From: an uncultured archaeon
GTDB lineage: Archaea; Iainarchaeota; Iainarchaeia; Iainarchaeales; GCA-2688035
Length of the DNA stretch: 64,000 bases
Direction of reading: 5' to 3'
Assembly: GCA_964354805.1 (NCBI GenBank)
Contig: CAYHBD010000009.1
Location: 91,538 to 155,537, forward strand
The notes under the pieces were generated by a model. That model worked only from the letters and a program-made list of their open reading frames with translations, had not been told where the DNA came from and searched no databases. A program made the position numbers and the translations under genes. This document shows, piece by piece, positions 1 through 64,000 of this stretch (positions within the stretch are counted from its first letter, which is position 1; every line of letters starts with the position of its first letter).

Positions 1-956
1 CAAAGGTCAGGGCACTGCTGCTGCCAATGCCACTGCAGGACAGCAACGGGCACGGGGTGGAAAAATTTTTGAATGTGAAGGAAGTGCATGCAGCCGCAGG
101 AGTGAAGATTGCTGCCCCCTGCCTTGAGGATGCTTTGGCAGGCTCGCCTCTGCTGGTTGCAAAGGGCACACTGGAAAAAGCTGTTGTTGAAAAAGATGTT
201 GCTGCAGTAAAAAGGGAAACCAGCGCTGTTGGACCAGTGCTCAGGGCTGACACTTTGGGCGGCCTTGAGGCATTTGCTGTTTTGCTTGAAAAAGAGGCAA
301 AGATGCAGCTGCGAAAAGCTGATGTCGGCGATGTTACGAGAAGGGATGTGATGGACGCGATTGCGGTGAAAGAAAAGGACTGCTTGAAGGGAATCATTTT
401 TGCATTCAATGTGAAAGTTGAAGAGGCTGCAGAAGAAGAAGCCAAGAAGCACGAGATAAAAATTTTCAGGGGAAACGTGATTTACAAATTGATTGAAGAC
501 TTCAACCAGTGGGTGCAGCAGAAAGAGGCCGAACGGCAGCAGGCAGCGCTTTCACAGCTTACTCTGCCTGCAATGATGCGGTTTTTGCCGGGATTTGTTT
601 TCAGGCATAACAAGCCTGCAATAATCGGGGTGAAGGTGCTTGAAGGCAAGCTAAGACCAGGCGTGAGATTAATGAATGAAAAAGGAATTATTTTTGGCAG
701 GGTTGCAGCAGTCCAGGTGCAGGGCAAAGGCATTGAGCAGGCTGCAAAAGGCCAGGAGGTTGCTGTTTCAATTGAAAAGGGCGTTGTCGGGAGAAATTTA
801 AAGGAAAACAAGGTGTACTACACTTTCATTCCGCAAAAACAGTTCCCCCAACTGGCAGGGCTTTGCAATTTTTTCAATTCGGATGAACTGGAATTGATTG
901 AAGAGATTAAAAAACTGGTTGAAAAAGCCAAGGAAGAAGAGGAGGTTGCTGAATGA
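1..956 (+). CDS. infB: Translation initiation factor aIF5B (IF2 homolog), C-terminal part; the 5' end lies upstream of the window
   Basis: Frame is open from the window edge. The KADTLGxLEA motif (domain III) and C-terminal beta-barrel (VLEGKLRPGVRLM...GRVAAVQVQGKGIEQAAKGQEVAVSIE) are typical of aIF5B. The TGA stop overlaps the S6e start (ATGA). Confidence 0.8.
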   Translation, partial: KVRALLLPMPLQDSNGHGVEKFLNVKEVHAAAGVKIAAPCLEDALAGSPLLVAKGTLEKAVVEKDVAAVKRETSAVGPVLRADTLGGLEAFAVLLEKEAKMQLRKADVGDVTRRDVMDAIAVKEKDCLKGIIFAFNVKVEEAAEEEAKKHEIKIFRGNVIYKLIEDFNQWVQQKEAERQQAALSQLTLPAMMRFLPGFVFRHNKPAIIGVKVLEGKLRPGVRLMNEKGIIFGRVAAVQVQGKGIEQAAKGQEVAVSIEKGVVGRNLKENKVYYTFIPQKQFPQLAGLCNFFNSDELELIEEIKKLVEKAKEEEEVAE

Positions 957-1441
957 AACTTGTAATTAGCGAACCGAAAACAGGGAAAGCATTCAACAAA
1001 AAAACAGACGCGCCGGTTTTCATAAACAGGCGCATTGGAGAAGAGGTTGACCTGGGCAGCGTTGGATTGGCAGGCTTCAAGGCGAAAATAACAGGCGGCA
1101 GCGACAAACAGGGATTTCCGATGAAGCCGACTGTTGCAGGCCAGGCAAGAAAAAAGGCTCTGCTCAAAAAAGGCATTGGCTTCAGGCCCCACAGAAAAGG
1201 GTTAATCAAGAGAAAAAGCGTCAGGGGAAACACAATCAGCACTGAGACAGCCCAATTGAACCTTGTTGTAACGCATTACGGCGAAAAGCCATTGAGCGAA
1301 CTGCTGTCAAGCGGCACAGAGAAAAAAGCAGATGAAAAGGAAACAGCAAAAGAAAGGCTTGTCAGAGAAAGCCTTGAAAGCGTTGGAAAAACAGAGCTCG
1401 CGGAAGACGCAAAAAAAATTAAGGGAAAAGTAAGGGGATAA
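953..1441 (+). CDS. rps6e: 30S ribosomal protein S6e with a C-terminal K/E-rich extension
   Basis: MKLVISEPKTGKAF...GGSDKQGFPMKP...KGIGFRPHRKG matches the S6e family. It sits immediately upstream of aIF2-gamma, the conserved archaeal order. Confidence 0.85.
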   Translation: MKLVISEPKTGKAFNKKTDAPVFINRRIGEEVDLGSVGLAGFKAKITGGSDKQGFPMKPTVAGQARKKALLKKGIGFRPHRKGLIKRKSVRGNTISTETAQLNLVVTHYGEKPLSELLSSGTEKKADEKETAKERLVRESLESVGKTELAEDAKKIKGKVRG

Positions 1442-1467
1442 CCGGCAAAAATCTAAATTTTGGTGCT

Positions 1468-2988
1468 ATGCTGATGCAGAAAAAGATGAATAATCCAAAA
1501 ACAGGGCACGCTGCCAAGAGCAAAGAGCCAGCGGCAACGCAAGAGGAAAAAAAGCAAACAGGAAAAATAGCAGGGGCTGAGCCAAAACAGGGGAAAGCAA
1601 CGCAAAAAGAGCAAACAGCAGAGCCAGCGCAGGAAAAAAAGCAAACAGCAAAAGAGCAGGCAGAGGAAAAAAAACACGCAGAAAAAAAGGAATCAGGGGC
1701 ACAAGAAGCAGAACAGGCAAAGCGGCAAAAAGAGCAAACAGCAGAGCAAATGAAAGAAAAAAAGCATGCGCCAAAAGAAGAGAGTGGGGAGGCAGTGCAG
1801 TACGCAGAGCAGGCTGTAATAAACATTGGCATGGTTGGACATGTTGACCACGGCAAAACCTCACTGACCCTTGCATTGACTGGAAAATGGACCGACACGC
1901 ACAGCGAGGAATTGAAGAGGGGAATCTCAATCAGGCTTGGATACGCCGATGTCACATTCTACAAGTGCGGCAGCTGCAGGGGAAGCGAAGCCTACGGCAA
2001 CAAGCAGGTTTGCCCACTTTGCGGAAAAAAGTGCGAGAAATTGAGGAGAGTTAGCTTTGTTGATGCGCCGGGACATGAAACCCTTCTTACAACAATGCTG
2101 AGCGGTGCAGCCCTAATGAATGCAGCTATTCTTGTAATTGCAGCAAACGAGCAATGCCCGCAGCCCCAGACAGAAGAGCACCTGATGGCGCTGAAAATTG
2201 CGGGCATAAACAACATTGTTGTAGCGCAGAACAAGATTGATCTGGTTGAAATGGAGCAGGCAATAGAGAACAGGAAACAGATTGAACAGTTTCTGTCAAA
2301 AAACGGCTACAACAATATCCCGATTGTCCCTATTTCAGCAAACTTTTCAACAAACATTGATTTGCTGATAGAGGCGCTTGAACAACACATGCCAACCCCT
2401 GAATTTGACGTGAAAAAACCGCTAATAATGTATTGCGCAAGAAGCTTTGACATAAACAGGCCAGGAACACTGCCAGCTGAACTGAACGGCGGCATAGTCG
2501 GCGGAACAATAATCCAGGGAAAAGCAAAATCAGGGGATTCAATTGAAATTGCCCCTGGAGTTGACGGAACTGTGCTGCTGACAAAAATAAGGAGCCTGAG
2601 CAGCAGCGTCGCTCAACTGCGTGAAGCGATTGCAGGCGGCCTGATTGCAATTGGAACAGGGCTTGACCCAAGCATAACGCAGAATGACAGGATGCGGGGT
2701 CAGATGATTGGGCATGAGCATGTCCTGCCTGTCGCGGTTAACAAGCTGCAGCTGCAGTTGAATTACATTGAAAGGCTTGTCACAAGCGTTGACAGCAAAA
2801 TAAAGCCAAGGGAACAGGTTGTTTTGACAATCGGAACAATGACAGTGCTTGCTGTTGTTGAAAGCATACAGGGCAACAACGCAAAAATTTCCATGAACAA
2901 CAAGGCTGTTGTCCTGCCAAAACAGAGGATTGCGGTAAGCAAAAAAGACAAAGGCAGATGGAGATTGGTTGCATATGCTGTCGCATAA
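1468..2988 (+). CDS. eif2g: Translation initiation factor aIF2 gamma subunit, preceded by a ~100-aa low-complexity K/E/Q-rich N-terminal extension; an alternative internal start near 1750 is possible
   Basis: GMVGHVDHGKTSLTLALTG G1 motif, zinc ribbon CGSCRG...CPLCGKKC, and DAPGHE, NKID, SA motifs. aIF2-gamma domains II/III are present. Confidence 0.9.
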   Translation: MLMQKKMNNPKTGHAAKSKEPAATQEEKKQTGKIAGAEPKQGKATQKEQTAEPAQEKKQTAKEQAEEKKHAEKKESGAQEAEQAKRQKEQTAEQMKEKKHAPKEESGEAVQYAEQAVINIGMVGHVDHGKTSLTLALTGKWTDTHSEELKRGISIRLGYADVTFYKCGSCRGSEAYGNKQVCPLCGKKCEKLRRVSFVDAPGHETLLTTMLSGAALMNAAILVIAANEQCPQPQTEEHLMALKIAGINNIVVAQNKIDLVEMEQAIENRKQIEQFLSKNGYNNIPIVPISANFSTNIDLLIEALEQHMPTPEFDVKKPLIMYCARSFDINRPGTLPAELNGGIVGGTIIQGKAKSGDSIEIAPGVDGTVLLTKIRSLSSSVAQLREAIAGGLIAIGTGLDPSITQNDRMRGQMIGHEHVLPVAVNKLQLQLNYIERLVTSVDSKIKPREQVVLTIGTMTVLAVVESIQGNNAKISMNNKAVVLPKQRIAVSKKDKGRWRLVAYAVA

Positions 2989-3370
2989 ACAGCACACCAC
3001 AATTATTTTTGATTCAAACATTTTGATTGCAATCGAAAGAAAGAAAGCCGATGTGTTTTCAATGGCAAGGCAGTTTTTTGGTGAAAGAGTGCGGTTTGGC
3101 GTAACAGGGCAGGTGCTGCAGGAACTGCACGAGTTGCAGGACAGGGGCAAAACAATGCAGAAAGAGGTTAAAATTGCTTTAATGGCTTTGCGCAAAGAGA
3201 AAGCCAAGGTAATCAGGGTTGAGGCAGGAAATGCTGATGATTCGCTTGTTGAGGCAGCAGGGAAGGGCTATTGCATTGCTTCAAACGATAAGGCGTTAAG
3301 AAAAAGAATAAAAGGGTTTGGGGTAGCGATTATGTATCTAAGCAAAGAAAAATTGCTGAAAGTAGCGTAA
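2969..3370 (+). CDS. PIN-domain protein, the conserved partner in the archaeal aIF2gamma-PIN-RpoE-Spt4 cluster; the true start is probably a few codons inside
   Basis: IIFDSNILI...ASNDKALRK acidic PIN residues. Its position between eIF2-gamma and rpoE matches the conserved archaeal gene neighbourhood. Confidence 0.6.
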   Translation: MHMLSHKQHTTIIFDSNILIAIERKKADVFSMARQFFGERVRFGVTGQVLQELHELQDRGKTMQKEVKIALMALRKEKAKVIRVEAGNADDSLVEAAGKGYCIASNDKALRKRIKGFGVAIMYLSKEKLLKVA

Positions 3371-3391
3371 TTTTGTTGGTTGGAAAAAAAA

Positions 3392-3534
3392 ATCCATAGT
3401 TTAAACAAAATGAAAGAAAAAAAAAAGGCAATTTCCGCAGGTGAAAAAATCAGTAGTTGGTTAAAGTGAAAGAAAAAGATGGTAATTCCGGCAGGTGAAA
3501 AAAATGTATAGTTTGGTTAAAGTGAAAGACAAGG
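3392..3534 (+). repeat. Three diverged tandem copies (~45-50 bp) of the rpoE start region. The two upstream copies encode rpoE-N-terminus-like peptides with ATG mutated to ATC.
   Basis: Units: atccatagtttaaacaaaatgaaagaaaaa / atcagtagttggttaaagtgaaagaaaaag / atgtatagtttggttaaagtgaaagacaag. Confidence 0.7.
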
Positions 3535-4145
3535 TGAGGGTTCCGCCAAAGCAGTTCACATCAAAATTGGAGAAAAGCGTTCTTGGTATGGTTCAGCAGG
3601 AATACGAAGGCCTTGTTGATGAGGACATCGGCCTTGTTGTAGCCGTGACAAATGTCAGCAATGTAGGGGAAGGCATTGTTGTGCCAGGAGACGGCAGTGC
3701 ATACTATGACACGGAAATTGAAATGCTTGTATACAAGCCGCTGATGCACGAAGTGGTTGAAGGAAACATTAGTGAAATAACAGAGTTCGGCGCATTCGTA
3801 AGAATAAGCCCGATTGAAGGATTAATCCACGTTAGCCAGATAATGGATGACTTCATAAACTATGATGCGAAAACCCCTTCATTCGTTGGAAAGAAAACAA
3901 GAAAGAAGCTGATTGTCGATGACAGCGTTATTGCAAGGATTGTAACAATTTCCTTGAAGGGAAACATCCAGAACAGCAAAATCGGCCTGACAATGAGGCA
4001 GCCTTTCCTCGGAAAAGAGGACTGGATCAAAATGGACGAAAAAACAATCGGAAAAGACATTGGAAAAGAGCGAAAGGAGAAGCACGACAAGAGACAAAAA
4101 AGCGACAGGGACGAGAAAAAAGAGCAAGCACAAAAAGGGGGATAA
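3495..4145 (+). CDS. rpoE: DNA-directed RNA polymerase subunit E' (Rpo7/RpoE1) with an S1 domain and a K-rich C-terminal tail; the track start is GTG, and ATG at 3504 is the likely true start
   Basis: MYSLVKVKDKVRVPP... N-terminus, and an S1-like domain (GAFVRISPIEGLIHVSQIMDDF) typical of Rpb7/E'. Confidence 0.85.
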   Translation: MKKMYSLVKVKDKVRVPPKQFTSKLEKSVLGMVQQEYEGLVDEDIGLVVAVTNVSNVGEGIVVPGDGSAYYDTEIEMLVYKPLMHEVVEGNISEITEFGAFVRISPIEGLIHVSQIMDDFINYDAKTPSFVGKKTRKKLIVDDSVIARIVTISLKGNIQNSKIGLTMRQPFLGKEDWIKMDEKTIGKDIGKERKEKHDKRQKSDRDEKKEQAQKGG

Positions 4146-4360
4146 CAAAAAAGGGGGACAAACAAAAGGGCCATTAAAAAGCCTTTCTTTAAAAAAGAAA
4201 GCCTTGGGAAAGAAAGAATAAACAGGGGCTAAATAAAGCTTTGAAAAAATGTGAAAAAACAGGGCAACCTAAAAGGAGAAAGCGGATAAATTGCAATTAA
4301 AAAAAGGTTTTTGAAAAAAAAGGAGTAAAAGGAAAAAGCAATTTTTAATCGTGGTTTTTT

Positions 4361-4555
4361 ATGGTGAAAGAAAAAGCTTGCAGGAACTGCAGAATGGTTG
4401 TATTGGAGGGAACAGAGTGCCCGAACTGCGGCGGCGCTGCCTTCACTACATTCTGGAGAGGCTATGTTGTCATTCTTGACCCGGAAAAAAGCGAAATCGC
4501 AAAAAAGATGGGCATAAGCAAAAAAGGAAAATTCGCCCTAAGGCTGAGCAGGTAG
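4361..4555 (+). CDS. spt4: Transcription elongation factor Spt4 (RpoE''), zinc ribbon
   Basis: CRNC...CPNCG zinc ribbon followed by ILDPEKSEIAKKMGI, as in archaeal Spt4. 64 aa, ends with TAG. Confidence 0.8.
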   Translation: MVKEKACRNCRMVVLEGTECPNCGGAAFTTFWRGYVVILDPEKSEIAKKMGISKKGKFALRLSR

Positions 4556-4622
4556 TTGGGGGATTTGGGAAACAATAGGAAACGAGACAGCAAAAAAATC
4601 ACGCTAAGGCTGAGCAGGTAAA
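4534..4622 (+). repeat. Duplicate of the spt4 3' end (last ~8 codons plus stop) 66 bp downstream
   Basis: cgccctaaggctgagcaggtag versus cacgctaaggctgagcaggtaa, with the stop position conserved (TAG/TAA). Confidence 0.65.
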
Positions 4623-4645
4623 CACAGGGCGCAAGGGGTGGGACG

Positions 4646-5068
4646 ATGCACATTGATATCGAAAAGAAAAAAGAAAACAAGGCATTGAACAGAACAGAGA
4701 TTGCATTCAAAATAAGCGAGTGCAAGGTAACACCAAAGCGCTTGGATGTCAGGGCAAAAATCGCTGCTTTAATGAGTGCAAAAGAACAGCTTGCGATTGT
4801 TGACAGCCTGCACCAGCAATTCGGCTCGGACATTGTAACAGGAACTGCAAAGGTTTACAATGACGAGGCAACACTGCGAAAGCTTGAGCCAAGCTATTTG
4901 ATTGCAAGAAACGAGGGAAGAAAGGAAAAGAAGGAAAAAGCTGCGGGAAAACCGGAAGAAAAGAAAGAGAAAACAGAGAAAAAGCCCGAGGAAAAATCTG
5001 CCGAGGCAAAAGAGAAAGCAGAAAAGCCAGGGGAGAAACCAGCAGCGAAAGAGGCTGCAAAAGCGTAA
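4646..5068 (+). CDS. rps24e: 30S ribosomal protein S24e with a K/E-rich C-terminal extension
   Basis: NKALNRTEIAFKI...TPKRLDVRAKIAALM...IVDSLHQQFGSDIVTGTAKVY matches the S24e family. Confidence 0.85.
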   Translation: MHIDIEKKKENKALNRTEIAFKISECKVTPKRLDVRAKIAALMSAKEQLAIVDSLHQQFGSDIVTGTAKVYNDEATLRKLEPSYLIARNEGRKEKKEKAAGKPEEKKEKTEKKPEEKSAEAKEKAEKPGEKPAAKEAAKA

Positions 5069-5087
5069 TTGTTTGTGGAAGTGATTA

Positions 5088-5306
5088 TTGATGCCGAAGA
5101 AAGTGAAGGAAAGAAAGGGGAAAAGGCAGAGGAAAAAGCACCCGAAGCACCTCAAATCAACTCTTTATAACGCTAAAGATTCTGGCGTTGAGAGAAAGAA
5201 CCGCTTCTGCCCAAAGTGCGGCCCAGGAATTTTCATGGCCCTACACAAAGAAAGGGTCACATGCGGAAAATGCGGTTACACGGAATGGAAAAAACAGGGC
5301 AGCTGA
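5088..5306 (+). CDS. rps27ae: 30S ribosomal protein S27ae (zinc ribbon)
   Basis: CPKCG...CGKCG C4 ribbon, basic N-terminus, and the conserved S24e-S27ae adjacency. Confidence 0.85.
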
Positions 5307-5318
5307 AAAGGTAAGCAG

Positions 5319-5873
5319 ATGGTTGAAAGGTTTTTGGCGAATTTTTTAATCGATTTCCTGCTGATTTTTCTTCCAATCGCATTCTTTTTCCTGCAAAAAA
5401 AAGGTGGAAAGCAAAAATTCGGCTTAAAGGATTCCCTGCAAGAACTGGGCTTCTGCAAAATTCCGCTGAAACAATTTCTGAAAAAAACAATTATGCTGAC
5501 AGTCGCATTGATTGCAGTTGCCTTTGCAATCAGCTTTTTATTGAACGCCTTTCACGCAAACGATTTAAGCAATGTCACTCCGGCTATTGAAAGCCTGCGG
5601 GCAGTACCTCTGCTTTTGGTGTACATTGTAATCGTAAGAAGCAGCGCTGAAGAGGTTTTCTTCAGGGGCCTTTTGACAAAAAAAACAGGTGCCCTTGTTT
5701 CATCAATTCTTTTTGCATTAATCCATTTATCCTACGGCAGCTACGCCGAGGTTGCAGGAGCATTCATTCTCGGCTTCATTTTTGCGAAAGCGTTCCAATT
5801 AAATAAAAACTTGTACCCAAATATTGCAGCACACATTGCATTCAACGCAGTATCAGTGACATTAATGTATTGA
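5319..5873 (+). CDS. CPBP-family (CAAX/Abi-like) intramembrane metalloprotease
   Basis: Multi-TM protein with the EEVFFRG motif and a FALIH/HIAFN second His motif characteristic of CPBP proteases. Confidence 0.6.
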   Translation: MVERFLANFLIDFLLIFLPIAFFFLQKKGGKQKFGLKDSLQELGFCKIPLKQFLKKTIMLTVALIAVAFAISFLLNAFHANDLSNVTPAIESLRAVPLLLVYIVIVRSSAEEVFFRGLLTKKTGALVSSILFALIHLSYGSYAEVAGAFILGFIFAKAFQLNKNLYPNIAAHIAFNAVSVTLMY

Positions 5874-5955
5874 AACACAGGTTTTTGATACGGCAATAAT
5901 AAAAAAAGGCATTGGATAAGATTGGAAGCCAATAATTGAAAAAGGTGATGAAAAG

Positions 5956-6579
5956 ATGGCAATAGTAAAACAACTGTTGGGCGGAAACGAAAACGCAATA
6001 ATTGAAAAAGCCGCAAAAATCCTCAAAGATGGCGGCGTAATAATTTTCCCTACGGAAACAAGCTATGGCCTGGCTGTTGATGCAACAAACGAGACAGCAA
6101 TAACAAAAATGGTGAAGGCAAAGGAACAGCCAGAGGAAAAAAACATTTCAATAATCGTATCCGATTTGGAGCAGGCAAAAAAATTCGGCAAAATCACGCC
6201 TGAAGCAGAAACCCTTGCAAAGAAATTCATGCCAGGGCCCCTGACGCTCGTAGTGGAAAAACAGTACAATGTGTCGAATGCGCTTGCGGAGAAAACAATT
6301 GCTTTCAGAATCTCAAGCAACAGGATTGCAACAGAGCTGTGCAAAGCGCTCGGAAACCCGATAACAGCAACCAGCGCAAACCTGCACGGAAGGCCGAACA
6401 TCTATTCAGGAAAAGAGGCAATAAAGCAGTTTGGCGGCAGGGTTCACATGATTATTGACGCTGGCGAGCTGCCAAAAATCCCGCCAAGCACAATGTATGA
6501 CACAATCAACAAAAGAGTCCTGCGCTTCGGCCCAATAACAGAACAGGAAATAAAACAGGTGCTGGAGGAGCAGAAATGA
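5956..6579 (+). CDS. sua5: L-threonylcarbamoyladenylate synthase (Sua5/YrdC/TsaC family), single YrdC domain
   Basis: FPTETSYGL motif, ...TSAN...G, ~200 aa YrdC fold. Confidence 0.8.
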   Translation: MAIVKQLLGGNENAIIEKAAKILKDGGVIIFPTETSYGLAVDATNETAITKMVKAKEQPEEKNISIIVSDLEQAKKFGKITPEAETLAKKFMPGPLTLVVEKQYNVSNALAEKTIAFRISSNRIATELCKALGNPITATSANLHGRPNIYSGKEAIKQFGGRVHMIIDAGELPKIPPSTMYDTINKRVLRFGPITEQEIKQVLEEQK

Positions 6580-6694
6580 ACCGCTTCAAGAAAATGATGT
6601 TGTATGATTTTAGGGGTTCTGATTTCTTGGCTGGCAGGCTGCAAGAGTTCAGGGGAAAGGGCTGTTTAAATATTTTTTTGGAGACTGTTTTGTT

Positions 6695-7696
6695 ATGATT
6701 GAACTCAGGTTTGGCGAAATTCTTGACCCGCTGCCTGAAAGGCTTTTGGGCAGGATTACAAAGCAAACCCTGCAAGGCATAAACAGGTATCCGTCAAACT
6801 ATGGCAAGCTTGTTTCAAAGCTCGCCAAATTGCATAAAGTGGGGGAAAAAAACATTGTTCTAGCTAACGGCGTTGACGAAGCAATTGATTTGGTTGCAAG
6901 GGCATTTGGGCAAAAGATGGCGGTTTTCACGCCAACTTATTACGAATTTTGCGCTGCAGCGCAGCGCAACGGCCTGAAATGCAGTGGAATAAATTGTTTT
7001 GACGGAAAAAACTATTTCCCGAAATACGACAGCGTGCCAGGAGACTGCACGCTTTTGTTTTTGTGCAACCCCAACAATCCTTTTGGCACACTGCAAAAAA
7101 AAGAAGTCGTTGCATTGGCGCAAAAAACAAAAGCGATGGTTGCAGTGGATGAAACTTACATTGATTTTGCCGGTGAAACATTAATCAAAGAGGCTGCGAA
7201 TTGCAAAAACCTGCTTGTCTTCAGGAGTTTTTCAAAGGGCTTTTGCCTCCCTGGCTTGAGAATAGGTTACGTTGTGGGGAACGAAAAGGCAATAAAGAAA
7301 ATAATGCAGAGAAAGCTTTGCTTCAATGTTTCTTCAGTTGCAGTTGAAGCCGCGTTGCTGGCGCTGGATGAAAAAAACCATTTCAAGAAGCTCGTGAAAT
7401 CGGTAATGAAAAGAAAAGCGGCTTTTGAGAAATTTCTGAAAGCAACGGGCTTTGACGTCAAGCAAAGCAGCATACCAAAAATTTTCATGCGCTTCCGCGC
7501 ACCGAAACAGGCAATTGCATTCCAGAGGGTTCTGGAAAAAAACGGTTTTGCAATAACAGTTGGCAACGGGATTTCAACATGCGGCCTTGACAAGAGCTTT
7601 GCACAGTTTTCGTGCGGAACTGAAAAGCAAATGAGGCAACTCAAGGAAATAATAAAAAATTCGGTGAACCCTGATGGATTGGAAAAGCTTGGCTGA
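6695..7696 (+). CDS. PLP-dependent aminotransferase class I/II (HisC/CobD-like)
   Basis: FSKGFCLPGLRIGY lysine motif, NPNNPFG, and the size and architecture of histidinol-phosphate / threonine-phosphate decarboxylase-like enzymes. Confidence 0.65.
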   Translation: MIELRFGEILDPLPERLLGRITKQTLQGINRYPSNYGKLVSKLAKLHKVGEKNIVLANGVDEAIDLVARAFGQKMAVFTPTYYEFCAAAQRNGLKCSGINCFDGKNYFPKYDSVPGDCTLLFLCNPNNPFGTLQKKEVVALAQKTKAMVAVDETYIDFAGETLIKEAANCKNLLVFRSFSKGFCLPGLRIGYVVGNEKAIKKIMQRKLCFNVSSVAVEAALLALDEKNHFKKLVKSVMKRKAAFEKFLKATGFDVKQSSIPKIFMRFRAPKQAIAFQRVLEKNGFAITVGNGISTCGLDKSFAQFSCGTEKQMRQLKEIIKNSVNPDGLEKLG

Positions 7697-8786
7697 AACA
7701 AAAGCAGGAATCCTCTGTTGCGGGCTCAAAGAAAGCAAAGCCGCTGAAGAAATCTATGCATTGCAGCACCCGACATTGCATAAAAGAACAGGAAATGCCG
7801 GGTTGCAGCTTGCTTTGCCACAAGGCTTTATTGTAAACGGAATCTACGGCGAAGCTTTTTGCAAAAAATCGCCTTATTTGGCAGAGAAACAAGGAAAACA
7901 ATTTTTTGTTTCAAGGAACGGCTCCCTGGTTTGCGCCTGCACCCCGATTCCCGCCCCAAAATGGTATCACAAAACAACAACAGACGGCAAGCCAATGTCA
8001 AGCATAATGCTGCAGGAGGGCAAAGACACTCTGATTTCGAGCGTTTGGAACAATTGCTGTTATTTTCAGAACGGAACGCAATGCAAATTCTGCATATTGG
8101 GTTATCAAAAAGAAATGCAGTGGAAAAACGAAAAACAGGTTCTTGAAACACTGCTCGCAGCGCTGGAAGAAAACCCAGCATACCAGCTTCACCTGACAGC
8201 AGGCAACAGCGCCAGCCCGGACCACGGCTTGGCAAACTACGAAAAATACGTCAAAACAATCAGGAAAGAAACCAATCTGCCGGTTACATTGGAAATAAGC
8301 CCGCCTGAAGATTTAAAACAGCTCGAAAGCATAATCGCAGCAGGAGCAAATGGCTTTTCAATAAACATTGAAATATGGGATGAAAAAAAACGCAGGGAAA
8401 TCTGCCCTGGGAAATCAAAAATAAAACGCGAAAAATATTTCCAGGCATGGCAAAAAGCAGTTGATTTGCTCGGAAAATTCAAGACAAGCTCAGTGCTAAT
8501 AGTCGGCTTGGACAGCAAGGAAAATATTGCAGAAGGCATCAGGGCAATGGCCTGCATCGGAATAAAACCAGTCTTAATCCCGTTCAGGCCGTTCGCAAAG
8601 TCTGCACTGCATTATTTGCAGCCACCGAAAGCGCGAGAACTGATGAAATTGTCGGAAATTGCAGGAAAAGAATTAAAAAAAGCGGGCGCAAAGGAAAAAG
8701 AACTAATCGGCTGCGAACACTGCGGAGCATGCAGCCTTGAAAAAGATTTTCTGGTTAACGCAAGAAAGGAAAATGCGGAAAAGTGA
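7674..8786 (+). CDS. Putative radical-SAM/TIM-barrel Fe-S protein with a non-canonical Cys triad (CX7CX2C) and a C-terminal CEHCGAC cluster
   Basis: CYFQNGTQCKFCILG near the N-terminus, alternating beta/alpha pattern, and a second Cys cluster at the C-terminus. No canonical CX3CX2C. Confidence 0.35.
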   Translation: MDWKSLAETKAGILCCGLKESKAAEEIYALQHPTLHKRTGNAGLQLALPQGFIVNGIYGEAFCKKSPYLAEKQGKQFFVSRNGSLVCACTPIPAPKWYHKTTTDGKPMSSIMLQEGKDTLISSVWNNCCYFQNGTQCKFCILGYQKEMQWKNEKQVLETLLAALEENPAYQLHLTAGNSASPDHGLANYEKYVKTIRKETNLPVTLEISPPEDLKQLESIIAAGANGFSINIEIWDEKKRREICPGKSKIKREKYFQAWQKAVDLLGKFKTSSVLIVGLDSKENIAEGIRAMACIGIKPVLIPFRPFAKSALHYLQPPKARELMKLSEIAGKELKKAGAKEKELIGCEHCGACSLEKDFLVNARKENAEK

Positions 8787-8802
8787 TGAAAAATGAACTG
8801 CC

Positions 8803-9441
8803 CTAAAGCTTAAGAGCGCTTCTAAGGTGGCTTAAGTCCAATACAAAAACCATTAAAGTATTCTTTTTTGTGTCAATGACATATTCCCAACTCTCAGTGA
8901 TATCGATTCCGTCTTCTTCAGAAGCACGTTTTGTCATGACATCAACATAATCCAAAGCACTTTTTATTTCTTGGCTTCTTTCAAGACCCCTTTTTTTAAA
9001 AAAAACGAAGACGTTGTTTTTATTCATTGTTTGCAAGTCCCCAAACTTTCGCAAGTCCGTAAGTGCAAGATGTTTTTCTCCGTTAATTTCAACAACCCTT
9101 ATTGTTGGTGGCACAGGATACCCTTTTGCCCTAAGATTTTGAAACATCTTAAATTCTCTTTCAGCAATGCTGCTTTGAGTTTCACCGCAAAACTCTTTCA
9201 GGTTATATCTTTTTACAACAAGCCTTATTTTTTTATTTCCTTTACAGACTATAAAATTATAAGCCCTGCCATGCCGCCCCGCGGCGGGCATTTTCTCGGT
9301 TACTTGCAAAAGCCCAGGGCCTGTTATACCAAACAGCGCATTAACTTTCTTAATCTTTTGAACCCGGTGAACTGTATCAGGATGGAAATCCTTTTTTCCA
9401 CCCCTTAAAAAGTTTTTTTGGTGCCCGGATTTGTGCTTCAT
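8803..9441 (-). CDS. Hypothetical protein in the AT-rich island, with weak RIO/Kdo-kinase-like N-lobe similarity
   Basis: AEREFKMFQNLRAKGYPVPP resembles the RIO/Bud32/Kdo kinase helix motif, but there is no clear HGDL catalytic loop. Local GC is clearly below the window average. Confidence 0.3.
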   Translation of the reverse strand: MKHKSGHQKNFLRGGKKDFHPDTVHRVQKIKKVNALFGITGPGLLQVTEKMPAAGRHGRAYNFIVCKGNKKIRLVVKRYNLKEFCGETQSSIAEREFKMFQNLRAKGYPVPPTIRVVEINGEKHLALTDLRKFGDLQTMNKNNVFVFFKKRGLERSQEIKSALDYVDVMTKRASEEDGIDITESWEYVIDTKKNTLMVFVLDLSHLRSALKL

Positions 9442-9542
9442 AATAATTAATGTTATTAGAAAGTAATTAAATTGTTTAATGGTAGAAGAATATTACAACA
9501 TTGACTTAAGAAGGCAAATAAAGTTGTTTGTGGTTAACGCTT

Positions 9543-9878
9543 TTAGGCGAGCGCTTTTACGGCTTGTTCCTCAAACCCAATTTTTTCCATTGATTTTTTC
9601 ATCAACTCGTTGTCCAATTCAATCAATTGTTTTACCACAGGGTTTTTGTTATTGAGCTTGAACATGCTTGCCTTGCCGACTTTTCTGGTGTAAGTTACTG
9701 TATTGGCTTTTTCCAACTTGCCCCAGAAGGTTTCCAATGTATTCCAGGAAACATTGGCATTCCTGCAAATGTCTTTCTTTGAGTAGTCAAATATGTCGTT
9801 CTCTATCAAGAAATCCAAGACCCTAATTATCGGGGAATCGCCAAAGAACAGCACAAACAAAGACTTGTCTTCAGCCAT
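9543..9878 (-). CDS. Small winged-helix DNA-binding protein (putative transcriptional regulator), divergent from the next gene
   Basis: 111 aa with a predicted wHTH (RVLDFLIENDIFDYSKKDICRNANVSWNTLETF). It lies in the AT-rich island, with an AT-rich divergent promoter region at 9879..10077. Confidence 0.45.
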   Translation of the reverse strand: MAEDKSLFVLFFGDSPIIRVLDFLIENDIFDYSKKDICRNANVSWNTLETFWGKLEKANTVTYTRKVGKASMFKLNNKNPVVKQLIELDNELMKKSMEKIGFEEQAVKALA

Positions 9879-10077
9879 ACAAAGAAATCCCTTTTATAAT
9901 TGATATAACTACTTGTAGGTAAATAATTTAAATAGTAGAAGGCCAAGTTTGAGTGCAAAAGATATTTCGTTTTTTGACGGTAAGAAAGAAGCATTTTAAA
10001 AGTATCGTATGGGGGTATTTAAATAAGGAAAAAACGAAAAGAAAATATTAAATAGGAGAACTTACTTATAAAGGTAG

Positions 10078-10335
10078 ATGCACATGGCAGGAACTTCTTT
10101 TTTGACCTTCAAGAAAAATGACGTTGAACAAATACTGACAACGTTAGATATCGTCACAGAAAAAAAGGGCGTGAAAGAATTTATTTTAGATGAGAAAAAA
10201 GAGATTGCAAAGTGCTATGTCTGCGATGAAAAGCTTACTCCAGAAAACATAGGGAACATAATCAAAGGCTCAAAAATTCTCCTTTGTGACAATCCTTCCT
10301 GCTTTAGCGGATACCTTGTTGAGAAAAAACTTTAG
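10078..10335 (+). CDS. Hypothetical small protein with a CxxC...C...C putative zinc-binding motif
   Basis: CYVCDEK...LLCDNPSC. AT-rich island. Confidence 0.3.
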   Translation: MHMAGTSFLTFKKNDVEQILTTLDIVTEKKGVKEFILDEKKEIAKCYVCDEKLTPENIGNIIKGSKILLCDNPSCFSGYLVEKKL

Positions 10336-10341
10336 ACACTT

Positions 10342-11142
10342 ATGGCTGAATTTATTAACAAGGTAAAAAAACGATTTGGGGGAAAGGTAAAAATAGGCAT
10401 AAATCCCTCATTCGAAACTGAAAAGGCTGAAATCCATATTGGGCACAACTACAACATTACGATAAATCAGTTCGGAGACAAAACAGACCCAAAAAAAATC
10501 TTGGAAAGCTTTGAAAAAGAGCAAATACTTACAAGAGACGACCTACTTCTCCCAGACATAGAGCAAACAGAAACGGTTATCACAAGAAGTCAACTCCTGC
10601 TGTTCTACCGCCCCCATCTAAGCAAAAAAGATTTGGCTGCCCTCAATGACAGTCTTAGCATAATAGCTTTGGAAGATAAAGAACTGAATGAGGAAGCAAA
10701 AAAAAGACACGAGCAATTGTATAAAGCGTATAAAAAACGGGGTCTCGTGATATATAACTTTGCAAGAAGTGGGCTCTTTGAAACCGAAATAAAAGTAACC
10801 CTTGAAAGGATAATCAAGCAACATCTCGGAAAAGAAGTTAAAACAATAGATGAATTCAATAACTATTTTGAAGGACTAATTCAAAGACACCCCGCAAACA
10901 TTTATGTTAGCAAATACTGGGCTGAACATAGAGTATTGGATGAGATCCAAGAAAGATTGGAATTGATATTACGAGATAAAACAAGCTTAATCAAAATATA
11001 TTGCAGGGAACCGCAATTGGGGATGGTCAAAACTGTGTGTAACCAAGTAGAAAGTTTATTTACTATAACTCATGATGAGTATAGGTTTGGAAAAAATAAA
11101 GCATACACATTTTATCTGGCCCTTAAAGAAGATGCTGATTAA
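10342..11142 (+). CDS. Hypothetical protein (266 aa), no recognisable domain
   Basis: Long clean ORF in the AT-rich island. Its stop is immediately followed (ATG at 11143) by kae1. Confidence 0.35.
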   Translation: MAEFINKVKKRFGGKVKIGINPSFETEKAEIHIGHNYNITINQFGDKTDPKKILESFEKEQILTRDDLLLPDIEQTETVITRSQLLLFYRPHLSKKDLAALNDSLSIIALEDKELNEEAKKRHEQLYKAYKKRGLVIYNFARSGLFETEIKVTLERIIKQHLGKEVKTIDEFNNYFEGLIQRHPANIYVSKYWAEHRVLDEIQERLELILRDKTSLIKIYCREPQLGMVKTVCNQVESLFTITHDEYRFGKNKAYTFYLALKEDAD

Positions 11143-12168
11143 ATGCAGAGCAAAGACGGCATTACTTGCCTTGGCATTGAGAGCACCGCACTCTAGAGGG
11201 TTCTAGGCGGATATACTTTCGGTGCCGGAATAGTTAGCGACAGCTGCGGCAAATGCAATATTCTCGCAAACGAAAAGCACAGCGTTTCAACAGCACAGGG
11301 CGGCCTGATTCCCCGCGAATTGGCAGCGCACCATTTCAAGCACGCGAAGCAGGTGATAGAGGCAGCGCTGCAAAAAGCCAACCTGAAAATTGCAGATGTT
11401 GATTTGATTGCATTCAGCCAGGGGCCTGGCATTGGGCAGGCATTGAGGGTTGGGGCTGTTGCAGCAAGAACGCTTGCCCTCGCGCACAACAAGCCGTTGC
11501 TTGGCGTGAACCACTGCGTTGCACACGTTGAAATAGGAAAGGCACTTACTGGGGCAAAAAACCCGATTGTAGTTTATGTAAGCGGTGCAAACACGCAGAT
11601 AATCGGCTATGAGGAAGGAAAGTATCGTGTTTATGGTGAAACACTTGACATTGGAGTTGGAAATCTGCTGGATGCGTTTGGCAGGGCGCTTGGCTTGGGT
11701 TTCCCGGCAGGGCCTGTTCTGGACAAAATGTATTTTGAAAAAAAGAAATATGTTCCACTGCCTTACACTGTAAAGGGAATGGATTTGGCTTTCTCAGGGC
11801 TGCAGACAGCGGCAGAGCAAAAAATTGCAAATGAGAGAAAAGAGGACTTGGCTTACAGCCTGCTGCACAATGCCTTTGCAATGGTTACAGAGGTAAGCGA
11901 GAGGGCCCTTGCACACACTGAGAAGAACGAATTGCTGCTCACTGGCGGAGTTGCTGCAAGCAAGGCGCTGAGGGAAATGCTGCAGAAAATGTGCGATGCG
12001 CGTTCATGCAAGTTTTTTGTCCCGCCTTTTGATGTGTGCGTGGACCAGGGAACAATGATTGCATGGCTTGGATTGATAATGCACAAAGCAGGCAACAGGA
12101 TGAAAGTGGAAAACAGCGTTGTCAACCCAAAGCAGAGGGCTGACCAGATTGAAGTGAACTGGGTTTAA
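11143..12168 (+). CDS. kae1: tRNA N6-threonylcarbamoyladenosine synthase Kae1/TsaD. The N-terminal region carries a 21-nt insert with an in-frame TAG (11194..11196). The six-frame track starts at a TTG at 11320, which would delete the essential N-terminal motif.
   Basis: The frame is continuous from ATG 11143. CLGIESTA..[L*RVLGG]..YTFGAGIV flanks the insert, and HCVAHVEIG, the metal-binding His pair and a C-terminal GGVAAN-like region are all Kae1-typical. The gene is not fused to bud32. Confidence 0.8.
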
Positions 12169-12345
12169 GGCATTATAGCATAGGACAAAAATAAGTAAAC
12201 TTTTTTGGGGGTAATACGCTTCAAATTGGCGAATAAAAACAAGCCTTGCAATTATCAAAAAAAGTTTCGAAATTAATGTCCCTGACTATTAGTACACCTT
12301 TCAAAAAATAACTGTTTTTAATATAATTCCTTTAAGGTTATTTAA

Positions 12346-13272
12346 ATGAAGCAAGAAAGAAAGCCGCGCTGGAAAATGACTGATGCCGAGAAGAGCAGAG
12401 CCTGGAAAACCAAGGATAACAGTTCCACTCAATTTTACAGTGGCAGGGCTGCTATGCGCACTGAAACGAAATTGATTTTTTTGGTTGCATTGATTGCAGC
12501 TTTTGCGCTTGGCTTGTTTACTGCCTCTTATTTGCAGCCTTCTTCAATTCCAAGCGTTATTCTGAAGCAATTGCCTGCTGCTGAAAAGTTTGAGAGCAGC
12601 ATTAACATTGTTGCCGCAAGGACACAGGGCGAAGTGGGTGTTGTAAGCCAGGCGACAGCTGAAATCATTGAAGGAAAGGGCAGGGTGCTGTTTTCCTTGA
12701 ACCCGTTTGTTGAGCCTGACACCCAGCAGAGCGCTGAAACAGCTGTTGCTGTTGCACAGCAGTTCACCGGGAAGAGCCTTGCAGACAGGGATGTAATTTA
12801 CGGAATTGAGAACATTGATGCGCAATTGGTTGGAGGACCAAGCGCTGGCGCAGCGCTTACTGTTGCAACAATTGCCGCGCTGGAGGGAAAAAAGGTAAGG
12901 GAAGATGTAGCAATCACTGGAACAATTCAGGCAGACGGCTCAATCGGCCAGATTGGCGGAGTGATTGAAAAAGCAAGCGCATGCGCTGAAACAGGCTTGC
13001 GCCTGTTTTTGGTCCCAAAGGGGCAAATGAATTTAACCTATTATGAGCAGCAGGTGCAGGAGGAAAAGCACGGCTTTGTCACAATCCAGAGAATCAGGTA
13101 TATTCCAAAAACACTGAATCTGAGTGACTATGCAAAAGAGCAGGGCTGGAGTTTGGAAGTAAAGGAAGTAAGCAACATTCAAGAGGCAGTAAATTACCTG
13201 ATTGAACAAAAGGGGCACGTAAAGAAATGCAGCGAAAAGACTGGCAGTGAATTACCTGATTGCCCAAATTAA
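12346..13272 (+). CDS. Membrane-anchored Lon-like S16 peptidase domain protein, with no AAA+ module
   Basis: One N-terminal TM, then GGPSAGAALTVATIAAL (catalytic Ser) and the downstream Lys of the Lon proteolytic domain. Confidence 0.7.
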   Translation: MKQERKPRWKMTDAEKSRAWKTKDNSSTQFYSGRAAMRTETKLIFLVALIAAFALGLFTASYLQPSSIPSVILKQLPAAEKFESSINIVAARTQGEVGVVSQATAEIIEGKGRVLFSLNPFVEPDTQQSAETAVAVAQQFTGKSLADRDVIYGIENIDAQLVGGPSAGAALTVATIAALEGKKVREDVAITGTIQADGSIGQIGGVIEKASACAETGLRLFLVPKGQMNLTYYEQQVQEEKHGFVTIQRIRYIPKTLNLSDYAKEQGWSLEVKEVSNIQEAVNYLIEQKGHVKKCSEKTGSELPDCPN

Positions 13273-13407
13273 TGCTACATAACGGGTGTTTGGCTTTTCA
13301 AAAACCCCCCAAAAAAAGAAATTTATAAAAGCAAAAACGCCCTAATTTTAATGCATTTTTTGCCTTAAAATGCTTGATTTTTGTGCCTCGCCCACAATAT
13401 TTTGCGG

Positions 13408-14748
13408 CTATTTGTTTAATTTTAGTTTATTTAATATATAATATATTGGGAGGCTTGCTGCGAAGGCGATTAGGGCAAAGCCCATTAAAAGAGGCGGGAA
13501 TTGCAGCAGCATTGCAAGGCAGGTTATTGCACCAAAAAAAGGCAGTATGGGAAACCTGCCTATTGAAAGCGGCGTTTTGAAGGTTCTTTTTGCATTTGGC
13601 TTTGCATAGCGCAGCGCAACAACGCAGCAGTTGACTGCAAAGAAAATCAGGAAAATCCCCAAATTTGAGAGGGATGCAACTGATTTGATGTCGCCAATTA
13701 AAGCGAATGCCATTGCAAAAACCATTGTCAGAATAACTGCGATATAAGGGGTTCCAGCCTTGGGATGGATTCTGCGCAAAAAAGCAGGCAGGCATTTTTC
13801 CTCGCTCATTCCGAAAATCCGCCTGCTTACCGAAATCAGGGCAATCAGCACAGTGTTTGCTGTTGAGCACAGAGCAATCAATGCAAGCAAAGTGAACGCG
13901 TCAGGGCCAAATGCCTTTTGCGCAACCGAAGCAATCGGGGCGCTGCTCTGGCTCAGCTGCTGCCAGCCCAGAACGCTTACAGCCGATATTGAAACTAGGA
14001 TATATAAAACAGTTGAAATAGCAAGGCTCAAAAGCATGGCAATGGGGATTGTCCGCTTCGGGTTCCTCGTTTCCTCGGTTACATTCGCAAGGTCCTCAAA
14101 GCCGATGTAAGCGAAGAAAATCAATGCAGCTGCGCCTGCAACAGGCTGCAGAAAATCAAAGATATTTGCGGCAGCATTCGGGGTTTCAAAATAATTCACC
14201 GAGCCGAAAAAAGGCAGGCCGATTGCGATTATTATCAATAACCCAGCCAGTTCAATTGAAGTTAAAACAGTGTTGAACCTCGCTGACTCCTTCATTCCGA
14301 TGAAATTCACAACTGAAAGAACGGCAATCAGGCCGAGCGCCGCTGGCAGAAAAAAACCCGGAAAAAACTTGGTGAAATAGCCTGCAAAGCCGAGCGAAAC
14401 AGTTGCAGCGCACAAAATTCCCGCAGCCAAAGCAATCCAGCTGACAAAAAAAGCCAGGCTGTTTCTCTTGAAAGCGCTCTGCATGTAAACATACTCTGCC
14501 GCTTCTCGCGGAAACATGCCGCTCAATTCAGCATAGCTCAAGGCAGTGAAACCTGCTATAATTGCGGAAACAACAAAACTCAGCCACAAGGCGTTCCCGG
14601 CAATGCCTGCACCCTGCCCAATCAAAACATAAATTCCCGCCCCAAGGATAATTCCAATTCCGTAAAGGGTTGCCTCAAACAAGCCAATGTTCCGCTTCAA
14701 ATGCGGCTTGAAAATCCTCGGATGCGGCTGATGCAAAGGATGCCTCAA
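13408..14748 (-). CDS. APC-family amino acid permease
   Basis: About 12 predicted TM helices. N-terminal LFEATLYGIGIILGAGIYVLIG and FPREAAEYVY motifs are typical of the APC superfamily. Confidence 0.8.
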   Translation of the reverse strand: MRHPLHQPHPRIFKPHLKRNIGLFEATLYGIGIILGAGIYVLIGQGAGIAGNALWLSFVVSAIIAGFTALSYAELSGMFPREAAEYVYMQSAFKRNSLAFFVSWIALAAGILCAATVSLGFAGYFTKFFPGFFLPAALGLIAVLSVVNFIGMKESARFNTVLTSIELAGLLIIIAIGLPFFGSVNYFETPNAAANIFDFLQPVAGAAALIFFAYIGFEDLANVTEETRNPKRTIPIAMLLSLAISTVLYILVSISAVSVLGWQQLSQSSAPIASVAQKAFGPDAFTLLALIALCSTANTVLIALISVSRRIFGMSEEKCLPAFLRRIHPKAGTPYIAVILTMVFAMAFALIGDIKSVASLSNLGIFLIFFAVNCCVVALRYAKPNAKRTFKTPLSIGRFPILPFFGAITCLAMLLQFPPLLMGFALIAFAASLPIYYILNKLKLNK

Positions 14749-14809
14749 AGCAAAAAACCCCTCGGCTCTTTCAAAACCCCATTAAGGCAATACATTGAAA
14801 ACCGCCCCT

Positions 14810-15364
14810 TCACTTCTTTCTGTACCATGCAGTGTACCTGTACAGCCAGTAGAACAAGGCAAGGACAACAATTGCAACAATTGCATTCAGAACAGTTGTA
14901 ACAGGCGGGTAGATATTCCTCTGTTCCCAAGGAATCAATTCAAAGTCAGGCTCAAAAAAAGCATAGGCGGCAATAACCACTGCAGCAACAAACATCAGCT
15001 GAATGAAAAAAAGCGCTGTTGCCTGCTGGTCCTTTGCCTTGCGCAGCTTTTCCTTTGCAGCCTGCTTTATTGTTGCACCAGCCATCTTTTGGGCAGCAAA
15101 CAAAGCAGGGTGCTTTTTCTTGACAGCAAAATACATTGCAACAATCAGAACAAGAATAAAAGCAAGCAAAACATACTCAATAGGCTCCCTGCTCAAGCTG
15201 AACTGAAAAGGGTGTTCAGAAAAAACCCGCAAGCCAAACAAATAAAGCAGCTGGTAAACAAAAAGAATCACCAAAACAATCTGGGCAAACAAAAAAGCAA
15301 TTGCCCTCCGCTGCTCCCTAATCGTCTTCCGCCTGATTCTAATCATGCTATAAAAGAACAGCAT
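14810..15364 (-). CDS. Hypothetical membrane protein (3-4 TM)
   Basis: Hydrophobic helices alternate with basic loops. The overlapping plus-strand ORF 14795..15430 is low complexity and was rejected. Confidence 0.4.
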   Translation of the reverse strand: MLFFYSMIRIRRKTIREQRRAIAFLFAQIVLVILFVYQLLYLFGLRVFSEHPFQFSLSREPIEYVLLAFILVLIVAMYFAVKKKHPALFAAQKMAGATIKQAAKEKLRKAKDQQATALFFIQLMFVAAVVIAAYAFFEPDFELIPWEQRNIYPPVTTVLNAIVAIVVLALFYWLYRYTAWYRKK

Positions 15365-15451
15365 TCGAGTATAAAAATTTTAAGGAAAGGAAAAACTGCC
15401 TGCAAAATTGCAATTGCAAAGGTTTTTTAGGAAAAACAACAATAAGTTTTT

Positions 15452-16759
15452 ATGAATCCAAGAAGAACTGCCACAAGAACAAAGAAAAAGCTGGTTATGT
15501 TAACTGGAACCGCGCAGCCCAGAGAAGACCTAAGAAGGCTTGTTGCATGGCATAGCCTTGAACAGCCGGAACATGTGCTCAGGGTTGCTTCAAGCAAAAG
15601 GCTGCAACAGGCAAGCCAAGCCTGGGCAAAAAAATTTCCTGGAATAGGAAGGAGAATTGCAAAAACCCCACCACCTGAAAGGCTTCGGGCAATGCAAAAA
15701 ATTGAACAGCTTGGAATACGCCAAGTGGAAAATGCACTGCGAAAAGGCTTTGCTTTGAAAGAGGTGCTGAACTATCCAACAAGGGTAGAGCTCGCTGCTT
15801 TTATCCGCAGGACAACACCTGAAAGAGTGAAAATCCTCAGTGGCTTTGGCTTAAACGAAATCAATGCAAAAAACCTCTGCATATTGTTTGAGTGGCAGAG
15901 CCCTGAAAATATCCGCCAATTTTTTTCAGAATTGCGGAGAACAAGCATTGACCCAAACACGCTGAGCCCAAAACAGTATACCCAGTTTTATTCAACCGGA
16001 AAATGCGATTTGCTTGATTTTGAAACACCAAAAGATAAAAGACTAAGAGTGTTAGGCCACACTTCCAGGAGCGTTATTGCCTCCACTAAGCCAATAACGC
16101 GATTTGTAGACTTCAGAAGGCACGGCAGGGCGCTTTTTTCAAAGAACTTCGCCTTTTCAGAAAACCTGCGGCAATCGCTTGCAGAAAAAGGAATTGCTGC
16201 ATTTGGTTTTTCTGCAAAAGTGAGAAAGATCGTAAGCTCGAATCCCCTTGTAGGTTTCCCCGACAGGCATGCGTTTTACTTGGAAGTGCCGGAAATCGCT
16301 GACCTTTTGAGGGAAGCAAGGCCAAAAAGGCAGCACCTTCGCAATGCGCTTGCATTTGCGGACGTAACATTGATTCCAACACAAAAATACATTCACATCT
16401 ATGAATTGCAGTCAGATATTGTAGGAAAGCTGAGAGAGCCGAACAGGGAAAAATACAAAAGCTGGGCTGAACTCACTGTTCTTGGCTTGGCAGATTTTGC
16501 CGCAAAAAACGGCTACGAGTTTATGGACCTCTCAAGCCCACACATAATAAAACAAGTCTGGCCCCATCTTGGCAGAGAACTAACGCAAAGGCTCTACTAT
16601 GATTTGCCCAAAAAAATGGGTTTTGAACTTTTCAAAAGAAAAACAGCAGTACAACACTATGACAGCGCCTTTGGAGAACAGCAGTTTGGAAAAAGCAATA
16701 TTGTATGGCGAGTTGAAATAAATACCCTCAAGAAAAAGTTCCCAGAATTCTTCACCTAA
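15452..16759 (+). CDS. Hypothetical protein (435 aa)
   Basis: Long ORF with balanced composition and no recognised motif. Confidence 0.4.
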   Translation: MNPRRTATRTKKKLVMLTGTAQPREDLRRLVAWHSLEQPEHVLRVASSKRLQQASQAWAKKFPGIGRRIAKTPPPERLRAMQKIEQLGIRQVENALRKGFALKEVLNYPTRVELAAFIRRTTPERVKILSGFGLNEINAKNLCILFEWQSPENIRQFFSELRRTSIDPNTLSPKQYTQFYSTGKCDLLDFETPKDKRLRVLGHTSRSVIASTKPITRFVDFRRHGRALFSKNFAFSENLRQSLAEKGIAAFGFSAKVRKIVSSNPLVGFPDRHAFYLEVPEIADLLREARPKRQHLRNALAFADVTLIPTQKYIHIYELQSDIVGKLREPNREKYKSWAELTVLGLADFAAKNGYEFMDLSSPHIIKQVWPHLGRELTQRLYYDLPKKMGFELFKRKTAVQHYDSAFGEQQFGKSNIVWRVEINTLKKKFPEFFT

Positions 16760-16767
16760 GGGGCTTA

Positions 16768-16873
16768 TTCCTCAATTTTTATCCCGAACTCTTCATCAAT
16801 CTCTTTTGCGGTTTTCTTCACTCGTCAATTTTTATCCCGAATTCCTCATCTATTTCCTTTGCGGTTTTCTTCA
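16768..16873 (-). repeat. Tandem duplicate (2 x 53 nt) of the 3' end of the regulator gene. The extragenic copy encodes KKTAKEIDEEFGIKIEE-stop versus the genic KKTAKEIDEEFGIKIDE-stop.
   Basis: All 8 nucleotide differences fall at third codon positions in the copy's own frame, and the stop is retained (TGA to TAA). Confidence 0.8.
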
Positions 16874-17258
16874 TCCGCTGGAAAATCCTCTCAATGTCTT
16901 CCTCAATCTCCTCAATTGTTCGAAACATTGACCTGCTTCTCGGCAGATAAAAGCGCCCCTCTCGAACAACAAGACCAGAGCGCAGCATATTGTTCAAATG
17001 GTTTATTACGCTTCCCCTGCTCATCTCAACCCTCTTTGCAAGAGCAGTGGAAGTCAGGGGCTTGCTTCGCTCAGCTCCCTTAATGATTTCCTTGAAAACA
17101 CTAGCTGCTGTCTTCTCCCTGTCAATAGGTTCAAAAAAGCCGAGGCAGTTGCACAGCCAGTCAAGCTCTTTGTCAATGCCGTGGCTGAAAGGCTTTTCCA
17201 CCCTTCTCACAACAATCTTGAAAGAAGCCCTCCTGACGGTTTTTGGTTCCGGGCTCAT
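16818..17258 (-). CDS. Winged-helix transcriptional regulator divergent from grpE-dnaK-dnaJ (possible heat-shock operon regulator); the probable start is MSPEPK
   Basis: LTSTALAKRVEMSRGSVINHLNNMLRSGLVVREGRFY wHTH. An AT-rich divergent intergenic region separates it from grpE. Its 3' end is tandemly duplicated at 16768..16820. Confidence 0.5.
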   Translation of the reverse strand: MSPEPKTVRRASFKIVVRRVEKPFSHGIDKELDWLCNCLGFFEPIDREKTAASVFKEIIKGAERSKPLTSTALAKRVEMSRGSVINHLNNMLRSGLVVREGRFYLPRSRSMFRTIEEIEEDIERIFQRMKKTAKEIDEEFGIKIDE

Positions 17259-17349
17259 AAAATAATAAGAAAAGGAAAGCAATTTAAACATTTTGTTTAA
17301 GAAAATATGTAAATGATTAAATAATTTAGACATTTGGCAGTGATTTTGC

Positions 17350-17982
17350 TTGCAGAAAAAAGAAACCGGCACAACAGAGAAAAAGCAGAAACATGCTGAG
17401 AGTACAACTGAAAAAAAACAGGAGCAGACGGGAGAAGAGAAAAAGCAGTTGCACCAGCAAATTCAGGAACTTAAAGAGACATTGCAGCGCGTGCAAGCTG
17501 ACTTTGAGAACACATGCAAAAGGACGGAGAAAGAAAAGGCTGAATTCAGGAAGTATGCGAATGCTGCTATGGCAAAGGAATTGCTGCCTTTGCTTGACAG
17601 CATGGATGCTGCTGTTGAAAAGCTGCAGAAGCAGGAAGATGTGAAAAAGGAGGAGATGTTGAATGGATTGCGATTGTTGCGGATGCAATTGCTGCAGTTG
17701 CTGCAAATGCACGGGCTGCAGGAAATAAAATGCCTGGGCGAGAAATTTAATCCAATGCTGCATGAAGTAGTAACGCAGGGATGTGATGAAAGCAGGCAGG
17801 AGGATTGTGTGCTTGATGAACTGCAGAAGGGTTATTTGCTGAATGAAAGGGTTTTAAGGCATTCAAAGGTTAAAGTAAATAAGAAAAAAGAAGAGAAAAA
17901 AGGGAATGATGCTGAATCAACGGGTAAAAAAGAAGGGCAAAAGAATGGCGAAAAAAAGGGAATTGCTTCAAATAATGCATGA
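17350..17982 (+). CDS. grpE: Nucleotide exchange factor GrpE with a K/E-rich N-terminal extension; TTG start is uncertain
   Basis: LQRVQADFENTCKRTEKEK...LLPLLDSMD..., followed by dnaK and dnaJ. Confidence 0.85.
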   Translation: MQKKETGTTEKKQKHAESTTEKKQEQTGEEKKQLHQQIQELKETLQRVQADFENTCKRTEKEKAEFRKYANAAMAKELLPLLDSMDAAVEKLQKQEDVKKEEMLNGLRLLRMQLLQLLQMHGLQEIKCLGEKFNPMLHEVVTQGCDESRQEDCVLDELQKGYLLNERVLRHSKVKVNKKKEEKKGNDAESTGKKEGQKNGEKKGIASNNA

Positions 17983-18090
17983 AAAGGTGAGCAAAAGAAT
18001 GGTAAAGAGACCAAATCCAATTGATGTGCCGGATGAATTGTTTCCGGACATGCCGAATGACGGCGATGATTTTTAAGGGAGTGACGAGAA

Positions 18091-19962
18091 ATGGGCAAAG
18101 TTATTGGAATTGACTTGGGAACTTCGAACAGCGCTGCTGCTTTCCTGGAAGCCGGAAAGCCGAAAATTATTCCAAGCGCTGAAGGCGCTTCGGTTTACGG
18201 AAAAGCCTTTCCCTCTTATGTTGCTTTTACAAAAGAAGGCCAGGTGCTTGTGGGAGAGCCGGCAAAAAGGCAGGCAGTAAGCAACCCTGACAATACTTTC
18301 ACTGCTTTTAAAAGAAAAATGGGCACTGACTTCAAATACAAAGCCAGGGGCAAAGAGTACACCCCGCAGCAATTAAGCGCTTTCCTCCTGCAGAAAATAA
18401 AGAAGGATGCCGAAGAGTTTTTGGGAGAAAAAATTGAAAAAGCAGTTATCACTGTTCCAGCTTATTTTGACGATAATCAGCGCCAAGCAACAAAGGATGC
18501 AGGAGAAATTGCAGGCATGCAGGTGATTAGAATTGTTAACGAGCCAACGGCAGCCTGCCTTGCATATGGCCTAGATAAAAAAGCAAAAGAGCAGCGGATT
18601 CTTGTTTTTGATTTCGGCGGCGGAACACTTGATGTAACTGTAATGGAATTCGGGCAGGGCGTATTTGAAGTGAAATCAACCAGCGGTGACACACTGCTTG
18701 GCGGAACAGACATGGATAACACGCTTGTTGACTTCATTGCAGCTGAATTCAAAAAAGAGCAGGCAGTTGATTTGAAAAAAGATAGCATGGCAATGCAGCG
18801 CTTGAGGGAAGCAGCCGAAAAGGCAAAAATTGAATTGAGCACAGTGCTTGAAACAGACATTAATCTGCCATACATTACAGCAGACAGCTCAGGCCCAAAG
18901 CACCTTGCAATGAAAATCACCAGGGCAAAGCTTGAGAAGCTGATTGAGCCGATTATTAAGAGATGCGAAAAACCTGTGAAGCAGGCACTTGCCGACGCAA
19001 AAATGCTGCCTGCAGACATAAACAAAATCATAATGGTTGGAGGCCCAACAAGAATGCCCTGCGTGCAGAGCTTTGTTGAAAGCATTGCAGGCACAAAAGT
19101 TGAAAGGGGCGTTGACCCAATGGAATGCGTTGCTGCAGGGGCTGCAGTGCAGGCAGGTGTTTTGAGCGGAGAAGTCAAAGATGTCCTGTTGCTTGATGTC
19201 ACTCCATTGACCCTTGGGATTGAAACGCTTGGCAGCATTCGAACACAGCTTATTGCAAGGAACACAACAATTCCAACAAAAAAGAGCCAGATTTTTTCAA
19301 CGGCAGCAGACAGCCAGACAGCCGTTGACATTCATGTGCTGCAGGGAGAAAGGGAAATGGCCAGAGACAACAAAAGCCTTGGCAGGTTCCAGCTGGTTGG
19401 AATACCGCCGGCGCCAAGGGGAATTCCGCAGATTGAGGTAACATTTGACATTGATGCAAATGGAATAGTGCATGTTACAGCAAAGGATTTGGGAACAGGA
19501 AAAAGCCAGAGCATCAAAATCGTTGCATCGCAGAAGCTGAACGAGGATGAAATTGAAAGAATGAGGAAAGAAGCAGAGCAGCACGCTGCAGAGGACAAGA
19601 AAAGGAAGGGAGAAGCTGAAACAATCAACGAAGCAGATGCCGTTACTTACAGCACTGAAAAGCTGCTTGAAGAAATGAAGGACAAGGGTGAAAAGGAAAA
19701 GCTTGACAAAGTGAAAAAGCTCAATGACGAACTGAAAGAGCTTCTTGAGAAAGAGCCGAAAGACGCAGGAGCAATTAGGGCGAAGATGGATGAATTGAGC
19801 AAAAAAACGCAGGAGATTGGAACAGAGATTTACAGGAAGGCTGCGGAAGAGGCTGCAAAAAAACAGCAGGGAGCGCAGGGGGCAAAGGGCAGCGGAGAGC
19901 AAGGCGGAGAAGACAATGTTGTTGACGCTGACTACGAAGTGCGAGACGAGGACAAAAAATAA
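18091..19962 (+). CDS. dnaK: Chaperone DnaK (Hsp70)
   Basis: [27 protein letters not shown], the IVLVGG equivalent, and an EEVD-less acidic C-terminus. Full-length Hsp70. Confidence 0.95.
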
Positions 19963-20023
19963 TACCAGAAAAACAAAAAGCCCCTTTTTTAATTTCTTTT
20001 CAATTAATTTTAACTGATTTGGC

Positions 20024-21172
20024 ATGCCAGAAAAGCGCGATTACTATGATGTTCTCGGATTGAAGCGCGGCGCTTCAACTGATGAAGTGAAAAACGCTTA
20101 CAAAGAGCTTGCGAAAAAATACCACCCTGATTTGAACAAGGAAGCAGGCGCTGAAGAGAAATTCAAGGAATTGCTGGAAGCATACCAGGTTCTTTCCGAT
20201 CCGGAGAAAAAAGCAAACTATGACCAGTTCGGGCACGCGGCCGAAGGGTTCCAGGGCTTTCAGGGATTCAGGGGCGCCGGAGCAAGAGGCTTTGATTTCG
20301 ATTTCGGGGACATCTTTGAAAACATGGGCGGATTCAGCGAATTCAACCTCGGAGACCTGTTCAGGGAAGCGTTCGGTGGCAGGGGAGCAAGAGCAGCCCC
20401 AAGCCATGGAAGCAACTTGCGGCTGGACTTAAGCATCAGCTTTGAGGAAGCAGCATTCGGGGCAGAAAAAACAGTGCACATTGAAAGAGTAGAAAGCTGC
20501 GATGCATGCAATGGAAAAGGCGGTAGCGGGGAAGAAACATGCAGCCAATGCAAAGGGCACGGAGTAATAACCCAGAGCAGGAGAACAATGTTTGGAGTTT
20601 TTTCAACACAATCAACCTGCGGAAAGTGCGGCGGAAGCGGAAAAACAGTGCGAAACATCTGCAAGTCATGCAATGGAAAAGGAAAAATAAAAATCAGAAA
20701 AGAAATCAAGGTAAAAATTCCGGCTGGAGTGAACACAGGAAACCACCTGCGCTTGCACGGGCAGGGCAATGCAGGCAGCAGGGGCGGAAGAGCAGGCGAC
20801 TTGTTTGTTGTGATTTTCGTTGAACCGCACGATGTTTTCAAGCGGGATGGAACAGACATTTTTGCTGAAGTGCCGATTTCTTTTGCCGAAGCAGCGCTTG
20901 GAACAAAGCTTGATGTTCCAACACTGGATGGAGAAGCAACAATCAAAGTGCCTGCCGGAACGCAGACCGGAACAATCTTCAGGCTGCGGGACAAGGGAAT
21001 AAAGGAACTTGAGGGAAGCGGCTTTGGAGACGAATATGTCAAGGTAATTGTTGAAACCCCAAAGAAAATGAGCAGCAGGCAGCGTCAGCTGTTTGAAGAA
21101 ATTGTGAAAGAAGAAAACCTGCGCGAGGAAAGGAAAGGCTTTTTTGCGAAAGTTGGAAAAAAATTTAAGTAA
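20024..21172 (+). CDS. dnaJ: Chaperone DnaJ (Hsp40, type I)
   Basis: J domain with HPD (KKYHPDLN), G/F-rich region, and four CxxCxGxG zinc-finger repeats. Confidence 0.95.
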
Positions 21173-21322
21173 TATTTTATTACCCAAATTCACATGGTTG
21201 AGTAAACATGCCCAAAAAAAATTTGCATGACGAATTCCTGCACAAAATACAGCAACAGAAAATGAAAGAATTGTGGGATAACAAAGAAGACGAATTCTGG
21301 GAAGACGTTTAATCCAGAATTT

Positions 21323-22003
21323 TTACAGCTGCCTTTTCCCGATTTTTCTGAAAACCAAGTAAGAGTAAACAAATGTTGCTGCAAGCATCAGCAAAGCAAG
21401 CCCTATTACGAAAGCAAATGCCCAATCAGGCCAAGCAACAGAGAAAAGCATTACTATGCCGAACACAATGAACAGCTTCCCGCCGAACACATGGGTCTTT
21501 GCCCAAACCTTGTCGCTTGCAAGAGCCCAGGGAGTCCTGATTCCGATAAAAAAGTTTCTTTTAAGGTGCGGCAGCAGCAACCCGATTGCAATGAAAAGCA
21601 CTGCAATGGCTGGAGGAAAAACCTGCGCCATATTGAATTGAAAGCCAAAAGAGGGGGACAAGATTATTGCAAAAAAGGCAATGAAGAACAACTGCAGCAC
21701 CAGGCCAAAAGCCCAGTAGTGCTGTTCAAAAGCCTTCCAGTTTTCCTTAAATGGATCGATTTTTGGAAGAACAACCCACAAAAGCAGCATAACAGCCATT
21801 ATCAGCGGGATTAGGAAAGCAGAAACCCAGTTCGGGCCCCAGCCATCAATCTGCCCAGCTGCATTCCAGTGAATTGGAACAATTTCCGGCAGCATTGGAA
21901 GAACAACAAAAGCAGCCACAACAGCGGCAATCACAAGCAAAAAGCAAACTATTTCCAAAGCCAATGTTCCCTTATTTTTCTTATGCATCTGAATTGAATA
22001 CAA
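21323..22003 (-). CDS. SdpI/YhfL-like (DUF1648) membrane protein
   Basis: IPIHWNAAGQIDGWG motif after the first TM, then a four-to-six TM hydrophobic core. Confidence 0.5.
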   Translation of the reverse strand: MYSIQMHKKNKGTLALEIVCFLLVIAAVVAAFVVLPMLPEIVPIHWNAAGQIDGWGPNWVSAFLIPLIMAVMLLLWVVLPKIDPFKENWKAFEQHYWAFGLVLQLFFIAFFAIILSPSFGFQFNMAQVFPPAIAVLFIAIGLLLPHLKRNFFIGIRTPWALASDKVWAKTHVFGGKLFIVFGIVMLFSVAWPDWAFAFVIGLALLMLAATFVYSYLVFRKIGKRQL

Positions 22004-22201
22004 CGGAAAGGAATAAAAAAAGAAGTAATGGAAAAAAAGCCTGCGTTTTCCTCATCGCACGGCATTTCACAGTTTTAATTACTACGCTTGCCCGCACACT
22101 CCATCAATGCAAAAACCAGAAGCGCATTGAGTGTTATCAGTGCAGTGAGCATTTGCTTTCTTGAGGTCACAGACACCGCTCGCGCAACTATTTGGGCAGG
22201 A

Positions 22202-25200
22202 CTATGGTATTGGTCCAACACTGCTAAAATCAATTTGTTGGAATCCAATTCCTCCCTGCGAAATGGGTTTTAATGCAGGAGAATTAGCAAGCAAAGTGAA
22301 CTTGTCATTACTATAATCTTCAAACAAGGGGTCTGCAACTATTGGGTCTTGATCAAATCCTTTTTGTTTCCACTCCTCAAGATTCCAATTGGGGTTTGTA
22401 CGATAGTTGGGATTATAATAAAGATTAAAATTTGAATAATCAATTGAATGAATCTCTTGTTTCGTTATAAGTTTTCCATCATTTTCGTAATAGACAATAT
22501 TTCTTGTAAACCTGTTGCCAGAGGGCATTCTATTAGTAAATGGATCCACTATATCCTCCAAATCCGGAGAACCCCCAGCATAATTTAACTGACTCAGGCC
22601 ACCTTCAGCGAAAATATTGTTCTCAACAACATTATCAAAATTTCGAACAAGAAGCAAAGCGCCCCACGAGGCCCTATAAACTACATTATTTTTAACTTGG
22701 ATATCCTTGCTGCCCATGTCCAAATAAATTCCGACGATTCCCCAATCAGTAAGGTGTTTATTGGTCTTAACTATATCGTGACAAATATTATTTCTGACTA
22801 TTGTCCCTGGTTGTTTGCCCACAAGATAGATGGCTGCACCATCATTTAACTCTTGCATTACATGATGAACCTCGTTATACTCAATTATATTATTGCTGAC
22901 TAAAGTATCGTATGCATACCATCTCCATCCAACAGAAATTCCAGTGTAAGTAGTATCGTAAACCAGATTATGCGAGATTTTATTGCCCCCGCTCATTAAA
23001 ACCAATATCCCAGCACCCTCTTTATAGACCGCATTTGTGTTGTGAATCCTATTATTCGAAATCGTGTTATTCTTTGTTAAGTTTTCATTAACATCAATAC
23101 CAACCTTAATGCCCCCAGCGCCTGTGTCAAATATATCATTTCCGATTATTTGAAGATTTTCAGAATAACTGTATAAAGCATAAGCGCCGGTATTTTTAAT
23201 GACATTATTCTCAAACTTGCAATTTCTACAAAACTCAAAACTTACAGCAGCAGGAACTGGAATATTAAACCCTGTTTGTATACCATAATAACCATTCGCT
23301 GGAAGCCACCAATCAGAATCAGCAAAAGTAAGCCCTTTGAAATTTATGTTTTCGGCAAACGTAAGAACTAATCTAGTATCCACATCAAATCGCAGAGCCT
23401 TTCCTATCTTACCCTCAACAAATTGCTGTTTACCAACTAATGTAATATTCTTGAAATTTCCAGATACGTCATTAAGACTGCCTTCAAAAGGAACGTGAAG
23501 GATTAAACCATTTGTTATATCCTTCGCATTAAACAACTCTTCTACCTCACTCTGGCTTAAGCTCCTGTTGAATATCCTCAATTCATCCATAGCCCCTACA
23601 AAACCATCACAATAAGGGGGTTTTCCAATTTCAGGAGAGTCAAGTTTCATATTGGGATAAAAATCAATCGGCACTTCCCCTTCATATTCGCCATCAATAT
23701 AACAAATAAATTTTTTACTTTCCTTATTCTCCCTGTCAAAAACACCAGTAATCAAATGCCATTGAGCATCACTGACAATAGTATTCCCACAAATAGTTTC
23801 TGTATATTTGCTGCCATCTCCAATTAAAAATTTTATTTTCCCTCTACTAAGCCCAAACCGATAGCCATTCCCAGCACCTGCATTACCCACTGTATACATC
23901 CTGATTGATGTAGAAGCAGTGTTAACCCAATGAGAAATAGTAAAAGAACCTGCCAAATTTAAACCATTTTCTTCACCGTTAACCTTAACAAGTTGATTTA
24001 AAATAGGGGCAACAATTTCAGAACTATCTACTTTTTTTCCAGGCAAAGGCCAGTAATACAATTTTCCAGCATGCTTATCAAGATACCATTCACCAGGGCT
24101 ATCGAGCCCTTCAAAAACATTTTCAACATAATACCTTCCTGTACTAGGGTTATAATCATAGTCATACCCCCTGTCTATTGGCAGGCTGCCAACAAAATAA
24201 ACCTTTTGCCCTTCCACCCTGGCTATCTTAAATCTTGACTCCTTCCATCTCCTATAAGAAATAACCTCAACATCATTAAGATTTGTCCATTTAGCACTAA
24301 TATCACTACCACTAAAATTAAATGCAGTAAGATTTGTGCCAGCATCTACACCATTAATATAGTAAAAGCCCTCGTCCGGCTCCCTTGCCCTCACAGCCCT
24401 TTTGCCATCCACAAAAAGAGAATTAAAATCACCATACTGGCCCAAAAAAGAAGAAACATCAGCAACATAAATTCCACCTTTATAGGGTTTCCAATCTAAC
24501 TTTAATTTTTTCCCTCCAGAAATAACCACTTCTTCTCCAGGGTAAGCCTGGTAAGTAATTGGCTTATCAGAAGCCCCAGAGTCTTCAAAGGTAAGGTTAA
24601 ATGTCTTATCCAATCGATAAACCCCTCCCCGAACATAAACATTTACCGGGGCATTAAACCTATTTTGCTGCTTTAAACCCCTAACAGCATCCCTTGCTTT
24701 CTCCAAAGTCTTAAAAGGACTATCAATTGTCCCCAAACCGTTATCATTCCCAGACGCAGAAACATAATAACAAATTGTCCCAGGAACCGGGCAAGCTGGT
24801 GGTGAACAGTCGTTGTCCACAAAGTAGTTACAATCTGCTGGACAGCAACCGTCGCCATTTTGGCATCTGGTGATTGGCGTGTGGAGGCAAGCATTGTTTG
24901 TATCGCAAATGTCAACAGTGCACGCGTTTTGGTCATTGCACTGTGAGTCATTGTAGCATTCAATTGGGTTTATGCATTCCCCCAGGCAGCATTGGGTTGT
25001 GCCTGTTGCAAGAACAACAGACCTCGAGCAAACCTTGTTGCTTGGGCAGAGTGTTCCCCCCATTTCATCACATGTTTTGAGCACGCACCCGCCGCTGACA
25101 CATTTCTTATTCGGGTCACAGGTCACGTTTTTGCAGGGGTCAGGAGTGCCCTCCTCACAGTCACTTGGGCAGCATCTATCGCTATCAAATGCTGATATAA

Positions 25201-25771
25201 AATTACTCGGGCATGTTTCATTACTCGAGCATATCCTGCCACTTTGTGCAGCACATGTCAGCGTAGTGCAATCGCTGTCATTTAAGTGGCTGCAGTTACT
25301 TGGGCAACATCCATCACCTGAGTTGCAGTTGATTATCTGACTATGCGAGCACTTTTTTGGGGCACCGCTGCAAACATCACTTGTGCAACTGGCCCCATCA
25401 TCGCAGTCTGAATTTTTCTGGCACTCATCCAGCGTTACTGGCTTTTTGTAAACGCATAAAACTTCTGTTCCTTTTTCATCAAGCCATGCTTCAAGCTGGT
25501 TTTCATTCTTTTTAATCAAAAAATACAAATGGGGTTTCTCTTCGAACTGTCGACCGCATTTCTCCATAATTGTGTTTATTTGTGATTTTACCTGGCTTTT
25601 TTCCCAAAGACTGCTTGTAATTGCTGCGTCAGGATTTTCTGCAAGAAATTCCTTCACTCTTGAATCAGCTTTAACTACATTAATTGGATCCTGCGGGCCA
25701 ACGCACCCGCCCAAAGCAACTGCTACAAAAAACAAAACAAAAAGCAATATCACGCCTATTCTTTCCATCAA
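22202..25771 (-). CDS. Large secreted/surface protein (1189 aa): signal peptide, Cys-rich CCP-type repeats, LamG/concanavalin-like domain, and right-handed parallel beta-helix repeats
   Basis: N-terminal hydrophobic signal (VILLFVLFFVAVALGGCVG). Three repeats of the type CxxGDGCCPxxCxxxxDxDC, and a LamG-like block (ISHWVN...DELRIFNRSLSQSEVEELF). Repeated NN(R/V)I..N beta-helix turns (NNRIHNTN, NNIIEYNEVHH, NNVVYRA). Confidence 0.6.
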   Translation of the reverse strand: MMERIGVILLFVLFFVAVALGGCVGPQDPINVVKADSRVKEFLAENPDAAITSSLWEKSQVKSQINTIMEKCGRQFEEKPHLYFLIKKNENQLEAWLDEKGTEVLCVYKKPVTLDECQKNSDCDDGASCTSDVCSGAPKKCSHSQIINCNSGDGCCPSNCSHLNDSDCTTLTCAAQSGRICSSNETCPSNFISAFDSDRCCPSDCEEGTPDPCKNVTCDPNKKCVSGGCVLKTCDEMGGTLCPSNKVCSRSVVLATGTTQCCLGECINPIECYNDSQCNDQNACTVDICDTNNACLHTPITRCQNGDGCCPADCNYFVDNDCSPPACPVPGTICYYVSASGNDNGLGTIDSPFKTLEKARDAVRGLKQQNRFNAPVNVYVRGGVYRLDKTFNLTFEDSGASDKPITYQAYPGEEVVISGGKKLKLDWKPYKGGIYVADVSSFLGQYGDFNSLFVDGKRAVRAREPDEGFYYINGVDAGTNLTAFNFSGSDISAKWTNLNDVEVISYRRWKESRFKIARVEGQKVYFVGSLPIDRGYDYDYNPSTGRYYVENVFEGLDSPGEWYLDKHAGKLYYWPLPGKKVDSSEIVAPILNQLVKVNGEENGLNLAGSFTISHWVNTASTSIRMYTVGNAGAGNGYRFGLSRGKIKFLIGDGSKYTETICGNTIVSDAQWHLITGVFDRENKESKKFICYIDGEYEGEVPIDFYPNMKLDSPEIGKPPYCDGFVGAMDELRIFNRSLSQSEVEELFNAKDITNGLILHVPFEGSLNDVSGNFKNITLVGKQQFVEGKIGKALRFDVDTRLVLTFAENINFKGLTFADSDWWLPANGYYGIQTGFNIPVPAAVSFEFCRNCKFENNVIKNTGAYALYSYSENLQIIGNDIFDTGAGGIKVGIDVNENLTKNNTISNNRIHNTNAVYKEGAGILVLMSGGNKISHNLVYDTTYTGISVGWRWYAYDTLVSNNIIEYNEVHHVMQELNDGAAIYLVGKQPGTIVRNNICHDIVKTNKHLTDWGIVGIYLDMGSKDIQVKNNVVYRASWGALLLVRNFDNVVENNIFAEGGLSQLNYAGGSPDLEDIVDPFTNRMPSGNRFTRNIVYYENDGKLITKQEIHSIDYSNFNLYYNPNYRTNPNWNLEEWKQKGFDQDPIVADPLFEDYSNDKFTLLANSPALKPISQGGIGFQQIDFSSVGPIP

Positions 25772-25913
25772 TAAAAAATAGTAAACTTTGAAATATTTAA
25801 ACAGGCAGGATGCCTGAATTTTGGGATAAAATTACTTAAACGCAAAAAACCTTCAAAAATCAACTAATGGAATTTGCCTGCGGGAAGAAAAGCGAATAAA
25901 CCAAGCGATTTTG

Positions 25914-26327
25914 TTAAAGCATTTTTTCAATTTCTTTTGTTGTTAGAACCTTTATTTCGTTTTGCTGCCTGAAGTGCTTGTCATCTGACCAGATTGGCTT
26001 GTTTCCAAGCTCTATTGAAAGGGCTATGAACGGAACATCGTCGGCATCAATTCCCTTCATTATCCCAAGCGCTTTGTTGATTGATTTTTTTGATATTTCA
26101 TTTTCTGACAAGACAGCTATTTTTGACAGGAGATGTTTCATTAAAAAGTTGAATTGCTGCTCGTTTATTCCAGCCTTCTTTTTTATCAGCGCTTTGTATT
26201 TTCCCACTTCTTTTAGCCCAAATTCCACGGTGTATAAAGAAAATTTTTTGCTCAGAATTATTCTCCTGCTTACGCTGTCTCTTATGAGCGCGGCGATAAT
26301 TCTGTTCGTGTCCACAATCAGCTCCAT
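25914..26327 (-). CDS. vapC: PIN-domain toxin (VapC-like)
   Basis: MELIVDTN... N-terminal acidic triad context, DADDV and SDD motifs. Overlaps the upstream small antitoxin gene by 10 nt. Confidence 0.65.
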   Translation of the reverse strand: MELIVDTNRIIAALIRDSVSRRIILSKKFSLYTVEFGLKEVGKYKALIKKKAGINEQQFNFLMKHLLSKIAVLSENEISKKSINKALGIMKGIDADDVPFIALSIELGNKPIWSDDKHFRQQNEIKVLTTKEIEKML

Positions 26328-26557
26328 GAGCCAAACCTTTTCTCAAAACGCCGCCTGATTTCTGCCTTGATACCGTGCCCTATTTCCTCGGCATCAGCCT
26401 CTGAAAGAGCGCTGTCCTTCAGGATTTTGTCCATAAACTCCAGCTCCCTGACCCTTTCCTCAAATGTTTCCCTCGCAATGCTGCTCCACCTGATTTCATT
26501 ATGCTTTGACATTCTTTTATGCAATTCATCCGGAATAGCCAGAGTCATATTAGCCAC
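26318..26557 (-). CDS. vapB: Small antitoxin-like protein paired with the PIN toxin (VapB-like)
   Basis: 79 aa charged protein immediately upstream of, and overlapping, vapC. Classic TA arrangement. Confidence 0.5.
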   Translation of the reverse strand: MANMTLAIPDELHKRMSKHNEIRWSSIARETFEERVRELEFMDKILKDSALSEADAEEIGHGIKAEIRRRFEKRFGSWS

Positions 26558-26783
26558 AAAAAATCACCAAATAGATTATGTGAAAACACATATTTAAACA
26601 TATGCCCGGCGGCCGGGGCAAAAAGAAATAAAAAAAGAATTAATGAGGCGGGAAAAATTTATTTAAATTCTTTTTCTTTCCCTTAAAAAGGGGGTTGAAT
26701 ATCTTTCTTTGATTTATAAATTAATTGACAAAAGAAATATAACTATTTAACACCCTTTTAAATTATAACCAATTTTAACGGTT

Positions 26784-29174
26784 TTGCATATGGACCTTGA
26801 TTTCCACAAAATAGAGCAAAAATGGCAGGCGCACTGGGAAAAGAATAAGATATACAAATTCAACCCAAAAAGCAAGCAGCCTGTTTACAGCATAGACTCA
26901 CCGCCGCCGACTGTTTCTGGGACAATGCACCTGGGGCACGCATTTGCATTCACCCAGCAGGACTTCATTGCACGCTACAAAAAAATGCGCGGTTTCAACG
27001 TTTTCCACCCGTTCGGCTTTGATAACAACGGCCTGGCAACAGCGCTGATGGTTGAAAAAAAGCTTGGAATAAAACAGAAGAATTTCCAGAGAGACGAATT
27101 CATCAAAATCGTTCTGAAGGAAACAGCGGAAGAAGAGCGCAAGATGCTTGCAGCATTCAAAAGCATTGGATTAAGCGTTGACTGGAGCCTTTTATACAGG
27201 ACAATTGATGAGCTTGCAAGGAAAACAGCGCAATACAGCTTCCTTGATTTGTTCAAGCAGGGCAGGCTTTACCAGAAAGACGCTCCAACAATGTGGTGCC
27301 CGAGCTGCGAGACAGCGGTAGCACAGGCAGAGCTTGAGGACAGGGAAATTGAAAGCACCTTCAACGACATTGTTTTCAAAACAGAGCAGGGAAAAGAGGT
27401 AATAATTGCAACAACAAGGCCGGAATTGCTGCCTGCGTGTGTTGCTGTTTTCGTTCACCCAAGCGATGAAAGATTCAATCACTTGGTTGGAAAAAAATTA
27501 AAGGTGCCGTTGTTTGATTTGCTTGTTCCAGTGCTTGAGGACCAGAGAGCAGACCCTGAAAAAGGGACAGGAATTGTAATGTGCTGCACTTTCGGAGACC
27601 AGACAGACATGGAATGGTATCAGGCGCACAACCTGCCAATGAGGGTTGCAATAACAAAAGACGGCAGAATGAACGAACTCGCGGGAAAATTCAAAGGCAT
27701 GACTCTTGTTGAAGCAAGGAAAGCGGTTATTGAGGATTTGCGCAAAGAAGGTCTGCTTAAAGCACAAAAGCCGATAAAGCACGCTGTGAATGTTCATGAG
27801 AGATGCAAAACAGAAATGGAGATTCTGCCAAGCAAACAGTGGTTTATACACTACCTTGACTTGAAAGACGAGTACATAGTGAAAGCCGATGCATTGCAAT
27901 GGGTTCCAAAATTCATGAAATCAAGGTATGACAACTGGATCAAGGGATTGCAGTGGGACTGGTGCATTTCAAGGCAGCGCTATTATGGTGTGCCGTTCCC
28001 GGTATGGTACTGCAAGAAATGCGGAGAGGTAATGCTGGCTGAAGAAAAGCAATTGCCTGTTGATCCCCTAAAAGACAATCCCTTAAAGAAATGCAAGTGC
28101 GGAAGCGGCGAATTTGTTGGGGAGAAAGACACTCTTGACACATGGTTCATTTCATCGCTCACTCCGCAGATCAACTGCAAATGGGCCGAGGATTCCGCTT
28201 TCTTCAAAAAAATGTTCCCAATGGATTTGAGGCCGCAGGGACATGACATTATTGCATTGTGGGCGTTCAACACAATTGTCAAAGCATTGTTCCACCAGCA
28301 GCAGCTGCCCTGGAAAACAATTACAATAAACGGCTGGGCGCTTGATTCCAAAGGAAAAAAGATGTCAAAGAGCCTGGGCAATGTAATAAAGCCAGAGGAA
28401 ATGATCCAGAAATACTGCGCTGACGCACTGCGCTACTGGGCAGGCCTGCCTGTATTGGGAGAGGACGTTCCATTCATGGAAAAGGAAATGGTTGCGGGAA
28501 AAAAGTTTTTGGTGAAACTGCACAATGCCGCAATGTTTGTTGCAAACTCAACAAAAGGCGTGAAAATCGGGAAAATCAATAAAAAGGAATTAATGCCTGA
28601 GGACAAAGCGATTTTGAGCAAGCTGAACAGGCTGATAAAAGAATGCACTGATGCCTGTGAAAGGTTTGAGTTCAGCAAGGCACTGAATCCAGCAAGGAAT
28701 TTCTTCTGGCTGCAGTTCGCTGACTTTTACATTGAGGAAGTTAAAACAAGGGTTTACAACAAAAAAGACAAAAGCGGGAAAATAGCTGCAGCCATATTGC
28801 AGGAAGCAATTTGGGATTGCCTGCTTTTGCTTGCGCCATTTTTGCCGCACACAACGGAGGAAATAGCGCAGACAATGTTCAAGCACAAGCTGAAAGAGGA
28901 AAGCATTCATTTGCTACAATGGCCCTCGGCAGATGAAAAAATGATTGATGAAAAAGCAGAGCAAACAGGCGAACTGATTAATGAGGTCATTGCAGCAATG
29001 AGGAAAGAGAAAAGCAAAGCGCAAAAGCCGATGAATGCGGAAGTGCAAAAAGCAATTGTTTCATTGGCTGAACCGGAAAAGCTAAAGGAAGGGCTTGACA
29101 CTATTAAAAGGACAATGAACCTAAAGGAAATTGAATTAAAGAAAGGCGAGTTGGCAGTTGAATTGGAATTCTGA
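26784..29174 (+). CDS. valS: Valyl-tRNA synthetase (class I, archaeal type)
   Basis: SPPPTVSGTMHLGHA (PPP + HxGH), WDWCISRQRYYGVP, KMSKSLGNVI. The 796-aa length fits a compact ValRS better than IleRS or LeuRS. Confidence 0.7.
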   Translation: MHMDLDFHKIEQKWQAHWEKNKIYKFNPKSKQPVYSIDSPPPTVSGTMHLGHAFAFTQQDFIARYKKMRGFNVFHPFGFDNNGLATALMVEKKLGIKQKNFQRDEFIKIVLKETAEEERKMLAAFKSIGLSVDWSLLYRTIDELARKTAQYSFLDLFKQGRLYQKDAPTMWCPSCETAVAQAELEDREIESTFNDIVFKTEQGKEVIIATTRPELLPACVAVFVHPSDERFNHLVGKKLKVPLFDLLVPVLEDQRADPEKGTGIVMCCTFGDQTDMEWYQAHNLPMRVAITKDGRMNELAGKFKGMTLVEARKAVIEDLRKEGLLKAQKPIKHAVNVHERCKTEMEILPSKQWFIHYLDLKDEYIVKADALQWVPKFMKSRYDNWIKGLQWDWCISRQRYYGVPFPVWYCKKCGEVMLAEEKQLPVDPLKDNPLKKCKCGSGEFVGEKDTLDTWFISSLTPQINCKWAEDSAFFKKMFPMDLRPQGHDIIALWAFNTIVKALFHQQQLPWKTITINGWALDSKGKKMSKSLGNVIKPEEMIQKYCADALRYWAGLPVLGEDVPFMEKEMVAGKKFLVKLHNAAMFVANSTKGVKIGKINKKELMPEDKAILSKLNRLIKECTDACERFEFSKALNPARNFFWLQFADFYIEEVKTRVYNKKDKSGKIAAAILQEAIWDCLLLLAPFLPHTTEEIAQTMFKHKLKEESIHLLQWPSADEKMIDEKAEQTGELINEVIAAMRKEKSKAQKPMNAEVQKAIVSLAEPEKLKEGLDTIKRTMNLKEIELKKGELAVELEF

Positions 29175-29224
29175 AAAAAATTGAAGAAAGAAAAGGCGAG
29201 CTTGCGGTTGAAATGCAATTCTGA
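29130..29224 (+). repeat. Duplicate of the valS 3' end (14 codons plus stop) 50 nt downstream, frame-shifted relative to the gene
   Basis: IELKKGELAVELEF-stop versus IEERKGELAVEMQF-stop. Both end in ttctga. Confidence 0.7.
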
Positions 29225-29317
29225 GGGATAGTGGCAAAAAAATCAAAAATACCACTTATTTAAAGGTTTCTACTTTTATCGAAACATTTATATATAAATT
29301 GTGCAGCATATTGTATT

Positions 29318-29908
29318 ATGCGGAAGGCAGAGTTTGTTTTCAGGGAATTGCTTTTTCAGGTGCTTGAAAAAAGGGCGTATTCCTTTACCCAAAAGGATTT
29401 AAGCAGCAGGCTGAATATCAGCCTGAGCAATGTAAACCATGCCTTGCTCAGGCTGAGGGCAATGAACGCAGTCAAAGTAAAGCCAATGGGCTGCTCTGTT
29501 GTGAATGCAAAGAAGATCCTGTTCCACTGGGCTTGCAGCAGGAACCTGCAAAAGGACATTGTGTACAGCACAAGGGCTGAAATGCCTGTCAGGGAGATTG
29601 AGAAAAACATGCCTGCTGATGCAATTTTCACTGCTTACAGCGGATTCAAATTCAAATTCAATGATGCGCCTGCTGACTACAGCGAGGTGTATGTTTACGC
29701 TGCTGACTTGGATGAAATGCGCAAAAGGTTTCCGCATTCGGCGAAGCAGCCAAACCTTTTCGTATTGCAGTGCGATGCAATAATGCAAAGGCATGGAAAC
29801 ATTGCCCCAACAGGACAGTTATTCGCTGACTTGTGGAATTTGCCTGAATGGTATGCGCGAGACTTCCTTAAAGCGCTGGAGGCGAAAATCGATGCCCTAC
29901 TGGAATGA
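29318..29908 (+). CDS. wHTH-containing protein, candidate AbiEi-like antitoxin/regulator of the downstream nucleotidyltransferase
   Basis: N-terminal HTH (FTQKDLSSRLNISLSNVNHALLRLRAMN). Overlaps the downstream NTase gene by 17 nt. Confidence 0.35.
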   Translation: MRKAEFVFRELLFQVLEKRAYSFTQKDLSSRLNISLSNVNHALLRLRAMNAVKVKPMGCSVVNAKKILFHWACSRNLQKDIVYSTRAEMPVREIEKNMPADAIFTAYSGFKFKFNDAPADYSEVYVYAADLDEMRKRFPHSAKQPNLFVLQCDAIMQRHGNIAPTGQLFADLWNLPEWYARDFLKALEAKIDALLE

Positions 29909-30512
29909 ACTGGTAACTGAAAAAAGCTGGCGAAAACTGGCGGAACTGCGCCAGCAAAAAATACGGTTTGTTTTAATCGGAGGCTGGGCGGCATGGCTTT
30001 ACACAAAATCGCTAAAAAGCAAAGACATTGACATAATTGTGGGCTTTTCTGAATTAAGCAAGCTGCGCCAATTGTTTGATTTGACCAAAAATGATAGGCT
30101 GAAAAAATACCAGTTCGTTTTGGACGAAATTGACGTTGACGTTTATGTTGAACACTTTTCACTACTGGCAATTCCAGTGGAAGAGGCCATGAAAGAAATA
30201 ACACAAATAGAGGGCTTTACAGTAGTAAAGCCAGAAATGCTGTTGATTCTGAAGCAGGGCGCGGAAGAAGCAAGGCAAAAAAGCGAAAAGGGCCTGAAGG
30301 ACAGAATCGACATAATTGAACTGCTGCTGAAAGCAGGCATAAACTTTTCAGAATACAACAAAACACTGCAAAGGCACGGCATTGAACACTTCAGGCAGAG
30401 GCTGATTGAAATACTGCAAAACTTCAGTGAAACAAAATACCTGAACCTCAACCCAAGGGAATTCAAAAAAAAGAAGCAACAACTGCTGCGTGAAATAAAA
30501 GAAACCAAATAA
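29892..30512 (+). CDS. Minimal nucleotidyltransferase-fold protein (AbiEii/DUF1814-like candidate toxin); the track ORF starts earlier at 29793
   Basis: LIGGWAAWLYTKSLKSKDIDIIV matches the hGG-x(n)-DhDh polymerase-beta NTase signature. Paired with the upstream wHTH gene. Confidence 0.45.
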   Translation: MPYWNELVTEKSWRKLAELRQQKIRFVLIGGWAAWLYTKSLKSKDIDIIVGFSELSKLRQLFDLTKNDRLKKYQFVLDEIDVDVYVEHFSLLAIPVEEAMKEITQIEGFTVVKPEMLLILKQGAEEARQKSEKGLKDRIDIIELLLKAGINFSEYNKTLQRHGIEHFRQRLIEILQNFSETKYLNLNPREFKKKKQQLLREIKETK

Positions 30513-30596
30513 TTGCAGGACAGCTGGGTCAAATTTTTTAACGGCAGTAAAGCCCAAACAGAAAAAAACAAATTCAGGCTCAAATTTAAAACAATT

Positions 30597-30637
30597 AAAT
30601 TTTTATTAAAGAAAGCGCTTTATTTAACTGGATAAAA
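30597..30637 (+). promoter_or_regulatory. Conserved ~40-nt upstream element (TATA-like TTTTTATT plus conserved spacer) shared by all five WKRGEI-tail family genes; copy A
   Basis: aaatttttattaaagaaagcgctttatttaactggataaaa followed directly by ATG. The other copies are at 42159..42199, 44379..44419, 45965..46003 and 48109..48147. Confidence 0.55.
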
Positions 30638-32368
30638 ATGAGACGCAATCCCGCATTTTTTGTAATTGCTTTTCTTGCAGCATTTTTGCTAGTGAGCAAT
30701 GGCTGCTATGCCCAAGCCTTTGAGCATTCGCTCCATTTTTTTCAAATCAGGTATGGTGACAGTATGGGGGAGCCTCTTCCAGCCGGCAAAGTTGAGTTCA
30801 CAATCGGGCCTAATGCATATGACGGCTTGCTGCAGTATGCGTATGTATCGTTTATGACAATTACCCCCCAGGAAAATGTTAGTAGGGGAGATGCTCCGGG
30901 TTATGTTGTTTCACTTGACCCGAGTGAAATAGACACTGTATACAGCCAAAAAGGATACTGGCGGGGCAACGTATATCGGGTAGATAAAAATGAGCTGCAA
31001 ATAGCGGATATTCAAAAAATACACAAAGAATTAAATCCAAGCGATCCGGCATTATATTTTGGCGCTGAGTTGGATGCCAGCGAGAAACCAGCCAAGCCCG
31101 CTGGCTTAACAGATGCGGATTATCAGAATGGCAAAACAATTGTTGTTCCAGCAAGATATAATAATGATGTACCGTTCCAGAGAAGGTTTTTTTTTAATTT
31201 AAATGCCGAGGCAGTGAGAGAATACATGATCCTGTACGCGTTAAAGCAAGCTGGGTCAAAAAACATTTTTGTTGATGGTGCTTTTGTTAGTAACTGCCAG
31301 ATTTGTGTTAATTGCGGTTTTTATTCAGGTGGGGAATGTCCTAAAGGAGAATTAGGAGAATCAAAAGAATTGCATTATATTTCCAACGAGAGCGCTTCTA
31401 GTCAAATAATTACTTACACCTCGCAAATAAATGGCATCCTCAACAAAATAAAGGGCAGCCGACAGATTATACTTAATGGCTTTAGTTTAAGCCAATCCCA
31501 CCCATCTACCGCAGAAGTGCTTCGTTGGCTGTTGGATCATGGTTCCACTAATTTTGATGGAATAATGCTGGAAAACGGATTTTGGGGAGATGATCAGTTT
31601 TATGCCACTGATTTTTCTGCCAACGGGGGGCATGGCAATAACTGCATTGAGCCCTGGAAGTATCAAGGATTGGGCTACAGGGATCATATATGCACTGATA
31701 TCGAATATTATAGGAAGTATATATTGGAGTTAAAGAACACGAACAAGAAATTTTTGTTTGTAGCTGGAAGTGATGTTGAAGGCCACCCAGATTATTTAAA
31801 ATTTGCTATAGGCAACCCTTTGATTGAAGATATATGGCTGTGGTTTCACCTTATTGCAAGCCAAAACACCTATTTCTATATCACGCAGACTACCCAAGAG
31901 CCAATGCTAAATTACCCAGTCTACGATTCTCCTTTGGGGGTGCCCTTAGAAGAAGAGGGGCCCAGCAAAGATGGCAATACCTGGTCCAGAGAATACGAAA
32001 GAGGCACAGTTGTTTTTGACACAACAAAAGGCTGCATAAGTGAAATCAAATTCATTGAAAAAGAAATATGCGACGGCAAAGACAACGACGGCGATACCCT
32101 TATCGATGAAGACAATGTCTGCTGCAACAACGGGCAATGCGATGCTGGCGAAACAGTTACAACATGCCCGCAAGACTGCAAGTGTGGCAATACCCTATGC
32201 GATGCAGGCGAAACATTTGAAACCTGCCCAGAGGATTGCCAAGAATGCGTTGATAACGAAAAACTAGTAGGCGACTACATCCCCAAATGGAAAAGGGGAG
32301 AAATAACCATGCTTGTGCTGATGCAGAAAATCGCGGCACGAAACGCAGGAACAGGATGCCCGCAATAA
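30638..32368 (+). CDS. Secreted protein, family member A of the 'WKRGEI-tail' family. Signal peptide with Cys near the cleavage site, a putative carbohydrate-active/TIM-like core, two Cys mini-modules, and the conserved C-terminal tail.
   Basis: Signal MRRNPAFFVIAFLAAFLLVSNGC. C-terminus CKCGNTLCDAGETFETCPEDCQECVDNEKLVGDYIPKWKRGEITMLVLMQKIAARNAGTGCPQ. Conserved upstream element at 30597..30637. Confidence 0.7.
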   Translation: MRRNPAFFVIAFLAAFLLVSNGCYAQAFEHSLHFFQIRYGDSMGEPLPAGKVEFTIGPNAYDGLLQYAYVSFMTITPQENVSRGDAPGYVVSLDPSEIDTVYSQKGYWRGNVYRVDKNELQIADIQKIHKELNPSDPALYFGAELDASEKPAKPAGLTDADYQNGKTIVVPARYNNDVPFQRRFFFNLNAEAVREYMILYALKQAGSKNIFVDGAFVSNCQICVNCGFYSGGECPKGELGESKELHYISNESASSQIITYTSQINGILNKIKGSRQIILNGFSLSQSHPSTAEVLRWLLDHGSTNFDGIMLENGFWGDDQFYATDFSANGGHGNNCIEPWKYQGLGYRDHICTDIEYYRKYILELKNTNKKFLFVAGSDVEGHPDYLKFAIGNPLIEDIWLWFHLIASQNTYFYITQTTQEPMLNYPVYDSPLGVPLEEEGPSKDGNTWSREYERGTVVFDTTKGCISEIKFIEKEICDGKDNDGDTLIDEDNVCCNNGQCDAGETVTTCPQDCKCGNTLCDAGETFETCPEDCQECVDNEKLVGDYIPKWKRGEITMLVLMQKIAARNAGTGCPQ

Positions 32369-32527
32369 AAAAAGTGGCGAAAGAAGAGTTAAACAATATT
32401 ATTAAAGACTTTTTAAACGCAATTAATTGAAAGGGGCAAAAGAAAAGGGGCAATTGCAATGCAACTCATCAGGCAGAAGCCTTTTTTGCTGATGCAAAAA
32501 AGCCTTGGGAAAGAAAGGTGCCAATAA

Positions 32528-33130
32528 ATGCGGCTGGTAAGGCAGGGAGCAGAGGCAAAGCTGTTCAGAACAGAATTTGAGGGAAAGCCCGCGCTCTTGA
32601 AGCAGCGTTTGCCAAAAGATTACAGGTGCAATGAGTTGGATGAAAGGCTGAGGAAGGAAAGAACAACAGTGGAGGGAAATCTGCTGAGGGCCGCAAGGCA
32701 GCTTGGCATCAACACACCGCTCGTTTTCTCAGTTGAAAAGGGGAAGAGCGAAATATTAATGCAATTCATTTCCGGGCCCAGGGTAAAAGACGTTTTAAGC
32801 AAAAAGAACCTGAAAATCTGTAGTGACATTGGCAAAGCAATTGCACTAATGCACGAAAGCAATCTGATTCACGGCGACCTGACCACTTCAAATATTCTGC
32901 TTGACGGAAAAAAGTTGTTCTTTATTGATTTTGGATTGGGCTACCGCAGCAGCAAGCTGGAGGACAAGGCAGTTGATTTGCTTGTTTTCAAAAAAACATT
33001 TGAGGCAACCCACTGCAAGCTGATGCCAAAAGGCTGGGAGAAAATAATTGGGGGCTATCTGCAGGCAGGCGGCTCAGATGGCATTGTAAAACAGATGCAG
33101 AAAGTGGAGCAAAGAGTGAGGTACCATTAG
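32528..33130 (+). CDS. bud32: KEOPS complex kinase Bud32 (standalone)
   Basis: About 200 aa RIO-type kinase. LIHGDLTTSNILL catalytic loop and FIDFGLG DFG-like motif. Confidence 0.8.
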   Translation: MRLVRQGAEAKLFRTEFEGKPALLKQRLPKDYRCNELDERLRKERTTVEGNLLRAARQLGINTPLVFSVEKGKSEILMQFISGPRVKDVLSKKNLKICSDIGKAIALMHESNLIHGDLTTSNILLDGKKLFFIDFGLGYRSSKLEDKAVDLLVFKKTFEATHCKLMPKGWEKIIGGYLQAGGSDGIVKQMQKVEQRVRYH

Positions 33131-33332
33131 GCAGCAAAAAGGCTTTGCCGAAGGCAGTTTTCCCAAGGCTTTTTCCAGGGGGAAAAAGGCTTTTTAAATG
33201 TTTTGAAAGCAAAGGTATTTACAATTTTTAGTTTTTTCTTTCCCGTTTCAGTAAGAGCGGGAAGGTAGCTGCTGAAAAGCGGTGATTCTTGGCAAAAAAT
33301 GAAAATGGCTGGCAAGGTAAACCCAATCGTTT

Positions 33333-34043
33333 TTGGTGATTTTATTGGCAAAAAAGAAGGAAGAGCAAAAAGAGGGCAGGGAAGCCAAGCGGGAAAAGGC
33401 TAGCGATAAGAAGGCTGCGAAAGAAAAGGAAGAAGAGAAACAGAAAGCTGCCGAAAAAAAGCCCAGGCAGCACAAGCCGAGGGTAACGGAATTGGAGCAC
33501 AAGCTGGCTGAGGCACAGGAAAAGCTTAGGCAGAAAAAGGAGAAAGAGGCCAAAGAGGAGGGCAAAGCAGCTGAAAAAGCCACTGCTGAAAAGCCGCTGC
33601 ATGCAAAGGAAGGTCTGCCTGAAAGACTGCACAGGGAGCGGAAGCCGGGAGTTCCTGCATGGGTTGAATTAAAGCCAGCTGAGGCAGTTGAGGCAATGGT
33701 TAATCTGGCTAACGCAGGGCACAGCAGCAGCGAGATTGGAATGCTTTTGAGGGACCAGTACGGGGTTCCAAACATTAAGGCATTGTGCGGCAAGAGCATT
33801 GAAGAGATTCTTGCAGAGCACAAATTGCTGCCTGAGATTCCATCAGACCTGATGAATTTGATTAAGAGAAGCGTTAATTTAAACAAGCACCTTGCGAAAA
33901 ACAGGAAGGATTTCACTGCAAAAAGGGGCCTGCAGCTCAGTGTCGCAAAAATCAGGAACCTTGTAACTTACTACAAGAGAAAGGGCAAGCTGCCAATGGA
34001 CTGGCATTACAGCGAGGAAACAGCAGCATTGCTGGTGAAGTGA
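33333..34043 (+). CDS. rps15: 30S ribosomal protein S15 (uS15, eukaryotic S13e type) with a ~90-aa K/E-rich N-terminal extension; non-ATG start, exact start uncertain
   Basis: GHSSSEIGMLLRDQYGVPNIK...LMNLIKRSVNLNKHL...RGLQLSVAKIRNLVTYYKRKGKLP is closely similar to the archaeal S15/S13e family. Confidence 0.8.
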   Translation: MVILLAKKKEEQKEGREAKREKASDKKAAKEKEEEKQKAAEKKPRQHKPRVTELEHKLAEAQEKLRQKKEKEAKEEGKAAEKATAEKPLHAKEGLPERLHRERKPGVPAWVELKPAEAVEAMVNLANAGHSSSEIGMLLRDQYGVPNIKALCGKSIEEILAEHKLLPEIPSDLMNLIKRSVNLNKHLAKNRKDFTAKRGLQLSVAKIRNLVTYYKRKGKLPMDWHYSEETAALLVK

Positions 34044-34233
34044 TATTAAAAAAGTGAATTAAATGGATTGTGGTTTTGTTTTGAAAAAGCAGGGCAAAGT
34101 GATTGCAAAACAGAAAGGGATTGCTGACTTGCAGCAAATGCTTTGTGCAATTGACGCAGTAATCACGAAAGAGCAGGGCAACTGAAAATGGATGCTGAAA
34201 AAGGAAAAAATGGTGGAACAAAGGTGACTGAGA

Positions 34234-34842
34234 ATGGCTGCTGAGAAAGAGAAGAAGGCAAGGGTTGTTGACAAGTGGAAGAAAAAGCAGTGGTTTGAAC
34301 TGGTTGCGCCGAAAGAGTTTGATGAAAAGGTCATTGGCGAAACAATTGCTGAAAAAGAGAAAAACCTTTTGAACAGGGTTGTGAGCGTTAATCTGGGCGA
34401 CCTGAGCGGCCAGAGGCAGAGAAGGCACATAAGCATCTTGTTCAAGGTAGTGCAGGTTGAAGGAAAGAGGGCGAAAACAATTGCAATTGGCCACAGCATA
34501 AGCGGGGGCTTTGTGAACAGAATGATCAGGCGGAGAATGAGCAAGCTTGAGGTAACCCAGCAGATTGACATTGCTGAAGGAAAAAAACTGAAGGTCAAAA
34601 CCATTGTTCTTTCTGTTAAAAAGCTGAGCAGCAAGCAGGAAACTGCCCTGCGAAACCAGCTGGCTGAAAGGATTGAAAAAATGTACAGGAAAAAGACAGA
34701 GCTGCAGACAATGCAGGAATTGTTTTTCGGAGTCACGGCATCCAAGCTTTTCAAGCCACTTTTAAAGATCGCGCCACTGAAGAAAATCGAAGTGATTGAA
34801 AGCAGGCTGATTGGACAAGGGGCAATTGAACAAAAGGCTTAA
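34234..34842 (+). CDS. rps3ae: 30S ribosomal protein S3Ae
   Basis: VVDKWKKKQWFELVAPKEF...VNLGDLSG matches the S3Ae family N-terminus. About 200 aa. Confidence 0.85.
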   Translation: MAAEKEKKARVVDKWKKKQWFELVAPKEFDEKVIGETIAEKEKNLLNRVVSVNLGDLSGQRQRRHISILFKVVQVEGKRAKTIAIGHSISGGFVNRMIRRRMSKLEVTQQIDIAEGKKLKVKTIVLSVKKLSSKQETALRNQLAERIEKMYRKKTELQTMQELFFGVTASKLFKPLLKIAPLKKIEVIESRLIGQGAIEQKA

Positions 34843-34917
34843 AGAAAAATTGAATGACTGAATTAAATTTAAATAAGTTAACGCAGGCTGATTGGATAGA
34901 ACTGTCGAAGGGAAAGT

Positions 34918-35601
34918 ATGACTGAACTGCTGCATGCGGCAATAGTTCTGGCTGTTTTGTGCATTTTCTCAATTGTGAGCTATAAAAAAAAGCTGCTTGA
35001 CTTTGAAGGCATTCTTGTTGCAAACATCGTTGGCTTATTCATTTTTTTGCTTGGGAACATTGTAAATTTTCTTTTCATCGTTTTCTTTTTCATAATAGCC
35101 GAAGCCAGCACTATTTTTGCAAGGAAAAACAGTAGAACAAAACATGAAGTGAGGACAACCGGAAACATTTTGGGCAACAGCGGAGCAGCTGTTCTTTCCC
35201 TCATATTCAATTTTCCTTTCGGTTTCTTTGCTGCATTGTCAGCTGCTTTGGCTGACACGCTGAGCAGCGAAATAGGCCTGCTTTCAAAAAGAAAACCTGT
35301 CCTGATAACAACACTGGAAAAAGTGCCGCACGGCACTGATGGTGGGGTTACACCGCTCGGAATGTACGCTGCGCTGGCAGGCGCTGCAGCGATTGCCTCA
35401 ATCCACTTTTATTTGCAGCAAAACCTTTTGCTTTTTCTTGTTTTGATTGCAAGCGGTTTTATCGGCAGCACTGTTGACAGCTTCTTCGGCGCAGTATTCG
35501 AAAGAAAAAAAATGCTGAACAACGCCGAAGTAAACTTTTTGGGCAGCTGCGGCGGGGTTGCAGCAGGGCTTCTTTTAATCAGGCTGGCTGCAATCTTGTA
35601 A
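34918..35601 (+). CDS. DUF92/TMEM19-family integral membrane protein
   Basis: Polytopic membrane protein with Gly-rich segments (LGNSGAAVLS, ADTLSSEIG) characteristic of DUF92. Confidence 0.5.
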   Translation: MTELLHAAIVLAVLCIFSIVSYKKKLLDFEGILVANIVGLFIFLLGNIVNFLFIVFFFIIAEASTIFARKNSRTKHEVRTTGNILGNSGAAVLSLIFNFPFGFFAALSAALADTLSSEIGLLSKRKPVLITTLEKVPHGTDGGVTPLGMYAALAGAAAIASIHFYLQQNLLLFLVLIASGFIGSTVDSFFGAVFERKKMLNNAEVNFLGSCGGVAAGLLLIRLAAIL

Positions 35602-35668
35602 GTTTTGCCAAAGTGCCACAATCAGCTTTCAAAAGCCAGTTTGTCTGAAACCCGCCAATTTTTGCAGG

Positions 35669-36589
35669 CTATGACTGTATGCTCGGCTGCTGGCTTTCAA
35701 ACATGCCCTGCTTCATCCCAAAGCCGAAGCTGTAGCCTGCGCTGCCTAATAAGTCGAGCAAGCTCGCTTCCTTTTTTCCAAAATCAACTGTTTCAGGGGA
35801 CTCAATGCCTGCAAACTGGGCTGCCTTTGCTATTGCATCCTGCTTTGTGCCAAGCCCGTCAATCAGGCCTGCTGCAAGCGCCTGCTCTCCGCTCAAAATC
35901 CTGCCGTCGCTCAAGCGCTCAAACTCGGCTCTATTCAGCCTTTCGCCCCTGAATTTGATTATATCTCCCTTGAAGTGCTTGAATGCGCTGGACAAAATTT
36001 CCTGCATTATTTCAAGCTGCTCTGCATCCATTTCTTCGAACATGCTGCCCATTGCCTTGTTCTCGCCTTCCTTCAGAACCCGCACTTTCACGCCGTATTT
36101 TTTCAGCAGTTCCTCAATGTTTGCAACAATGCTTATCACCCCAATGCTGCCGGTCAGGCTATCCGCATCGGCAACAACGTAGTCGCTGGCTGCCGCAACA
36201 TAGTATGCGCCGCTTGCTCCAAGGTCTCCAATCCATGCAACAACCTTTTTGCTCTTCTTTGCTTCCTGCACTGCAGCAACTATTTGCTTTGTTGCAACAA
36301 TGCTGCCGCCAGGGCTGTCAATGTCAAGTAATATTGCTGCAATGCTGGGGTCATCAGCTGCCTGCTGGACTTTCTCGGCTATTTCACTGCTGCTTAATTC
36401 CGTTACAAAAGAGGACTTTTCGGCTTCAATGCTGCCCTTTACAGGGATTACGGCGATTTTGCCTGAAAAAAGGCTGAATGAAGGAGAGAGAACAAGCAAT
36501 GCGCTGAACAAAAAAGCCAGGCCGATCAAGGCAACCAAGCCAAGCACTACGGCAATTAGAATCTTGTTCATCCCAAAAAACCCGGACAT
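35669..36589 (-). CDS. sppA: Signal peptide peptidase SppA (S49 family, 36K type)
   Basis: N-terminal TM, then ...GGSIVATKQI...WIGDLGASGAYYVAAASDYVVADADSLTGSIGV with the catalytic Ser and Lys of S49. Confidence 0.75.
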   Translation of the reverse strand: MSGFFGMNKILIAVVLGLVALIGLAFLFSALLVLSPSFSLFSGKIAVIPVKGSIEAEKSSFVTELSSSEIAEKVQQAADDPSIAAILLDIDSPGGSIVATKQIVAAVQEAKKSKKVVAWIGDLGASGAYYVAAASDYVVADADSLTGSIGVISIVANIEELLKKYGVKVRVLKEGENKAMGSMFEEMDAEQLEIMQEILSSAFKHFKGDIIKFRGERLNRAEFERLSDGRILSGEQALAAGLIDGLGTKQDAIAKAAQFAGIESPETVDFGKKEASLLDLLGSAGYSFGFGMKQGMFESQQPSIQS

Positions 36590-36732
36590 TATAACACCAA
36601 TTGCCCTGCAACAGTATAAAAATTTAATTGCCCCTCTTACCTTATAAATTTAATAACCATCCACCCGTTAAACAAAAAACCTGAATTAAAAAATTAAAAT
36701 CTTAGAATTAAACAAAAAAAAGTGGTTTTTCG

Positions 36733-37257
36733 GTGAGCCCAGATTTCATTCTCTTCGTTGCAAGAGCAAGCCTGATGGCGATTCCGCTCTACTTATGCAA
36801 CAGCATGGCCCTGGTTTTCGGAGGCAAAAAGCCAATCGATTTTGGAAAAAAATTCACGGATGGAAAGCGACTGCTTGGAGACGGCAAAACAATCAGGGGA
36901 ACAATTGCAGGAATCGCAATCAGCTCGGCAGCAGCGCTTGCCCTGAGCGCAATATTCCCTGAAACTACGATTTTTTTGAACGCAAACTACGCTCTTTACG
37001 GCACACTGCTCGCAATCGGGGCGGTTGCAGGTGACTTTGCAGGCAGCTTCGCGAAAAGGCGCAGGGGCATTGAAAGGGGCGGAAGCGTTTTCCTGCTTGA
37101 CCAGCTCGGCTTCGTTATTGCAGGGCTTGCGTTCGGCTGCCTGCTTGCCCAGCCGACAGCGCTTGAATTTTTTTTCCTGCTTGCATTCACAATGCTGGCG
37201 CACGTCATCGGCAACAGGATTGCCTTTCTGGCGAAAATAAAAAAAGTCCCATGGTAA
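36733..37257 (+). CDS. carS: CDP-archaeol synthase (CarS, DUF46 family)
   Basis: About 170 aa, five TM. GGKKPIDFGKK...DGKRLLGDGKTIRG cytoplasmic loop and GSFAKRRRGI motif typical of CarS. Confidence 0.6.
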   Translation: MSPDFILFVARASLMAIPLYLCNSMALVFGGKKPIDFGKKFTDGKRLLGDGKTIRGTIAGIAISSAAALALSAIFPETTIFLNANYALYGTLLAIGAVAGDFAGSFAKRRRGIERGGSVFLLDQLGFVIAGLAFGCLLAQPTALEFFFLLAFTMLAHVIGNRIAFLAKIKKVPW

Positions 37258-37308
37258 GCGAATGCCAAAAAAATAGAAAAAGTAAAAAAAATTTCCAAGG
37301 GTAATAAA

Positions 37309-37845
37309 ATGAAAAAAACCAAAAAGGAAAAGAAAAGCCATAGCGCAAAAGCAGCAAAAAAGGGTTTTGGTAAAAAAGCGGTTATTTTTCTAATCAAATT
37401 TTTTGCAATCTACGCAATAGCACAGGCGGCAATTTTAATCGCACCGCTCGGTCCGCTGAAAGAATGGATTGCATTAATTGAAGCAAGCGCGCTTGGGCTG
37501 CAGGCGCAGGGCAACAATATTTTGTTCAACGCGCATTCTTTTGAAATCACGGCGCAGTGCACTGGCTTGATGAGCGCAAGCGTTCTTGCGGCAATCGCAC
37601 TTAGCTTGAAAAAGCCCGGCCAGCGGAAAAAAATCGTGTTAATTGCTGCAGGCGCTGTGCTGCTCTTCTTCATAAACCTGTTTCGCGTTTATCTTGTCCT
37701 GCTTGCAGCAATCGCATTCAATCCTGATGCAGCAGGAACCCTGCACGAAATAACATGGTTCGCAATGGCTGCGCTAATTATTGTAATATGGTATTATTTG
37801 ACTAAAAGGATTGCCGGCGCAAAGGCGTTTGCGGAAATGCTGTAA
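37309..37845 (+). CDS. Exosortase/archaeosortase-family protein (short form)
   Basis: Multi-TM protein with TAQCTGLMS (the catalytic Cys motif xxCSGxxS of exo-/archaeosortases) followed by NLFRVYLVLL (conserved Arg). Only 178 aa with a basic N-terminus. Confidence 0.5.
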   Translation: MKKTKKEKKSHSAKAAKKGFGKKAVIFLIKFFAIYAIAQAAILIAPLGPLKEWIALIEASALGLQAQGNNILFNAHSFEITAQCTGLMSASVLAAIALSLKKPGQRKKIVLIAAGAVLLFFINLFRVYLVLLAAIAFNPDAAGTLHEITWFAMAALIIVIWYYLTKRIAGAKAFAEML

Positions 37846-38029
37846 AAGATCCACGCCTAAAGGTGTGGGCTTTGTTAAGCACAATGACAACGCAGAACAC
37901 GGCTGTGCTATTGGAGCAGGATTCATCCAACAGCCTTTAACAAAGGCTGGCGAAATTTTAATGCACTTTTTGCTAAAAAGTGCAATCGTTAAAGCAAATG
38001 ACTTTTTCCTGCACAGGCGTAAAGCAACG

Positions 38030-39640
38030 CTATTTCTTCTCAAGTATTGCTTTTGCGACTTCTCCGAAGGCTGGCCTTGTGATAAACACTCCGACCAGGA
38101 CTCCGATTGTGGTTGTGATTGCAAACCCGACCAGCCTGCCCAGACCGAAGCCGAGCAAAATCAGTGGCATCATTGTTGCAACGCTGACTGATGCAGCAGC
38201 CACCACAATAAAGAAAGCCCTCTTTGCCCTAGCCAAGAGGCTGCCGCTTTCTGCATCTATTTCGCCTTTTCGCAGCTCGTCCGTTATAATAATCTGGTCG
38301 TCAACGCCTGTTCCAACAGCCGCAACCAGGCCTGCAATGCTGCCCAAGTCAAATTTGCTTATTAAGGAAGTGAAAGCAGCAGCCATTACTACCTCGCTAA
38401 CGCTCCAGAAAATCATGGGCAGAGTCAGCTTCAGTAACCTGTATCTTATGAACAAAATAATGGCAACAACAATTATTGCAAGCAGCCCCATCAAAAACGC
38501 ATTCTGCAGGAAGTTCTCTCCAAGCAGCGGGCTGATTGTTTCCTTGCTAATGCTTTTAACTCTCTGGCTCAGGCTGCCTGATTGCAGGATTATCTCCAAA
38601 TCGCTTCTCCTCTGCTGCGCTGTTTCAGCTGTAGCGCCGCTGCCGAAAATCTGCAGTTTGTCCATTGCCTTTGCGTCCTCAAGCCTTGCGACATCCATCT
38701 GGGCAACGCTCTCGCTCAGGCTGATAATGCTACGCATGCCCAGTGCATCGAAAATAAACGGCTTTTGCTCCGGCACTGGAAACGGCTTTAGCTCAAAGCC
38801 CATTGCTGCGAGCTGCTGCTGCAGTTCATTGCCAAAATCGGATGGAATTATTGCATTCTTTTTCTGCGCAACAAGCGCCTGCAATTGCTGCAATTGCTCT
38901 TGGCTGAAATTGTTTCCGTCAACGATAAAATAGGGCAGTGCCCCGTTCGCCAAAACCTCTTTCATTTTTGTGCCCTCGGGAATGCCTTCAGCCTGCAGCC
39001 CCTGCAATAAAATCTGCTCGTCGTTGTAGTAAATTTTTTTAGGCAGAATCAAAACAGCGTTTTTCGGCCTGTCTATGAAGAAATAGGTTTTATCGCACTC
39101 GTATTCCCTTCCTGCAGTTGGGTCAAAGGAAACAAGCTGGCACCTGTGGAATGTCATTTCCTTAAAGCGGTTTGCTGCATTTATCCTTAAAATAAAGGGC
39201 AGTACCCACCTGAAGCCGTCGCCCTCCTTGTATAGGCCATAGCCCATTGTAGGGTCTTTCTCTATGCTGATTTCTTCGCCTGTAAAGAGAACGTTGCCGT
39301 CGATTGTTGCCTCGAAAACGCCCTGCTTTTTCAGCAGGCTCTCAATCCTTTCAATCGCGGCAGGATCTGTTTCGGCAATCTGGGCAATGACAAAGCTGTC
39401 GCCAAAAAAGTTCACGCTTGTGTCCCTCAAGCCTGTCCAGTCAAGCCTCTGCTGGACTGTTGTTATCATTCTTGCCCTTTCAACAGGGTCTGTTATCGGC
39501 TCCTCCAACTGAACCTGGAAAAGGGTGCCTCCGCTGAAATCGATTCCAAACTGCATGCCTCTTAATCCAAGAATCAAAAGAGCAATGCACAGAAAGAAAA
39601 TCATCAAGAGTATTCTCCAGTTTTTCAACAAAGAAGCCAT
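38030..39640 (-). CDS. secD: Protein-export membrane protein SecD (archaeal); the likely ATG start is at 39640, the track extends to 39676
   Basis: N-terminal TM, a large periplasmic domain, and a C-terminal six-TM bundle (GTGVDDQIIITDE motif). Downstream of secF on the same strand. Confidence 0.8.
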   Translation of the reverse strand: MASLLKNWRILLMIFFLCIALLILGLRGMQFGIDFSGGTLFQVQLEEPITDPVERARMITTVQQRLDWTGLRDTSVNFFGDSFVIAQIAETDPAAIERIESLLKKQGVFEATIDGNVLFTGEEISIEKDPTMGYGLYKEGDGFRWVLPFILRINAANRFKEMTFHRCQLVSFDPTAGREYECDKTYFFIDRPKNAVLILPKKIYYNDEQILLQGLQAEGIPEGTKMKEVLANGALPYFIVDGNNFSQEQLQQLQALVAQKKNAIIPSDFGNELQQQLAAMGFELKPFPVPEQKPFIFDALGMRSIISLSESVAQMDVARLEDAKAMDKLQIFGSGATAETAQQRRSDLEIILQSGSLSQRVKSISKETISPLLGENFLQNAFLMGLLAIIVVAIILFIRYRLLKLTLPMIFWSVSEVVMAAAFTSLISKFDLGSIAGLVAAVGTGVDDQIIITDELRKGEIDAESGSLLARAKRAFFIVVAAASVSVATMMPLILLGFGLGRLVGFAITTTIGVLVGVFITRPAFGEVAKAILEKK

Positions 39641-39843
39641 ATTGTCACCAAAAACAATTTTTAGTTTTCTCTCCAAATTCCAAAAAATCTCCTAAAAAAA
39701 TTTTAGTTTTCTTTCCAATTTCCCAAAAATCACCCAAAAAAAATTTTGATTCCACCTAATTTCCCAAAAATGCCAACCTCAAATTACCCCAAAAAAAAAT
39801 TTTAATTTCCACCCACTTCCAAAAAACCTTTTTCCCAAATCAC
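39641..39843 (-). repeat. Four degenerate tandem ~40-55 bp units between the secF stop and the secD start, each ending in a T7-T9 run (oligo-T terminator-like)
   Basis: Minus-strand units begin GGTGATTT(T)TGGGAAA... or GGGGTAATTTGAGG..., and each ends in AAAATTTTTTT(TT). Confidence 0.6.
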
Positions 39844-40923
39844 CTAAAATATTGTCTTTTTCTTTGCCCTCTCAACATACCACAGCAGCAGCGGGGCGTT
39901 CATCAGCCATGTTCCAATTATGTCTCCAACAAGGCCAAACAGCAGCACTGCTGAGATTTCAAAAATTATGCTGATCTGGTTGAAGTAAGAGACTACCAAC
40001 ATCACCAGAAGCGCGCCTATTGTTGTGCCAGTCATTGTAAGGCCGGTGTTGAGGCTGCCGTAAGCCCTTTCAACAGGGCTTTTCTCCTTCCTCTGCAGCA
40101 TTCTCGAGGTGAGCATTACATCAGTGTCAATGCTGTAACCCAACAGCATCAGCAGTGTTGGAATGCTGCTCAGGGACAAAGGTATTGAGAATACAGCCAT
40201 CATTGCAACAGCGCACCCCACATCAAAGATTCCGCACACTATGACTGCAAAGCTGGGAATGATTTTCCTGAAGAAAATGAAAATCACTATGGTTACGAGA
40301 ATAACCGCGAATATTGCAACATTAAGCCCTGTCTGCCAGAAAGAAGCGCTCAGGGTAGGCGATATCTCCCTTCTCTGGAAAGCACTGCTTTCGGATAATG
40401 AAAAGCGCTGCTTGATCAAATCCTGCATTTGCTGGCTGGCATTCTTGCCTGCCTCAATCAAGGCTAATTCAGCCTTGTTTACCGCCTCTTCAGGCTCACT
40501 TGGCAGGGTTGTGTCAGTGAGGTAACGCTTTACGCTTTCCACTGCATCCCTCGCAAGCTGCAGCGCGGCATCAGGATTATCAGGGTTTGTTTCAAGCGCT
40601 GCCCTGGCTGCCTCTACAGATGCTTTTCCTGATTCCAGGGCAGTGTCTGCCGCAAACTGGATGTTCACGCCGTATCCAGCAGGGCCTGAAACACTGCTTA
40701 CTTTTAATTCTGTTAGTTCAAAGTTTTGTGAGAGCAGACTGCTCAGTTCTGTTGCATCAATGGGCTTGTCTGCCCTGATTATCACCATGGTTCCGCCCTT
40801 GAAGTCAATTCCCATAGGCACTTTGGGCCATACGAAAATGAGGATAAAGAAGACTATGTATAGGGCAATCGGAATTGCGAGCAGCATTTTGTAGTTTTTA
40901 CCGTAGAAGTTTGGCAGCTGCAA
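39844..40923 (-). CDS. secF: Protein-export membrane protein SecF (archaeal)
   Basis: GIDFKGGTMV motif, periplasmic domain, C-terminal TM bundle. Ends with TAG. Confidence 0.8.
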   Translation of the reverse strand: MQLPNFYGKNYKMLLAIPIALYIVFFILIFVWPKVPMGIDFKGGTMVIIRADKPIDATELSSLLSQNFELTELKVSSVSGPAGYGVNIQFAADTALESGKASVEAARAALETNPDNPDAALQLARDAVESVKRYLTDTTLPSEPEEAVNKAELALIEAGKNASQQMQDLIKQRFSLSESSAFQRREISPTLSASFWQTGLNVAIFAVILVTIVIFIFFRKIIPSFAVIVCGIFDVGCAVAMMAVFSIPLSLSSIPTLLMLLGYSIDTDVMLTSRMLQRKEKSPVERAYGSLNTGLTMTGTTIGALLVMLVVSYFNQISIIFEISAVLLFGLVGDIIGTWLMNAPLLLWYVERAKKKTIF

Positions 40924-40983
40924 TCAAAAAACCCCTTTTTAGCAAAAAAACCATTTTTTCAGCAAAAAAACCCTTTTTTTAAA
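40924..40983 (-). repeat. Three tandem A6-7 GGG T6-8 units immediately upstream of secF
   Basis: aaaaaaagggtttttttgctg aaaaaatggtttttttgct aaaaaaggggtttttt (minus-strand reading). Confidence 0.5.
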
Positions 40984-41086
40984 GGCTTAAAAAAAGCTTA
41001 TAACAATAAATTAACTAAAGAATTATTTAAAAAGGTTGGGAAAGAATGAGGCTGCAATCGATTGGAACAAAAGGGGGTGAAAAGCA

Positions 41087-42160
41087 ATGAGGCTGCAATT
41101 GGCATTTCTTCCGCCGCAAAAGGAATTGCTTGAGATAGCTTTCAGCAGGGCAAGAAAGCAGGCGGAAAAAATTGGCGGGCAAGGGACCAAGCTGCAGAAA
41201 TCAAAGCAAAAAGCAACCCAAAAAATCATCACAAGCGCGGCTTACTTCACCGAAAAGCTGCAGCAGGCTGTCCAAGGATTCCCCTCAATGCAAAAACAGC
41301 ACCCTTTCTACAGGGAGCTAATTGAGGCAACTGTTGATTTGGATGCAATGCTCAGGGCCCTTGGCCAAATGAGCGCTGCCAGGAGAATAACCGACAGGCT
41401 GAAAGGGCAGTACATCGGAAAAATCAGGTCCCTTGGAAAGGGAGAGGAAAAAAAAGCGGCTGACCTTGTAAGCGGATTCTACGGCAGGCTTGCATCGCTT
41501 GCAAAAACCATGGACAAAGGGATTACAGCATACAACGAGAACGCGAAAAAAATGCTGGAGCTGCCAAACATAAGATTTGATTTGCCGACGGCAATAATCG
41601 CAGGCTATCCGAACACAGGCAAAACAACAATCCTAAGCAGGCTCACAAAAAGCAAGCCAAAAATAGCTGCATACCCATTCACAACACAGTATCTGCAAAT
41701 AGGATACCTTGTGCAAAACTATCTGGAATTCCAGCTGATTGACACCCCTGGCTTGCTTGACAGGCCTCTTGAGAAAAGAAACAAAATTGAAAGGAAAGCG
41801 ATTGCTGCCCTGCGGCACCTTGCAAATGCCATAATTTTCGTTGTTGACCCGACAACAAGGTGCGGATTTGAACTTGAAAAACAAGCGAATTTGTTCAAAG
41901 AGATTGCAGAAGAATTCAAGGAAACAAAAATTTTGATTGTCTTAAACAAAGCTGACATCGCAAGCAAAGAGGAAATGCATGCTGCGAAAGAAGCATTCGG
42001 CAAAGCTACAATAGTGGAAGGGCAAGGCATCCACTCCAAACTGCGGGAAAAAATCGCAGAAGCGCTGAAGGAAAGAACCGAACCAACGCAGCAGGAAAAG
42101 GAGGCGGAATCAACGGAAGAAAAGAATACAAGCGAGAGCCAAGGCAAGGCAATTGGTTAA
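41087..42160 (+). CDS. nog1: NOG1-family GTP-binding protein (archaeal Nog1 homolog)
   Basis: IAGYPNTGKTTIL (G1), FTT (G2), IDTPGLLDRP (G3), LNKAD (G4), and an N-terminal NOG1 helical domain. Confidence 0.75.
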   Translation: MRLQLAFLPPQKELLEIAFSRARKQAEKIGGQGTKLQKSKQKATQKIITSAAYFTEKLQQAVQGFPSMQKQHPFYRELIEATVDLDAMLRALGQMSAARRITDRLKGQYIGKIRSLGKGEEKKAADLVSGFYGRLASLAKTMDKGITAYNENAKKMLELPNIRFDLPTAIIAGYPNTGKTTILSRLTKSKPKIAAYPFTTQYLQIGYLVQNYLEFQLIDTPGLLDRPLEKRNKIERKAIAALRHLANAIIFVVDPTTRCGFELEKQANLFKEIAEEFKETKILIVLNKADIASKEEMHAAKEAFGKATIVEGQGIHSKLREKIAEALKERTEPTQQEKEAESTEEKNTSESQGKAIG

Positions 42161-42199
42161 ATTTTTATTCAAGAAAGCGCTTATTCTAAAGGATTAAAG
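42159..42199 (+). promoter_or_regulatory. Conserved family upstream element, copy B
   Basis: aaatttttattcaagaaagcgcttattctaaaggattaaag then ATG. Confidence 0.55.
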
Positions 42200-44353
42200 A
42201 TGAAACCCAACAGGGCGGTTTTTGCGATTGCCTTTGCAGCAGCATTCCTGCTCGCAAGCACAAATTGCTACAGCGTGCAACCTGAAAAAGTGTCTTTGGA
42301 GGGGGAAGATTTCATTTTCACTTTTTGGCCGATTTACATAAGCGGATGCACACAGCAAAAACTGGACGACCCTAACAGTATCGCGAGCAAAAGAATGCAG
42401 GGAATTGACACAATGATGGACCCTAGTATAGGAATGACCCATGCAGGCATACATTTCGTGGCCCTTCCCACTGATGAAAATCCATGTTTAACGAATCTTA
42501 AGAATATTAAAAAATACAAGCTGGCTTTAGAAATTAGCGCAGGGCATGGTAGATTAAATGAGGGGCGTACAGAATTAGCTGACATTAAGTGGCCAGCCGA
42601 GTATTTAAACACGGACAAGGGAAAGCAGTTTCTCAAGGCGCCCTGCCTGTGCAATAATTGCACTATCACTGAAGAGATTGCAAACAATTGGTCTGATTAC
42701 GTTGACAAAGAAAGGTGCGGGGATTGGAACAACAATCGTGCACTAGACCCTTCATATACCGGCATATTATGGCAGAATACTTTGAATAATACAAAGGATG
42801 TTGTAGCAAAGGCTCAGCCTGAAATTGTTTTATTTGACACTGAACTATGGCTTAGGCCAGGAGCCATAGACACGGATTTTTATGGGGATACTGATTGCCA
42901 GTGCATGCTTCTTCAAAAGGCCTTTGGATATGATGGATGCGGAACACAACCACCTTGCAACAGGTATGATTATTACCAAAAGAACCCGCTATGCTGCCAA
43001 TATGACCGCTATATTTCTGCCTGGAGGCAGCGCGGGCTTGAGCTGAAAGCGGCAGTTCAATCAGTTTCTTCAGCAAAAGTTTCTTTTTACGACGAAATTC
43101 CAGCAAATGGAAGAAGATATGTTCAGACCTATACCGGGGCGTACTGGGATAATTATGACACAATTGGAGCAATGCCAAGCGGCGTTAGCGACTACCCATC
43201 GCCTTATTTGTACATTGTTCCAAATTTAGAGGTTTTTGAAAAAAACACGCCCTATCTTTCTGGCACAGTCCCCTGGGTCAGCTATACTCACATGATGGGG
43301 TACAGCAATTTCAATGAGCAAAAAGCAGATGTGTACTTTGATCCAAGCGTGAGCAGGGAAGCCGGGCGAATGCTAAGGGAAGCTGGGGCAAAAGGGTTCA
43401 TAGTTTACCCAAACGGCCAAAACATGGAGGAAAGGACTGCTGGAGAGAAGTATTGGCAACACTATGGGAAACAGGGCTATGATTATTGGCTGGCGCATGC
43501 CAAGGAAATGATTGCAGGATTCAACGAAGAACCAACATATGTTGAGAAAAACAAGATTAGGAACAGTGATTTTGAGGCATTCAGGGCAGTAACTAAAGAA
43601 TATAAAAAGGGGGCGGGAATGTCCCATACTAGCAGCCAATTGGTTGGGCAAACACAGTTTGCGCCTGTTTTTTGGTTTTGGCAGGATTCAAGCCCAAATT
43701 ACAACGACATTAATAATGCGGCATTTAGCAATTTGGTTTATGATGACTCGCTGCAAGAATACCTTAAAGTCCCTGATGCTCAACCGTACAAGAATTTTGT
43801 TTTCGCCGATGTTAAGAGCGGAAGCGTTGCCTGGAAGCATTCAAGGAACGGCGAGCCAGGCAGCAGAACCATTTTGTCAAAAACATTCTCAATTGGGGCT
43901 GCTGAGGAAGGAAAGTATAAGTTTTCCATTTGGACAAAAGCAAGCCTTGATTCTGCTAACGGCAAAATTGAATTCTTTTTAGTGAACACAAGCACTTTGG
44001 CAGAGCAAAAACTCGGCGAAACAGGCTTTGAAACAAGCTGGAAAGAATTCAAAAAATATGCAAACATGGCAGTTGGAGACTACAACGTAAAAATACTAAT
44101 AAATGACCAAACAGGGCAAGCAATTGACATATTTCTTGACAAAGCATCGCTGGAAAAAGCGGGGGAAGAATGCGGAAACACAATATGCGAAGCAGGCGAA
44201 ACTGTCTCATGCCCGCAGGATTGCCAAGAATGCATTGATACGCCGAAATTAATAGGCTACATTAGCCAGTGGAAAAGGGGAGAAATAAGCATGCTCACGC
44301 TGATGCAAAAAATGAAGCAATATAAAGCAGGAACAGGATGTCCGACGCAGTAA
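42200..44353 (+). CDS. Secreted protein, family member B of the 'WKRGEI-tail' family
   Basis: Signal MKPNRAVFAIAFAAAFLLASTNC, a large divergent core, and C-terminus CGNTICEAGETVSCPQDCQECIDTPKLIGYISQWKRGEISMLTLMQKMKQYKAGTGCPTQ. Conserved upstream element at 42159..42199. Confidence 0.7.
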   Translation: MKPNRAVFAIAFAAAFLLASTNCYSVQPEKVSLEGEDFIFTFWPIYISGCTQQKLDDPNSIASKRMQGIDTMMDPSIGMTHAGIHFVALPTDENPCLTNLKNIKKYKLALEISAGHGRLNEGRTELADIKWPAEYLNTDKGKQFLKAPCLCNNCTITEEIANNWSDYVDKERCGDWNNNRALDPSYTGILWQNTLNNTKDVVAKAQPEIVLFDTELWLRPGAIDTDFYGDTDCQCMLLQKAFGYDGCGTQPPCNRYDYYQKNPLCCQYDRYISAWRQRGLELKAAVQSVSSAKVSFYDEIPANGRRYVQTYTGAYWDNYDTIGAMPSGVSDYPSPYLYIVPNLEVFEKNTPYLSGTVPWVSYTHMMGYSNFNEQKADVYFDPSVSREAGRMLREAGAKGFIVYPNGQNMEERTAGEKYWQHYGKQGYDYWLAHAKEMIAGFNEEPTYVEKNKIRNSDFEAFRAVTKEYKKGAGMSHTSSQLVGQTQFAPVFWFWQDSSPNYNDINNAAFSNLVYDDSLQEYLKVPDAQPYKNFVFADVKSGSVAWKHSRNGEPGSRTILSKTFSIGAAEEGKYKFSIWTKASLDSANGKIEFFLVNTSTLAEQKLGETGFETSWKEFKKYANMAVGDYNVKILINDQTGQAIDIFLDKASLEKAGEECGNTICEAGETVSCPQDCQECIDTPKLIGYISQWKRGEISMLTLMQKMKQYKAGTGCPTQ

Positions 44354-44378
44354 TAGCATCGCAGCATTTCAATCAATT

Positions 44379-44419
44379 AAATTTTTATTAAAGAAAGCAC
44401 TTATTCTAATTGATTAAAA
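44379..44419 (+). promoter_or_regulatory. Conserved family upstream element, copy C
   Basis: aaatttttattaaagaaagcacttattctaattgattaaaa then ATG. Confidence 0.55.
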
Positions 44420-45871
44420 ATGAAAAAAACAATCAGGGCAATTGCCATCTTTGCATTACTTTTGCTTGCAAGCACAAATGGCAGCAGCGCAAAAAATAAT
44501 ATTTACGGTAGCGGCATAGATACAAATGGCTTGATGCCAATCAATGTTGATGACACCAATGTTAGCTATCGTTTCAGGGCAGAGCATTCAGGGTTGCTTG
44601 AAAGCGTTGCATTTTACCTTGTAATCAACAAGCCGTTGTACACTCAGGGCGATGGCGGGCATTTGCTGGTTGAATTACGAACTGATGATGGCACTGGAAA
44701 TCATTTTCCGTCCAACGAAGTTTTAGCATCACACTATATTGATAAACCAATGGATGGGCGCAGTTATCCCGGTTCTTTTGTTCCTTTACCAGGCAACCCT
44801 TCACCCTGCACTGGCAGCTCGTGCGGCGCTGCTTTCCCAAAAATTCCTTTAAATGCACAAATTGAAGAAGGAAAGCTTTACCACATTGTTTTTTCCAATA
44901 CGCACGCAGACAGCAGGAATAATTGGATGTCCCTGAATCTGCTTTGGGCTGACAGCACACCAATGCAGCCCATGTTTGATGACCTTGATTTTGCACTCCT
45001 TTTTTACGACAACTTCCACAAAACATGGACAACCAATAGCGAAACTCTTAGGACCCCAATATTAAGCGTAGATTACGTTGGTGGCAATTCGCAAGGGCAA
45101 GGCTACATAGAAGCGTGGACAAATGGCTCTGTTGCTATTGCAGGCGATAACAAAGTAAGGGAAAGATTTACTGTAAGCGGCAAGGACAGGCAGATATCAA
45201 AGGCATTTGTCAAGGTGCAAAAACCAGCTGGAACAAATCCAGGGGATTTAACATTCAAACTACAAAAAGATGACGGCACCATTATTGAAGAAGGCAATGT
45301 TGCCTCAGCCAGCATTAGTGAAGGAAGAATGCAATGGGCAAGCTATAGCTTCCGAGAGAAACACACATTAAAAGCAGGGGAAACATATGCCCTTGTTCTT
45401 GAAGCCCCACCCGGTGACTCATATAGTACTTTTGCAATTAGGGAAGGGGGAGATGTTGGATTGAACGGGGGTTTATTCAAAGACGGCAATGCATACTATA
45501 GTGATGACGGTGGACAGAGCTGGAAGGTGATTAGATACAGCGGATTTGATTTACAATTCTATTTTGAATTATCCTGCCCAAACGGAAACTGTGAGGAAGG
45601 GGAAAATTGTTTAACTTGCCCGCAGGATTGCCCCATATGCCAGCCCCAATGCGGCAACGGCACAGCGGACACTGGGGAAAACTGCTCAAGCTGCCCTGCA
45701 GACGTGCAGTGCGAAACAGGACAAGAGTGCATAGAAGGAACATGCACAGCAACGGAATGCATTAGGGAACCAGAGCTGCTCGGCTACATCAGCCAGTGGA
45801 AAAGGGGCGAAATAAGCATGCTCACGCTAATGCAAAAAATGAAACTATGGAGCACCGGAACAGGATGCTAA
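44420..45871 (+). CDS. Secreted protein, family member C of the 'WKRGEI-tail' family
   Basis: Signal peptide, a Cys-rich region CPNGNCEEGENCLTCPQDC..., and C-terminus ECIREPELLGYISQWKRGEISMLTLMQKMKLWSTGTGC. Conserved upstream element at 44379..44419. Confidence 0.7.
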   Translation: MKKTIRAIAIFALLLLASTNGSSAKNNIYGSGIDTNGLMPINVDDTNVSYRFRAEHSGLLESVAFYLVINKPLYTQGDGGHLLVELRTDDGTGNHFPSNEVLASHYIDKPMDGRSYPGSFVPLPGNPSPCTGSSCGAAFPKIPLNAQIEEGKLYHIVFSNTHADSRNNWMSLNLLWADSTPMQPMFDDLDFALLFYDNFHKTWTTNSETLRTPILSVDYVGGNSQGQGYIEAWTNGSVAIAGDNKVRERFTVSGKDRQISKAFVKVQKPAGTNPGDLTFKLQKDDGTIIEEGNVASASISEGRMQWASYSFREKHTLKAGETYALVLEAPPGDSYSTFAIREGGDVGLNGGLFKDGNAYYSDDGGQSWKVIRYSGFDLQFYFELSCPNGNCEEGENCLTCPQDCPICQPQCGNGTADTGENCSSCPADVQCETGQECIEGTCTATECIREPELLGYISQWKRGEISMLTLMQKMKLWSTGTGC

Positions 45872-45964
45872 CGCCAGCATAGCGCAGGCAATGAAAAGCA
45901 GGTGAAGGCTGCCCAATATAAAAATGGCTGCAAGGGGAAAAAGAATTGCAAAAACTGGGGCATT

Positions 45965-46003
45965 AAATTTTTATTCAAGAAAGACCTACTCTAATTGATT
46001 AAA
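45965..46003 (+). promoter_or_regulatory. Conserved family upstream element, copy D (runs into the TTG start)
   Basis: aaatttttattcaagaaagacctactctaattgattaaa. Confidence 0.5.
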
Positions 46004-48025
46004 TTGAAATCCTGCATTAAAATTCCTGCAATCGCATTCCTTGCAATGCTGTTGATCGGGGCAGCATCAGCCCAAAAAATGAGGCATAAAGAGAAAAAGT
46101 TAATACAAGCGAATTTAGTGCTAGCAATTGGTATAGTTTCTTTACTGATTTTTTTTAGTTTGGGAAGTATTAGAGAGCCAGTTAAAGAAGGTTTAACGAG
46201 CTTTGCCGTATCAAGTTTTGATGAAGTTGTTCCCAATTGTGGCAATAATCTTTGCGAGAGTGGAGAAATTGCTGAAAGTTGTCCTGATGATTGCGATATA
46301 TGTTCTGAAGAAAAATGTGATGTGTATGCCCCTATTCAGCATAAGAAATATTTTAAGGCTGAAAAGGAAGTTTATGGTTATGACCCGCCTTTCCAACCAG
46401 CTCGAGTAACCTTTGACGCTAATAATAGGCCATATATCAGAAAGAATGACTGTAACACTACAAATGACTTCGCGTTTCGATGTTTTACAAATCAGCTAAT
46501 TATTCAAACCCTTAACAGCAGTGGAGAGTGGGAGTATTGGGATTTATCTAATATAGTAAAAACATACAAAGACCAAATGTTTAGATCCAGCACTCAAACA
46601 GATGAAAGAGTAATTATTGATTCTGACGGAGATATGTATCTTGCAGTTGAATACAATCTTGAACCTTCTCTGCTACTTTTATATTCAAATGATGAGGGTA
46701 AAAACTGGCAGAGTTATCCTATCCAAGGGGTGTCTATGAAGTTTGAACCATGGCCAGGGCGAAATACTCCATCAATTTTAATCACAAATCGTGATAATAA
46801 GGAATTATATTTTATTATACCCCAAAAATTATCAAATGGCACCTTAGATCTCTCCCATAAAATAAAATTATCAGATAATGCCTGGGAACCACTAAATCCT
46901 GGAGGGTATATGAGTTATTCTTTTAGTTATGGTGATCTAACTTTTTTTGTTTGGGCAGAATCAATTAGTTCTACTCCTAATGAAAACGGAACTCCATCTT
47001 ACATTGCCGTGTATAATAGGACAAGCAGATTGTTAAGTCAACCATATCATATTGGAAATGGTGGAACTTATAATGGGGGGACAGGACTCACTGAGCCCCA
47101 TAATCAACCAACCTTATGTTTGGATTCCAAAGGGTATATTCATGTTATCCTAGGAGGCCATAATGAGCAATTTAAATATTACAAATCAAAATATCCTTTA
47201 AATATCACAAAGTGGGAAGCACCCGTCTATCTTGGGGATCCAAATATTGATAATGTACAGAATAAACTAACTTATCCTGCACTACTTTGCGGAAAGGATG
47301 ATACTTTACATCTTGCTATGCGTTCAATAATTCCTACTTATAGTTTCACTTTATCTTATACAAGAAAAAAAACAGGTCAGGGTTGGGAAAAAATTAAGCC
47401 GCTTGTTTTACCATTCAGAGCCTATTATGGACACTGGTATCATCAACTGAACATGGATAATAATGGCGTATTGTACTTAAATTATTGGTATCTTGCAAAT
47501 AATTTATTTGATGATGAGCTTGAGGCTTATCAACAAAAGTGGCCAGACGAAGACATTAATCTTAGCGGAGCATACAAACCAACAAACAACACATATTGGT
47601 GGAATCTCTATCCACTATACCACAGTCCAGCGATGCTTGTTTCCTACGATAACGGAGATTCTTGGAAGCTCGCTGTTACAAGTGATTTTATAAAAGGAAT
47701 GAACAAAGAAATCTGCGGAAACCAGCAATGCGAAGCAGGCGAAACCTTTGAAAGCTGCCCAACAGACTGCAAATGCGGCAATAGCGCCTGCGAAGTAGGC
47801 GAAACTTTCACAACATGCCCGGCAGACTGCAAATGCGGCAATGCAACATGCGACGCAGGCGAAACATTCGAAACCTGCCCACGAGACTGCCCTCAAGAAT
47901 GCGTTGACAACGAAAAACTGGTAGGCTACTATATCCCCCAGTGGAAAAGGGGGGAAATAACCATGCTGACACTAATGCAGAAAATGAGGCAATGGAAAGC
48001 TGGAACAGGATGCCAGCCAGCATAG
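45995..48025 (+). CDS. Secreted protein, family member D: an N-terminal Cys mini-module, a BNR/propeller-like core, three C-terminal Cys mini-modules and the conserved tail; apparent TTG start
   Basis: Signal MIKLKSCIKIPAIAFLAMLL. C-terminus CGNQQCEAGETFESCPTDCKCGNSACEVGETFTTCPADCKCGNATCDAGETFETCPRDCPQECVDNEKLVGYYIPQWKRGEITMLTLMQKMRQWKAGTGCQPA. Confidence 0.7.
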   Translation: MIKLKSCIKIPAIAFLAMLLIGAASAQKMRHKEKKLIQANLVLAIGIVSLLIFFSLGSIREPVKEGLTSFAVSSFDEVVPNCGNNLCESGEIAESCPDDCDICSEEKCDVYAPIQHKKYFKAEKEVYGYDPPFQPARVTFDANNRPYIRKNDCNTTNDFAFRCFTNQLIIQTLNSSGEWEYWDLSNIVKTYKDQMFRSSTQTDERVIIDSDGDMYLAVEYNLEPSLLLLYSNDEGKNWQSYPIQGVSMKFEPWPGRNTPSILITNRDNKELYFIIPQKLSNGTLDLSHKIKLSDNAWEPLNPGGYMSYSFSYGDLTFFVWAESISSTPNENGTPSYIAVYNRTSRLLSQPYHIGNGGTYNGGTGLTEPHNQPTLCLDSKGYIHVILGGHNEQFKYYKSKYPLNITKWEAPVYLGDPNIDNVQNKLTYPALLCGKDDTLHLAMRSIIPTYSFTLSYTRKKTGQGWEKIKPLVLPFRAYYGHWYHQLNMDNNGVLYLNYWYLANNLFDDELEAYQQKWPDEDINLSGAYKPTNNTYWWNLYPLYHSPAMLVSYDNGDSWKLAVTSDFIKGMNKEICGNQQCEAGETFESCPTDCKCGNSACEVGETFTTCPADCKCGNATCDAGETFETCPRDCPQECVDNEKLVGYYIPQWKRGEITMLTLMQKMRQWKAGTGCQPA

Positions 48026-48108
48026 CGCAGGCAATGAAAAGCAGGTGAAGGCTGCCCAATATAAAAATGGCTGTAAAGGAGAAAAAGAATTGCAAAAATG
48101 GGAGCAGT

Positions 48109-48147
48109 AGATTTTTATTCGAAAAAGACATACTCTAATTGATTAAA
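48109..48147 (+). promoter_or_regulatory. Conserved family upstream element, copy E (runs into the TTG start)
   Basis: agatttttattcgaaaaagacatactctaattgattaaa. Confidence 0.5.
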
Positions 48148-50310
48148 TTGAAATCCTGCGCTAAAATTCTCGCAATCGCATTACTTGCAATGCTTTTGGC
48201 TGGAACAGCGGCGGCTGCCAACTGCATAGGCAACAAGTCTGGGAATCTTATAGTTAACGGAGACCTGGAGGCAGTCACCGCAGGCATTCCTGACTGCTGG
48301 TATAAAGAGGGCTGGGAAAAAGATGGGGTGGCGCTGCCAGGAAGGGATTTGAATTGGGTTAAGGACCCTATTACAGGCGGAGACCATGGAATGGTTTTGA
48401 AAACGCAGAACACAAGCAATGGATCAGGCACAGGGCTTGCATGGCAAAATCCAGTTGCCCCTGAGCTTGTAGAGCCAAACACCTGGTATGAGCTTTCCTT
48501 CTCTTATGCCACTGAAGGCATTGAACCACTGCTTGACACAGACGGCAACATGCTACAGGACAGCGTTTGGATTGGGGCAGGCGCTATAATATGGGACGGA
48601 AACTGGAATAAGATAGATAAAGTGGATTCGTTAATTTGGGCTCAGGACCTTGAATTGGACAAGTGGGATGACAGCGCATGGGTTTACAGGACATACAAAA
48701 AAACAGGGCTTAAGCCATGGAAAGACGTAAAAAAATATTTTAAGACCCCTGCTGTGGTTGGACATATATACATATTAACATACAATTATCCAAAAGGAAC
48801 AGCATATTTTGATAATTTCTCACTCAGGAAAATAGGTTACAATCCTAATGATGTTCCATTTAAAAAATCCGGGACACTGCGCTTCCTCCAGTTTAAGGAT
48901 GAGGATTTTTTCCCAATATTCCTGCACTCGTTTCCACAAAGAGGAGGGACAGATATTGGATTAAATGAGGTTAAAGAAAACGGATTCAACACAACAAACA
49001 GCTGGAACAAAACAAAAATCGAGGAGTTGGATCTGGCAAGCGCAATAGACCTGCCTGAAATCCACAAAGGCTCTCCTGATAATCTCTCATGGTACAATGA
49101 CCCTGGCCCTGGGAATTCAATTGCATACACTGGAAAGGCAGAAATTAAAACCAGAGTTTCCGAATGGAAAGATTTTGACAACCTTTTATTTTTTATAACC
49201 AGGAATGAAATTGAGTGCCACCCTGTCAGAGACGAGTCATTTGTGCCTGATTTAGAAACATACAAAAAAATCAGCGAATATGTCAGAGGCAATGGGGCAA
49301 AAATATTCTACGGGTTCTGCGGAAGCTATTACAATACCCCGGAAGCATATACTGGAAGCTATGATGACTTTGTAAATTATTACCATCCGCTTGCGGATAT
49401 TATAAGCCATACCGCAAACCTGCCGCCGGCATACCCAAGCGCATACAACGAACCTCAATTAGACAAGGTCGGCATATGGACAAGGACAGACCTTTCCAGG
49501 AGCCCCGAAAAATATTTTATTGCAAGAGGCTTCAGCAGAATGGACTGGGCAAACTGGGACAGGGCAAGGGAAGCAGATGGGAGTGTTCGCAGGTACGACA
49601 TATATGTACCGTTCAACCTGCAAAGGTTCCTTGTGTGGACCCAGATAATAAACGGCGCCACAGGGGCTGATTTTCTGTATACAAGCGCGATAAACCTAAC
49701 TGACAAAGACTATGCCAAATACTATGCCCACAGCTGGAAGCAGATAACCGCAATATCAAAAGAGCTCTCGGAATTATACCCTGTTCTTGTTGAACCCCAG
49801 TTCCTTGACGAGTGGCAGGTTTCCGATCCAAGAGTGGAGATAATGATGAAAAAGCATGATGAAAAGATTTACCTTTTTGCAGCAAGCACGCATTATGAGG
49901 ATTTGCTCAAGGAAACAATAACACTTGACAGCAAATACAACATAGCAAAAATAACGGCACTGAACGAAGTAATAAACGGGGATGTGGACAATCCCCCAAC
50001 TGACAGAAGCATTGAGCTAGCTTCACCAAACAGCTTTGTTGACGACTTTGTTGGAGACGACGGCTCGCACGCATCTGCAGCAAGCCCTGGATATGCTGTG
50101 CACATTTACGAGATTGAATTAAGCGCCTGCGGCAATGGCACATGCGATTCAGGCGAAACTGTCTCATGCCCGCAGGATTGCCAAGAATGCGTTGACACGC
50201 CGACATTAATGAACCAGTACATTCCCCAGTGGAAAAGAGGAGAAATAAGCATGCTAACACTAATGCAGAAAATAAGGCAACGGAACACAGGGGAAGGATG
50301 CCCGCAATAA
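48139..50310 (+). CDS. Secreted protein, family member E: CBM4/9-like N-terminal domain, a glycoside-hydrolase-like core, one Cys mini-module and the conserved tail
   Basis: Signal MIKLKSCAKILAIALLAMLL. NGDLEAVTAGIPDCWYKEGW (CBM-like). C-terminus CGNGTCDSGETVSCPQDCQECVDTPTLMNQYIPQWKRGEISMLTLMQKIRQRNTGEGCPQ. Confidence 0.7.
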   Translation: MIKLKSCAKILAIALLAMLLAGTAAAANCIGNKSGNLIVNGDLEAVTAGIPDCWYKEGWEKDGVALPGRDLNWVKDPITGGDHGMVLKTQNTSNGSGTGLAWQNPVAPELVEPNTWYELSFSYATEGIEPLLDTDGNMLQDSVWIGAGAIIWDGNWNKIDKVDSLIWAQDLELDKWDDSAWVYRTYKKTGLKPWKDVKKYFKTPAVVGHIYILTYNYPKGTAYFDNFSLRKIGYNPNDVPFKKSGTLRFLQFKDEDFFPIFLHSFPQRGGTDIGLNEVKENGFNTTNSWNKTKIEELDLASAIDLPEIHKGSPDNLSWYNDPGPGNSIAYTGKAEIKTRVSEWKDFDNLLFFITRNEIECHPVRDESFVPDLETYKKISEYVRGNGAKIFYGFCGSYYNTPEAYTGSYDDFVNYYHPLADIISHTANLPPAYPSAYNEPQLDKVGIWTRTDLSRSPEKYFIARGFSRMDWANWDRAREADGSVRRYDIYVPFNLQRFLVWTQIINGATGADFLYTSAINLTDKDYAKYYAHSWKQITAISKELSELYPVLVEPQFLDEWQVSDPRVEIMMKKHDEKIYLFAASTHYEDLLKETITLDSKYNIAKITALNEVINGDVDNPPTDRSIELASPNSFVDDFVGDDGSHASAASPGYAVHIYEIELSACGNGTCDSGETVSCPQDCQECVDTPTLMNQYIPQWKRGEISMLTLMQKIRQRNTGEGCPQ

Positions 50311-50517
50311 AAAAAGAAATGGCTGCAAGGGAGAAAAGAAACAGCCCCCCACATGGGAAGGGGGGAGTGGCGGCAATTCCTGCAAAAGGGGCAATTGGGC
50401 TTTTGGGAAAAAAAGCGGTGTATTTAAATTTTTTGTCCCAGGTATGTTTTATTAGGTATTTTTGGCAAGTCAAGTGGATCTTAATTTAGCTTTCCATTTG
50501 GCGCTGATTTTAGGTGA

Positions 50518-50805
50518 TTGGGCATGGATGCTGCTGTTAAGAAGGAAATGCAGGAGTTGCTTGATTTGATGCGGTCAATCCTGAACGACAGGCTTGTTCC
50601 GAGAAACATCAGGGCTGTTGTGGAGGAAGCAATGCAGAAAATAGGGGTGAAAAAGCCCAAGGTTGAGGACTTCAGCACCGCAATTTACCTGCTTGACGAC
50701 ATAAGCGCTGACATCAACATGCCAACGCACACAAGAACCGATATCTGGGAAGCAATCAGCAAAATGGAAGCTATTAAAGAGAAAATAAAGGAGCTTCCGG
50801 TTTGA
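50518..50805 (+). CDS. Small conserved archaeal protein (UPF0147-like), stop overlapping the DP1 start
   Basis: 95 aa, helical. ...LLDDISADINMPTHTR... resembles the UPF0147 family. Likely co-transcribed with polD. Confidence 0.35.
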   Translation: MGMDAAVKKEMQELLDLMRSILNDRLVPRNIRAVVEEAMQKIGVKKPKVEDFSTAIYLLDDISADINMPTHTRTDIWEAISKMEAIKEKIKELPV

Positions 50806-52308
50806 ATGCAGTTGGCTGAAGTAAAGGAAAAGGAAATAGTTGAATACGCTGGCAGCAAAGAAGCGCTAATTGATGAACAGGCGGTTAAGCTGCTTAGCGA
50901 AAGGCCTGATTTCAGGGAAATAATTGACAGTCTGCTCAGTGAGGGAACGTTCATCATTGACAGGAAAGCGGTTGAGAAAAAAATCCTGAAGCCGAAAACA
51001 GGTATTGCAGCAAAAGAAGAAGCGGTTGTAGAAAAAAGCAGGTTCAAGCCGCATGCGAAAGAAATAACCGCGAATTTCAAAATCCTGCCCCAGCTTGACA
51101 TAACAGGACAGAGCAAAACGTATGGTACGGCAAAGGATTTCCTGCACTATTTCCAGAGAAAATTCGAATTGCTTTCAGAAATGCTGAAAAAAAGGCACAC
51201 GCTCAGCCCAAAGCCGCTCAACAGGCTGAAAGCAGTTCCCAAAGGCAGCGCTGTTGACGTAATAGGCATGGTTTTCAAAAAGTGGGTTACAAAAAACGGG
51301 CATGTTGCACTGCAGCTGGAGGATTTGGAAGCAAAATGCATTGCCCTTGTGCTAAAGGATGAGCTTGCCTTGACAGCTGCAGTAGAGCACATAATCATTG
51401 ACGACGTGATTGCAGTAAAGGCAGTGAAATGGCAGGAGGGAATGCTGATTATAAAGGAAATAATCAGGCCTGATTTGCCAGTGAGGGAGAACAGGAAAGC
51501 AGAGCAGAATGTTTCAATTGCGAGCATAAGCGACATGCATGTTGGAAGCAAGCTTTTTCTGGAAAAGCCTTTCCAGAATTTCCTGGAATGGCTGAATGGA
51601 AGGGCTGAAAACAAAAAAGAGCAGGAAAAGGTAAGCAAAATAAAGTATTTGATTGTAACAGGAGACAATGTTGATGGGTGTGGCGTTTACCCAAACCAAT
51701 TCAGCGAACTGAACATAAAGGACATCTACCAGCAATACAAGGAATTCAGCAAATTCATTATGCAGGTACCGGAATACATTGAAGTATTCATTATTCCGGG
51801 GCAGCACGATGCAGTAAGATGGGCTGACCCACAGCCTGCAATCCCGAAAGAATTTGCCCCTGAACTGCATGCCCTGCCCAATGTCCATTTCCTCGGCAGC
51901 CCAAGCTGGGTTTCAATCGAAGGAATGCTCACAATGCTTTACCACGGGGGGGCATTGCACGAATTGATTGCTTCACTCAGCTTCCTAAACAGCGAACACC
52001 CGGAAGAAGCAATGATTGAAGTTCTAAGAAGAAGGGACCTTATGACAGGATATGGCCACAAGCAGCCTTATGTTCCGGAAAAAGAGGACCTGCTTGTAAT
52101 AAGGGAGCCCCCGGACCTGATTTACATTGGAGACATGCACCACAACGCTTACGGAAACTACAGGGGAACAACAATAATAAACAGCGGGACATGGCAGGCA
52201 AGAACAAGCTACCAGGTAAAGCTTGGTCACATCCCAACGCCGTGCATTGCGCCGGTGCTGAATCTCGCAACAGGAAAAATAACGGAAAATCACTTCATGC
52301 AGCAGTAG
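50806..52308 (+). CDS. dp1: DNA polymerase II (PolD) small subunit DP1, a calcineurin-like phosphoesterase/exonuclease
   Basis: ISDMHVGS, VTGDNVDG, GQHD, and GDMHHNAY metallophosphatase motifs, with an N-terminal OB-like region. Confidence 0.9.
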   Translation: MQLAEVKEKEIVEYAGSKEALIDEQAVKLLSERPDFREIIDSLLSEGTFIIDRKAVEKKILKPKTGIAAKEEAVVEKSRFKPHAKEITANFKILPQLDITGQSKTYGTAKDFLHYFQRKFELLSEMLKKRHTLSPKPLNRLKAVPKGSAVDVIGMVFKKWVTKNGHVALQLEDLEAKCIALVLKDELALTAAVEHIIIDDVIAVKAVKWQEGMLIIKEIIRPDLPVRENRKAEQNVSIASISDMHVGSKLFLEKPFQNFLEWLNGRAENKKEQEKVSKIKYLIVTGDNVDGCGVYPNQFSELNIKDIYQQYKEFSKFIMQVPEYIEVFIIPGQHDAVRWADPQPAIPKEFAPELHALPNVHFLGSPSWVSIEGMLTMLYHGGALHELIASLSFLNSEHPEEAMIEVLRRRDLMTGYGHKQPYVPEKEDLLVIREPPDLIYIGDMHHNAYGNYRGTTIINSGTWQARTSYQVKLGHIPTPCIAPVLNLATGKITENHFMQQ

Positions 52309-52428
52309 AGGGAACAGATGCCAATAAAATTGGATTTGACAAATTGAAAAATAAAATGAAAAAAAATTTAAAAGTGAAAAAAACATGCCGATAAAATTGG
52401 ATTCACTGACAGGCGAGAAAAAAAGTAA

Positions 52429-55400
52429 GTGATAATTATGCCGATAAAAATTGACATTGATGCAAGTAGTGCGGTTAAGAGCTACTATGATTCAGTTGCA
52501 GCTGAAGTGGAAAAACAGCTTTCCGTTGCAGCAGAGGCAAAGTCAAGGGGCTTTGATGTAAGCACTGCAATCGAAACAAAGCCTGTGGCAGACCTTGCCG
52601 ACAGGACTGAAACAATTATCGGGCCGCCGGGAATTGCAAAAAGGTACAGGGAAGTGTTTGAGGAAAAGAATGGAAACAGGATGGATGCAATATTCCAAAT
52701 ATTCAAGGAAATAATCGACCAGCAGTGGTGCAAGATTGTGGACGACCAGAAAAGGATTGAACAGGCAATCAAAACATGCCTTGTTTTGAATACCGAGGGC
52801 GTTGTTGTTGCACCGCTTGACGGGGTGCCTGAAATAAAAATAAGCAGAAACCCTGATGGAAGCAAATACATCGATGTTTACTACGCAGGCCCGATAAGGG
52901 CAGCAGGCGGAACATCAGCAGTATTGCCGCTTATTTTAGGGGATTACGCAAAGCAGTTGCTCGGTCTGGACAGGTTCAAGCCGACAGAGGATGAAGTGGA
53001 GAGATATGTTGAAGAATGCCAGATTTATGAAGAGATTGTAAGCAGGCAGTACAGGCTGAGCGAGGCTGAAGTGAAAAAAATAATTAGGGGCTGCACTGTG
53101 TGCATCAACGGCGAACCAACGGAAGAAAGGGAAGTGGCAGTGCACAGGAACCTGCCGAGAATTGAAAGCAACAGGATAAGGGGCGGAATGTGCCTTGTGA
53201 TAAGCGAAGGCGTTGCACTAAAAGCGCCGAAGATTCTGCAGTTTTCGAAACAGCTTGGATTGGACTGGAGCTGGCTTGAAGGAATAATAAAGGTGGGAAA
53301 AAGCGAAAGCGGCGAGAGAAAAATTGAGCCGAACGAAAAGTTTTTGGAGGGCACAGCAGCTGGAAGGCCGATCTTCTGCTATCCTGAGCGAATCGGGGGC
53401 TTCAGGCTGCGCTACGGCAAAGCAAGAAACACCGGGATAATGGGGAAAGGGATTCACCCTGCAACAATGTTTCTGCTGGATGAATTTGTTGCTGTTGCAA
53501 CACAGCTGAAAGTGGAAAGGCCTGGAAAAGCAGCAGGAATTTTCCCGGTTGATTCTATTGAAGGGCCGATAGTAAAGCTGCTGAACGGCTACGTTGTGAA
53601 AGTAAACAGCCTGCAGCAGGCAATTGAATTGAAACAGAAAATTGCCCAGATTCTTTTCTTGGGTGACATTCTTGTAAGCGTTGGCGATTTTCGGCACAGC
53701 GCCCATCCATTGGTGCCAGCCGGCTATTGTAGTGAATGGTGGGCAAAGGAACTGCAAAGGCAGCTGCGAAAAATCCCTGTGGAAAAAGAGCAGTTCGAGG
53801 AAATAATTGCAAAGCCGGAAAATGTAAGCATTGAACAGGCAATTGAATTGAGCGAAAAATTCAATGCGCCGCTGCACCCGAACGCGCTGTATTACTATGA
53901 CGCTTTGAACAAAAATGAATTAATTCAATTAATTAGTTTCTTGCAGAAAGCTGAAACAACCAAAGAAGGCAAAAAAATTTCCGCGATTGAATTGCCAAAA
54001 CAAGGAGCGGAAAAACAACTGCTTGAAAAAATTGGTTTGCCACACAAGGTTGAGGGCGACAAAATAATAATTGACGCAGATAATGCCCTTGCTTTAACCA
54101 AAACACTTGCCTTGCAGAAAAGCAGCCCTGAAATTGCAGGCATAATAGAAAAATCCGCTGATGTAATTGACGCATTGAACAATTTAAGCGGCCTTGTGAT
54201 TAGAGACCTTTGCGGAACATTTGTCGGAAGCAGGATGGGCAGGCCTGAGGCAAGCAGGCCGAGGAAAATGATCGGAAACCCAAACGTGCTTTTCCCAATA
54301 GGCTTGCACGGTGGCAACATCAGGAGCGTCAACAAGGCAATGGCAAGTGAAACAGAGGGCAGCCCAGGCAAAATACTGGTTGAAATAGCTTTATTCAAAT
54401 GCCCGGAATGCAGGCAGGTAAGGGAGCAGCCATTCTGCCCTGCATGCGGCAAAAGAGCTGAAAAAATAAACCAGTGCCCGAACTGCGGCAGCATTTCTGC
54501 AACGGAAAAATGCGCAAAATGCGGCAAGATGACATCGCCTTTCTCAAAAAGGGAGATTGACCTAGGCCTTACAATGCAACAGGCAGCACAGAACCTTGGC
54601 ATAAAAGTGCCTGAACTTGTAAAAGGAGTAAAAGGGACAATAAACAAGGACAGAGTAACCGAACCCCTGGAAAAAGGACTGCTGAGAGCAAAGCACGACA
54701 TGCATGTTTTCAGGGACGCGACAATAAGGTATGAGCTGATAAATGCGCCCTTAACGCACTTCACTGCAGCAGAGATTGGAATAAGCATTGCCAAGCTGCG
54801 CGAATTAGGCTACAGTAAGGACAGTGAAGGAAAGGAATTGGAAAAGAACGGGCAATTGGTCGAATTAATGCCCCAGGACATAATAATCCACGAGCAGGCA
54901 GGCGAATTCTTTGCAAAAGAAACAAAATTCATAGACGAACTGCTGCAGCGCTTCTACAAAATACAGCCATACTTCAACGTAAACAAAAAAGAAGATTTGG
55001 TGGGGCAACTGCTGCTTGGGCTAGCACCCCACACAAGCGCGGCAATAGTCGGCAGGGTGATTGGCTTCACAAAAGCAAGATGCTGCTTTGCCCACCCATT
55101 CTTCCACCAGACAAAGAGGCGAAACATAGACGGAGACCAGGATTCACTGCTTCTGCTTATGGATGCCCTGCTGAATTTCTCGCATTCGTATCTGCCGAGC
55201 AGCAGGGGAGGCAGAATGGATGCACCGCTCGTTTTCACCATTGCCTTGAAACCAACAGAAATAGATGATGAGTGCTATCAAATGGAGAAATGCAGCAGCT
55301 ATCCGCTTGAATTGTATGAAATGGCCCAGAAAATAATGCCGGCTGATGTAAGCGGCATTGAAAGAGTGAAAGACAGCCTTGGCAAGCAAAGCCAGTATGA

Positions 55401-55875
55401 CGGATTCGAGTGCACGCATTCAACAAGCCAGTTTGATGCCGGTCCTACAACAAGCAGATATGTTACGCTTGGCACAATGGAGGAAAAGCTGAGGGCGCAG
55501 GCAAAACTGCAGTTCAAAATCGCGGCATGCGAAGGAAAAGACGCCATGGAAAGAGTGATGGTATCGCACCTTTTGCCTGACATAATCGGAAACACCAGGG
55601 CATTCAGCAGGCAGCAGTTTCGCTGCACTGCATGCAACGCAAAAATGAGGAGGATTCCGCTTGACGGAAAATGCATTCAGTGCGGAAAACCCAGCGTCAT
55701 TCTGACAATAGCGCAGGGCAGCGTGCGAAAATACCTGCTGATAGCGAAAGCGCTTGCGGAAGAATACCAGCTAAGCGATTACCTGAAGCAGAGGCTTGAA
55801 TTAGCCGGCAGGGAAATAGACAGCATATTCCAAAACGAGCAAAAAGAGCAAAAAAAGCTGGCGGAATTTGTTTAA
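52429..55875 (+). CDS. dp2: DNA polymerase II (PolD) large subunit DP2, no intein
   Basis: 1148 aa. CPECRQ...CPACG and CPNCG...CAKCG zinc modules, and the conserved DP2 catalytic core with C-terminal Cys clusters (CTACNA...CIQCG). Confidence 0.9.
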   Translation: MIIMPIKIDIDASSAVKSYYDSVAAEVEKQLSVAAEAKSRGFDVSTAIETKPVADLADRTETIIGPPGIAKRYREVFEEKNGNRMDAIFQIFKEIIDQQWCKIVDDQKRIEQAIKTCLVLNTEGVVVAPLDGVPEIKISRNPDGSKYIDVYYAGPIRAAGGTSAVLPLILGDYAKQLLGLDRFKPTEDEVERYVEECQIYEEIVSRQYRLSEAEVKKIIRGCTVCINGEPTEEREVAVHRNLPRIESNRIRGGMCLVISEGVALKAPKILQFSKQLGLDWSWLEGIIKVGKSESGERKIEPNEKFLEGTAAGRPIFCYPERIGGFRLRYGKARNTGIMGKGIHPATMFLLDEFVAVATQLKVERPGKAAGIFPVDSIEGPIVKLLNGYVVKVNSLQQAIELKQKIAQILFLGDILVSVGDFRHSAHPLVPAGYCSEWWAKELQRQLRKIPVEKEQFEEIIAKPENVSIEQAIELSEKFNAPLHPNALYYYDALNKNELIQLISFLQKAETTKEGKKISAIELPKQGAEKQLLEKIGLPHKVEGDKIIIDADNALALTKTLALQKSSPEIAGIIEKSADVIDALNNLSGLVIRDLCGTFVGSRMGRPEASRPRKMIGNPNVLFPIGLHGGNIRSVNKAMASETEGSPGKILVEIALFKCPECRQVREQPFCPACGKRAEKINQCPNCGSISATEKCAKCGKMTSPFSKREIDLGLTMQQAAQNLGIKVPELVKGVKGTINKDRVTEPLEKGLLRAKHDMHVFRDATIRYELINAPLTHFTAAEIGISIAKLRELGYSKDSEGKELEKNGQLVELMPQDIIIHEQAGEFFAKETKFIDELLQRFYKIQPYFNVNKKEDLVGQLLLGLAPHTSAAIVGRVIGFTKARCCFAHPFFHQTKRRNIDGDQDSLLLLMDALLNFSHSYLPSSRGGRMDAPLVFTIALKPTEIDDECYQMEKCSSYPLELYEMAQKIMPADVSGIERVKDSLGKQSQYDGFECTHSTSQFDAGPTTSRYVTLGTMEEKLRAQAKLQFKIAACEGKDAMERVMVSHLLPDIIGNTRAFSRQQFRCTACNAKMRRIPLDGKCIQCGKPSVILTIAQGSVRKYLLIAKALAEEYQLSDYLKQRLELAGREIDSIFQNEQKEQKKLAEFV

Positions 55876-55955
55876 GTGGAAGGGCAGACCCGAAACAATG
55901 TTTTTTAAAATAAACCTGAAAATCTTATTTATATAAACTGCTAAAGGGAAAAAGT

Positions 55956-56237
55956 ATGGCTGCGAATAAACCTGCATTTCACGGGATTACAAAATCAAGT
56001 ATGCACAATGTTGGTGGCGGCAGGCGCAGAGGAGGCACCAGAGGAGTCAGCGTTTACAAAAACGTGGTCATACTAAAGCCAGGGCAGAGAATAGTTTACA
56101 GATCAAGCTGCCCGCATAGCATTGTGGACGCAAAAGGGAGAACAATTAGACTTTTCAAGGAGTGGGCATTAACAGCAAGGAAAAAGATAAGCAGGCAAGG
56201 GGGTAATAAACCCACGTCGATGAGTGAAGAGGTATAA
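55956..56237 (+). CDS. Hypothetical small basic protein
   Basis: 93 aa, Arg/Gly-rich N-terminus. No confident family assignment. Confidence 0.3.
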   Translation: MAANKPAFHGITKSSMHNVGGGRRRGGTRGVSVYKNVVILKPGQRIVYRSSCPHSIVDAKGRTIRLFKEWALTARKKISRQGGNKPTSMSEEV

Positions 56238-56250
56238 AAGGGCCAAAAAA

Positions 56251-56362
56251 TTATTCTCCCATCAATTCCTTTTCCAAAACAGCCCTGAGTTTTTTTGTGC
56301 CGAAGGTTTTATTCTCCCATCAGCTCTTTTTCCAGCACAGCTCTTAATTTTTTCGCATCGAA
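56251..56362 (-). repeat. Duplicate of the orc1/cdc6 3' end (17 codons plus stop) immediately downstream of the gene
   Basis: Gene FDAKKLRAVLEKELMGE-stop versus copy FGTKKLRAVLEKELMGE-stop. 12 nt differences in 54 nt, 8 of them synonymous. Similarity ends exactly at the stop codons. Confidence 0.8.
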
Positions 56363-57634
56363 CCCGAGCTTTATGAGCGTGGTTGCTCCCCTTACTCCTT
56401 TTCCGCTTGCTGTTGTCAAAAGCAGCCCGTATGTGTCCAATTCATTGATGTATTCCCTGAACCATCTGCTGCTTACAACGCTTTCGTTCAGGGAGAGAGC
56501 AATGCGCTTGTATTCGTTGTAGATGTCACCGCTGCAGAAAACGCCTTCCTCGCTTTGGCCTGAACCTGTTATTCTCTGCATTCCTTTTCCCTGTGTTGTG
56601 AGCAGGGAAATCGCGTACAACACCAGCTGCTGCTGCTTTGGCAGGGTTGCAACCATGTTAAGGATGATTTCCTGTTCAACGCTTGTCTTTGCCTTTCTTA
56701 CCATGACATCAGTTACCTCGCTGAATTGCATTTTGTCCGCCTCTTCTCCGGCTCTAAGAAGCAGCATTATTGCTGTTCTTGCATCCCCTGTTTCCTGCGC
56801 TGCGATTGCGGATGCGAGGTTGATTGCGCTGCTGCTTACAGCGCCGGGCCTGAATGCCTTTGCAATCCTTTCCTGTAGGATTGCCTTGAGCTCTTCAGCG
56901 TTGTAAGGCGGGAAAACCATTTCTTTTTCCAAGAGTGCGCTTTTTGTTCTTGCATCAAGGCGCTCTTTGAAGAAAAGGTTGTTGCTTATTCCAAGGATGC
57001 TGATGCTACCGAATGGCAGCTCGTCGTTTGCCCTTGTAAGCGAGTAAACCAGTTCGTCCAAATCCTTGGCTTTGTCTATTTCATCCAGCACAATGATGAG
57101 GTTCTTTCCTTTTTCAGATGCCGCCTGCAGCAGTTTTTCGAACACAAAGGAAGCGCTGTATCCAATGAAGTCCTCTTTTGGATGGAATTTCTGCATTGCC
57201 TTGAGCAGAACCTTATATTTGCTGTTGTGGTTTCTGCAGTTAACGAAAGCGAAGTCAACTGGCGAATTGCTTTGCTCAATGAATTGCTGCAATTGCTGCA
57301 ATACGTGCTTTACAGTGACTGTTTTTCCTGTTCCGACTTTTCCGTAAATGAAAACATTGTCTGCTTTTTTCCCCTGCAGAGTTGCAGCAAGCGCTGTGCT
57401 GATTTGCTCGATCTGCTTTTGCCTGAATGGCAGGGCATCAGGGACATAGTGCGGGGAAATAATGTTTTTATCCAGAAAAACAGTGTGCTTTGTGATAAAC
57501 TGCTGGAAAATGTTCTGCTGCGGAAATGTTTCGTCCTGTAGTGAAACAATTTTTTTCTGCTGCAGCAATGTTTCGTTCTGCGCTGAAACAATTTTCTGCC
57601 CCAGTCCCACCAATGTCTGCTGTGCCACACCCAT
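56309..57634 (-). CDS. cdc6: Orc1/Cdc6 replication initiator (AAA+ and winged helix); the N-terminus contains an in-frame tandem 14-aa repeat and the true start is possibly internal
   Basis: FIYGKVGTGKTVTV Walker A, IVLDEID Walker B, a sensor region, and a C-terminal wHTH. An AT-rich candidate origin lies immediately upstream (57635..57980). Confidence 0.85.
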   Translation of the reverse strand: MGVAQQTLVGLGQKIVSAQNETLLQQKKIVSLQDETFPQQNIFQQFITKHTVFLDKNIISPHYVPDALPFRQKQIEQISTALAATLQGKKADNVFIYGKVGTGKTVTVKHVLQQLQQFIEQSNSPVDFAFVNCRNHNSKYKVLLKAMQKFHPKEDFIGYSASFVFEKLLQAASEKGKNLIIVLDEIDKAKDLDELVYSLTRANDELPFGSISILGISNNLFFKERLDARTKSALLEKEMVFPPYNAEELKAILQERIAKAFRPGAVSSSAINLASAIAAQETGDARTAIMLLLRAGEEADKMQFSEVTDVMVRKAKTSVEQEIILNMVATLPKQQQLVLYAISLLTTQGKGMQRITGSGQSEEGVFCSGDIYNEYKRIALSLNESVVSSRWFREYINELDTYGLLLTTASGKGVRGATTLIKLGFDAKKLRAVLEKELMGE

Positions 57635-57980
57635 TTGAACCCCGCCTGATTGTTGATTTGTTCAAAAAACAATTGAACCAAAAAAATCCCTTAAATTTTT
57701 TCCTTTTAAAAGGTTTAATTCAATTGAAAAAATCGCTTTTTATTTTTTAAATGAATTTAAGAAATTGGGAGCATAATATTATTGGCTGTTGTTTTAAAAA
57801 AAGGGAGGGCTTTCAAAAGCAAACCATCCTGCTGCCAAAAATTTGCTTTCCTTACCGAAAAAAATTATTTTTCCGCAGCAAATTGTTATGTAGGATTGCA
57901 GAATACTATTTAAAAAAGTGTTTGTAAGGGAAATACTATAACTAAAATTATTTAAAAAAAACCGGGGGTGTAGTAATTTT
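57635..57980. other. Candidate replication origin (oriC): a ~345-bp AT-rich intergenic region directly upstream of orc1/cdc6, next to polD DP1/DP2
   Basis: The window's longest AT-rich non-coding stretch, with inverted repeats (ttgttcaaaaaacaattgaacc; caattgaa) and G-strings (aaaaaagggaggg; ccgggggtg) reminiscent of ORB/mini-ORB elements. The oriC-cdc6-polD gene order matches Pyrococcus-type origins. Confidence 0.45.
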
Positions 57981-58340
57981 ATGGCTCTTTTGGAAAAAGT
58001 CCTAAAAAAATCAGACGCGCTTGACATGGAGGACTTCCTGAACAACTTGGACAAGGAAGACGAAACAATGTACGAGGACGCCGACGCTTTTGTTAAGCCA
58101 TTCACTCTTGCGGCAGACGCCGACGCGGACATTGTCATAAACGAGGCAAAAGCCGGAAACATTGTCCTGCTGAATATCGGCGATTTAAGCAAGAGAAACG
58201 CGATAAAACTGAAGGAAATGGTTTCAAAAATAAGAGACGGCGTATACTCAATGAACGGAGACATAGCAAGAATAAGCCAAGACAGGGTCCTGATAACGCC
58301 AACCAGAGTAAAAATAGTTAAAAAGAGAGGGGCCCAGTAA
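57981..58340 (+). CDS. sepF: SepF-like cell division protein (DUF552)
   Basis: 119 aa. ...ADADIVINEAKAGNIVLLNIGDLSKRNAIKLKEMVSKIRDGVYSMNGDIARISQDRVLITP matches the SepF core fold signature. Confidence 0.6.
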   Translation: MALLEKVLKKSDALDMEDFLNNLDKEDETMYEDADAFVKPFTLAADADADIVINEAKAGNIVLLNIGDLSKRNAIKLKEMVSKIRDGVYSMNGDIARISQDRVLITPTRVKIVKKRGAQ

Positions 58341-58390
58341 AGGGTTAGGGGAAACATTTTTTATTCCCTCAACTCCAAATATTTTTATAT

Positions 58391-58702
58391 ATGGTACTGC
58401 AAACCCCCTCATTTTCTATTTCAGAAAAAGCACCTGAGCCTACGGCAGAATCGCCCGAGAGAAAAAAAGGCAGCATTGAAATAATAAAAGAAACACTGCA
58501 AGAGCTCAAACAGCCAAGCGCCTGGCTGCGCTACACAAAAGAAATCGCCGCAGGCGTGGCAGGCAAAGCTGTTGCGCAAGGAAAAAAAGGCAGCAAGGGA
58601 GAAAAAAAGCACTTCTGGCAACTGCTGCAAAAACCCAGCTTCTGGATAACAATTGCGCTGCTGATTATTCTGGCAATAGTGCTTGCATGGATTTATTTAT
58701 AA
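58391..58702 (+). CDS. Hypothetical tail-anchored membrane protein
   Basis: Soluble charged N-terminus and a single C-terminal TM (FWITIALLIILAIVLAWIYL). The track's minus-strand U32-like ORF (58665..59483) overlaps its 3' end by ~38 nt, but that ORF's N-terminus is uncertain. Confidence 0.3.
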   Translation: MVLQTPSFSISEKAPEPTAESPERKKGSIEIIKETLQELKQPSAWLRYTKEIAAGVAGKAVAQGKKGSKGEKKHFWQLLQKPSFWITIALLIILAIVLAWIYL

Positions 58703-59483
58703 CCAGCCTGTCAATCCCCTTCAGCAGCAATTCTTTTTCCTTCGGCAATTTGTTGTTTTGGAAAAAAATCGCATTGCCGAACAAATAAAGCTGCGTTGGA
58801 AAGAAAGAATTGGTTAATTTGAACTGGTAAAGCCTGCACTCTTTATTGCAAGGGAAAACGCCGATTTTGCCGTGAAAAGAAATTTTATCACAGTTTGCAG
58901 CAAGACACAAACGAGTTGCTGAAACAAAGCAAAAAGGAAAGTAAAGGGAGCAGCGCAGCCTGCTCTTGCCCAAATTGGTGGCAATGCCCTGCGCCAAGTT
59001 ATCCAACTCAACCCTGGCAACACCATTCTGCTGCAAAAACTTTTGGAAATGACTATTTGCAGCATGGCTCTGCATTAAGTGTGCGTAGAATTCCTTTGGA
59101 ACTTTGGCTTTGAATGACGAAATCCTTGGGTCCCTGTACTGCCTGTTCAGCAGCCTGCCTGCAATCAGGGTTGCCTTGCTTTCTTTTGCAGCGTGCAGCA
59201 AGCCGTAATCGTTTACAACCAGCTCATCGCGCTCTGAAAGCATCTCTGCAAGAGGCAGAACAGAGCGCATTCCTGCATTTGTCAAAAAAGGCGTTACAAA
59301 AGAAAAACCGATTTCGTTCGCAGCACAAAAATTTTTAACAAAAAGGAAATCCTTTTTGGTTGGCAACAATCGTTCACAAAATTCAGCGCCGAAATAAATT
59401 CTATTAAATGATTTATCCCACTGGCGCAATTGCACCTTATTTTCTACAAACAAAGCTTTCTCAATGCCCTTCATATTTTCCAC
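58665..59483 (-). CDS. Peptidase U32-family paralog (UbiV/RlhA-like partner); N-terminus uncertain
   Basis: RIYFGAEFCERL N-terminal U32-like motif with several conserved Cys. It overlaps the upstream U32 gene by 13 nt, suggesting a co-translated pair. Confidence 0.45.
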   Translation of the reverse strand: MENMKGIEKALFVENKVQLRQWDKSFNRIYFGAEFCERLLPTKKDFLFVKNFCAANEIGFSFVTPFLTNAGMRSVLPLAEMLSERDELVVNDYGLLHAAKESKATLIAGRLLNRQYRDPRISSFKAKVPKEFYAHLMQSHAANSHFQKFLQQNGVARVELDNLAQGIATNLGKSRLRCSLYFPFCFVSATRLCLAANCDKISFHGKIGVFPCNKECRLYQFKLTNSFFPTQLYLFGNAIFFQNNKLPKEKELLLKGIDRLVINKSMQALLPE

Positions 59484-60490
59484 TTCCCTGCGCTCGGGTA
59501 ATAGCAGTTATTGCACTCGCAGGCCCTGTGATACAAATCAAAGTAAAGCCTGCCTGCCTCTTCCGCGAATTTTTTTGCAGGCAACTTTTTTGCATGCGAA
59601 GCGTTTTTTCGCAAGCCTTTTGTTAAAAGGCTTAAAGCAATCCCCTCTTTCACGGCAGCAATGTCCGCAATCTTTTTCTGCAGGCTGTTTGCCCTGCCTG
59701 CAATCTTCACTGAATCAACGCCGGCTTTGAGAAAAAAGGGCAAAGCGCACAAGCCGCAGTCATTATAGACAGTGTTGCACCAGACCTTTGCGTGCGCTGC
59801 AGCAATCTCCTTCTTGCAGGGAGCAGCGTTTCCCAGAACGCTTACAGAATAATTCATCCTGCACGCGAGAGGTTGCATTGGCAATTGCTGGCTTGGCTCA
59901 ACAATGTGCTGGAAAGAGCACAAGCCGTCAATGAAAGGGCAGATTGCATTCAAAACAAAGCACTCTGTTTCCAAGCCAAACCTTTTCGCCTGCCTTGAAA
60001 GCTGCACTGCTTCATTAACAGCCAAATGCCTTGGAAGAACAATTCGCTGAACGCCGAGCTGCTTGAAGAAATGCAGGGAATTGCTGTTGAAGCAGGGCTG
60101 CCCTGTGCTCAAAGAAATTTTTGCACCAGGAAACTTTTCCCGAGCCAACTGAATTAGAACAGGGTCTGCAATTATCAGCCCAGCTGCTCCGGCAGCAAGA
60201 GCTTGCTTAACATAGCGCAAAACAATTGGCATCTGTTCCTGGCTGTAAAAATGCGCGTTGAATGCAGCAAAAACTGGCACATTGCGCTTTTCAGCTGTTC
60301 TCACCGCGAGGCGCAATTCATTGAAAGAGGAAAGGTTCGCTGCCTTGTCATGCCTCAGGTTTATGCTCCCAACGAAAGTGAAGCGCTTTGCCCAATCAGG
60401 GGTCATAACGCCACAGTATAATTCGTTTGCCCCTGCTTCAATCAGGGGCAGCACTTCTGCACTGCTTGCAAAGGGAGAAAGTATTTGCAT
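59471..60490 (-). CDS. Peptidase U32-family protein (Fe-S dependent hydroxylase-type U32, UbiU/RlhA/TrhP-like)
   Basis: GANELYCGV...RF N-terminal U32 signature, a TIM-barrel-like alternation, and a conserved Cys cluster (CPFIDGLC...C). Confidence 0.6.
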   Translation of the reverse strand: MQILSPFASSAEVLPLIEAGANELYCGVMTPDWAKRFTFVGSINLRHDKAANLSSFNELRLAVRTAEKRNVPVFAAFNAHFYSQEQMPIVLRYVKQALAAGAAGLIIADPVLIQLAREKFPGAKISLSTGQPCFNSNSLHFFKQLGVQRIVLPRHLAVNEAVQLSRQAKRFGLETECFVLNAICPFIDGLCSFQHIVEPSQQLPMQPLACRMNYSVSVLGNAAPCKKEIAAAHAKVWCNTVYNDCGLCALPFFLKAGVDSVKIAGRANSLQKKIADIAAVKEGIALSLLTKGLRKNASHAKKLPAKKFAEEAGRLYFDLYHRACECNNCYYPSAGKWKI

Positions 60491-60502
60491 AATACAAATT
60501 AA

Positions 60503-61873
60503 TTGATAGAAATCACTTATAATCCTTTTTGGAAAAGAAATAATACTATGGTTATTGATATTTCAGCGCAGGAATTGCTTGAACTGCGCAAAGCAGGCAT
60601 TGAAAAAAATCCCAGGGACCACGACTTTGTTTACAGGTATCCGCCGAGCGACAAAATGCCTTTCATTGATTTGAAGCGATTTATCGGCAATTTGGAGGGG
60701 GCAGATTTTGCCAAAGAGGAAATTGCTTTTTATTTGCACCTGCCATTCTGCACAAAAATCTGCTCATACTGCCACTACAGCAAGCAGCTGGCAGTGAGCA
60801 AAGAAATCGAATTATACGCGGAAGCGGTAAAAAAAGAAATGTCCGGTTACAGGGAATTAATCAAGGGAGAAATTAAACTGAACAGCGTTTTCTTCGGGGG
60901 TGGAACCCCGACAGTGTTGAAAGCAGAGCAGCTAAGCGAGTTATTGCAATCACTTTCAACAACATTTGACTTGAATCTGGAAAAAAAAGAAATTTCGATT
61001 GAATCAAGCCCGGAAACACTTGGAGAAGAGAAACTTTTTGCGTTAAGGGAAGCGGGATTCAACAGGCTCAGCATCGGAGCGCAGGATTTCGATGATGCTG
61101 TGTTAAAGCAGTGCAACAGAAATCACGGCACTAAGCAGGCGCTGCAGGCATTTGATTCGGCGAGAAGCGCAGGCTTCCAAAACATTAACATCGATTTGTT
61201 GTACGGGCTGCCAGGGCAGACAATTGAATCATGGGAGCAGACAATGCAGCAAATCAGCGAACTAAAACCTGAAAGCGTTACTGCATCTGATTTGCGCATT
61301 CTGCCAGGCGCAAAATTCTACAGCACAGATGAAATTTTTCCAAGCACTGGGCAAATGGTTGAAATGTATTCTTTGTTTGCTGAAAAAATGCTGTCAATGC
61401 ATTACATCCAGCAGTTCCCATACCAGTTCGTCAAGCCGGGCAGGGAAATGGCTTTCCTCGAACAACAGTGGAGCAATGGCAGCTTTCTTGGAATAGGGCA
61501 AAGCAGCTGCTCTTTCATAGCGAAATGGGACTACAACAATGCTTTCCCGCTGAAAAAATACTGTGAAGCAATTACTGACAACAAAATTTCCGCTGCAATG
61601 GGAAAAAAGCTGAGCAAAAAAGAGGAAATGATTAGGTTTGCTGCGCTCGGGCTGAAAAAGTGCGGCATTAACAGGGAGCAAAGCGGGATAAACAAGGCTA
61701 CATTTAAGAAAAAATTCGGCATTGAAATCGAAGGGGCATTCAAAGAACAAATTGAAAAACTGCTGGCATTGGGATTAATTGAAAACAAAGGTGATTGGCT
61801 GCGCCTGAGCGGGAAAGGCCTGTTCTTCCACGATGAAATTGGGAAGCGGTTTTTTGAATTTTCCAAAAACTAG
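60503..61873 (+). CDS. Radical SAM protein of the HemN/HemW (oxygen-independent coproporphyrinogen oxidase-like) family
   Basis: LHLPFCTKICSYCHY (CX3CX2C), VFFGGGTP, and a HemN C-terminal-like domain. Divergent from the U32 pair with only ~12 nt between the annotated starts. Confidence 0.75.
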   Translation: MIEITYNPFWKRNNTMVIDISAQELLELRKAGIEKNPRDHDFVYRYPPSDKMPFIDLKRFIGNLEGADFAKEEIAFYLHLPFCTKICSYCHYSKQLAVSKEIELYAEAVKKEMSGYRELIKGEIKLNSVFFGGGTPTVLKAEQLSELLQSLSTTFDLNLEKKEISIESSPETLGEEKLFALREAGFNRLSIGAQDFDDAVLKQCNRNHGTKQALQAFDSARSAGFQNINIDLLYGLPGQTIESWEQTMQQISELKPESVTASDLRILPGAKFYSTDEIFPSTGQMVEMYSLFAEKMLSMHYIQQFPYQFVKPGREMAFLEQQWSNGSFLGIGQSSCSFIAKWDYNNAFPLKKYCEAITDNKISAAMGKKLSKKEEMIRFAALGLKKCGINREQSGINKATFKKKFGIEIEGAFKEQIEKLLALGLIENKGDWLRLSGKGLFFHDEIGKRFFEFSKN

Positions 61874-63840
61874 CTTAAATCAGATATTGTTATTTCCTTT
61901 ATTTCTTGCCCGCTTGCGTTAAAAAACTTGACCCTGTGCTGCTCCATGTCAGTAACTGCAATTAAGCTGCCTGAAGAGGCAACCTCCAAAATGCTGAGTT
62001 CCTGCAGGCTTGAGCCAAAACTGCCGAATGATGAGAATTTTTCGGTTTCGATGTCAACTGCCACGACTTTCCTGTTCCTGTTGTCGCAGAATAACAGCCT
62101 GCCTGCATTGTCCAAAGCAAGGCTCTCGTTGAACTCCACATTGACCCCGACTGCCTCGTCAATGCCGGAAATGGTTTTCAATTTTTGCAGGCCTGAATCA
62201 AAGATTTCTATTGTAGCCTCTTTGTCATCTGTGATGTAAACCTTTCCGCCTTGCGCAAGAACTCCCAATGGCAGTGTTATGCCCTGCCCTTCGCCAATCT
62301 CTCCAGTCTTGTTTCCCTGCTGGTTAAAAATGAGCACCTTTTTGTATTTGTCATCCACAACAAAAATTTCGCCCTGTTCCGAAACAGAGATTGCAAGCGG
62401 CCAGATTAGCTCGCTGTCTGTTATTGTACTGAGGTAACCATATTCCGGCGAAAACACCTGCACCCTCCTGTTTCCGGAATCAGAAACATACAGCTTGCCA
62501 TCAGGCCCAAAGGCAAGCCCTTTTGGCGTGTTGAATTGGCTGTTGCCAAAGCCCTTGCCCCCGATTGTTTTTTTCAGGTTGTATTTCGAATCAAGCACAA
62601 AAACCTTGTTGTTCATGGGATCTGAAAAGGCAATGTCTGCTTTTGGGGAAATCGCTGGATAGAATGGCGCGAAAGAAACACTGAATTGCTGCTCTATTCC
62701 GGCAACCATCTTCTCAAAGCCCAGGCTGTTGTTGAGGACCTGAATCCTGTTGTTGCCCTCTTCAACAACAAAAATGTTTCCCTCTGAATCGAGTTTTAGG
62801 GCTCTTGCATTGTAGAACTGCAGCTCGCCCCTGCCCAAGCCACCAACCTCTTTTATAAGCGAGCCTTGCTGGTCAAGCTGCTTGAGCTTGCTGTCTGCAT
62901 TGTCAAAAACAAGGATTTTGCCGTCTGCAGCAACGGCAATTCCTACCGGCATGGAAAGTCCGGCTGAAATGCTTTTTACAAGATTCAGCCCTGAATCAAA
63001 AACCTGGATTCTGCCATTGCCGCTGTCTGCAACAAAAAGGCTTTCTCCAGAAAGGGCAATCTGCCTTGGAATATTCAAGGCATTCTGGCTGCTGCCTGAA
63101 ACAGATTTTAACAGCTTTAGGCTGGAATCAAAAACGCAGATTGCATTGCTGACCTCGTCTGCCACAAAAATCTTGCCATCGGAAGAAACAGCAATTGAAG
63201 CAGCGCCGCCATCGGCATTTGGCGGGTCAGGCAGCTTTGGCAAAGCCTGAATAGCATCAGCTGAAAAGCCCAGCGTCTTCTCGAAAACCAGGTCTTTGCT
63301 AAAAACCTGTATTCTTGGGACCCTGTCCAAAACATAAACTTTGCCATTTGCAATAGCGATTGAGGCAGGGAACAACAGCTTGTCATCTGTAACTCCGCCG
63401 CTTTCAGCTGTCCAGCCGCCATCAGGCGTCTGCACCAGCGTTTCCCCAAAGTTCTTTATGTAATTGAATAGTGAATCGTAAAGAATTATCCTGTGCCTCA
63501 TTTCGTCAAGCACATAAACGTTTCCGCTGCCATGGTCAATCGCAATATCCGAAATTGAAACAGGAAGGACATAAGCCGGGTCATCAGGCTGCACTGAAGG
63601 GCATGCCGCAGGGCAAACGCCGCCGCAGTCAATGCCTTGCTCCCCTGCATCCAAAACCCCATTCTCGCAGGAAGACGGCGGAATAATCGGGATCTGCGTA
63701 AGCAGAAGGAAAGCCCCTGCCAAAACCAGAATTACAACTATGGCAATCGGCAGCGCAAAGCGCTTTTTCCCCTTTTCTTTCCTTTCAGCTGATTTAACAG
63801 CTTCGGCAATGCCTGAAACAATCTCCTGCTTTTCAACCAT
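61870..63840 (-). CDS. Secreted/membrane-anchored NHL-repeat (six-bladed beta-propeller) protein with an N-terminal Cys mini-module
   Basis: N-terminal TM (ALPIAIVVILVLAGAFLLL), then CENGVLDAGEQGIDCGGVCPAAC. Multiple NHL-like repeats (GNGRIQVFD, NNRIQVLN, GNRRVQVF, DNRNRKVVAVD). Confidence 0.65.
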   Translation of the reverse strand: MVEKQEIVSGIAEAVKSAERKEKGKKRFALPIAIVVILVLAGAFLLLTQIPIIPPSSCENGVLDAGEQGIDCGGVCPAACPSVQPDDPAYVLPVSISDIAIDHGSGNVYVLDEMRHRIILYDSLFNYIKNFGETLVQTPDGGWTAESGGVTDDKLLFPASIAIANGKVYVLDRVPRIQVFSKDLVFEKTLGFSADAIQALPKLPDPPNADGGAASIAVSSDGKIFVADEVSNAICVFDSSLKLLKSVSGSSQNALNIPRQIALSGESLFVADSGNGRIQVFDSGLNLVKSISAGLSMPVGIAVAADGKILVFDNADSKLKQLDQQGSLIKEVGGLGRGELQFYNARALKLDSEGNIFVVEEGNNRIQVLNNSLGFEKMVAGIEQQFSVSFAPFYPAISPKADIAFSDPMNNKVFVLDSKYNLKKTIGGKGFGNSQFNTPKGLAFGPDGKLYVSDSGNRRVQVFSPEYGYLSTITDSELIWPLAISVSEQGEIFVVDDKYKKVLIFNQQGNKTGEIGEGQGITLPLGVLAQGGKVYITDDKEATIEIFDSGLQKLKTISGIDEAVGVNVEFNESLALDNAGRLLFCDNRNRKVVAVDIETEKFSSFGSFGSSLQELSILEVASSGSLIAVTDMEQHRVKFFNASGQEIKEITISDLS

Positions 63841-64000
63841 AAATGCACCTGATTAATTTGATACTAAATAACAGTTTTGTTATATTTATTTATTGCCCTT
63901 CTGGGGTTTGTGCAGGTTTTCGTAAGGAGACATAAAATTTGGGGGTGGTATTTTGTGATTTTTTCTACCGCCCGTTTTTGTTTATAATTTTTTGTAAATT

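Follow-up and report, generated by a model that had tools for sequence, protein, structure and literature searches.

Results

Gene ends with a second copy

The window, i.e. the whole 64-kb stretch of DNA that was analysed, stems from a metagenome-assembled genome (MAG) of an uncultured organism. In this small archaeal (Diapherotrites/Iainarchaeota) genome and in its closest relatives, many housekeeping genes have a second copy (20–58 bases) of their own end beside them. The features of the window are listed in Table 1, with gene names confirmed by Pfam; c1 designates the functional end of a gene and c2 the extra copy. All five terminal duplications reported in a first-pass annotation of this DNA (5′ end of rpoE, 3′ ends of spt4, of a regulator gene, of valS and of orc1) were found where it had placed them. 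The 16-nt repeat at the 3′ end of rpoE, the 5′ copies of NOG1 and the 3′ copy of the Lon-like gene are additions to that list. Repeat periods range from 41 to 66 nt, the rpoE 3′ micro-repeat being the sole exception.

Table 1. Repeated gene ends and related arrays in the window (positions in nt).
Feature	Positions	Strand	Copies	Period (nt)	Start and stop codons
rpoE (Rpo7) 5′ array	3384–3552	+	pseudo-5′-ends 3384–3443 and 3444–3497; third unit = true 5′ end from 3498 (A-run)	55–57	true ATG at 3504; ATC instead of a start codon in both pseudo-copies
rpoE 3′ micro-repeat	4132–4167	+	2.2 copies (…CAAAAAGGGGGATAA / CAAAAAAGGGGGACAA)	16	spans the stop codon
spt4 3′ end	4528–4621	+	4528–4555 copied at 4594–4621	66	TAG 4553–4555; pseudo-end TAA
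Lon_C-like gene 3′ end	13185–13282	+	copy 1 13185–13210, in frame; copy 2 13243–13268, out of frame	58	stop in the other frame 13280–13282
HTH-regulator 3′ end	16765–16873	-	functional 16822–16873 copied at 16769–16820	53	TGA 16818–16820; pseudo-end TAA 16765–16767
valS 3′ end	29128–29224	+	29128–29174 copied at 29178–29224	50	TGA 29172–29174; pseudo-end TGA 29222–29224
Intergenic array upstream of secD	39645–39747		2.4 copies	42	
Intergenic array between secF and NOG1	40926–40979		2.8 copies, AAAAAACCCTTTTTT-type	20	
NOG1-type GTPase 5′ end	41045–41099	+	AATGAGGCTGCAAT at 41045–41058 and 41086–41099	41	true ATG at 41087
orc1/cdc6 3′ end	56251–56353	-	56309–56353 copied at 56251–56295	58	TAA 56309–56311; pseudo-end TAA 56251–56253
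orc1 N-terminal repeat	57513–57595	-	2 copies, in frame, 21-nt sub-unit	42	

The units of valS, the regulator gene, orc1 and the rpoE 5′ end are contiguous and arranged head to tail; at spt4, and at a convergent gene pair of the relatives, the spacer is not clearly repeated. The extra copy has usually kept a stop codon of its own. The first-pass annotation had claimed that the break points of the duplications coincide exactly with a start or stop codon, and this is correct in so far as each of the four extra 3′ copies terminates in a stop of its own and the units of valS (47-nt pseudo-end) and orc1 (58-nt pseudo-end, 56251–56308, immediately after the TAA) abut at the stop. However, the functional TGA of the regulator gene is provided by the first bases of unit 2, the end of spt4 (…LRLSR, TAG) is separated by a 39-nt spacer from its 27-nt pseudo-end, and the rpoE units begin 6–9 nt before ATG. 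Unit starts appear to lie preferentially at A-runs, which are common in this A-rich genome (32% A); microhomology at the junctions is not demonstrable beyond such runs.

Two of the extra copies form short ORFs that overlap the start or stop codon of their gene. The upstream NOG1 copy, located 41 nt before the true start, opens a 14-codon uORF of which the TGA overlaps the true ATG (ATGA). The pseudo-end of the regulator gene is an intact 18-codon ORF with a GTG start overlapping the TGA of the gene (GTGA); its reading frame is uninterrupted in three lineages, which between them use three stop codons (TAA/TAG/TGA).

The view that short duplicates are tolerated only when they straddle a start or stop codon was too strong. 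Copy 2 of the Lon-like gene lies within the ORF and gives a 20-aa tail that is found in no homologue, and the restriction to codon-neutral positions fails for this gene; read in the other frame, it has a homologue-like ending (…AVNYLIAQINAT). Purely intergenic arrays also exist. The one upstream of secD shows that tandem duplication of the same size class happens away from coding ends too, and the array between secF and NOG1 has three units also in lineage S, a relative known from a JGI metagenome, plus a 39-nt insertion. Of the two in-gene counterparts that had been proposed, the N-terminal repeat of orc1 is real and differs in copy number between strains (Orc1 of 434, 441 or 448 aa), whereas the 21-nt in-frame insert of kae1 in the window, which contains an in-frame TAG, holds no recognisable copy of its flanking sequence.

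Frequency of the duplications

A second-order Markov model yielded no local direct repeat in six simulated sequences, against 14 in the window. The 3′ end recurred within 200 nt downstream for 4 of 59 window genes, against 0.24% in a null of mismatched pairs. A downstream copy accompanies 12 of 111 gene 3′ ends within the clade and 10 of 2459 in archaea outside it, other Iainarchaeota included (Fisher p = 1e-11), and the alignment reaches the stop codon in 10 of the 12 clade cases and in 1 of the 10 elsewhere. The duplications are genuine, well beyond chance and mainly located at gene termini. The enrichment at termini predicted in the first-pass annotation is strong, in this clade only. The sampling comprised the window and about 60 kb from relatives, with ORFs called by a home-made program, and what had been called a genome-wide signature is shown to this extent rather than for a whole genome.

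Distribution among close relatives

Independent assemblies of close relatives contain the same or other terminal copies, including those of polD, grpE, kae1 and the convergent gene pair. Each duplication is found in some lineages and lacking in others, in patterns that conflict from site to site; these differences, like the structures and their enrichment, were observed directly. The regulator duplication is common to the window and to lineages S and T (seven contigs, assembled independently, from two lineages other than that of the window). The valS copy occurs in the window only and is missing from S, as is the NOG1 5′ copy. The orc1 copy is present in the window (offset 58 nt) and in L001 (57 nt), not in S; L170 and L171 have a version that is spaced differently (7-nt spacer in L170), frameshifted and altered by non-synonymous changes. 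The polD copy was detected in S and L171 only, that of L171 being interrupted by an internal TGA, while in S the polD ends form an array of three at 49–50 nt. The spt4 copy is also present in L083, where its stop is lost. The copy at the convergent pair (window position about 58.7 kb) occurs in S and L001, not in the window, and the duplication is present in contigs of L163 and L001; in S, one gene of the pair also has a new C-terminal tail.

The copies of valS, NOG1, the rpoE 5′ end and the Lon-like gene are known from the window assembly alone. That four copies are confined to one assembly, that this assembly is a MAG and that copies resemble alleles of different strains would agree with an assembly artefact, in which strain variants of a gene end were set in series when contigs of co-occurring strains were joined. 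Yet the structures recur with lineage-specific substitutions across JGI, Logan and ENA MEGAHIT contigs and NCBI MAGs, i.e. across different pipelines and samples, and there is no assembler mechanism for diverged tandem copies of 41–66 nt which end at stops. An artefact is hardly credible.

The orc1, polD and regulator sites adjoin DNA that differs between lineages, and their flanks do not align from one lineage to another. A variable island lies between the orc1 and polD copies; beyond the orc1 pseudo-end, a T-run is followed by lineage-specific DNA. The genes polD and orc1 have no island between them in L170, where 1 nt separates the real polD stop from the orc1 pseudo-end. The sites of valS, the convergent pair and NOG1 are not at a border with lineage-differing DNA. 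Three sites next to variable islands, and 3′-end repeats of 45–60 nt, the size typical of archaeal att sites, would be in line with footprints of mobile elements or site-specific integrases, i.e. att sites or long target-site duplications remaining after loss of the element. Against this, the copies are adjacent with no insert between them, excision should leave one copy and not two, and the many target genes are unrelated and have no sequence in common. No third copy of the duplicated ends occurs within the 64-kb window, and Pfam identified no integrase or transposase domain in the island ORFs tested. An integrase footprint is very improbable, and the integrase-like targeting of gene ends envisaged in the first-pass annotation finds no support in these observations.

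Differences between the two copies

Among the codons which differ between c1 and c2, 30 are synonymous and 13 non-synonymous. Of the 49 nucleotide differences, 30 fall at third positions (p = 6e-5 against 1/3); this excess persists when tested against a mix of constrained c1 and neutral c2 (p = 4e-7 to 1e-3). Divergence blind to codons, together with kinship of the extra copy to its own genome, was not the overall pattern and was found only for valS. There, both copies share states derived in the window and the extra copy has non-synonymous changes, which looks like in situ duplication with neutral decay.

The opposite pattern, a displaced fragment of a different allele behind an intact gene, was found for polD (S and L171) and partly for orc1. 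Over 33 nt, the polD pseudo-end of S has 2 differences from the polD ends functional in the window and in L001, and 7 from the functional end of S itself. The functional polD end of S, in turn, differs from that of the window at 7 sites within 19 nt, mostly spaced by 3 nt, after 60 identical nt. The polD pseudo-end is a foreign allele. For orc1, the pseudo-end of the window has a 20-nt block in common with the functional allele of L171, and the assignment to alleles is mosaic rather than clean. In the regulator gene, c1 and the first 36 nt of c2 are invariant across lineages; the pseudo-end varies between lineages in the way of a functional C-terminus (K/Q/R, I/V, stops TAA/TAG/TGA), giving lineage-specific, functional-like C-termini. 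Judged from these substitution patterns, a simple model of duplication followed by decay does not fit. Intergenic DNA is unusually conserved in these genomes (90–94% identity, against 65% at 4-fold sites), and slow decay of the pseudo-ends by itself therefore says little.

The offsets of the copies place them in inconsistent frames: 66 nt (frame 0), 58 nt (+1), 53 and 50 nt (-1). Programmed recoding was rejected on the grounds that no frame (0, +1, -1) is consistently open and that copies in L170 and L171 are frameshifted or interrupted by stops.

Some of the patterns would suit second copies that are functional, either translated (as extensions by readthrough or frameshift, or as coupled mini-ORFs) or serving as landing pads or spacers which protect essential gene ends at exchanged variable islands. 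The coupled ORFs of the regulator gene and NOG1, the spt4 copy in frame behind TAG, the codon-like substitutions and the position of the orc1 and polD copies around a variable island would all be accommodated. Such a role is nevertheless quite improbable, given the changing frames, the missing start codon of the orc1 copy, the frameshifts in orc1 of L170 and L171, the internal TGA in polD of L171, the lost stop of spt4 in L083 and the free absence of copies from sister lineages.

Discussion

Origin of the gene-end copies

The copies are best explained as scars of slipped or illegitimate joining, produced in situ or in the course of exchange between diverged lineages and kept where they are harmless; we assign this reading a probability of roughly 55%. 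Joining out of register would duplicate short stretches with a period of 41–66 nt, sometimes in situ. Often, we infer, DNA of a diverged sister lineage would recombine, with one edge of the tract at a gene boundary beside non-homologous DNA; as such a border could not be resolved by homology, it would be closed about 50 nt out of register. The outcome would be an intact gene followed by a short second end, often of another allelic type and with its own stop codon retained. Variants that break essential genes would be purged, so that survivors are located at gene termini or in spacers, and a scar would persist because the working gene remains intact. Later, copies could be deleted, passed between lineages by homologous recombination, or decay. 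The joining step is presumed to be similar to homology-facilitated illegitimate recombination or to slipped priming, and the copies themselves are probably neutral. No junction was caught in the act.

A narrower explanation invokes only tandem micro-duplication in situ, with an exceptionally high rate of replication slippage in this clade, purging of disruptive events, decay of the extra copy and no exchange between lineages. The head-to-tail copies, the regular periods and the multi-copy arrays (three units at the rpoE 5′ end, three in polD of S) argue for it, as do the copy-number variation in the orc1 N-terminus, the intergenic arrays of the same size class, and the shared derived states and non-synonymous changes of valS. 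The narrow range of 41–66 nt and the two arrays of three also fit slippage or unequal exchange better than illegitimate joins. Slippage alone, however, leaves unexplained the polD pseudo-end of S, which almost matches the allele that is functional in other lineages even though the functional end of S differs from the window at 7 sites, the overall synonymous excess, the regulator pattern of an invariant c1 with a variable, C-terminus-like pseudo-end, and the spacers that follow copy 1 but do not clearly recur behind copy 2 (spt4, and the 7-nt spacer of L170 orc1). It is a possible, clearly less probable account.

Two options had been put forward in the first-pass annotation: either micro-duplication or illegitimate recombination is frequent and its products are purged, or gene boundaries are subject to a specific process such as allelic exchange or integrase-like targeting. 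The presence/absence differences, and the involvement of allelic exchange seen in polD of S and in the synonymous bias, agree with this annotation; the integrase-like variant is not supported. More speculatively, the copies could be products, and perhaps functional parts, of a mechanism peculiar to this clade which has a fixed step of about 50 nt and swaps variable islands between strains at essential-gene 3′ ends. With the spare end serving as a sacrificial homology arm or as a landing pad, the essential gene would never be cut, and some copies (the GTGA-coupled ORF of the regulator gene, the ATGA-coupled uORF of NOG1) would yield micro-proteins or work as translational couplers. We consider this unlikely. 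Under the preferred reading of joining scars, the narrow size class may stem from the way in which the archaeal recombination or replication machinery works.

If scars of this kind are what the pseudo-ends represent, they would be physical markers of recombination between diverged lineages of DPANN, a superphylum of small-celled archaea in which gene flow is hard to demonstrate, and exchange events could be dated and mapped from sequence alone. They would also reveal a route by which a very compact genome gains spacer DNA between tightly packed genes (compare polD/orc1 of L170) and an origin of new C-terminal tails, as in the Lon-like gene and one gene of the convergent pair in S. For annotation, short ORF-like fragments after stops in such genomes would be relics and not genes, and synonymous-looking divergence of a non-coding copy need not imply translation.

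Comparison with known systems

Diversity-generating retroelements, which are common in DPANN archaea, combine a 3′ variable repeat with a downstream template repeat, and they resemble the present case in having a second 3′-end copy just downstream. They were rejected as an explanation: the present repeats are shorter and fall on conserved termini of housekeeping genes, and the differences are neither adenine-specific, one-directional nor confined to adenines of one copy, A being equally frequent in c1 and c2 at the differing sites of the regulator gene. General Pfam scans that covered some of the window genes showed no reverse transcriptase near the sites.

Integrative elements target the 3′ ends of genes or tRNAs, and archaeal att sites are typically 45–60-nt direct repeats of the gene 3′ end. 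A direct repeat of about that length over the 3′ end of a gene left intact is found here as well. In att duplication, however, the copies flank an integrase-bearing element, whereas here they are adjacent, with no element between them and no integrase found in the island ORFs tested.

With VNTRs formed by slippage or unequal exchange, the copies have in common the head-to-tail order, the length variation of Orc1, the intergenic arrays of the same period and the decaying in situ duplicate of valS. Slippage alone differs in that it does not provide for pseudo-ends matching functional alleles of other lineages, nor for the concentration of differences at synonymous sites.

C-terminal displacement, known from effector loci of the Rhs, CDI and T6SS types (Jackson et al., 2009; Kirchberger et al., 2017; as presented in PMC5361080), is similar in that a new end ousts the old one, leaving a non-functional remnant just downstream, and in that arrays can build up through successive events, as with the three polD ends of S. 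In that account, the loci are kilobase-scale toxin/immunity modules under diversifying selection; here, the remnants measure 20–58 nt and belong to the same allele family as the housekeeping gene, carrying no cargo and giving no evident selective benefit. Homology-facilitated illegitimate recombination ("homologous recombination at the border") is described in the same source for Acinetobacter, Streptococcus pneumoniae and Pseudomonas stutzeri, and together with C-terminal displacement it is a precedent for the present copies, both leaving orphaned 3′ regions behind in T6SS and Rhs loci (PMC5361080). As outlined there, it was described from experiments with naturally transformable bacteria as a rare event, in which one side of an incoming fragment is anchored by homology and the other, towards heterologous DNA, is closed illegitimately, with small insertions or duplications at the border and variable junction distances. 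The present case differs in concerning DPANN archaea, in its tight offset of 41–66 nt, in the many housekeeping genes affected and in being drawn from sequence data only, while the sites beside lineage-specific DNA and the foreign-allele pseudo-ends fit such a process.

Short direct repeats at gene ends of the window

All duplications listed in the first-pass annotation were visible on reading the window sequence, and its gene names (Rpo7/RpoE, Spt4, HTH regulator, ValS and Orc1/Cdc6) were upheld by Pfam, which also identified SecD/SecF and DnaK/DnaJ. The top protein matches were labelled Candidatus Diapherotrites or Iainarchaeum, a DPANN archaeal lineage. The window has a G+C content of 43.8%, with 32% A. 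As BLAST self-comparison missed most of the short repeats, an ungapped offset scan (12-300 nt) was written. It detected 14 local direct repeats in the window, against none in six second-order Markov simulations. All periods were 41-66 nt, excluding the internal repeats of repeat-protein genes and micro-repeats of 16 and 20 nt.

Genes and gene-end duplications of the window
Feature	Position	Strand	Description	Basis
Rpo7/RpoE	3504-4145		gene	Pfam
Spt4	4361-4555		gene	Pfam
Kae1	11143-12168		gene	Pfam
Lon_C-like gene	12346-13272		gene	Pfam
HTH regulator	16818-17258	minus	gene	Pfam
ValS	26790-29174		gene	Pfam
NOG1-type GTPase	41087-42160		gene	Pfam
PolD DP2	52438-55875		gene	alignment to PolC_DP2 genes of relatives
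Orc1/Cdc6	56309-57634	minus	gene	Pfam
rpoE 5' array			three units of 55-57 nt, each with an A-run and a start-like triplet plus ~45 nt resembling coding sequence	first-pass annotation
spt4 3'			gene end …LRLSR-TAG, then 39 nt, then 27-nt repeat …(I)TLRLSR-TAA	first-pass annotation
regulator 3'	16765-16873		two abutting 53-nt units	first-pass annotation
valS 3'			50-nt units joined exactly at the stop codon; own stop in second copy	first-pass annotation
orc1 3'			58-nt units joined exactly at the stop codon; own stop in second copy	first-pass annotation
Lon-like gene 3'			58-nt repeat	added here
NOG1 5'			short copy of the gene start, 41 nt upstream	added here
rpoE stop codon			16-nt repeat across the stop	added here
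Intergenic arrays			two, involving no coding sequence	added here

In the rpoE array, ATG is present only in the third unit (position 3504), and both upstream copies have ATC. Unit 1 of the regulator lacks its own stop; the TGA is supplied by the first bases of unit 2 (ATGAAG/GTGAAG), which terminates in …GIKIEE-TAA.

The proposal that short duplicates are tolerated only when they straddle a start or stop codon held with respect to their location at gene termini, but the restriction did not. In the Lon-like gene, the repeat lies inside the ORF and adds a 20-aa tail absent from all aligned homologues, while the second copy, in another frame, terminates as the homologues do. Similarly, a duplication in a pair of convergent overlapping genes alters the C-terminus of one of them in lineage S, a metagenomic relative. 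The in-frame insertion in kae1 had been regarded as an in-gene counterpart, a view that was not sustained. The 21-nt insertion CTCTAGAGGGTTCTAGGCGGA (~11191-11211, within the segment 11143-11260) is no recognisable copy of its flanks and is missing in the relative L083. It is not codon-neutral, since it takes the place of the conserved His in GIESTAHTFG and holds an in-frame TAG (MQSKDGITCLGIESTAL*RVLGGYTFG…). It could mean that kae1 is a pseudogene, or reflect a sequencing error or an unexplained cause.

Two further repeats were observed. Between secF and NOG1 (40926-40979), a AAAAAACCCTTTTTT-type 20-nt unit occurs three times; it is also present three times in lineage S, where a 39-nt insertion interrupts the array (L163, 20120-20235). 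This unit may act as an element of the promoter region or as a bidirectional terminator. The copy number of the 21/42-nt repeat in the N-terminal region of Orc1 (57513-57595) differs from strain to strain (Orc1 of 434, 441 and 448 aa; P0241-P0244), and the N-terminal extension is missing from more distant homologues (about 400-410 aa).

Enrichment at gene 3' ends

The last 66 nt of every called gene were aligned to the 200 nt downstream. With a score threshold of 30 or more, a first scan returned matches for 4/59 window genes, versus 7/601 in other Iainarchaeota loci and 1/894 in other archaea; the rate was 0.24% when genes and flanks were mismatched. In a second scan, relatives were added and low-complexity matches discarded, giving 12/111 in the clade versus 10/2459 elsewhere (Fisher p = 1e-11). 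The alignment reached the stop codon in 10 of the 12 clade matches and in one of the 10 elsewhere. As several matches represent one locus in different genomes, they correspond to about 9-10 independent events. The comparison with related genomes that had been suggested thus revealed, in the sequence that could be reached, a strong signal limited to a genus-level clade.

Distribution among relatives

Lineage S is represented by a 69-kb JGI contig (L082, L163, L167) and by independent Logan and ENA assemblies (L164-L166, L168, L169, L176), and lineage T by L173-L175. L001 (GCA_053536015.1) spans the orc1 region, L170 and L171 derive from GCA_030692205.1, and L083 was included as a further relative. 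A valS fragment of GCA_030692205.1 (L172) stops short of the 3' end of the gene; it displays an in-frame TAA at the GAA of the window (1380-1410; …FYIE*VKTRV…), which could indicate a pseudogene or an assembly error. Metagenome scanning with Kae1 as query gave a single close relative on a 3.8-kb contig, and none with the protein encoded at 10342-11142.

The 3' duplication of the regulator was found in the window, S and T (seven relative contigs), and more distant relatives have a single copy terminating in …KVEE. That of orc1 is shared by the window and L001, occurs with other spacing in L170 and L171, and is absent from S (four assemblies). The valS duplication is present only in the window; in S, the valS stop directly precedes the sequence that follows copy 2 (the extra gene end) in the window. 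The spt4 duplication occurs in the window and L083. Other 3' copies are absent from the window: polD in S and L171 (with three ends in S), grpE in S, kae1 in L083, and a 47-48-nt duplication in the convergent pair (window ~58.7 kb) in S and L001. These patterns fit no single tree, which implies frequent gain, loss or transfer. Assembly chimeras or artefacts were rejected as not credible, the same structures being found in independent assemblies. The duplications are real, statistically solid and reproducible in relatives.

Gene content also varies between the window and S (L082/L163) at several places besides the orc1-polD interval. A 1188-aa beta-helix/Laminin_G protein and a PIN-domain gene (21146-26758) have as counterpart in S (L082, 4135-9229) four unannotated ORFs with Cys-rich repeats of 90-96 nt. 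In the window, a 4.7-kb block (6568-11247) lies between sua5 and kae1, which adjoin each other in L083; it contains genes for an aminotransferase and a radical SAM protein, together with four unannotated ORFs. Five paralogous genes (30584-32374 and 42146-50316), putatively encoding secreted proteins, contain 60-nt Cys-rich internal repeats and are alike at both ends, over a conserved upstream/5' segment of 58-104 nt and over 86 nt at the 3' end; two spacers between them are copies with 85-87% identity.

The copies differ as alleles do

In eight independent pairs of copies, the differing codons were 30 synonymous versus 13 non-synonymous, and third positions held 30 of the 49 nucleotide differences. 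For random point changes in these sequences, the expected synonymous share is 19%. Under a null model that allows only synonymous change in the functional copy and unrestricted change in the extra one, about 32-46% is predicted; this model was rejected by the observed 70% (p = 4e-7 to 1e-3). With the exception of valS, the copies thus differ in the manner of alleles and not in that of a functional gene and a remnant in decay.

This is most evident in polD, whose last 11 codons exist in two allele types in the clade. Type 1 is functional in the window and L001, type 2 in S, L170 and L171; the extra ends (pseudo-ends) in S and L171 are nevertheless of type 1. The pseudo-end of S differs at 2/33 nt from the functional ends of the window and L001, against 7/33 from its own. 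The functional end of S departs from that of the window at seven positions in a 19-nt stretch, mostly with 3-nt spacing, preceded by 60 identical nt. The orc1 alleles are mosaic, with a 20-nt block common to the pseudo-end of the window and the functional allele of L171. Apparent copy-specific synonymous changes in orc1 proved to be variants found in functional alleles of other lineages.

In the regulator, 93 nt (copy 1 and the first 36 nt of copy 2) are invariant across three lineages (the window; L167, L173-L176), whose gene bodies differ by 6.5-8.9%, and divergence rises to 35-50% over the final 20 nt of copy 2. These tails encode K/Q/R, I/V/V and E/E/G, with the stops TAA, TAG and TGA, respectively, a variation of the kind shown by the functional C-termini of the family. 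In all three lineages, copy 2 forms an intact ORF of 18 codons, which starts with GTG and overlaps the TGA of the gene (GTGA). In valS, window-derived states are common to both copies and non-synonymous changes are present in the second, which fits a decaying in situ duplicate.

Several other explanations were discarded. Purifying selection on the orc1 copy was initially considered, since the copy is 91% conserved between the window and L001 whereas 4-fold sites of orc1 diverge by 35%; it was dropped as ordinary intergenic DNA is also 90-94% conserved, and in view of the synonymous variants shared with other lineages' functional alleles. Extension by readthrough or frameshifting is inconsistent with the frames, and some copies are interrupted. 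A DGR was rejected as the differences have no adenine specificity, and localised hypermutation of the repeat was rejected as the unconstrained copy of polD in S stayed unchanged.

Flanking DNA

The pseudo-ends of orc1, polD and the regulator lie just before the point where homology between lineages ends (for orc1, a short T-run intervenes); the DNA beyond that point differs in each lineage. The interval from orc1 to polD contains a small island in the window, S and L001, different in each, and none in L170 and L171. A single nucleotide separates the orc1 pseudo-end from the polD stop in L170. In L171, orc1 is followed by a 7-nt spacer and its pseudo-end and then, after a single T, by the polD pseudo-end, which a 12-nt spacer separates from polD. 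No integrase or transposase domain was detected in the island ORFs tested, and no third copy of any unit elsewhere in the window. Att sites or target-site duplications were consequently rejected, there being no flanked element, no third copy in the window and no integrase in the ORFs tested.

The non-coding DNA upstream of orc1 (window 57635-58360; L001 1560-2332) is ~94% identical between the two, with 64 additional nt in L001, and is probably the replication origin. PolD DP2 of L001 (5582-10456; 1624 aa) bears an intein (Intein_splicing and LAGLIDADG matches), and those of the window and S are intein-free (1145 aa).

Proposed origin of the copies

Most likely, the observed structures and their distribution result from out-of-register closure of recombination borders. 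DNA would be exchanged between diverged lineages of the clade, and the edge of the tract would meet heterologous DNA at a gene end, where homology is too short to complete the crossover. Joining or priming of the end about 50 nt out of register would then leave an intact gene and a short end fragment of the other allele. Pure in situ slippage probably occurs as well (valS, the intergenic arrays, the rpoE array and the repeat in the orc1 N-terminus), and homologous recombination could later shift or reshape copies, the regulator being an example. The positions of the copies follow from selection, because about 90% of the genome is coding and harmless places are found only at gene boundaries and in spacers. 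The initial interpretation was thus partly right: illegitimate recombination or allelic exchange combined with purging is supported, and integrase-like targeting of gene ends is not. The 41-66-nt size class and the regular 49-57-nt arrays are left unaccounted for by border closure.

These copies matter chiefly for what they indicate about recombination in DPANN genomes, and for the spacers and new protein tails that they can provide there. A literature search did not find this pattern of gene-end copies described in archaea. The closest processes on record are homology-facilitated illegitimate recombination and C-terminal displacement, by which 3' regions are orphaned in Rhs and T6SS loci (PMC5361080). 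The gene-end copies resemble both and are a variant of known processes, not a new kind of system.

Follow-up and report, generated by a model that had tools for sequence, protein, structure and literature searches.

How did a run of AT-rich DNA coding for four proteins of no recognisable family come to lie directly in front of kae1, and has the 5' end of that gene been damaged in the process? The question arises in a window (the whole stretch of DNA analysed, 64,000 nucleotides from an uncultured archaeon of the Iainarchaeota) for which a sequence-only reading had proposed a horizontally acquired island of four genes, ending on the right at a broken kae1. The visible fall in GC over ~2.3 kb is borne out by computation: positions 8790-11142 have a GC content of 0.359 (35.9%), against a mean of 0.437 (43.7%; sd 0.023) for all 2353-nt windows of the 64 kb, and no other such window is equally low. 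The tetranucleotide distance of this stretch from the window average (z = 3.2) ranks fifth of 247, the higher ranks being taken only by overlapping windows at 22-25 kb; composition is thus not uniform. (Further compositional outliers in the 64-kb window lie at 22.2-25.8 kb and 46.0-48.0 kb.) The other low-GC genes of the window are surface-protein genes, so low GC alone is no proof of foreign origin. Logan assemblies of two sequencing runs (ERR4334727 and ERR4334728) independently recover 7177-9214 and 9923-11768 at 100% identity, and a third contig bears the first of the four genes with an identical translated product; the junctions are therefore not peculiar to one assembly.

The four open reading frames are as they had been described: A (8803..9441, minus strand, 212 aa), B (9543..9878, minus strand, 111 aa), C (10084..10335, plus strand, a Cys4 zinc-ribbon protein of 83 aa, or of 85 aa if it starts at 10078) and D (10342..11142, plus strand, 266 aa, stop codon at 11140-11142). 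Only their orientation had been misread: A and B share the minus strand, and the divergent pair is B/C rather than A/B. Profile searches with Pfam, NCBIfam, PHROGs and PADLOC put none of the four into a family above threshold, in agreement with the impression gained by eye. At third codon positions, GC (GC3) amounts to 0.36 in A, 0.41 in C and 0.35 in D, compared with 0.43-0.52 for neighbouring genes; B, at 0.55, is host-like.

The flanks tell more about how such genes could accumulate here. To the left lies sua5 (tsaC-type; 5956..6579, plus strand), which anchors the ancestral sua5-kae1 pair on that side; sua5 and kae1 both act in tRNA t6A synthesis. By tblastn, sua5 is found upstream of kae1 in at least 15 related loci. 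It directly adjoins kae1 in five related Iainarchaeota loci (L003, L006, L007, L013 and L015), and in at least eight (L004, L005, L008, L009, L011, L012, L014 and L036) the two are separated by unrelated cargo. A junction that is closed in some relatives and split by unrelated cargo in others is an insertion or recombination hotspot, here in a small DPANN genome. L003 and further close relatives lack the entire A-D set, and what is missing from the relatives' junction is larger than the AT-rich stretch: the proposed ~2.3 kb is correct for the low-GC part, but the segment measures ~4.5 kb, taking in 6695-8786. That additional DNA holds an aminotransferase gene (6695-7696, plus strand; Pfam Aminotran_1_2, 1.3e-39) overlapping a variant radical SAM gene (7674-8786, plus strand; Pfam Radical_SAM, 6.8e-10; NCBIfam NF045502, 6e-63). 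Both are host-like in composition (GC3 0.46-0.48), and tblastn finds no match to either in any related locus.

Flexible genomic islets of prokaryotes occupy just such hotspots between conserved core genes. The locus resembles them in its fixed core flanks, its variable cargo, the empty site in some relatives, its deviant composition, and cargo (C and D, although not B) that is younger than the flanks. It departs from the typical islet in three ways. Its borders are without integrase, tRNA gene or repeats: there is no tRNA gene within the 64 kb, direct repeats flanking the borders are short and at chance level, no integrase or transposase lies at the borders, and Pfam, NCBIfam and PHROGs detect no recombinase likeness among A-D. 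The hotspot sits inside a functional t6A-synthesis gene pair. Finally, the cargo on the right runs directly up to the start codon of kae1 and would consequently have to provide the promoter of that gene. Horizontal acquisition fits the foreign composition, the want of known families and the absence of the genes from the same site in relatives, in which they are not syntenically conserved.

That the four genes arrived as a single module is another matter. A, B and the pair C-D differ in distribution and age and are not a single four-gene module; they form three units with separate histories, and the stretch is accessory DNA put together piecemeal. L089, the closest relative to bear the island, has the order B-C-D'-kae1-lon (D' being a shortened D), lacks A and has a different left flank; L004 has B only, with A, C and D missing.

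A is an orphan, confined to the locus as it stands in this genome. Its sole homologue family (P0004, 46% identity) is located between pyrK and pyrB in another archaeon. A had been likened to RIO/Kdo kinases, a likeness that no test supports: no kinase family in Pfam or NCBIfam matches it at E<=1, a Bud32 profile does not match at E<=10, hhalign gives a probability of 0.8%, and the A-P0004 alignment, inspected for a catalytic HxD...N loop and a DFG-type metal-binding Asp, has neither HxD nor Asn as an invariant feature, the conserved motifs there being only LDL(S/E)H and WEYVID. The genome's genuine Bud32/RIO kinase, which served as a positive control, lies elsewhere (32528-33130) and is readily detected by RIO1, Kdo and Pkinase profiles.

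B, by its distribution and substitution rates, is an older, vertically inherited resident of the junction under strong purifying selection. Homologues of B occupy the corresponding junction of L004 (83% identity) and L089 (93%); measured against L089, the dS of B, 0.41 (dN/dS 0.09), is like that of kae1 (0.52) and lon (0.43). It is probably a winged-helix DNA-binding protein. The matches behind this earlier assignment, all over residues ~18-95, are to helix-turn-helix families (HTH_Tnp_1_2, 0.0077; IscR, 0.017; DUF7342, 0.16) and to a PHROG transcriptional regulator (0.096); every one of them is sub-threshold, and a PDB search returned no match. Between B and C lies an AT-rich divergent intergenic region (9879..10083) with TATA-like boxes of the TTTAAATA type, read directly from the sequence: presumably this is the promoter region for B and for C, D and kae1.

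C and D form a conserved, tightly coupled two-gene unit, uncharacterised and exchanged between lineages. The D family has 139 cluster representatives at E<=1e-3. The pair recurs in at least eight other, unrelated archaeal genomic contexts, and a C gene stands directly upstream of the D-family gene in all nine independent contexts; here the two are 6 nt apart, elsewhere they overlap by up to 14 nt or lie up to 15 nt apart. Four cysteines (C46, C49, C70 and C75) are invariant in the C family, of which 10 clusters were found. The layout foreseen for these genes, a small zinc-ribbon protein with a larger partner, is therefore that of a conserved unit. Exchange of the pair between this lineage and that of L089 took place much later than the divergence of the flanking core genes: dS is 0.09 for C and 0.105 for D (values resting on 199 codons only), 4-5 times lower than the 0.41-0.52 of the flanks and B, and third-position mismatches point the same way (C-D 12/199 versus 92/393; Fisher p = 2.6e-8). 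Positions 9908-10007 are 100% identical to L089, compared with 85-90% for adjoining B; to judge by this jump, the left edge of the recent exchange falls near 9908. The tract of high identity runs from ~9908 through D and the beginning of kae1 to ~11290. Intact D is subject to purifying selection (dN/dS 0.1). In L089 the gene has suffered a 383-nt in-frame deletion that leaves C intact; D is thus dispensable there.

What kind of protein is D? Sequence gives little away, with no match in the PDB and no Pfam family; the AlphaFold2 model is nevertheless confident (pLDDT 89.7, pTM 0.82; pLDDT >90 in the C-terminal domain). In the model an N-terminal hairpin is followed by a helical domain (66-181), and residues 186-261 make up a C-terminal beta-alpha-beta-alpha-beta-beta domain for which an Alba-like fold is predicted. 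The best Foldseek matches in the PDB are Alba, Rpp20/25, Pop6/7 and IF3-C, at no better than E 0.01-0.1 (target-relative TM 0.5-0.67). For a protein whose last 80 residues are predicted to have this order of elements, all the best structural matches belong to the Alba superfamily (Alba/Sso10b, Rpp20/Pop7, Rpp25/Pop6) and IF3-C, and the D-family motif IYxRG...I falls on KARGRAI of Alba when the two are aligned. Membership at the level of sequence is a different thing: Pfam Alba matches neither D nor any of 80 relatives, and hhalign of the D family with an approximate Sso10b sequence gives a probability of 4%, although it sets IYxRG in register with KARG. D differs from Alba also in having its domain fused to a 180-residue N-terminal hairpin and helical domain (the conserved polar motifs LED and RGxxIYNxxRSxxFE lie in this part of the protein) and in having a zinc-ribbon protein as its constant partner. 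Neither the model nor its Foldseek matches show a nuclease, NTPase, protease, pore or other effector-type domain, and none of the family and fold searches assigned a function to A, C or D.

The right border of the island does coincide with the kae1 start: the ATG (11143) directly follows the D stop codon, and the TAG-containing insert lies 49 nt inside the gene. Is this the mark of a damaged 5' end? The geometry of the insert says otherwise. It is a predicted 21-nt bulge-helix-bulge mini-intron (11192..11212) between exon 1 (11143..11191) and exon 2 (11213..12168, with the TsaD/Kae1 domain; Pfam TsaD, 2.7e-73), all on the plus strand. The central helix has 4 bp (CCGC, 11186-11189, with GCGG, 11207-11210) and is bounded by two 3-nt bulges on opposite strands, AC|U (11190-11192) and AU|A (11211-11213); the inner stem has 5 bp (11193-11197 with 11202-11206), and 12 of 13 positions pair in the outer helix (11173-11185 with 11214-11226). 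The MFE of the fold is -25 kcal/mol (z = -4.0), a stability matched by none of 200 shuffles, and 95% of cells are paired, versus 36-45% in slid controls. In such motifs each strand is cut behind the second nucleotide of its bulge; cuts placed there join GCA C|AU ACU to read AHTF and restore GIESTAHTFG, just as in 11 intron-less relatives. The spliced product, at 334 aa, falls among the 313-335 aa of its relatives. The same site is occupied by a 20-nt insert in L089, which shifts the kae1 frame unless it is removed, and by an 18-nt insert in L011; among these intron alleles one G-C pair is replaced by a compensatory A-U pair, and a C.A mismatch by U-A. Interrupted genes are found in only three of the 84 loci that have a kae1 5' end, and an alignment of spliced Kae1 proteins assigns to the intron-bearing alleles alone a 7-residue N-terminal extension (MQSKDGIT). 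Most likely, then, kae1 is intact and its insert is a tRNA-type bulge-helix-bulge intron for which splicing is predicted.

Bulge-helix-bulge introns of archaeal pre-mRNA are known from cbf5 in Crenarchaeota (PMC2738675) and HVO_1309 in Haloferax (reviewed in PMC10485636), the only two archaeal protein genes for which such splicing is established (PMC10485636). The kae1 insert is like them in being short, in interrupting a protein gene, in being foldable into the motif of the tRNA splicing endonuclease, in restoring a conserved frame upon excision, and in having been missed in annotation, where the gene is called truncated. It differs in its gene (kae1), its lineage (DPANN/Iainarchaeota) and its size of only 18-21 nt. 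In addition, the cbf5 motif is described as more relaxed (PMC10485636), whereas that of kae1 is canonical and strict; splicing in kae1, unlike splicing in cbf5, is at this point a prediction only.

Taken together, these observations make it probable that the AT-rich DNA is made up, as a mosaic, of cargo gained laterally and lies in a hotspot that splits the ancestral sua5-kae1 pair. Several other accounts compete with it. C and D, possibly with B as their regulator, might constitute an antiviral defence or toxin-antitoxin system in which D is the effector or toxin and C the sensor or antidote. The resemblance to two-gene cassettes of that type is real: a small and a large gene, translationally coupled in nine of nine contexts, patchily distributed, mobile and recently exchanged, with the large gene inactivated by deletion and the small one intact in L089 (the usual order of decay in toxin-antitoxin pairs). 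Two of the nine contexts (L091 and L096) are, moreover, rich in genes for integrase, type I/II methylase, Mrr, HicAB, PemK and MazE, and to that extent the idea of a defence module has something in its favour. The other seven are housekeeping neighbourhoods (nrdD, HMG-CoA synthase, a Hel308-like helicase, MBF1 or kae1), which makes the link to defence islands weak. C-D also matches no catalogued toxin, antitoxin or defence family: PADLOC returns nothing above noise for A-D, PHROGs and Pfam find no such family among D-family members, the one Csm2 match (3.5e-5, in 1 of 80 members) is isolated and sub-threshold, and viral contigs yielded no relative. With a confident model of D showing no effector-type domain, a defence or addiction role for the pair is possible but this account as a whole is unlikely. 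That A-D are instead native, fast-evolving, lineage-specific genes, AT-rich through weak expression or relaxed selection, must be judged very improbable. It accommodates the host-like GC3 and flank-like dS of B, the low GC of surface-protein genes elsewhere in the window, and the failure to find mobility genes or att-like repeats, and for B only it could stand. For C-D it is contradicted by the eight other contexts, by a dS so far below that of the flanking core genes and by the purifying selection on intact D; A, for its part, does not occur in L089, nor does the full set in L003 and other close relatives. Still less credence can be given to A-D as lineage-specific partners of Kae1 (KEOPS accessories, with A as a Bud32-like kinase and C-D in place of Pcc1 or Cgi121), a suggestion that arises from their position beside kae1, their probable co-transcription with it and the kinase-like pattern once read in A. 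It is largely refuted: the genome has its canonical Bud32, A matches neither Bud32 nor RIO profiles, homologues of C-D and of A outside this lineage are not beside kae1, and Cgi121 and Pcc1, whose structures are in the PDB, are not among the 50 best Foldseek matches of D.

The remaining account concerns the right half of the island and the intron together. In collaborative homing, a free-standing homing endonuclease acts in concert with an intron, as F-CphI does with the psbA intron in cyanophage S-PM2; LAGLIDADG endonucleases, for their part, occur in archaeal rRNA introns. One can imagine a selfish block of this type at kae1: an endonuclease encoded upstream (LAGLIDADG-like in L011; in the window possibly D with C, as a new endonuclease family) would cut intron-less alleles at GIESTA/HTFG, the 18-21-nt intron, by breaking up the target, would shield its carrier, and gene, exon 1 and intron would spread by gene conversion. 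The rarity of interrupted kae1 is in keeping with this, as is the fact that all three have an abutting or fused gene (D in the window and L089, a LAGLIDADG_3-matching ORF in L011) and an N-terminal extension that is absent elsewhere. Over its first 31 columns, Kae1 of L011 shares 71-74% identity with the window and L089 but 45% with its clade-mates L012 and L014; for the rest of the protein the figures are 66% and 89%. A mosaic of that kind is the signature expected of a co-conversion tract, and the stretch over which the window and L089 are highly identical also takes in D, exon 1 and the intron. The locus thus shares with known cases a gene beside a conserved target and an intron at one precise site. 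It differs from F-CphI/psbA in that the kae1 intron would be a protein-spliced mini-intron and not self-splicing, and in that the adjacent gene in the window is D, which has no recognisable nuclease fold or motif. Genes that adjoin C-D elsewhere have no comparable mini-intron; the split nrdD that lies beside C-D in L083 looks like two ORFs with a ribosome-binding site of their own rather than a gene with a bulge-helix-bulge intron. The LAGLIDADG match in L011 is borderline (23.0 bits against a cut-off of 22.5) with no PDB sequence match, and there are effectively only two independent events. We consider this scheme improbable; if true, it would be the first collaborative homing on an archaeal endonuclease-spliced mRNA intron, with the intron as determinant of immunity.

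How would a mosaic of acquired cargo work from day to day? Zinc-ribbon C would partner D in a complex, D binding nucleic acid through its Alba-like domain, and the C-D cassette would owe its persistence to being a mobile accessory module complete in itself (for addiction, defence or element maintenance), not to a metabolic role. B probably regulates the divergent promoter. With kae1 starting on the base after the D stop, the three genes probably form a C-D-kae1 operon transcribed from the island promoter, and tRNA splicing endonuclease and ligase would then mend the kae1 mRNA.

As such, the islet is nothing unusual: accessory DNA at a variable site. Its contents are of more consequence: C-D is a conserved and wholly unannotated archaeal pair, and a defined target for functional work on DPANN "dark matter". 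An essential tRNA-modification gene that looks truncated is most likely intact, and its annotation calls for correction. If the intron is what it appears to be, kae1 would be the third gene of its kind, in a different lineage; bulge-helix-bulge introns of mRNA would be more widespread than the two known cases, and gene callers would systematically break the genes that bear them. The mosaic 5' end of L011 kae1 suggests, in addition, that intron and adjoining gene have spread horizontally, and may offer a handle on the mobility of bulge-helix-bulge introns.

The segment between the variant radical SAM gene and kae1 does stand out in composition: at 35.9% GC, 8790-11142 is the lowest of all 2353-nt windows (mean 43.7%, sd 2.3), and its tetranucleotide deviation (z = 3.2) ranks fifth of 247, behind overlapping windows at 22-25 kb only. 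It holds the four open reading frames that a sequence-only reading had described as belonging to no recognizable family: A (8803-9441, minus strand, 212 aa), B (9543-9878, minus strand, 111 aa), the Cys4 zinc-ribbon protein C (10078 or 10084 to 10335, plus strand) and D (10342-11142, plus strand, 266 aa). In Pfam, NCBIfam, PHROGs and PADLOC, no match of any of the four passes a curated threshold. That reading had also made A and B a divergent pair; in fact these two point the same way, and it is B and C that diverge. By third-position GC, A (0.36), C (0.41) and D (0.35) lie below the host genes (0.43-0.52), while B (0.55) does not. The assembly is corroborated: 7177-9214 and 9923-11768 are recovered at 100% identity in independent Logan assemblies from two sequencing runs, and gene A is present on a third contig. 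An Rfam scan of 8500-11600 yielded no credible match, the borders of the island lack att-like repeats and tRNA genes, and ARAGORN predicts no tRNA gene anywhere in the 64 kb.

(A note on the other compositional outliers: 22202-25771, minus strand, with a third-position GC of 0.34, encodes a 1189-aa protein with beta-helix, Laminin_G_3 and GH141_M domains; 45995-48025, plus strand, at 0.32, encodes a BNR-repeat protein of 676 aa. The two are likely to be surface proteins.)

Kae1 places the host in the Iainarchaeota (DPANN), its best-matching loci coming from 'Candidatus Iainarchaeum' bins (74-82% identity). The gene order in relatives is g5319-sua5-kae1-lon-like-permease, and in L003, L006, L007, L013 and L015 sua5 directly adjoins kae1, its partner in tRNA t6A synthesis. 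At other loci the junction carries cargo: a B homologue and another 85-aa gene (L004), a 240-aa gene (L005), a 248-aa gene (L008), a gene of about 220 aa (L009, L014), a 157-aa gene (L011, L012; L011 additionally has a 417-aa LAGLIDADG-like reading frame) or four small genes, one of them MazF-like (L036). Since relatives have either no gene or unrelated cargo at this place, the island is accessory DNA and the sua5-kae1 junction a hotspot for insertions: neither uniform composition nor synteny conserved in all relatives, either of which would have spoken against foreign origin, is found. In the window, about 4.5 kb separate sua5 (5956-6579) from kae1, and they hold an aminotransferase and the variant radical SAM gene (NF045502; related to the MSMEG_0568 family) ahead of A-D. 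These two genes (6695-8786, plus strand, with a 23-nt overlap) are host-like in composition, yet missing from the junction in all relatives examined, which suggests that they were inserted earlier or came here by rearrangement within the genome.

Did the island arrive as a single unit? The closest island-bearing relative, L089 (JAIYIC010000057), has the order B-C-D'-kae1-lon, lacks A, and is flanked on the left by a 2-hydroxyacid-dehydrogenase-like gene. Synonymous divergence between window and L089 is 0.41 for B, 0.52 for kae1 and 0.43 for the lon-like gene, as against 0.09 for C and 0.105 for codons 1-116 of D (the C and D values are based on 199 codons). Third-position mismatches tell the same story (12/199 for C-D vs. 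92/393 for B plus kae1; Fisher p = 2.6e-8), and the intergenic stretch 9908-10007 is 100% identical to that of L089, next to a B that is 85-90% identical. Synonymous divergence, third-position mismatches and third-position GC agree. B is an old resident under selection (dN/dS 0.09), C-D came in or was exchanged recently, and A was added separately. An in-frame deletion of 383 nt has cut the D gene of L089 (1716-2117) down to 133 aa, with C intact; it occurred after C-D arrived or was exchanged. Of the proposed single, horizontally acquired four-gene island, the accessory status and foreign composition stand and the unity does not: the region is, with good probability, a mosaic of accessory cargo at a hotspot inside the sua5-kae1 pair.

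Gene A had been likened to RIO and Kdo kinases, a likeness for which no support could be found. It has no match at E<=1 to kinase families in Pfam and NCBIfam, none in a PDB profile search, and none at E<=10 to a Bud32 HMM derived from a pair of Kae1-Bud32 fusions; the hhalign probability is 0.8%, and a conserved HxD...N loop and a DFG motif are both absent. With all of these checks negative, the putative kinase assignment was rejected as unsupported. The canonical KEOPS kinase Bud32 is at 32528-33130 (plus strand), easily detected by its matches to RIO1, Kdo and Pkinase; it lies about 20 kb from kae1, neither fused to it nor adjoining. The only relative of A is a 195-aa protein (46% identity), encoded between pyrK and pyrB in the long pyrimidine-biosynthesis operon of another archaeon (L085, 10001-10588; also L086 and L087). 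For B, suggested to be a winged-helix regulator, the matches are all sub-threshold, but all are to HTH-type families and cover the same residues; a wHTH-like fold is plausible but unproven.

C and D are found together. A word-based search retrieves only two D homologues, each with a C homologue ahead of it; a profile search with C retrieves ten clusters, and C lies immediately upstream of a D-family gene in 9/9 readable contexts, the two genes overlapping by up to 14 nt or standing up to 15 nt apart. The nine contexts are the window; L089 and L090; L083, downstream of nrdD; L084; L091-93, near type I restriction-modification genes, an integrase and Mrr; L094, near HMG-CoA synthase and thiolase (D-family HMM, 1.8e-45); L096-97, with genes for integrase, methylase, HicAB, PemK and MazE around it; L098, whose C the gene caller overlooked; and L099, near MBF1, the one extra locus with C that a metagenome scan contributed. 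Scans of viral contigs and metagenomes found no relatives of D. (An aside on L083 (CAYOAS010000019, 475-2696): the anaerobic ribonucleotide reductase gene nrdD immediately upstream of the C-D pair is split into 660-aa and 66-aa reading frames, the break falling within a CPxCG zinc-ribbon motif upstream of the glycyl-radical segment. A second intron was considered and rejected, the 39-nt gap having a ribosome-binding site and an ATG; by its sequence this looks like a gene in pieces, encoded as two reading frames.)

The D family is sizeable and unannotated: an exhaustive profile search at E<=1e-3 yields 139 cluster representatives, nearly all of 260-300 aa. Its conserved motifs are LED (E111, D112), RGxxIYNxxRSxxFE, HPxNIYV, R205, IYxRG (R222) and Y247; Pfam and PDB sequence searches give no match. 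In an AlphaFold2 model from an 80-sequence alignment (pLDDT 89.7, pTM 0.82), replacing a poor one from three sequences (pLDDT 54), an N-terminal helix and hairpin precede a helical domain (66-181), which is followed by a C-terminal beta-alpha-beta-alpha-beta-beta unit (186-261). Foldseek matches of 186-261 to the PDB are weak (E 0.01-0.1) and almost exclusively to Alba, Rpp20/25, Pop6/7 and IF3-C folds; hhalign sets the family's IYxRG...I on KARGRAI of Alba at 4% probability, in a comparison with the Sso10b sequence. D would probably bind nucleic acid; that C and D form a nucleic-acid-binding complex is a more tentative proposal. Residues 115-180 repeatedly give sub-threshold matches to Csm2, the CRISPR type III small subunit (PADLOC 0.013 for D and 3.5e-5 for one family member; Pfam 0.0063). 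A Csm2/Cas11 identity is unsupported: the family profile matches no PDB chain even at E<=10. The thought that the pair might act in defense, or in addiction, has the toxin-antitoxin and restriction-modification neighbors of two of the nine C-D contexts to set beside a D in which no enzymatic domain is recognized; we consider it unlikely.

The 5' end of kae1 was originally taken to be damaged. Kae1 begins with the ATG at 11143, directly after the stop codon of D (11140-11142), and its frame after GIESTA runs into CTC TAG. Here eleven relatives read GIESTAHTFG, and another two depart from it at Ser or Gly alone; excising 11192-11212 (TCTAGAGGGTTCTAGGCGGAT) restores GCA CAT ACT (AHTF) and a 334-aa Kae1. 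The insert folds as a canonical bulge-helix-bulge: a central helix CCGC/GCGG, 3-nt bulges AC|U and AU|A, an inner stem CUAGA/UCUAG, and an outer exon-exon helix paired at 12/13 positions (MFE -25 kcal/mol, z = -4.0; 0/200 shuffles as stable). Canonical bulge-helix-bulge cuts fall behind the second nucleotide of either bulge, and in this insert those are precisely the places at which cutting regains the frame. Of 84 loci that include the 5' end of kae1, only the window, L089 and L011 are interrupted, by 21, 20 and 18 nt, respectively; 95% of cells are paired across the three, vs. 36-45% in slid controls, with one compensatory change. TAG as a sense codon, or a 7-residue in-frame Kae1 insertion, was rejected because the L089 insert, at 20 nt, would shift the frame if translated. 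(A window-wide bulge-helix-bulge scan recovered the kae1 site; with 86 matches vs. about 35 in shuffled sequence it was too permissive and was dropped.) Far from damaged, kae1 reads as an intact gene with a 21-nt mini-intron that is predicted to be spliced; the insert also leads gene callers to put the start of kae1 further in, on an internal codon.

How did the intron come to be shared? All three interrupted kae1 genes, and no others, encode an N-terminal extension, MQSKDGIT or MESKKEGIV. Over its first 31 alignment columns L011 Kae1 is 71-74% identical to the window and L089 and 45% to its clade-mates L012 and L014; over the remainder the values are 66% and 89%: by sequence, a conversion-tract pattern. 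Between window and L089 the low-divergence tract begins near 9908, takes in D, exon 1 and the intron, and ends near 11290 (the boundary is noisy). This suggests that the kae1 5' end and intron move horizontally with whichever gene lies directly upstream. In L011 (JAGVNX010000040, Iainarchaeum DeMMO3_25) that gene is the 417-aa reading frame (8615-9930), which abuts kae1, runs in-frame into exon 1 and ends inside the 18-nt intron; it has two LAGLIDADG-like motifs, a marginal LAGLIDADG_3 match (23.0 bits vs. a cut-off of 22.5) and no PDB match. A homing-type mechanism moving 5' end, intron and upstream gene together would account for the mosaic, the extension, the abutting reading frame and the shared tract; however, D has no nuclease feature and the other C-D contexts have no similarly interrupted neighbor, and we regard homing as quite improbable.

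The mosaic reading, extended to function, would have B regulate the divergent promoter and C-D serve as a self-contained, mobile module of two proteins that has also come to supply kae1 with its promoter; the kae1 mRNA would be repaired by the tRNA splicing machinery. In the literature searched, splicing of archaeal mRNA by the tRNA endonuclease is described for cbf5 and HVO_1309 only (PMC2738675, PMC10485636), and no paper links Kae1 to a bulge-helix-bulge intron. If its transcript is indeed spliced, kae1 would bring the number of archaeal protein-coding genes with an intron removed by the endonuclease to three and add the first one from DPANN archaea.

Follow-up and report, generated by a model that had tools for sequence, protein, structure and literature searches.

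Our analysis of the window, the whole 64-kb stretch of DNA considered here, indicates that 21 nt at positions 11192-11212 are very probably a bulge-helix-bulge (BHB) intron of the archaeal type within kae1 pre-mRNA, spliced by EndA and RtcB, and that the gene is most likely intact but misannotated. Names attached to homologues and related loci, such as Candidatus Iainarchaeum, place the organism in the Iainarchaeota (Diapherotrites), within the DPANN archaea. We infer splicing from the fold of the transcript, a unique cut register, conservation of the element with compensatory change, and selection on the spliced gene. RNA splicing at a BHB motif is absent from the three explanations offered in an earlier sequence-only reading of this DNA, namely a sequencing or assembly error, pseudogenization, and translational recoding or bypass.

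The kae1 insert and its predicted fold

The kae1 open reading frame runs on the forward strand, as do all elements described below, from an ATG at 11143 to a TAA at 12166-12168 in a single frame, with a TAG at 11194-11196 as the sole interruption. Translation from the ATG gives MQSKDGITCLGIESTAL*RVLGGYTFGAGIVSD..., and the product matches the Pfam TsaD family (PF00814). In our model, exon 1 (11143-11191) contributes 16 codons and the initial C of a His codon, the 21-nt intron (11192-11212; tctagagggttctaggcggat) lies in phase 1, and exon 2 (11213-12168) continues through the TAA stop, so that the spliced coding sequence specifies 334 aa beginning MQSKDGITCLGIESTA-H... and is 93% identical to the protein of an intact, intron-less relative (P0001). 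These bounds follow from the BHB geometry together with the only cut rule that restores an invariant His. Excision of 11192-11212 creates GCA C|AT ACT, or Ala-His-Thr, and restores GIESTAHTFGAGIV, in agreement with the universal motif ...GIESTA-H-TFG..., which reads TAHTFG, with His and not Tyr, in all intron-less relatives examined. The longest mechanical open reading frame at the locus is a 282-aa piece starting at 11320, and the public annotation (P0003) is this same piece at 100% identity.

Several elements of the sequence-only reading hold up. The insert does break a conserved kae1 motif with an in-frame TAG, as translation confirms, and TCTAG does occur in it twice (11192-11196 and 11202-11206). 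Removal of 21 nt does restore the Kae1/TsaD motif, but the unit proposed for removal, 11191-11211, was one base off; that excision puts Tyr in the window product, and Asp or Asn in those of relatives, where His is otherwise universal, and the motif it gave, with Tyr after "STA", disagrees with all intron-less relatives. Likewise, the description of kae1 as broken is correct for the frame as written, but not for the gene after predicted splicing, with its complete coding sequence under purifying selection.

A minimum free energy (MFE) fold computed on 11165-11245 as RNA (81 nt) places the insert at the tip of a long exon-exon stem, with an outer helix of 13 bp between 11171-11183 and 11216-11228. 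The 5' strand of this outer helix h (11171-11185; exon 1, codons for LGIES) continues past the 13 paired bases with a mismatched C11184 and a paired A11185, as drawn from the MFE fold, RNAalifold, and pair counts. It is followed by the exon strand of the central helix H, CCGC (11186-11189), which pairs with the intron strand GCGG (11207-11210) in the MFE fold, the pair counts, and RNAalifold. The 5' bulge, A-C|U (11190-11192), has its predicted cleavage after C11191. Within the intron, CUAGA and UCUAG form a 5-bp inner hairpin h' closed by the loop GGGU (11193-11206). The 3' bulge, A-U|A (11211-11213), has its predicted cleavage after U11212, and the 3' strand of h (11214-11228; exon 2, codons for HTFGAG) opens with a paired U11214 and a mismatched A11215 before the paired stretch 11216-11228.

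The 3' side is not textbook, because the helix beside the 3' bulge opens with a lone A-U pair and then a C.A mismatch. The 3' bulge, AUA, measures 3 nt if A11185 pairs with U11214, leaving the C11184.A11215 mismatch; unless this pair is counted, the energy models (MFE and RNAalifold) draw the 3' side as a 2x5 internal loop. With the pair counted, each BHB strand reads 5'-central helix-bulge-flanking helix-3'. The pair is supported because the His codon is always CAT in the ten intron carriers described below, while intron-less genes use CAC or CAT. The stability of the fold is modest (z-score of -1.76 for 81 nt and approximately 0 for 55 nt).

A BHB is defined by a 4-bp helix with a 3-nt bulge on either side (PMC4090602; PMC5829648), and the modeled kae1 motif is near-canonical by this standard. 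The central helix has exactly 4 bp in the MFE fold of every variant and in RNAalifold, the two 3-nt bulges lie on opposite strands (the 3' bulge being conditional on A11185-U11214), and there are flanking helices on both sides, with h' of 5-8 bp and h consisting of the A-U pair, the C.A mismatch, and 12-13 bp. The joined product is functional in form, with GCA-CAT-ACT (TAHT) and a coding sequence of 328-336 aa in all ten variants. In pre-tRNA, the central helix holds the first two anticodon bases and the 37/38 splice site follows the second bulge base (PMC4090602; PMC5829648). Because cleavage of tRNA introns falls past the second base of each bulge, we place the kae1 cuts after C11191 and U11212. 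Cutting the window one base earlier would give Tyr, and one base later, Leu.

By analogy with the known enzymology, splicing would proceed as follows. The kae1 transcript would fold by pairing of exon CCGC (11186-11189) with intron GCGG (11207-11210), forming a central helix flanked by the bulges ACU and AUA, with the inner hairpin CUAGA-GGGU-UCUAG on one side and the long exon-exon outer helix on the other. EndA, the tRNA-splicing endonuclease, would cleave past the second bulge base, after 11191 and after 11212, and RtcB ligase would join the exons to produce GCA-CAT-ACT; the excised intron may circularize. In the predicted spliced mRNA, ...GCACCGCAC is directly joined to ATACTTTCGG, and the predicted junction peptide is ...GIESTAHTFGAGIVSD.... 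Translation of this mRNA would yield the full-length, 334-aa Kae1 carrying the restored motif, whereas translation of unspliced RNA would end two codons into the intron, at the TAG. An exact look-up of the ten predicted spliced products in a collection of 15 billion proteins found none of them, and an Rfam search of the window found nothing.

The identity of the processing enzymes leaves room for a variant of this scheme, namely a real RNA-level intron removed by an activity other than EndA/RtcB, or a palindromic DNA element whose transcript is cut by an unknown nuclease. Genes for EndA and RtcB are both absent from the 64-kb window, the region of the 3' bulge departs slightly from the canonical form, and the element is a short palindrome with which the 5' exon flank appears to travel. 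However, an insert of 20-30 nt cannot accommodate a group I or group II ribozyme, every base of the motif agrees with what defines an EndA substrate, the required cuts fall at the canonical positions, and both EndA and RtcB are reported from lineages throughout the archaea, DPANN among them (PMC5829648). We regard such an alternative activity as very unlikely.

Ten variants of the insert at one site

Ten distinct inserts occupy the identical kae1 site in independent Iainarchaeota (Diapherotrites) assemblies, including metagenome-assembled genomes (MAGs). Eight were retrieved via proteins, a route free of DNA-pattern bias, and two via an exon-anchored scan of metagenome contigs. Five of the introns are 20 nt long (L001, L002, L003, L010, and L031) and two are 21 nt (the window and L006), with single examples of 23 nt (L028), 24 nt (L030), and 30 nt (L027). 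Several relatives have odd gene calls, with N-terminal truncation or a start such as "...RTLEFLGG-DTFGAAIV", and their DNA carries an insert at this same site. Carriers are present in the MAGs GCA_053536015.1, GCA_964640195.1, and GCA_964373935.1 and, among other samples, in JGI 3300017971, 3300028032, and Ga0213870. A scan of genome contigs yielded 12 loci, one with an intron. Two of the seven metagenome pattern matches (L023 and L024) fell outside kae1 and were discarded as chance.

This recurrence bears directly on the suggestion that the insert is a sequencing or assembly artifact of the window contig. Short palindromic inserts can come from assembly errors, but inserts that differ in sequence are present at the same site, in at least ten variants, in independent NCBI MAGs, JGI metagenomes, and ENA and Logan assemblies, and identical variants were recovered from different samples (L003, L004, and L005; likewise L010 and L029). 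An artifact therefore has next to no probability.

Comparison of the variants also speaks to where the RNA would be cut. Cutting past the second bulge base restores His in all variants, while a shift of one base in either direction gives Tyr, Asp, or Asn on one side and Leu or Arg on the other. The 5' bulge has 3 nt in every variant; its excised third base is U or G, and its two exonic bases are invariant. In the 3' bulge, the excised second base is U, G, or A, and the exonic third base is invariant. Thus, the bulge bases that vary are precisely those predicted to be excised, which supports the cut register.

Changes in the inner helix are compensatory (C-G to U-A or A-U, and G-C to A-U), with double changes at two pairs; its first pair is C-G, U-A, or A-U depending on the variant, and the L027 inner helix is a wholly different 8-bp pairing, AUAAAAUU/AAUUUUAU. 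The hairpin loops (3-7 nt) are unrelated in sequence, and all length variation sits in the loop. In the ten-sequence alignment, 96.5% of cells are paired, compared with 35-45% when the partners are slid by 1-3 columns. By helix, pairing reaches 100% for the central helix, 100% for the inner helix, and 94% for the outer helix h; the central helix is invariant and so offers no covariation. Without guidance, RNAalifold recovers these helices from the ten variants, and each of the other variants folded alone adopts the same architecture.

Our case rests on this comparative evidence because BHB-like patterns are frequent by chance. A permissive BHB scan of the window returned 1731 raw matches. A strict scan recovered the kae1 intron among 140 matches, compared with 65-98 in block shuffles, such that strict canonical BHB-like patterns are approximately twofold more common in the real window; no other visibly broken gene in the window coincides with a match. 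Three other places in the window were inspected as possible split genes and none showed an interruption: the adjacent open reading frames 58665-59483 and 59471-60490 (a U32 peptidase and an unknown open reading frame), the S15 open reading frame at 33333-34043 (a partial N-terminal profile match), and an exosortase-like open reading frame at 37309-37845 (a partial profile match). Read from its first start, the S15 frame has a Lys/Glu-rich N-terminal extension of approximately 100 aa, and its match to the S13/S15 N-terminal profile starts only at position 21; its true start may lie further downstream.

The lengths of the inserts carry a further implication. Those of 20 and 23 nt, found in six of the ten variants, shift the kae1 frame unless removed, and the insert splits the His codon as C|AT. 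Read-through, suppression, or a ribosome hop cannot restore the protein under these circumstances; only joining at the nucleic acid level can. Recoding, whether as read-through of the TAG by a suppressor or Pyl tRNA or as ribosomal bypassing, would suit the window considered by itself, where the insert is 21 nt, in frame, and contains a single TAG. Across the variants, the frame is not kept through the stop, as amber suppression or pyrrolysine insertion would have it, and bypassing of the T4 gene 60 type, with its matching take-off and landing codons and colinear product, does not fit a His codon split after its first base and not rebuildable by a hop. The sequence-only reading correctly took TAG to be a genuine stop in the window: among 52 open reading frames of at least 100 aa, 30 end with TAA, 12 with TAG (including secF, 39844-40923), and 10 with TGA. 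ARAGORN found no tRNA of any kind in the 64-kb window, hence no suppressor or pylT there, and a scan of 25 related loci on short contigs for intron-bearing tRNAs of the lineage likewise yielded no tRNA gene. Moreover, none of more than 100 homologues has 7-10 extra residues in the conserved N-terminal motif. We consider recoding scarcely credible.

All ten variants share one more property, an in-frame stop at the second codon past the 5' splice site (CTC TAG, CTT TAG, CTA TAA, or CGC TAG), and this position is kept even in the variant with the rewritten inner helix. The pattern suggests that the stop may be selected as a fail-safe that terminates translation early on unspliced RNA.

Selection on the predicted spliced genes

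The spliced coding sequences are complete in all ten variants (328-336 aa). Pairwise comparison of the carrier genes after predicted splicing gives dN/dS values of 0.04-0.16, most dS values exceeding 1, and by this measure kae1 in its spliced form is under strong purifying selection. The seven codons around the junction, AGC ACC GCA C|AT ACT TTC GGT, are invariant in all ten carriers, third positions included, but every one of them varies among 12 intron-less relatives. Third positions frozen only in carriers indicate a constraint at the level of RNA structure on the exon halves of the motif. The locus also retains the conserved context Sua5...kae1-Lon, as for the intact gene.

These observations weigh against the idea that this copy of kae1 is a decaying pseudogene, broken by a small insertion while an intact second copy elsewhere supplies the function. 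The frame as written is indeed broken, and our inspection covered 64 kb of the genome, beyond which a second copy could lie. However, the insertion site has been kept across lineages with saturated synonymous sites (dS above 1), low dN/dS, and full-length spliced genes; the insert maintains a precise BHB fold with compensatory changes; the third codon positions of the flanking exons are frozen; and the gene remains in its usual context. Pseudogenization is highly improbable on this evidence.

Some neighboring features of the pathway and of relatives deserve mention. Three t6A/KEOPS-pathway genes lie in the 64-kb window: Sua5 (5956-6576), Kae1 (11143-12168), and a Bud32-like gene (32528-33130). 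The Bud32-like product is short, at 200 aa, with a RIO/protein-kinase fold, and the window Kae1 and kinase are unfused, though some source annotations call relatives "bifunctional ... synthase/kinase". In an Iainarchaeota-like contig (L032, product P0115), kae1 is intact at the His site and interrupted past ...GIGIVSDE, at 490-635. This interruption of approximately 150 nt has a GC content of 0.5-0.67, compared with approximately 0.4 in its flanks, and replaces the segment that normally codes for NGKCNILANEK; examination of it for a BHB gave nothing convincing. Possible sources of the stretch are another type of insertion element, chimeric assembly, and genuine pseudogenization.

In regard to the history of the element, a crude neighbor-joining tree of Kae1 shows the carriers scattered, each with an intron-less near-sister. 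The 5' 26 kae1 codons (11162-11245 in the window and equivalents in L001-L031) cluster by intron status, not by similarity of the gene body. Compared with its 93%-identical intron-less relative (locus L008, protein P0001), the window is 76% identical over these 5' codons and 89% over the gene body, whereas against a distant carrier (L027), the values are 87% and 69%. The Ser codon of IVSD, which lies outside the helices, is AGC in nine of the ten carriers, whereas intron-less genes with Ser at this position use TCN. Together, the clustering and the Ser codon imply that the 5' segment of kae1 has its own history. This suggests that the segment may have been exchanged by recombination, as an intron with its flank or as an intron-less flank; alternatively, repeated intron losses combined with strong constraint may account for the pattern.

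The surroundings of this 5' end are variable. In the window, four open reading frames with no Pfam match (212, 111, 85, and 266 aa) occupy 8803-11142, between a radical-SAM gene and kae1, whereas in L008, the radical-SAM gene directly adjoins kae1. The upstream region differs in each carrier, with an IS200-type Y1 transposase in L002, TauE in L006, and isochorismatase in L030, and it looks like a variable hot spot beside the intron-bearing 5' end. Directly downstream of the intron-bearing kae1 in L002, a 382-aa open reading frame (4093-5241) with a weak LAGLIDADG_3 match, of the homing-endonuclease type, occupies the position held by the Lon_C gene in other loci. A partial Kae1 (P0111) is approximately 85% identical to the window protein overall, with its first ~60 residues far more diverged; recombination or chimeric assembly may explain this.

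We can also entertain a bolder notion, in which the intron is more than a passenger: with approximately 50-80 nt of flank, it would move as a cassette from one Iainarchaeota lineage to another by homologous recombination, its fail-safe stop would be selected, and Kae1 output would be tied to tRNA splicing. We think this rather unlikely. If true, cbf5 and kae1, both encoding RNA-modification enzymes, would point to a regulatory coupling of tRNA/rRNA processing and modification capacity.

Comparison with known introns and broader implications

The closest precedent is the BHB intron of the cbf5 pre-mRNA. For more than 20 years, cbf5 has been the sole documented gene with BHB introns in archaeal coding sequences, and in Crenarchaeota only. 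Work on the cbf5 intron reportedly also includes that of Watanabe in 2002 and Yoshinari in 2006. It occurs in Desulfurococcales and Sulfolobales, measures 16-44 nt, is spliced by EndA, and has undergone lineage-specific loss (Yokobori 2009, PMC2738675). It shares several features with the kae1 intron: both introns are very short (16-44 compared with 20-30 nt), interrupt coding sequences of RNA-modification enzymes, are defined by a BHB-type fold and not by sequence, are patchy by lineage, and cause misannotation of their gene. The two differ in that removal of the cbf5 intron by the tRNA-splicing endonuclease is experimentally shown, whereas that of the kae1 intron is predicted. They also differ in host function (t6A synthesis for kae1 and pseudouridylation for cbf5) and in phylum (DPANN Iainarchaeota compared with the crenarchaeal Desulfurococcales and Sulfolobales). 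The near-canonical hBHBh' motif of kae1 contrasts with the relaxed motif of cbf5, which is linked to the (alpha-beta)2 type of EndA (PMC10485636). The kae1 intron sits 10-17 codons from the start. It is not the homologous element, which would lie in cbf5 of Desulfurococcales or Sulfolobales; the mechanism is of the same kind and the element is different.

Outside Crenarchaeota, the mRNA intron of HVO_1309 in Haloferax volcanii (Schwarz 2020, PMC7714728) is likewise a BHB-recognized mRNA substrate of EndA; knock-down of EndA revealed it, and in vitro cleavage provided confirmation. It lies in the 5' untranslated region and leaves the reading frame uninterrupted, unlike the kae1 intron. Canonical archaeal tRNA introns (hBHBh', position 37/38) share with kae1 the 4-bp helix, the 3-nt bulges on opposite strands, and a cut past the second bulge base. 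In kae1, however, the intron resides in an mRNA, two coding exon segments instead of an anticodon stem make up the outer helix, and the helix on the 3'-bulge side has an A-U pair and then a C.A mismatch. A more distant parallel is found in the HAC1 and XBP1 mRNAs of eukaryotes, which are spliced in the cytoplasm by IRE1 and a tRNA ligase (RtcB in animals) with no spliceosome. There too, a protein endonuclease acts with a tRNA ligase on a short, structure-defined mRNA intron, whose removal alters the frame or the product. Yet IRE1 recognizes stem-loops and not a BHB, and the reaction belongs to a regulated stress response, making this an analogy of mechanism and not a homology. HAC1/XBP1 splicing is mentioned in PMC4090602.

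A 2023 review counted two spliced archaeal mRNAs in total (PMC10485636), and our literature searches, in which journal coverage was partial, returned no prior report of a BHB intron in kae1 or in any DPANN mRNA. Thus, kae1 is most likely the second archaeal protein-coding gene known to contain a BHB intron. What is new is the host gene (kae1, encoding the t6A synthase), the lineage (DPANN), and a motif closer to canonical than that of cbf5; the mechanism is not new.

Our findings also have practical consequences for the annotation of these genomes. Public gene calls for the carriers are all wrong, either as truncations of 271-314 aa or with a bogus N terminus (P0003, P0015, P0029, P0031, P0048, P0065, P0067, and P0076), and in DPANN MAGs, a miscalled kae1 affects completeness as estimated from marker genes and also inventories of essential genes. 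At the same time, the kae1 intron offers a tractable substrate of 60-80 nt for studying how splicing operates alongside coupled transcription-translation, and how BHB introns are gained, lost, and exchanged.

More broadly, this second case in a coding sequence comes from a different superphylum and from a universally conserved essential gene. Its near-canonical motif is one that any type of EndA should cut, and its presence or absence is polymorphic between kae1 genes that are 93% identical. Taken together, the superphylum, the near-canonical motif, and the polymorphism suggest that introns of this kind are underdetected among archaea, and are not a crenarchaeal oddity.

Follow-up and report, generated by a model that had tools for sequence, protein, structure and literature searches.

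The 3′ end of a transcriptional regulator gene in an uncultivated archaeon is followed, with no intervening nucleotide, by a second copy of itself that carries its own stop codon. The origin that we favour, and regard as reasonably probable, is that this spare copy represents an orphaned (displaced) allelic 3′ end which arose by recombination between diverged alleles. The window, as the whole 64-kb stretch of DNA analysed will be referred to, also encodes PolD DP2 and Orc1/Cdc6, and its closest protein matches all belong to MAGs of the Diapherotrites/Iainarchaeum type (DPANN).

The regulator tail and its spare copy

The regulator gene (16818..17258, minus strand; 146 aa, taken from the ORF list and Pfam) encodes a winged-helix protein of the ArsR/MarR/Lrs14-like type and is oriented divergently from the heat-shock operon grpE-dnaK-dnaJ. 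The protein matched the Pfam families HTH_20 and MarR_2, the NCBIfam match to Lrs14 was weak, and 260 homologues were found in Diapherotrites/Iainarchaeum. Frame reading and repeat finders identified the translated tail, (M)KKTAKEIDEEFGIKIDE, as repeat unit 1 (16821..16873, minus strand) and a spare tail, which reads KKTAKEIDEEFGIKIEE in its own frame, as repeat unit 2 (16768..16820, minus strand). Tandem Repeats Finder reported 16772-16873 with a period of 53, 1.9 copies, 89% matches and a score of 169, and a repeat search aligned 16769-16820 with 16822-16873 at 88% identity. Unit 1, read from 16873 to 16821, comprises the final 17 codons of the gene plus 2 nt. The two units are arranged head-to-tail with 0 nt between them, the regulator's own stop TGA (16820..16818) opening unit 2, and the frame of the spare copy is offset by 2 nt from that of the regulator. 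The gene ends in KKTAKEIDEEFGIKIDE-TGA and the spare copy in KKTAKEIDEEFGIKIEE-TAA; this TAA (16765..16767, minus strand), recognized by frame reading, is presumably the former stop codon of the regulator. A spacer of 5 nt (16760..16764) separates it from the stop codon of a convergent neighbour. An intact gene is followed here by a partial 3′ copy on the same strand with a stop of its own, which is the layout of a displaced 3′ end. The longest identical runs between unit 1 and unit 2 are 16-17 nt.

Within the 2 × 53 nt, seven differences were counted, and all seven are located at third codon positions; six of them are silent and one exchanges aspartate for glutamate (GAC/GAG). Re-reading of the minus strand reproduced exactly the codon differences and both peptides listed in the original prediction. 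Its statement that all eight differences occupy third positions holds for these seven, but the eighth, TGA/TAA, affects the second position of the stop codon. Likewise, the tandem head-to-tail arrangement was as described, but only seven of the eight differences lie inside the 2 × 53 nt, as the TAA (16767..16765) is located just beyond 16768-16873. Alignment of the regulator tail with its downstream DNA yielded a score of 74; a score of at least 38 was reached in 0 of 1604 reversed-sequence controls and in none of approximately 1600 controls in which each tail was aligned with the downstream DNA of another gene. For eight random substitutions, the probability that at least seven fall on third positions is P = 1e-3, and that of retaining the stop while altering no more than one amino acid is P = 1.5e-5.

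The copies differ by silent or conservative changes, as diverged functional alleles do. These coding-type substitutions, a match of the Orc1 spare tail to the locus L165 and the signature known from icd/icdC (both described below) support in substance the earlier proposal that both copies gained their differences as translated gene ends, apparently in separate lineages. The more specific claim that the spare copy had been translated in another genome survives in part: divergence in a separate lineage is in agreement with the data, but the foreign copy is perhaps the one that is now translated.

The spare copy itself is probably non-functional. No Rfam match was obtained for it at E ≤ 1, folding gave z = 0.26, and no terminator-like site (hairpin plus T-run) was found, on which grounds a structured RNA and a terminator were both rejected. 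Frameshifting or readthrough into the spare copy was rejected as well, since a TAG and a TGA interrupt its frame inside the translated tail; ribosomes passing the regulator stop in frame would enter a frame different from that of the spare copy, and the same applies to Orc1.

The junction in related lineages

The same junction was present in five other assemblies (JGI 3300035659, Logan SRR11721627, ENA ERZ27247700 and the JGI contigs Ga0315276 and Ga0315275), all of which read GACGAG-TGAAGAAAAC across it. The regulator protein on these contigs is 97-99% identical. DNA identity of the related contigs to the window amounts to 86-93% (~90%), and at the four-fold degenerate sites of dnaK and dnaJ approximately 27% differ between the window and L001 (related loci are numbered with the prefix L). 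These values demonstrate that distinct lineages are concerned and not one genome sampled repeatedly.

Around the junction, three lineages were compared, represented by the window, by L001-L003 and by L004/L023. Unit 1 is identical in L001, L004 and L023, and the translated tail together with the first 38 nt of the spare copy forms a nearly invariant 93-nt stretch that spans the junction, with two ACC/ACA changes in 93 columns; the 38 nt of the spare copy taken alone show 0-1 differences among the three lineages. In the last 19 nt of the spare copy, counted from a GGN codon and including the stop, 7-8 nt differ per pair (~40%). The spare copies end in GIKIEE-TAA, GIQVEE-TAG and GIRVEG-TGA, corresponding to G-I-(K/Q/R)-(I/V)-E-(E/G)-stop, the position of the stop being shared by the three lineages, and past the spare copy no homology among them was found. 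Variation among lineages affects 34 out of 128 upstream codons of the regulator gene, compared to 0 of its last 18.

The uniformity of the translated tail and the adjoining 38 nt could be due to a recent spread of the two-tail allele via short recombination tracts into lineages whose own tail ends were retained, or a constraint could be responsible instead. A constraint on the spare copy might be argued from its higher conservation relative to four-fold sites, but this argument is weakened by the finding that alignable intergenic DNA diverges by just 6-13% and four-fold sites by 27-35% (window versus L001/L164; e.g., 17259-17349 and 57635-58040). Non-coding DNA in these genomes is either strongly constrained or mutating less.

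The convergent neighbour (15452..16759, plus strand) encodes a protein of 435 aa to which no function was assigned. Domain profile searches yielded no family match for it, and its sole homologues (50-54% identity) are located in L167, L168 and L169. In these three distant relatives, the homologue is also convergent with the regulator gene, which carries a single tail, and the stop codons of the two genes are 0, 2 and 39 nt apart. In the window, the TAA of the spare copy is 5 nt and the real stop of the regulator 58 nt away from the stop of the 435-aa gene. The spare copy thus occupies the position of the true gene end of the relatives, beside the ancestral downstream DNA, and the translated 53 nt are the extra unit. 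A role of the 435-aa gene as a mobile element or recombinase that brought in the tail was rejected, as it has no family match and is an ancestral neighbour in distant relatives.

Four configurations of the DNA 3′ of the spare copy were observed (window, L001, L004 and L023), marking the site as a strain-specific hot spot. L023 is without the 435-aa gene, and its spare copy runs directly into a homologue of window positions 15383..13271; L001 and L004 each have other DNA downstream of the spare copy. Taking together the ancestral spacing in the window and the contiguity of dnaJ spare copies with native downstream DNA in other loci (see below), the spare copy may be the tail that this lineage possessed originally, with the functional tail of today being the imported one.

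Spare tails at other genes

A second tail repeat (29128..29224, plus strand, period 50) was found at a gene for a ValRS-type tRNA synthetase (26784..29174). The last 47 nt of this gene recur 3 nt past its stop, reading KEIELKKGELAVELEF-TGA in the gene and KKIEERKGELAVEMQF-TGA in the spare copy, and the 11 differences include a silent Leu exchange (TTG/CTT) and conservative replacements. A third repeat (56251..56362, minus strand, period 58) involves the Orc1/Cdc6 gene (56309..57634). Over its final 14 codons plus stop (KKLRAVLEKELMGE-TAA), eight nucleotide differences were counted, all of them silent; the full 54-nt repeat has 12 differences and two amino-acid changes, and the random-substitution probability for the Orc1 copies is P < 5e-6. 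The spare tails of Orc1 and ValRS have no usable start codon, and their frames are closed upstream by stops. In all three cases of the window, the junction is located 0-4 nt past the stop.

The Orc1 spare tail of the window is identical at 42 out of 45 positions to the functional tail of another Iainarchaeum lineage, L165, and at 37 out of 45 to the tail of its own gene. The L165 Orc1 gene is 71% identical overall to that of the window, and the tails of two other outgroups score 34 and 28. A duplicate with the same junction was detected in the ~90% identical relative L164 (GCA_053536015.1, positions 3605-3715), in which the central 21 nt of the two Orc1 copies are homogenised, pointing to gene conversion between them. 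In the same region, the orc1 N-terminal extension of the window contains an in-frame 42-nt tandem duplication (QKIVSAQNETLLQQ / KKIVSLQDETFPQQ; 57513-57595, minus strand). The PolD large subunit of L164 (5582-10456) has 1624 aa and contains an intein (Intein_splicing/LAGLIDADG matches), compared to 1148 aa and no intein in the window (52429-55875), and three extra genes including a nucleotidyltransferase gene are located between orc1 and polD in L164.

A survey of gene termini for tail duplicates, which the original prediction had called for, was performed with ORFs of at least 150 aa in ~1.7 Mb of related loci gathered via the regulator. Tail duplicates were detected at 13 out of 1391 ORFs compared to one out of 1416 internal control segments of the same size; the window accounts for three, in 46 ORFs. 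Four of the 13 matches (L001, L003, L004 and L164) are orthologous to events of the window, and nine are independent. Among the independent cases are the dnaJ genes of L119 and of the single-cell genome L109 as well as one gene in L085 and two in L135, and the regulator gene itself carries independent tail duplicates in L078 and L092. The regulator duplicate of L092 also provided a test for mutational bias towards third positions, an explanation that had been named as capable of overturning the prediction: its copies differ mostly at first and second positions, and since a spare tail decays in this manner, there is no general third-position mutational bias. Displaced fragments of more than ~60 nt were rare in the survey, possibly due to instability of long direct repeats.

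Comparison of the dnaJ genes of L109 and L119 with the single-copy relatives L106 and L117 demonstrated that native downstream DNA directly adjoins the spare copy, and the spare copy of L109 keeps the TGA of L106. The novel insert consists of the translated copy and a hairpin-bearing spacer of 54-66 nt. The flanks of L109 and L106 are 86-88% and 95-96% identical in a background that is mosaic.

Spacers of 50-95 nt split the tail from the spare copy in L135 (7311-7404 and 15831-15890) and L085 (1429-1478), and likewise in L109 (6162-6227), L119 (1903-1956) and L078 (1224-1289). By eye, each of them contains one or two short hairpins. The copies so separated measure 29-40 nt and show 0-4 mismatches. 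No spacer is related to another, and no repeats of them were found elsewhere in the related loci (~20 kb per genome). A perfect 54-nt tail duplicate in L152 (1707-1810) lies around an N run and is probably a scaffolding artefact; in L078, which belongs to the same lineage, a genuine duplicate of 33 nt is separated by a spacer of 66 nt.

Repeats of other kinds were also recorded in the window. At 41029-41099 (plus strand), a 5′ "head" duplicate repeats a Shine-Dalgarno-like motif and ATGAGGCTGCAAT of the gene 41087..42160, 41 nt upstream, and this upstream copy opens an ORF of 14 codons that ends in a TGA overlapping the genuine ATG (ATGA). Four tandem paralogous genes encoding 717, 483, 676 and 723 aa (42200-50310, plus strand) have in common units composed of 3′ end, intergenic region and 5′ end (86-134 nt, 77-87% identity), and 32138-32257 was listed along with this array. 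Cys-rich repeats of 60 nt (CxxGExxxxCPxDC) are located at 47729-47908 and in the gene 30638..32368. Intergenic A/T-rich tandem repeats were observed at 3386-3529 (56 nt, 2.6 copies) and at 39645-39832 (42 nt, 2.4 copies and a third degenerate copy).

Origin of the spare copy

From sequence comparison we infer the recombination mechanism, the identity of the imported copy and the absence of a present function. According to the model we favour, two versions of the regulator tail would have diverged, while being translated, in Iainarchaeum lineages that are related but separate. Recombination between the alleles would then have been homologous on one side and closed by a non-homologous joint at TGA/TGAAG on the other, such that the resident tail was not replaced but came to lie next to the incoming DNA. 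The survivors would be only those products with a complete frame to a stop codon, which would account for the duplicate starting precisely where the gene ends. Of the two copies, the upstream one would be translated and the downstream one silent, the latter still appearing coding-like because it was coding until recently. Microhomology at the junction comprises TGA and possibly TGAAG (3-5 nt), the regulator stop being at the same time the start of the unit aTGAAGAAAACC. Homology-facilitated illegitimate recombination might be the mechanism; a duplication by slippage, after which the variable downstream DNA was exchanged homologously with the spare copy serving as an arm, would be equally compatible.

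It counts against recombination between alleles that selection explains why junctions do not lie before the stop but not why they lie so close after it. The invariant tail plus 38 nt also counts against it, requiring a recent spread of the allele or a constraint beyond the recombination model. Further points against it are that the microhomology extends over just 3-5 nt and that displaced fragments exceeding ~60 nt are rare, which the model would have to attribute to instability of long direct repeats. Among 157 regulator loci, no donor allele was closer to the spare copy than the regulator's own tail; the best functional-tail match was 48/57.

Homology-facilitated illegitimate recombination is described for Acinetobacter, Streptococcus, Pseudomonas and E. 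coli. In this process, one homologous anchor is combined with a junction at a microhomology of a few bases, and an illegitimate joint upstream of the corresponding point places the donor and recipient versions side by side (PMC3240628, PMC5361080). Those events were obtained experimentally in bacteria by transformation or conjugation, whereas the process is inferred here for a DPANN archaeon with no donor found. At rhs, CDI and T6SS loci, an incoming 3′ end that includes some conserved gene sequence shunts the resident end to a silent spot downstream. The orphan tips retain their own stop and a portion of the conserved region, and proposals for the mechanism are homology-facilitated illegitimate recombination and a single crossover (PMC2935791, PMC5361080). 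The tips at those loci are, however, unrelated toxin domains with immunity genes, so that displacement changes function, and the orphans measure hundreds of bases. Here, the orphans measure 30-58 nt, the same peptide is encoded by both tails (with one D/E exchange), and the genes are housekeeping genes (regulator, Orc1, ValRS, DnaJ) in which nothing is diversified.

The closest parallel in substitution pattern is found in E. coli K-12, in which the 3′ end of icd is supplied by the prophage e14 and the resident end is displaced as icdC (PMC6379469). We measured 12 differences in 165 nt between icd and icdC, 11 of them at third positions, and two amino-acid changes, both D->E. As at icd/icdC (e14, also phage 21), an intact gene is accompanied by an orphaned resident 3′ copy downstream in the same orientation, with differences nearly all at third codon positions. 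In contrast to the regulator tail, a 15-kb prophage bearing an integrase separates the icd copies through a site-specific event that can be reversed; at the regulator, the copies abut (0 nt), no element or integrase was seen, and the unit is 53 nt instead of 165 nt. Neither an element nor a new functional module lies between the copies or came with the incoming end, the peptide being the same in both tails, and the DNA between copies and the identical core that an att-site duplication by an integrase would leave are both missing.

The arrangement also resembles the TR/VR pairs of diversity-generating retroelements, in which a near-copy of a gene 3′ end is located just downstream. Such retroelements are common in DPANN archaea, and their mismatches are found at adenines of the template and affect the first and second positions of codons. 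This origin was rejected, as the seven mismatches correspond to three A in the spare copy, three A in the gene copy and one C/G, all at third positions. No reverse transcriptase was seen near the regulator repeat.

Several other origins of the spare copy have to be weighed against displacement of an allelic 3′ end. An improbable one is the scar of a site-specific integration, in which an element supplied the new tail and its body was later deleted. The substitution signature is the same as that of icd/icdC, the DNA past the spare copy is a strain-specific hot spot with four configurations, and the hairpin-bearing spacers of 54-95 nt at other loci are possible element remnants. Nevertheless, 0 nt remain between the regulator copies and 3-4 nt at ValRS and Orc1, and it is unlikely that three deletions should all have ended precisely at a stop codon. 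In addition, scans of immediate neighbours revealed neither an integrase nor a transposase domain, identical runs extend over only 16-17 nt, and the spacers are unrepeated in the related loci. The head-to-tail layout and the TGA microhomology at the borders might also be explained by slipped-strand tandem duplication with neutral decay, the third-position pattern then being due to chance or mutational bias. This is very unlikely in view of the probabilities given above for at most one amino-acid change (P = 1.5e-5) and for Orc1 (P < 5e-6), and of the L092 spare tail, whose decay at first and second positions argues against a general bias. That an assembler joined two strain variants of the gene end in tandem has a negligible probability. 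Silent differences are typical of strain variants, and the L152 duplicate does flank an N run, but the junction occurs in six assemblies from different pipelines and samples with lineage-specific downstream ends. With five other assemblies carrying the junction, an artefact is excluded for practical purposes.

The remaining alternative is an old tandem duplication in situ, whose second copy was kept by selection because it is translated as a micro-ORF. A hypothetical ORF of 18 codons, MKKTAKEIDEEFGIKIEE (16765..16821, minus strand; frame reading), would start with a GTG (16821..16819) overlapping the regulator TGA as GTGA, an overlap of the classic termination-reinitiation type. Its product, a free version of the regulator's C-terminus, could mimic this tail or compete with it for binding. 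Both the GTGA overlap and the open frame with the same stop position are present in all three lineages. Moreover, the spare copy varies like the real tail of the family, KKTAKEIDEEFGI being constant and the last four residues variable, and its first 38 nt are nearly invariant among the lineages. We still regard a selected micro-ORF as unlikely. No Shine-Dalgarno-like motif was detected by eye upstream of the GTG, and the spare tails of Orc1 and ValRS show the same coding-type divergence with no usable start codon, so that translation is not needed to explain the pattern of the regulator spare copy. Furthermore, the last 19 nt are ~40% different in lineages that are ~10% apart, and this break coincides with the loss of downstream homology, for which a recombination border is a better fit than evolution in place. 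Quite unlikely, too, is a function of the free 18-residue peptide as a selected decoy or competitor for the partner of the regulator tail, e.g., in a feedback on grpE-dnaK-dnaJ; apart from the initiator Met (GTG), the predicted peptide differs from the regulator tail by one D->E. In that case, the coding-like character of the copy in the three lineages would be maintained by purifying selection on the peptide and not by history alone.

Displaced 3′ gene ends as such are already known. What is new about the displaced allelic ends proposed here is their occurrence at housekeeping genes of a DPANN archaeon, with no intervening element and with function unchanged. For annotation and for dN/dS analyses, they argue for caution, as non-coding DNA can bear a perfect signature of purifying selection without being translated. 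Spare tails can be found by sequence alone, three in the 64-kb window and 13 at the 1391 ORFs of the related loci. If the recombination model is true, short orphaned tails would be molecular fossils of chromosomal exchange among related uncultivated Iainarchaeum lineages, in which some exchanges end in a non-homologous joint. They would then mark the borders of strain-variable gene islets and in principle preserve the allele of the other lineage, possibly providing usable markers for gene flow and for the ways in which uncultivable organisms repair and recombine their DNA.
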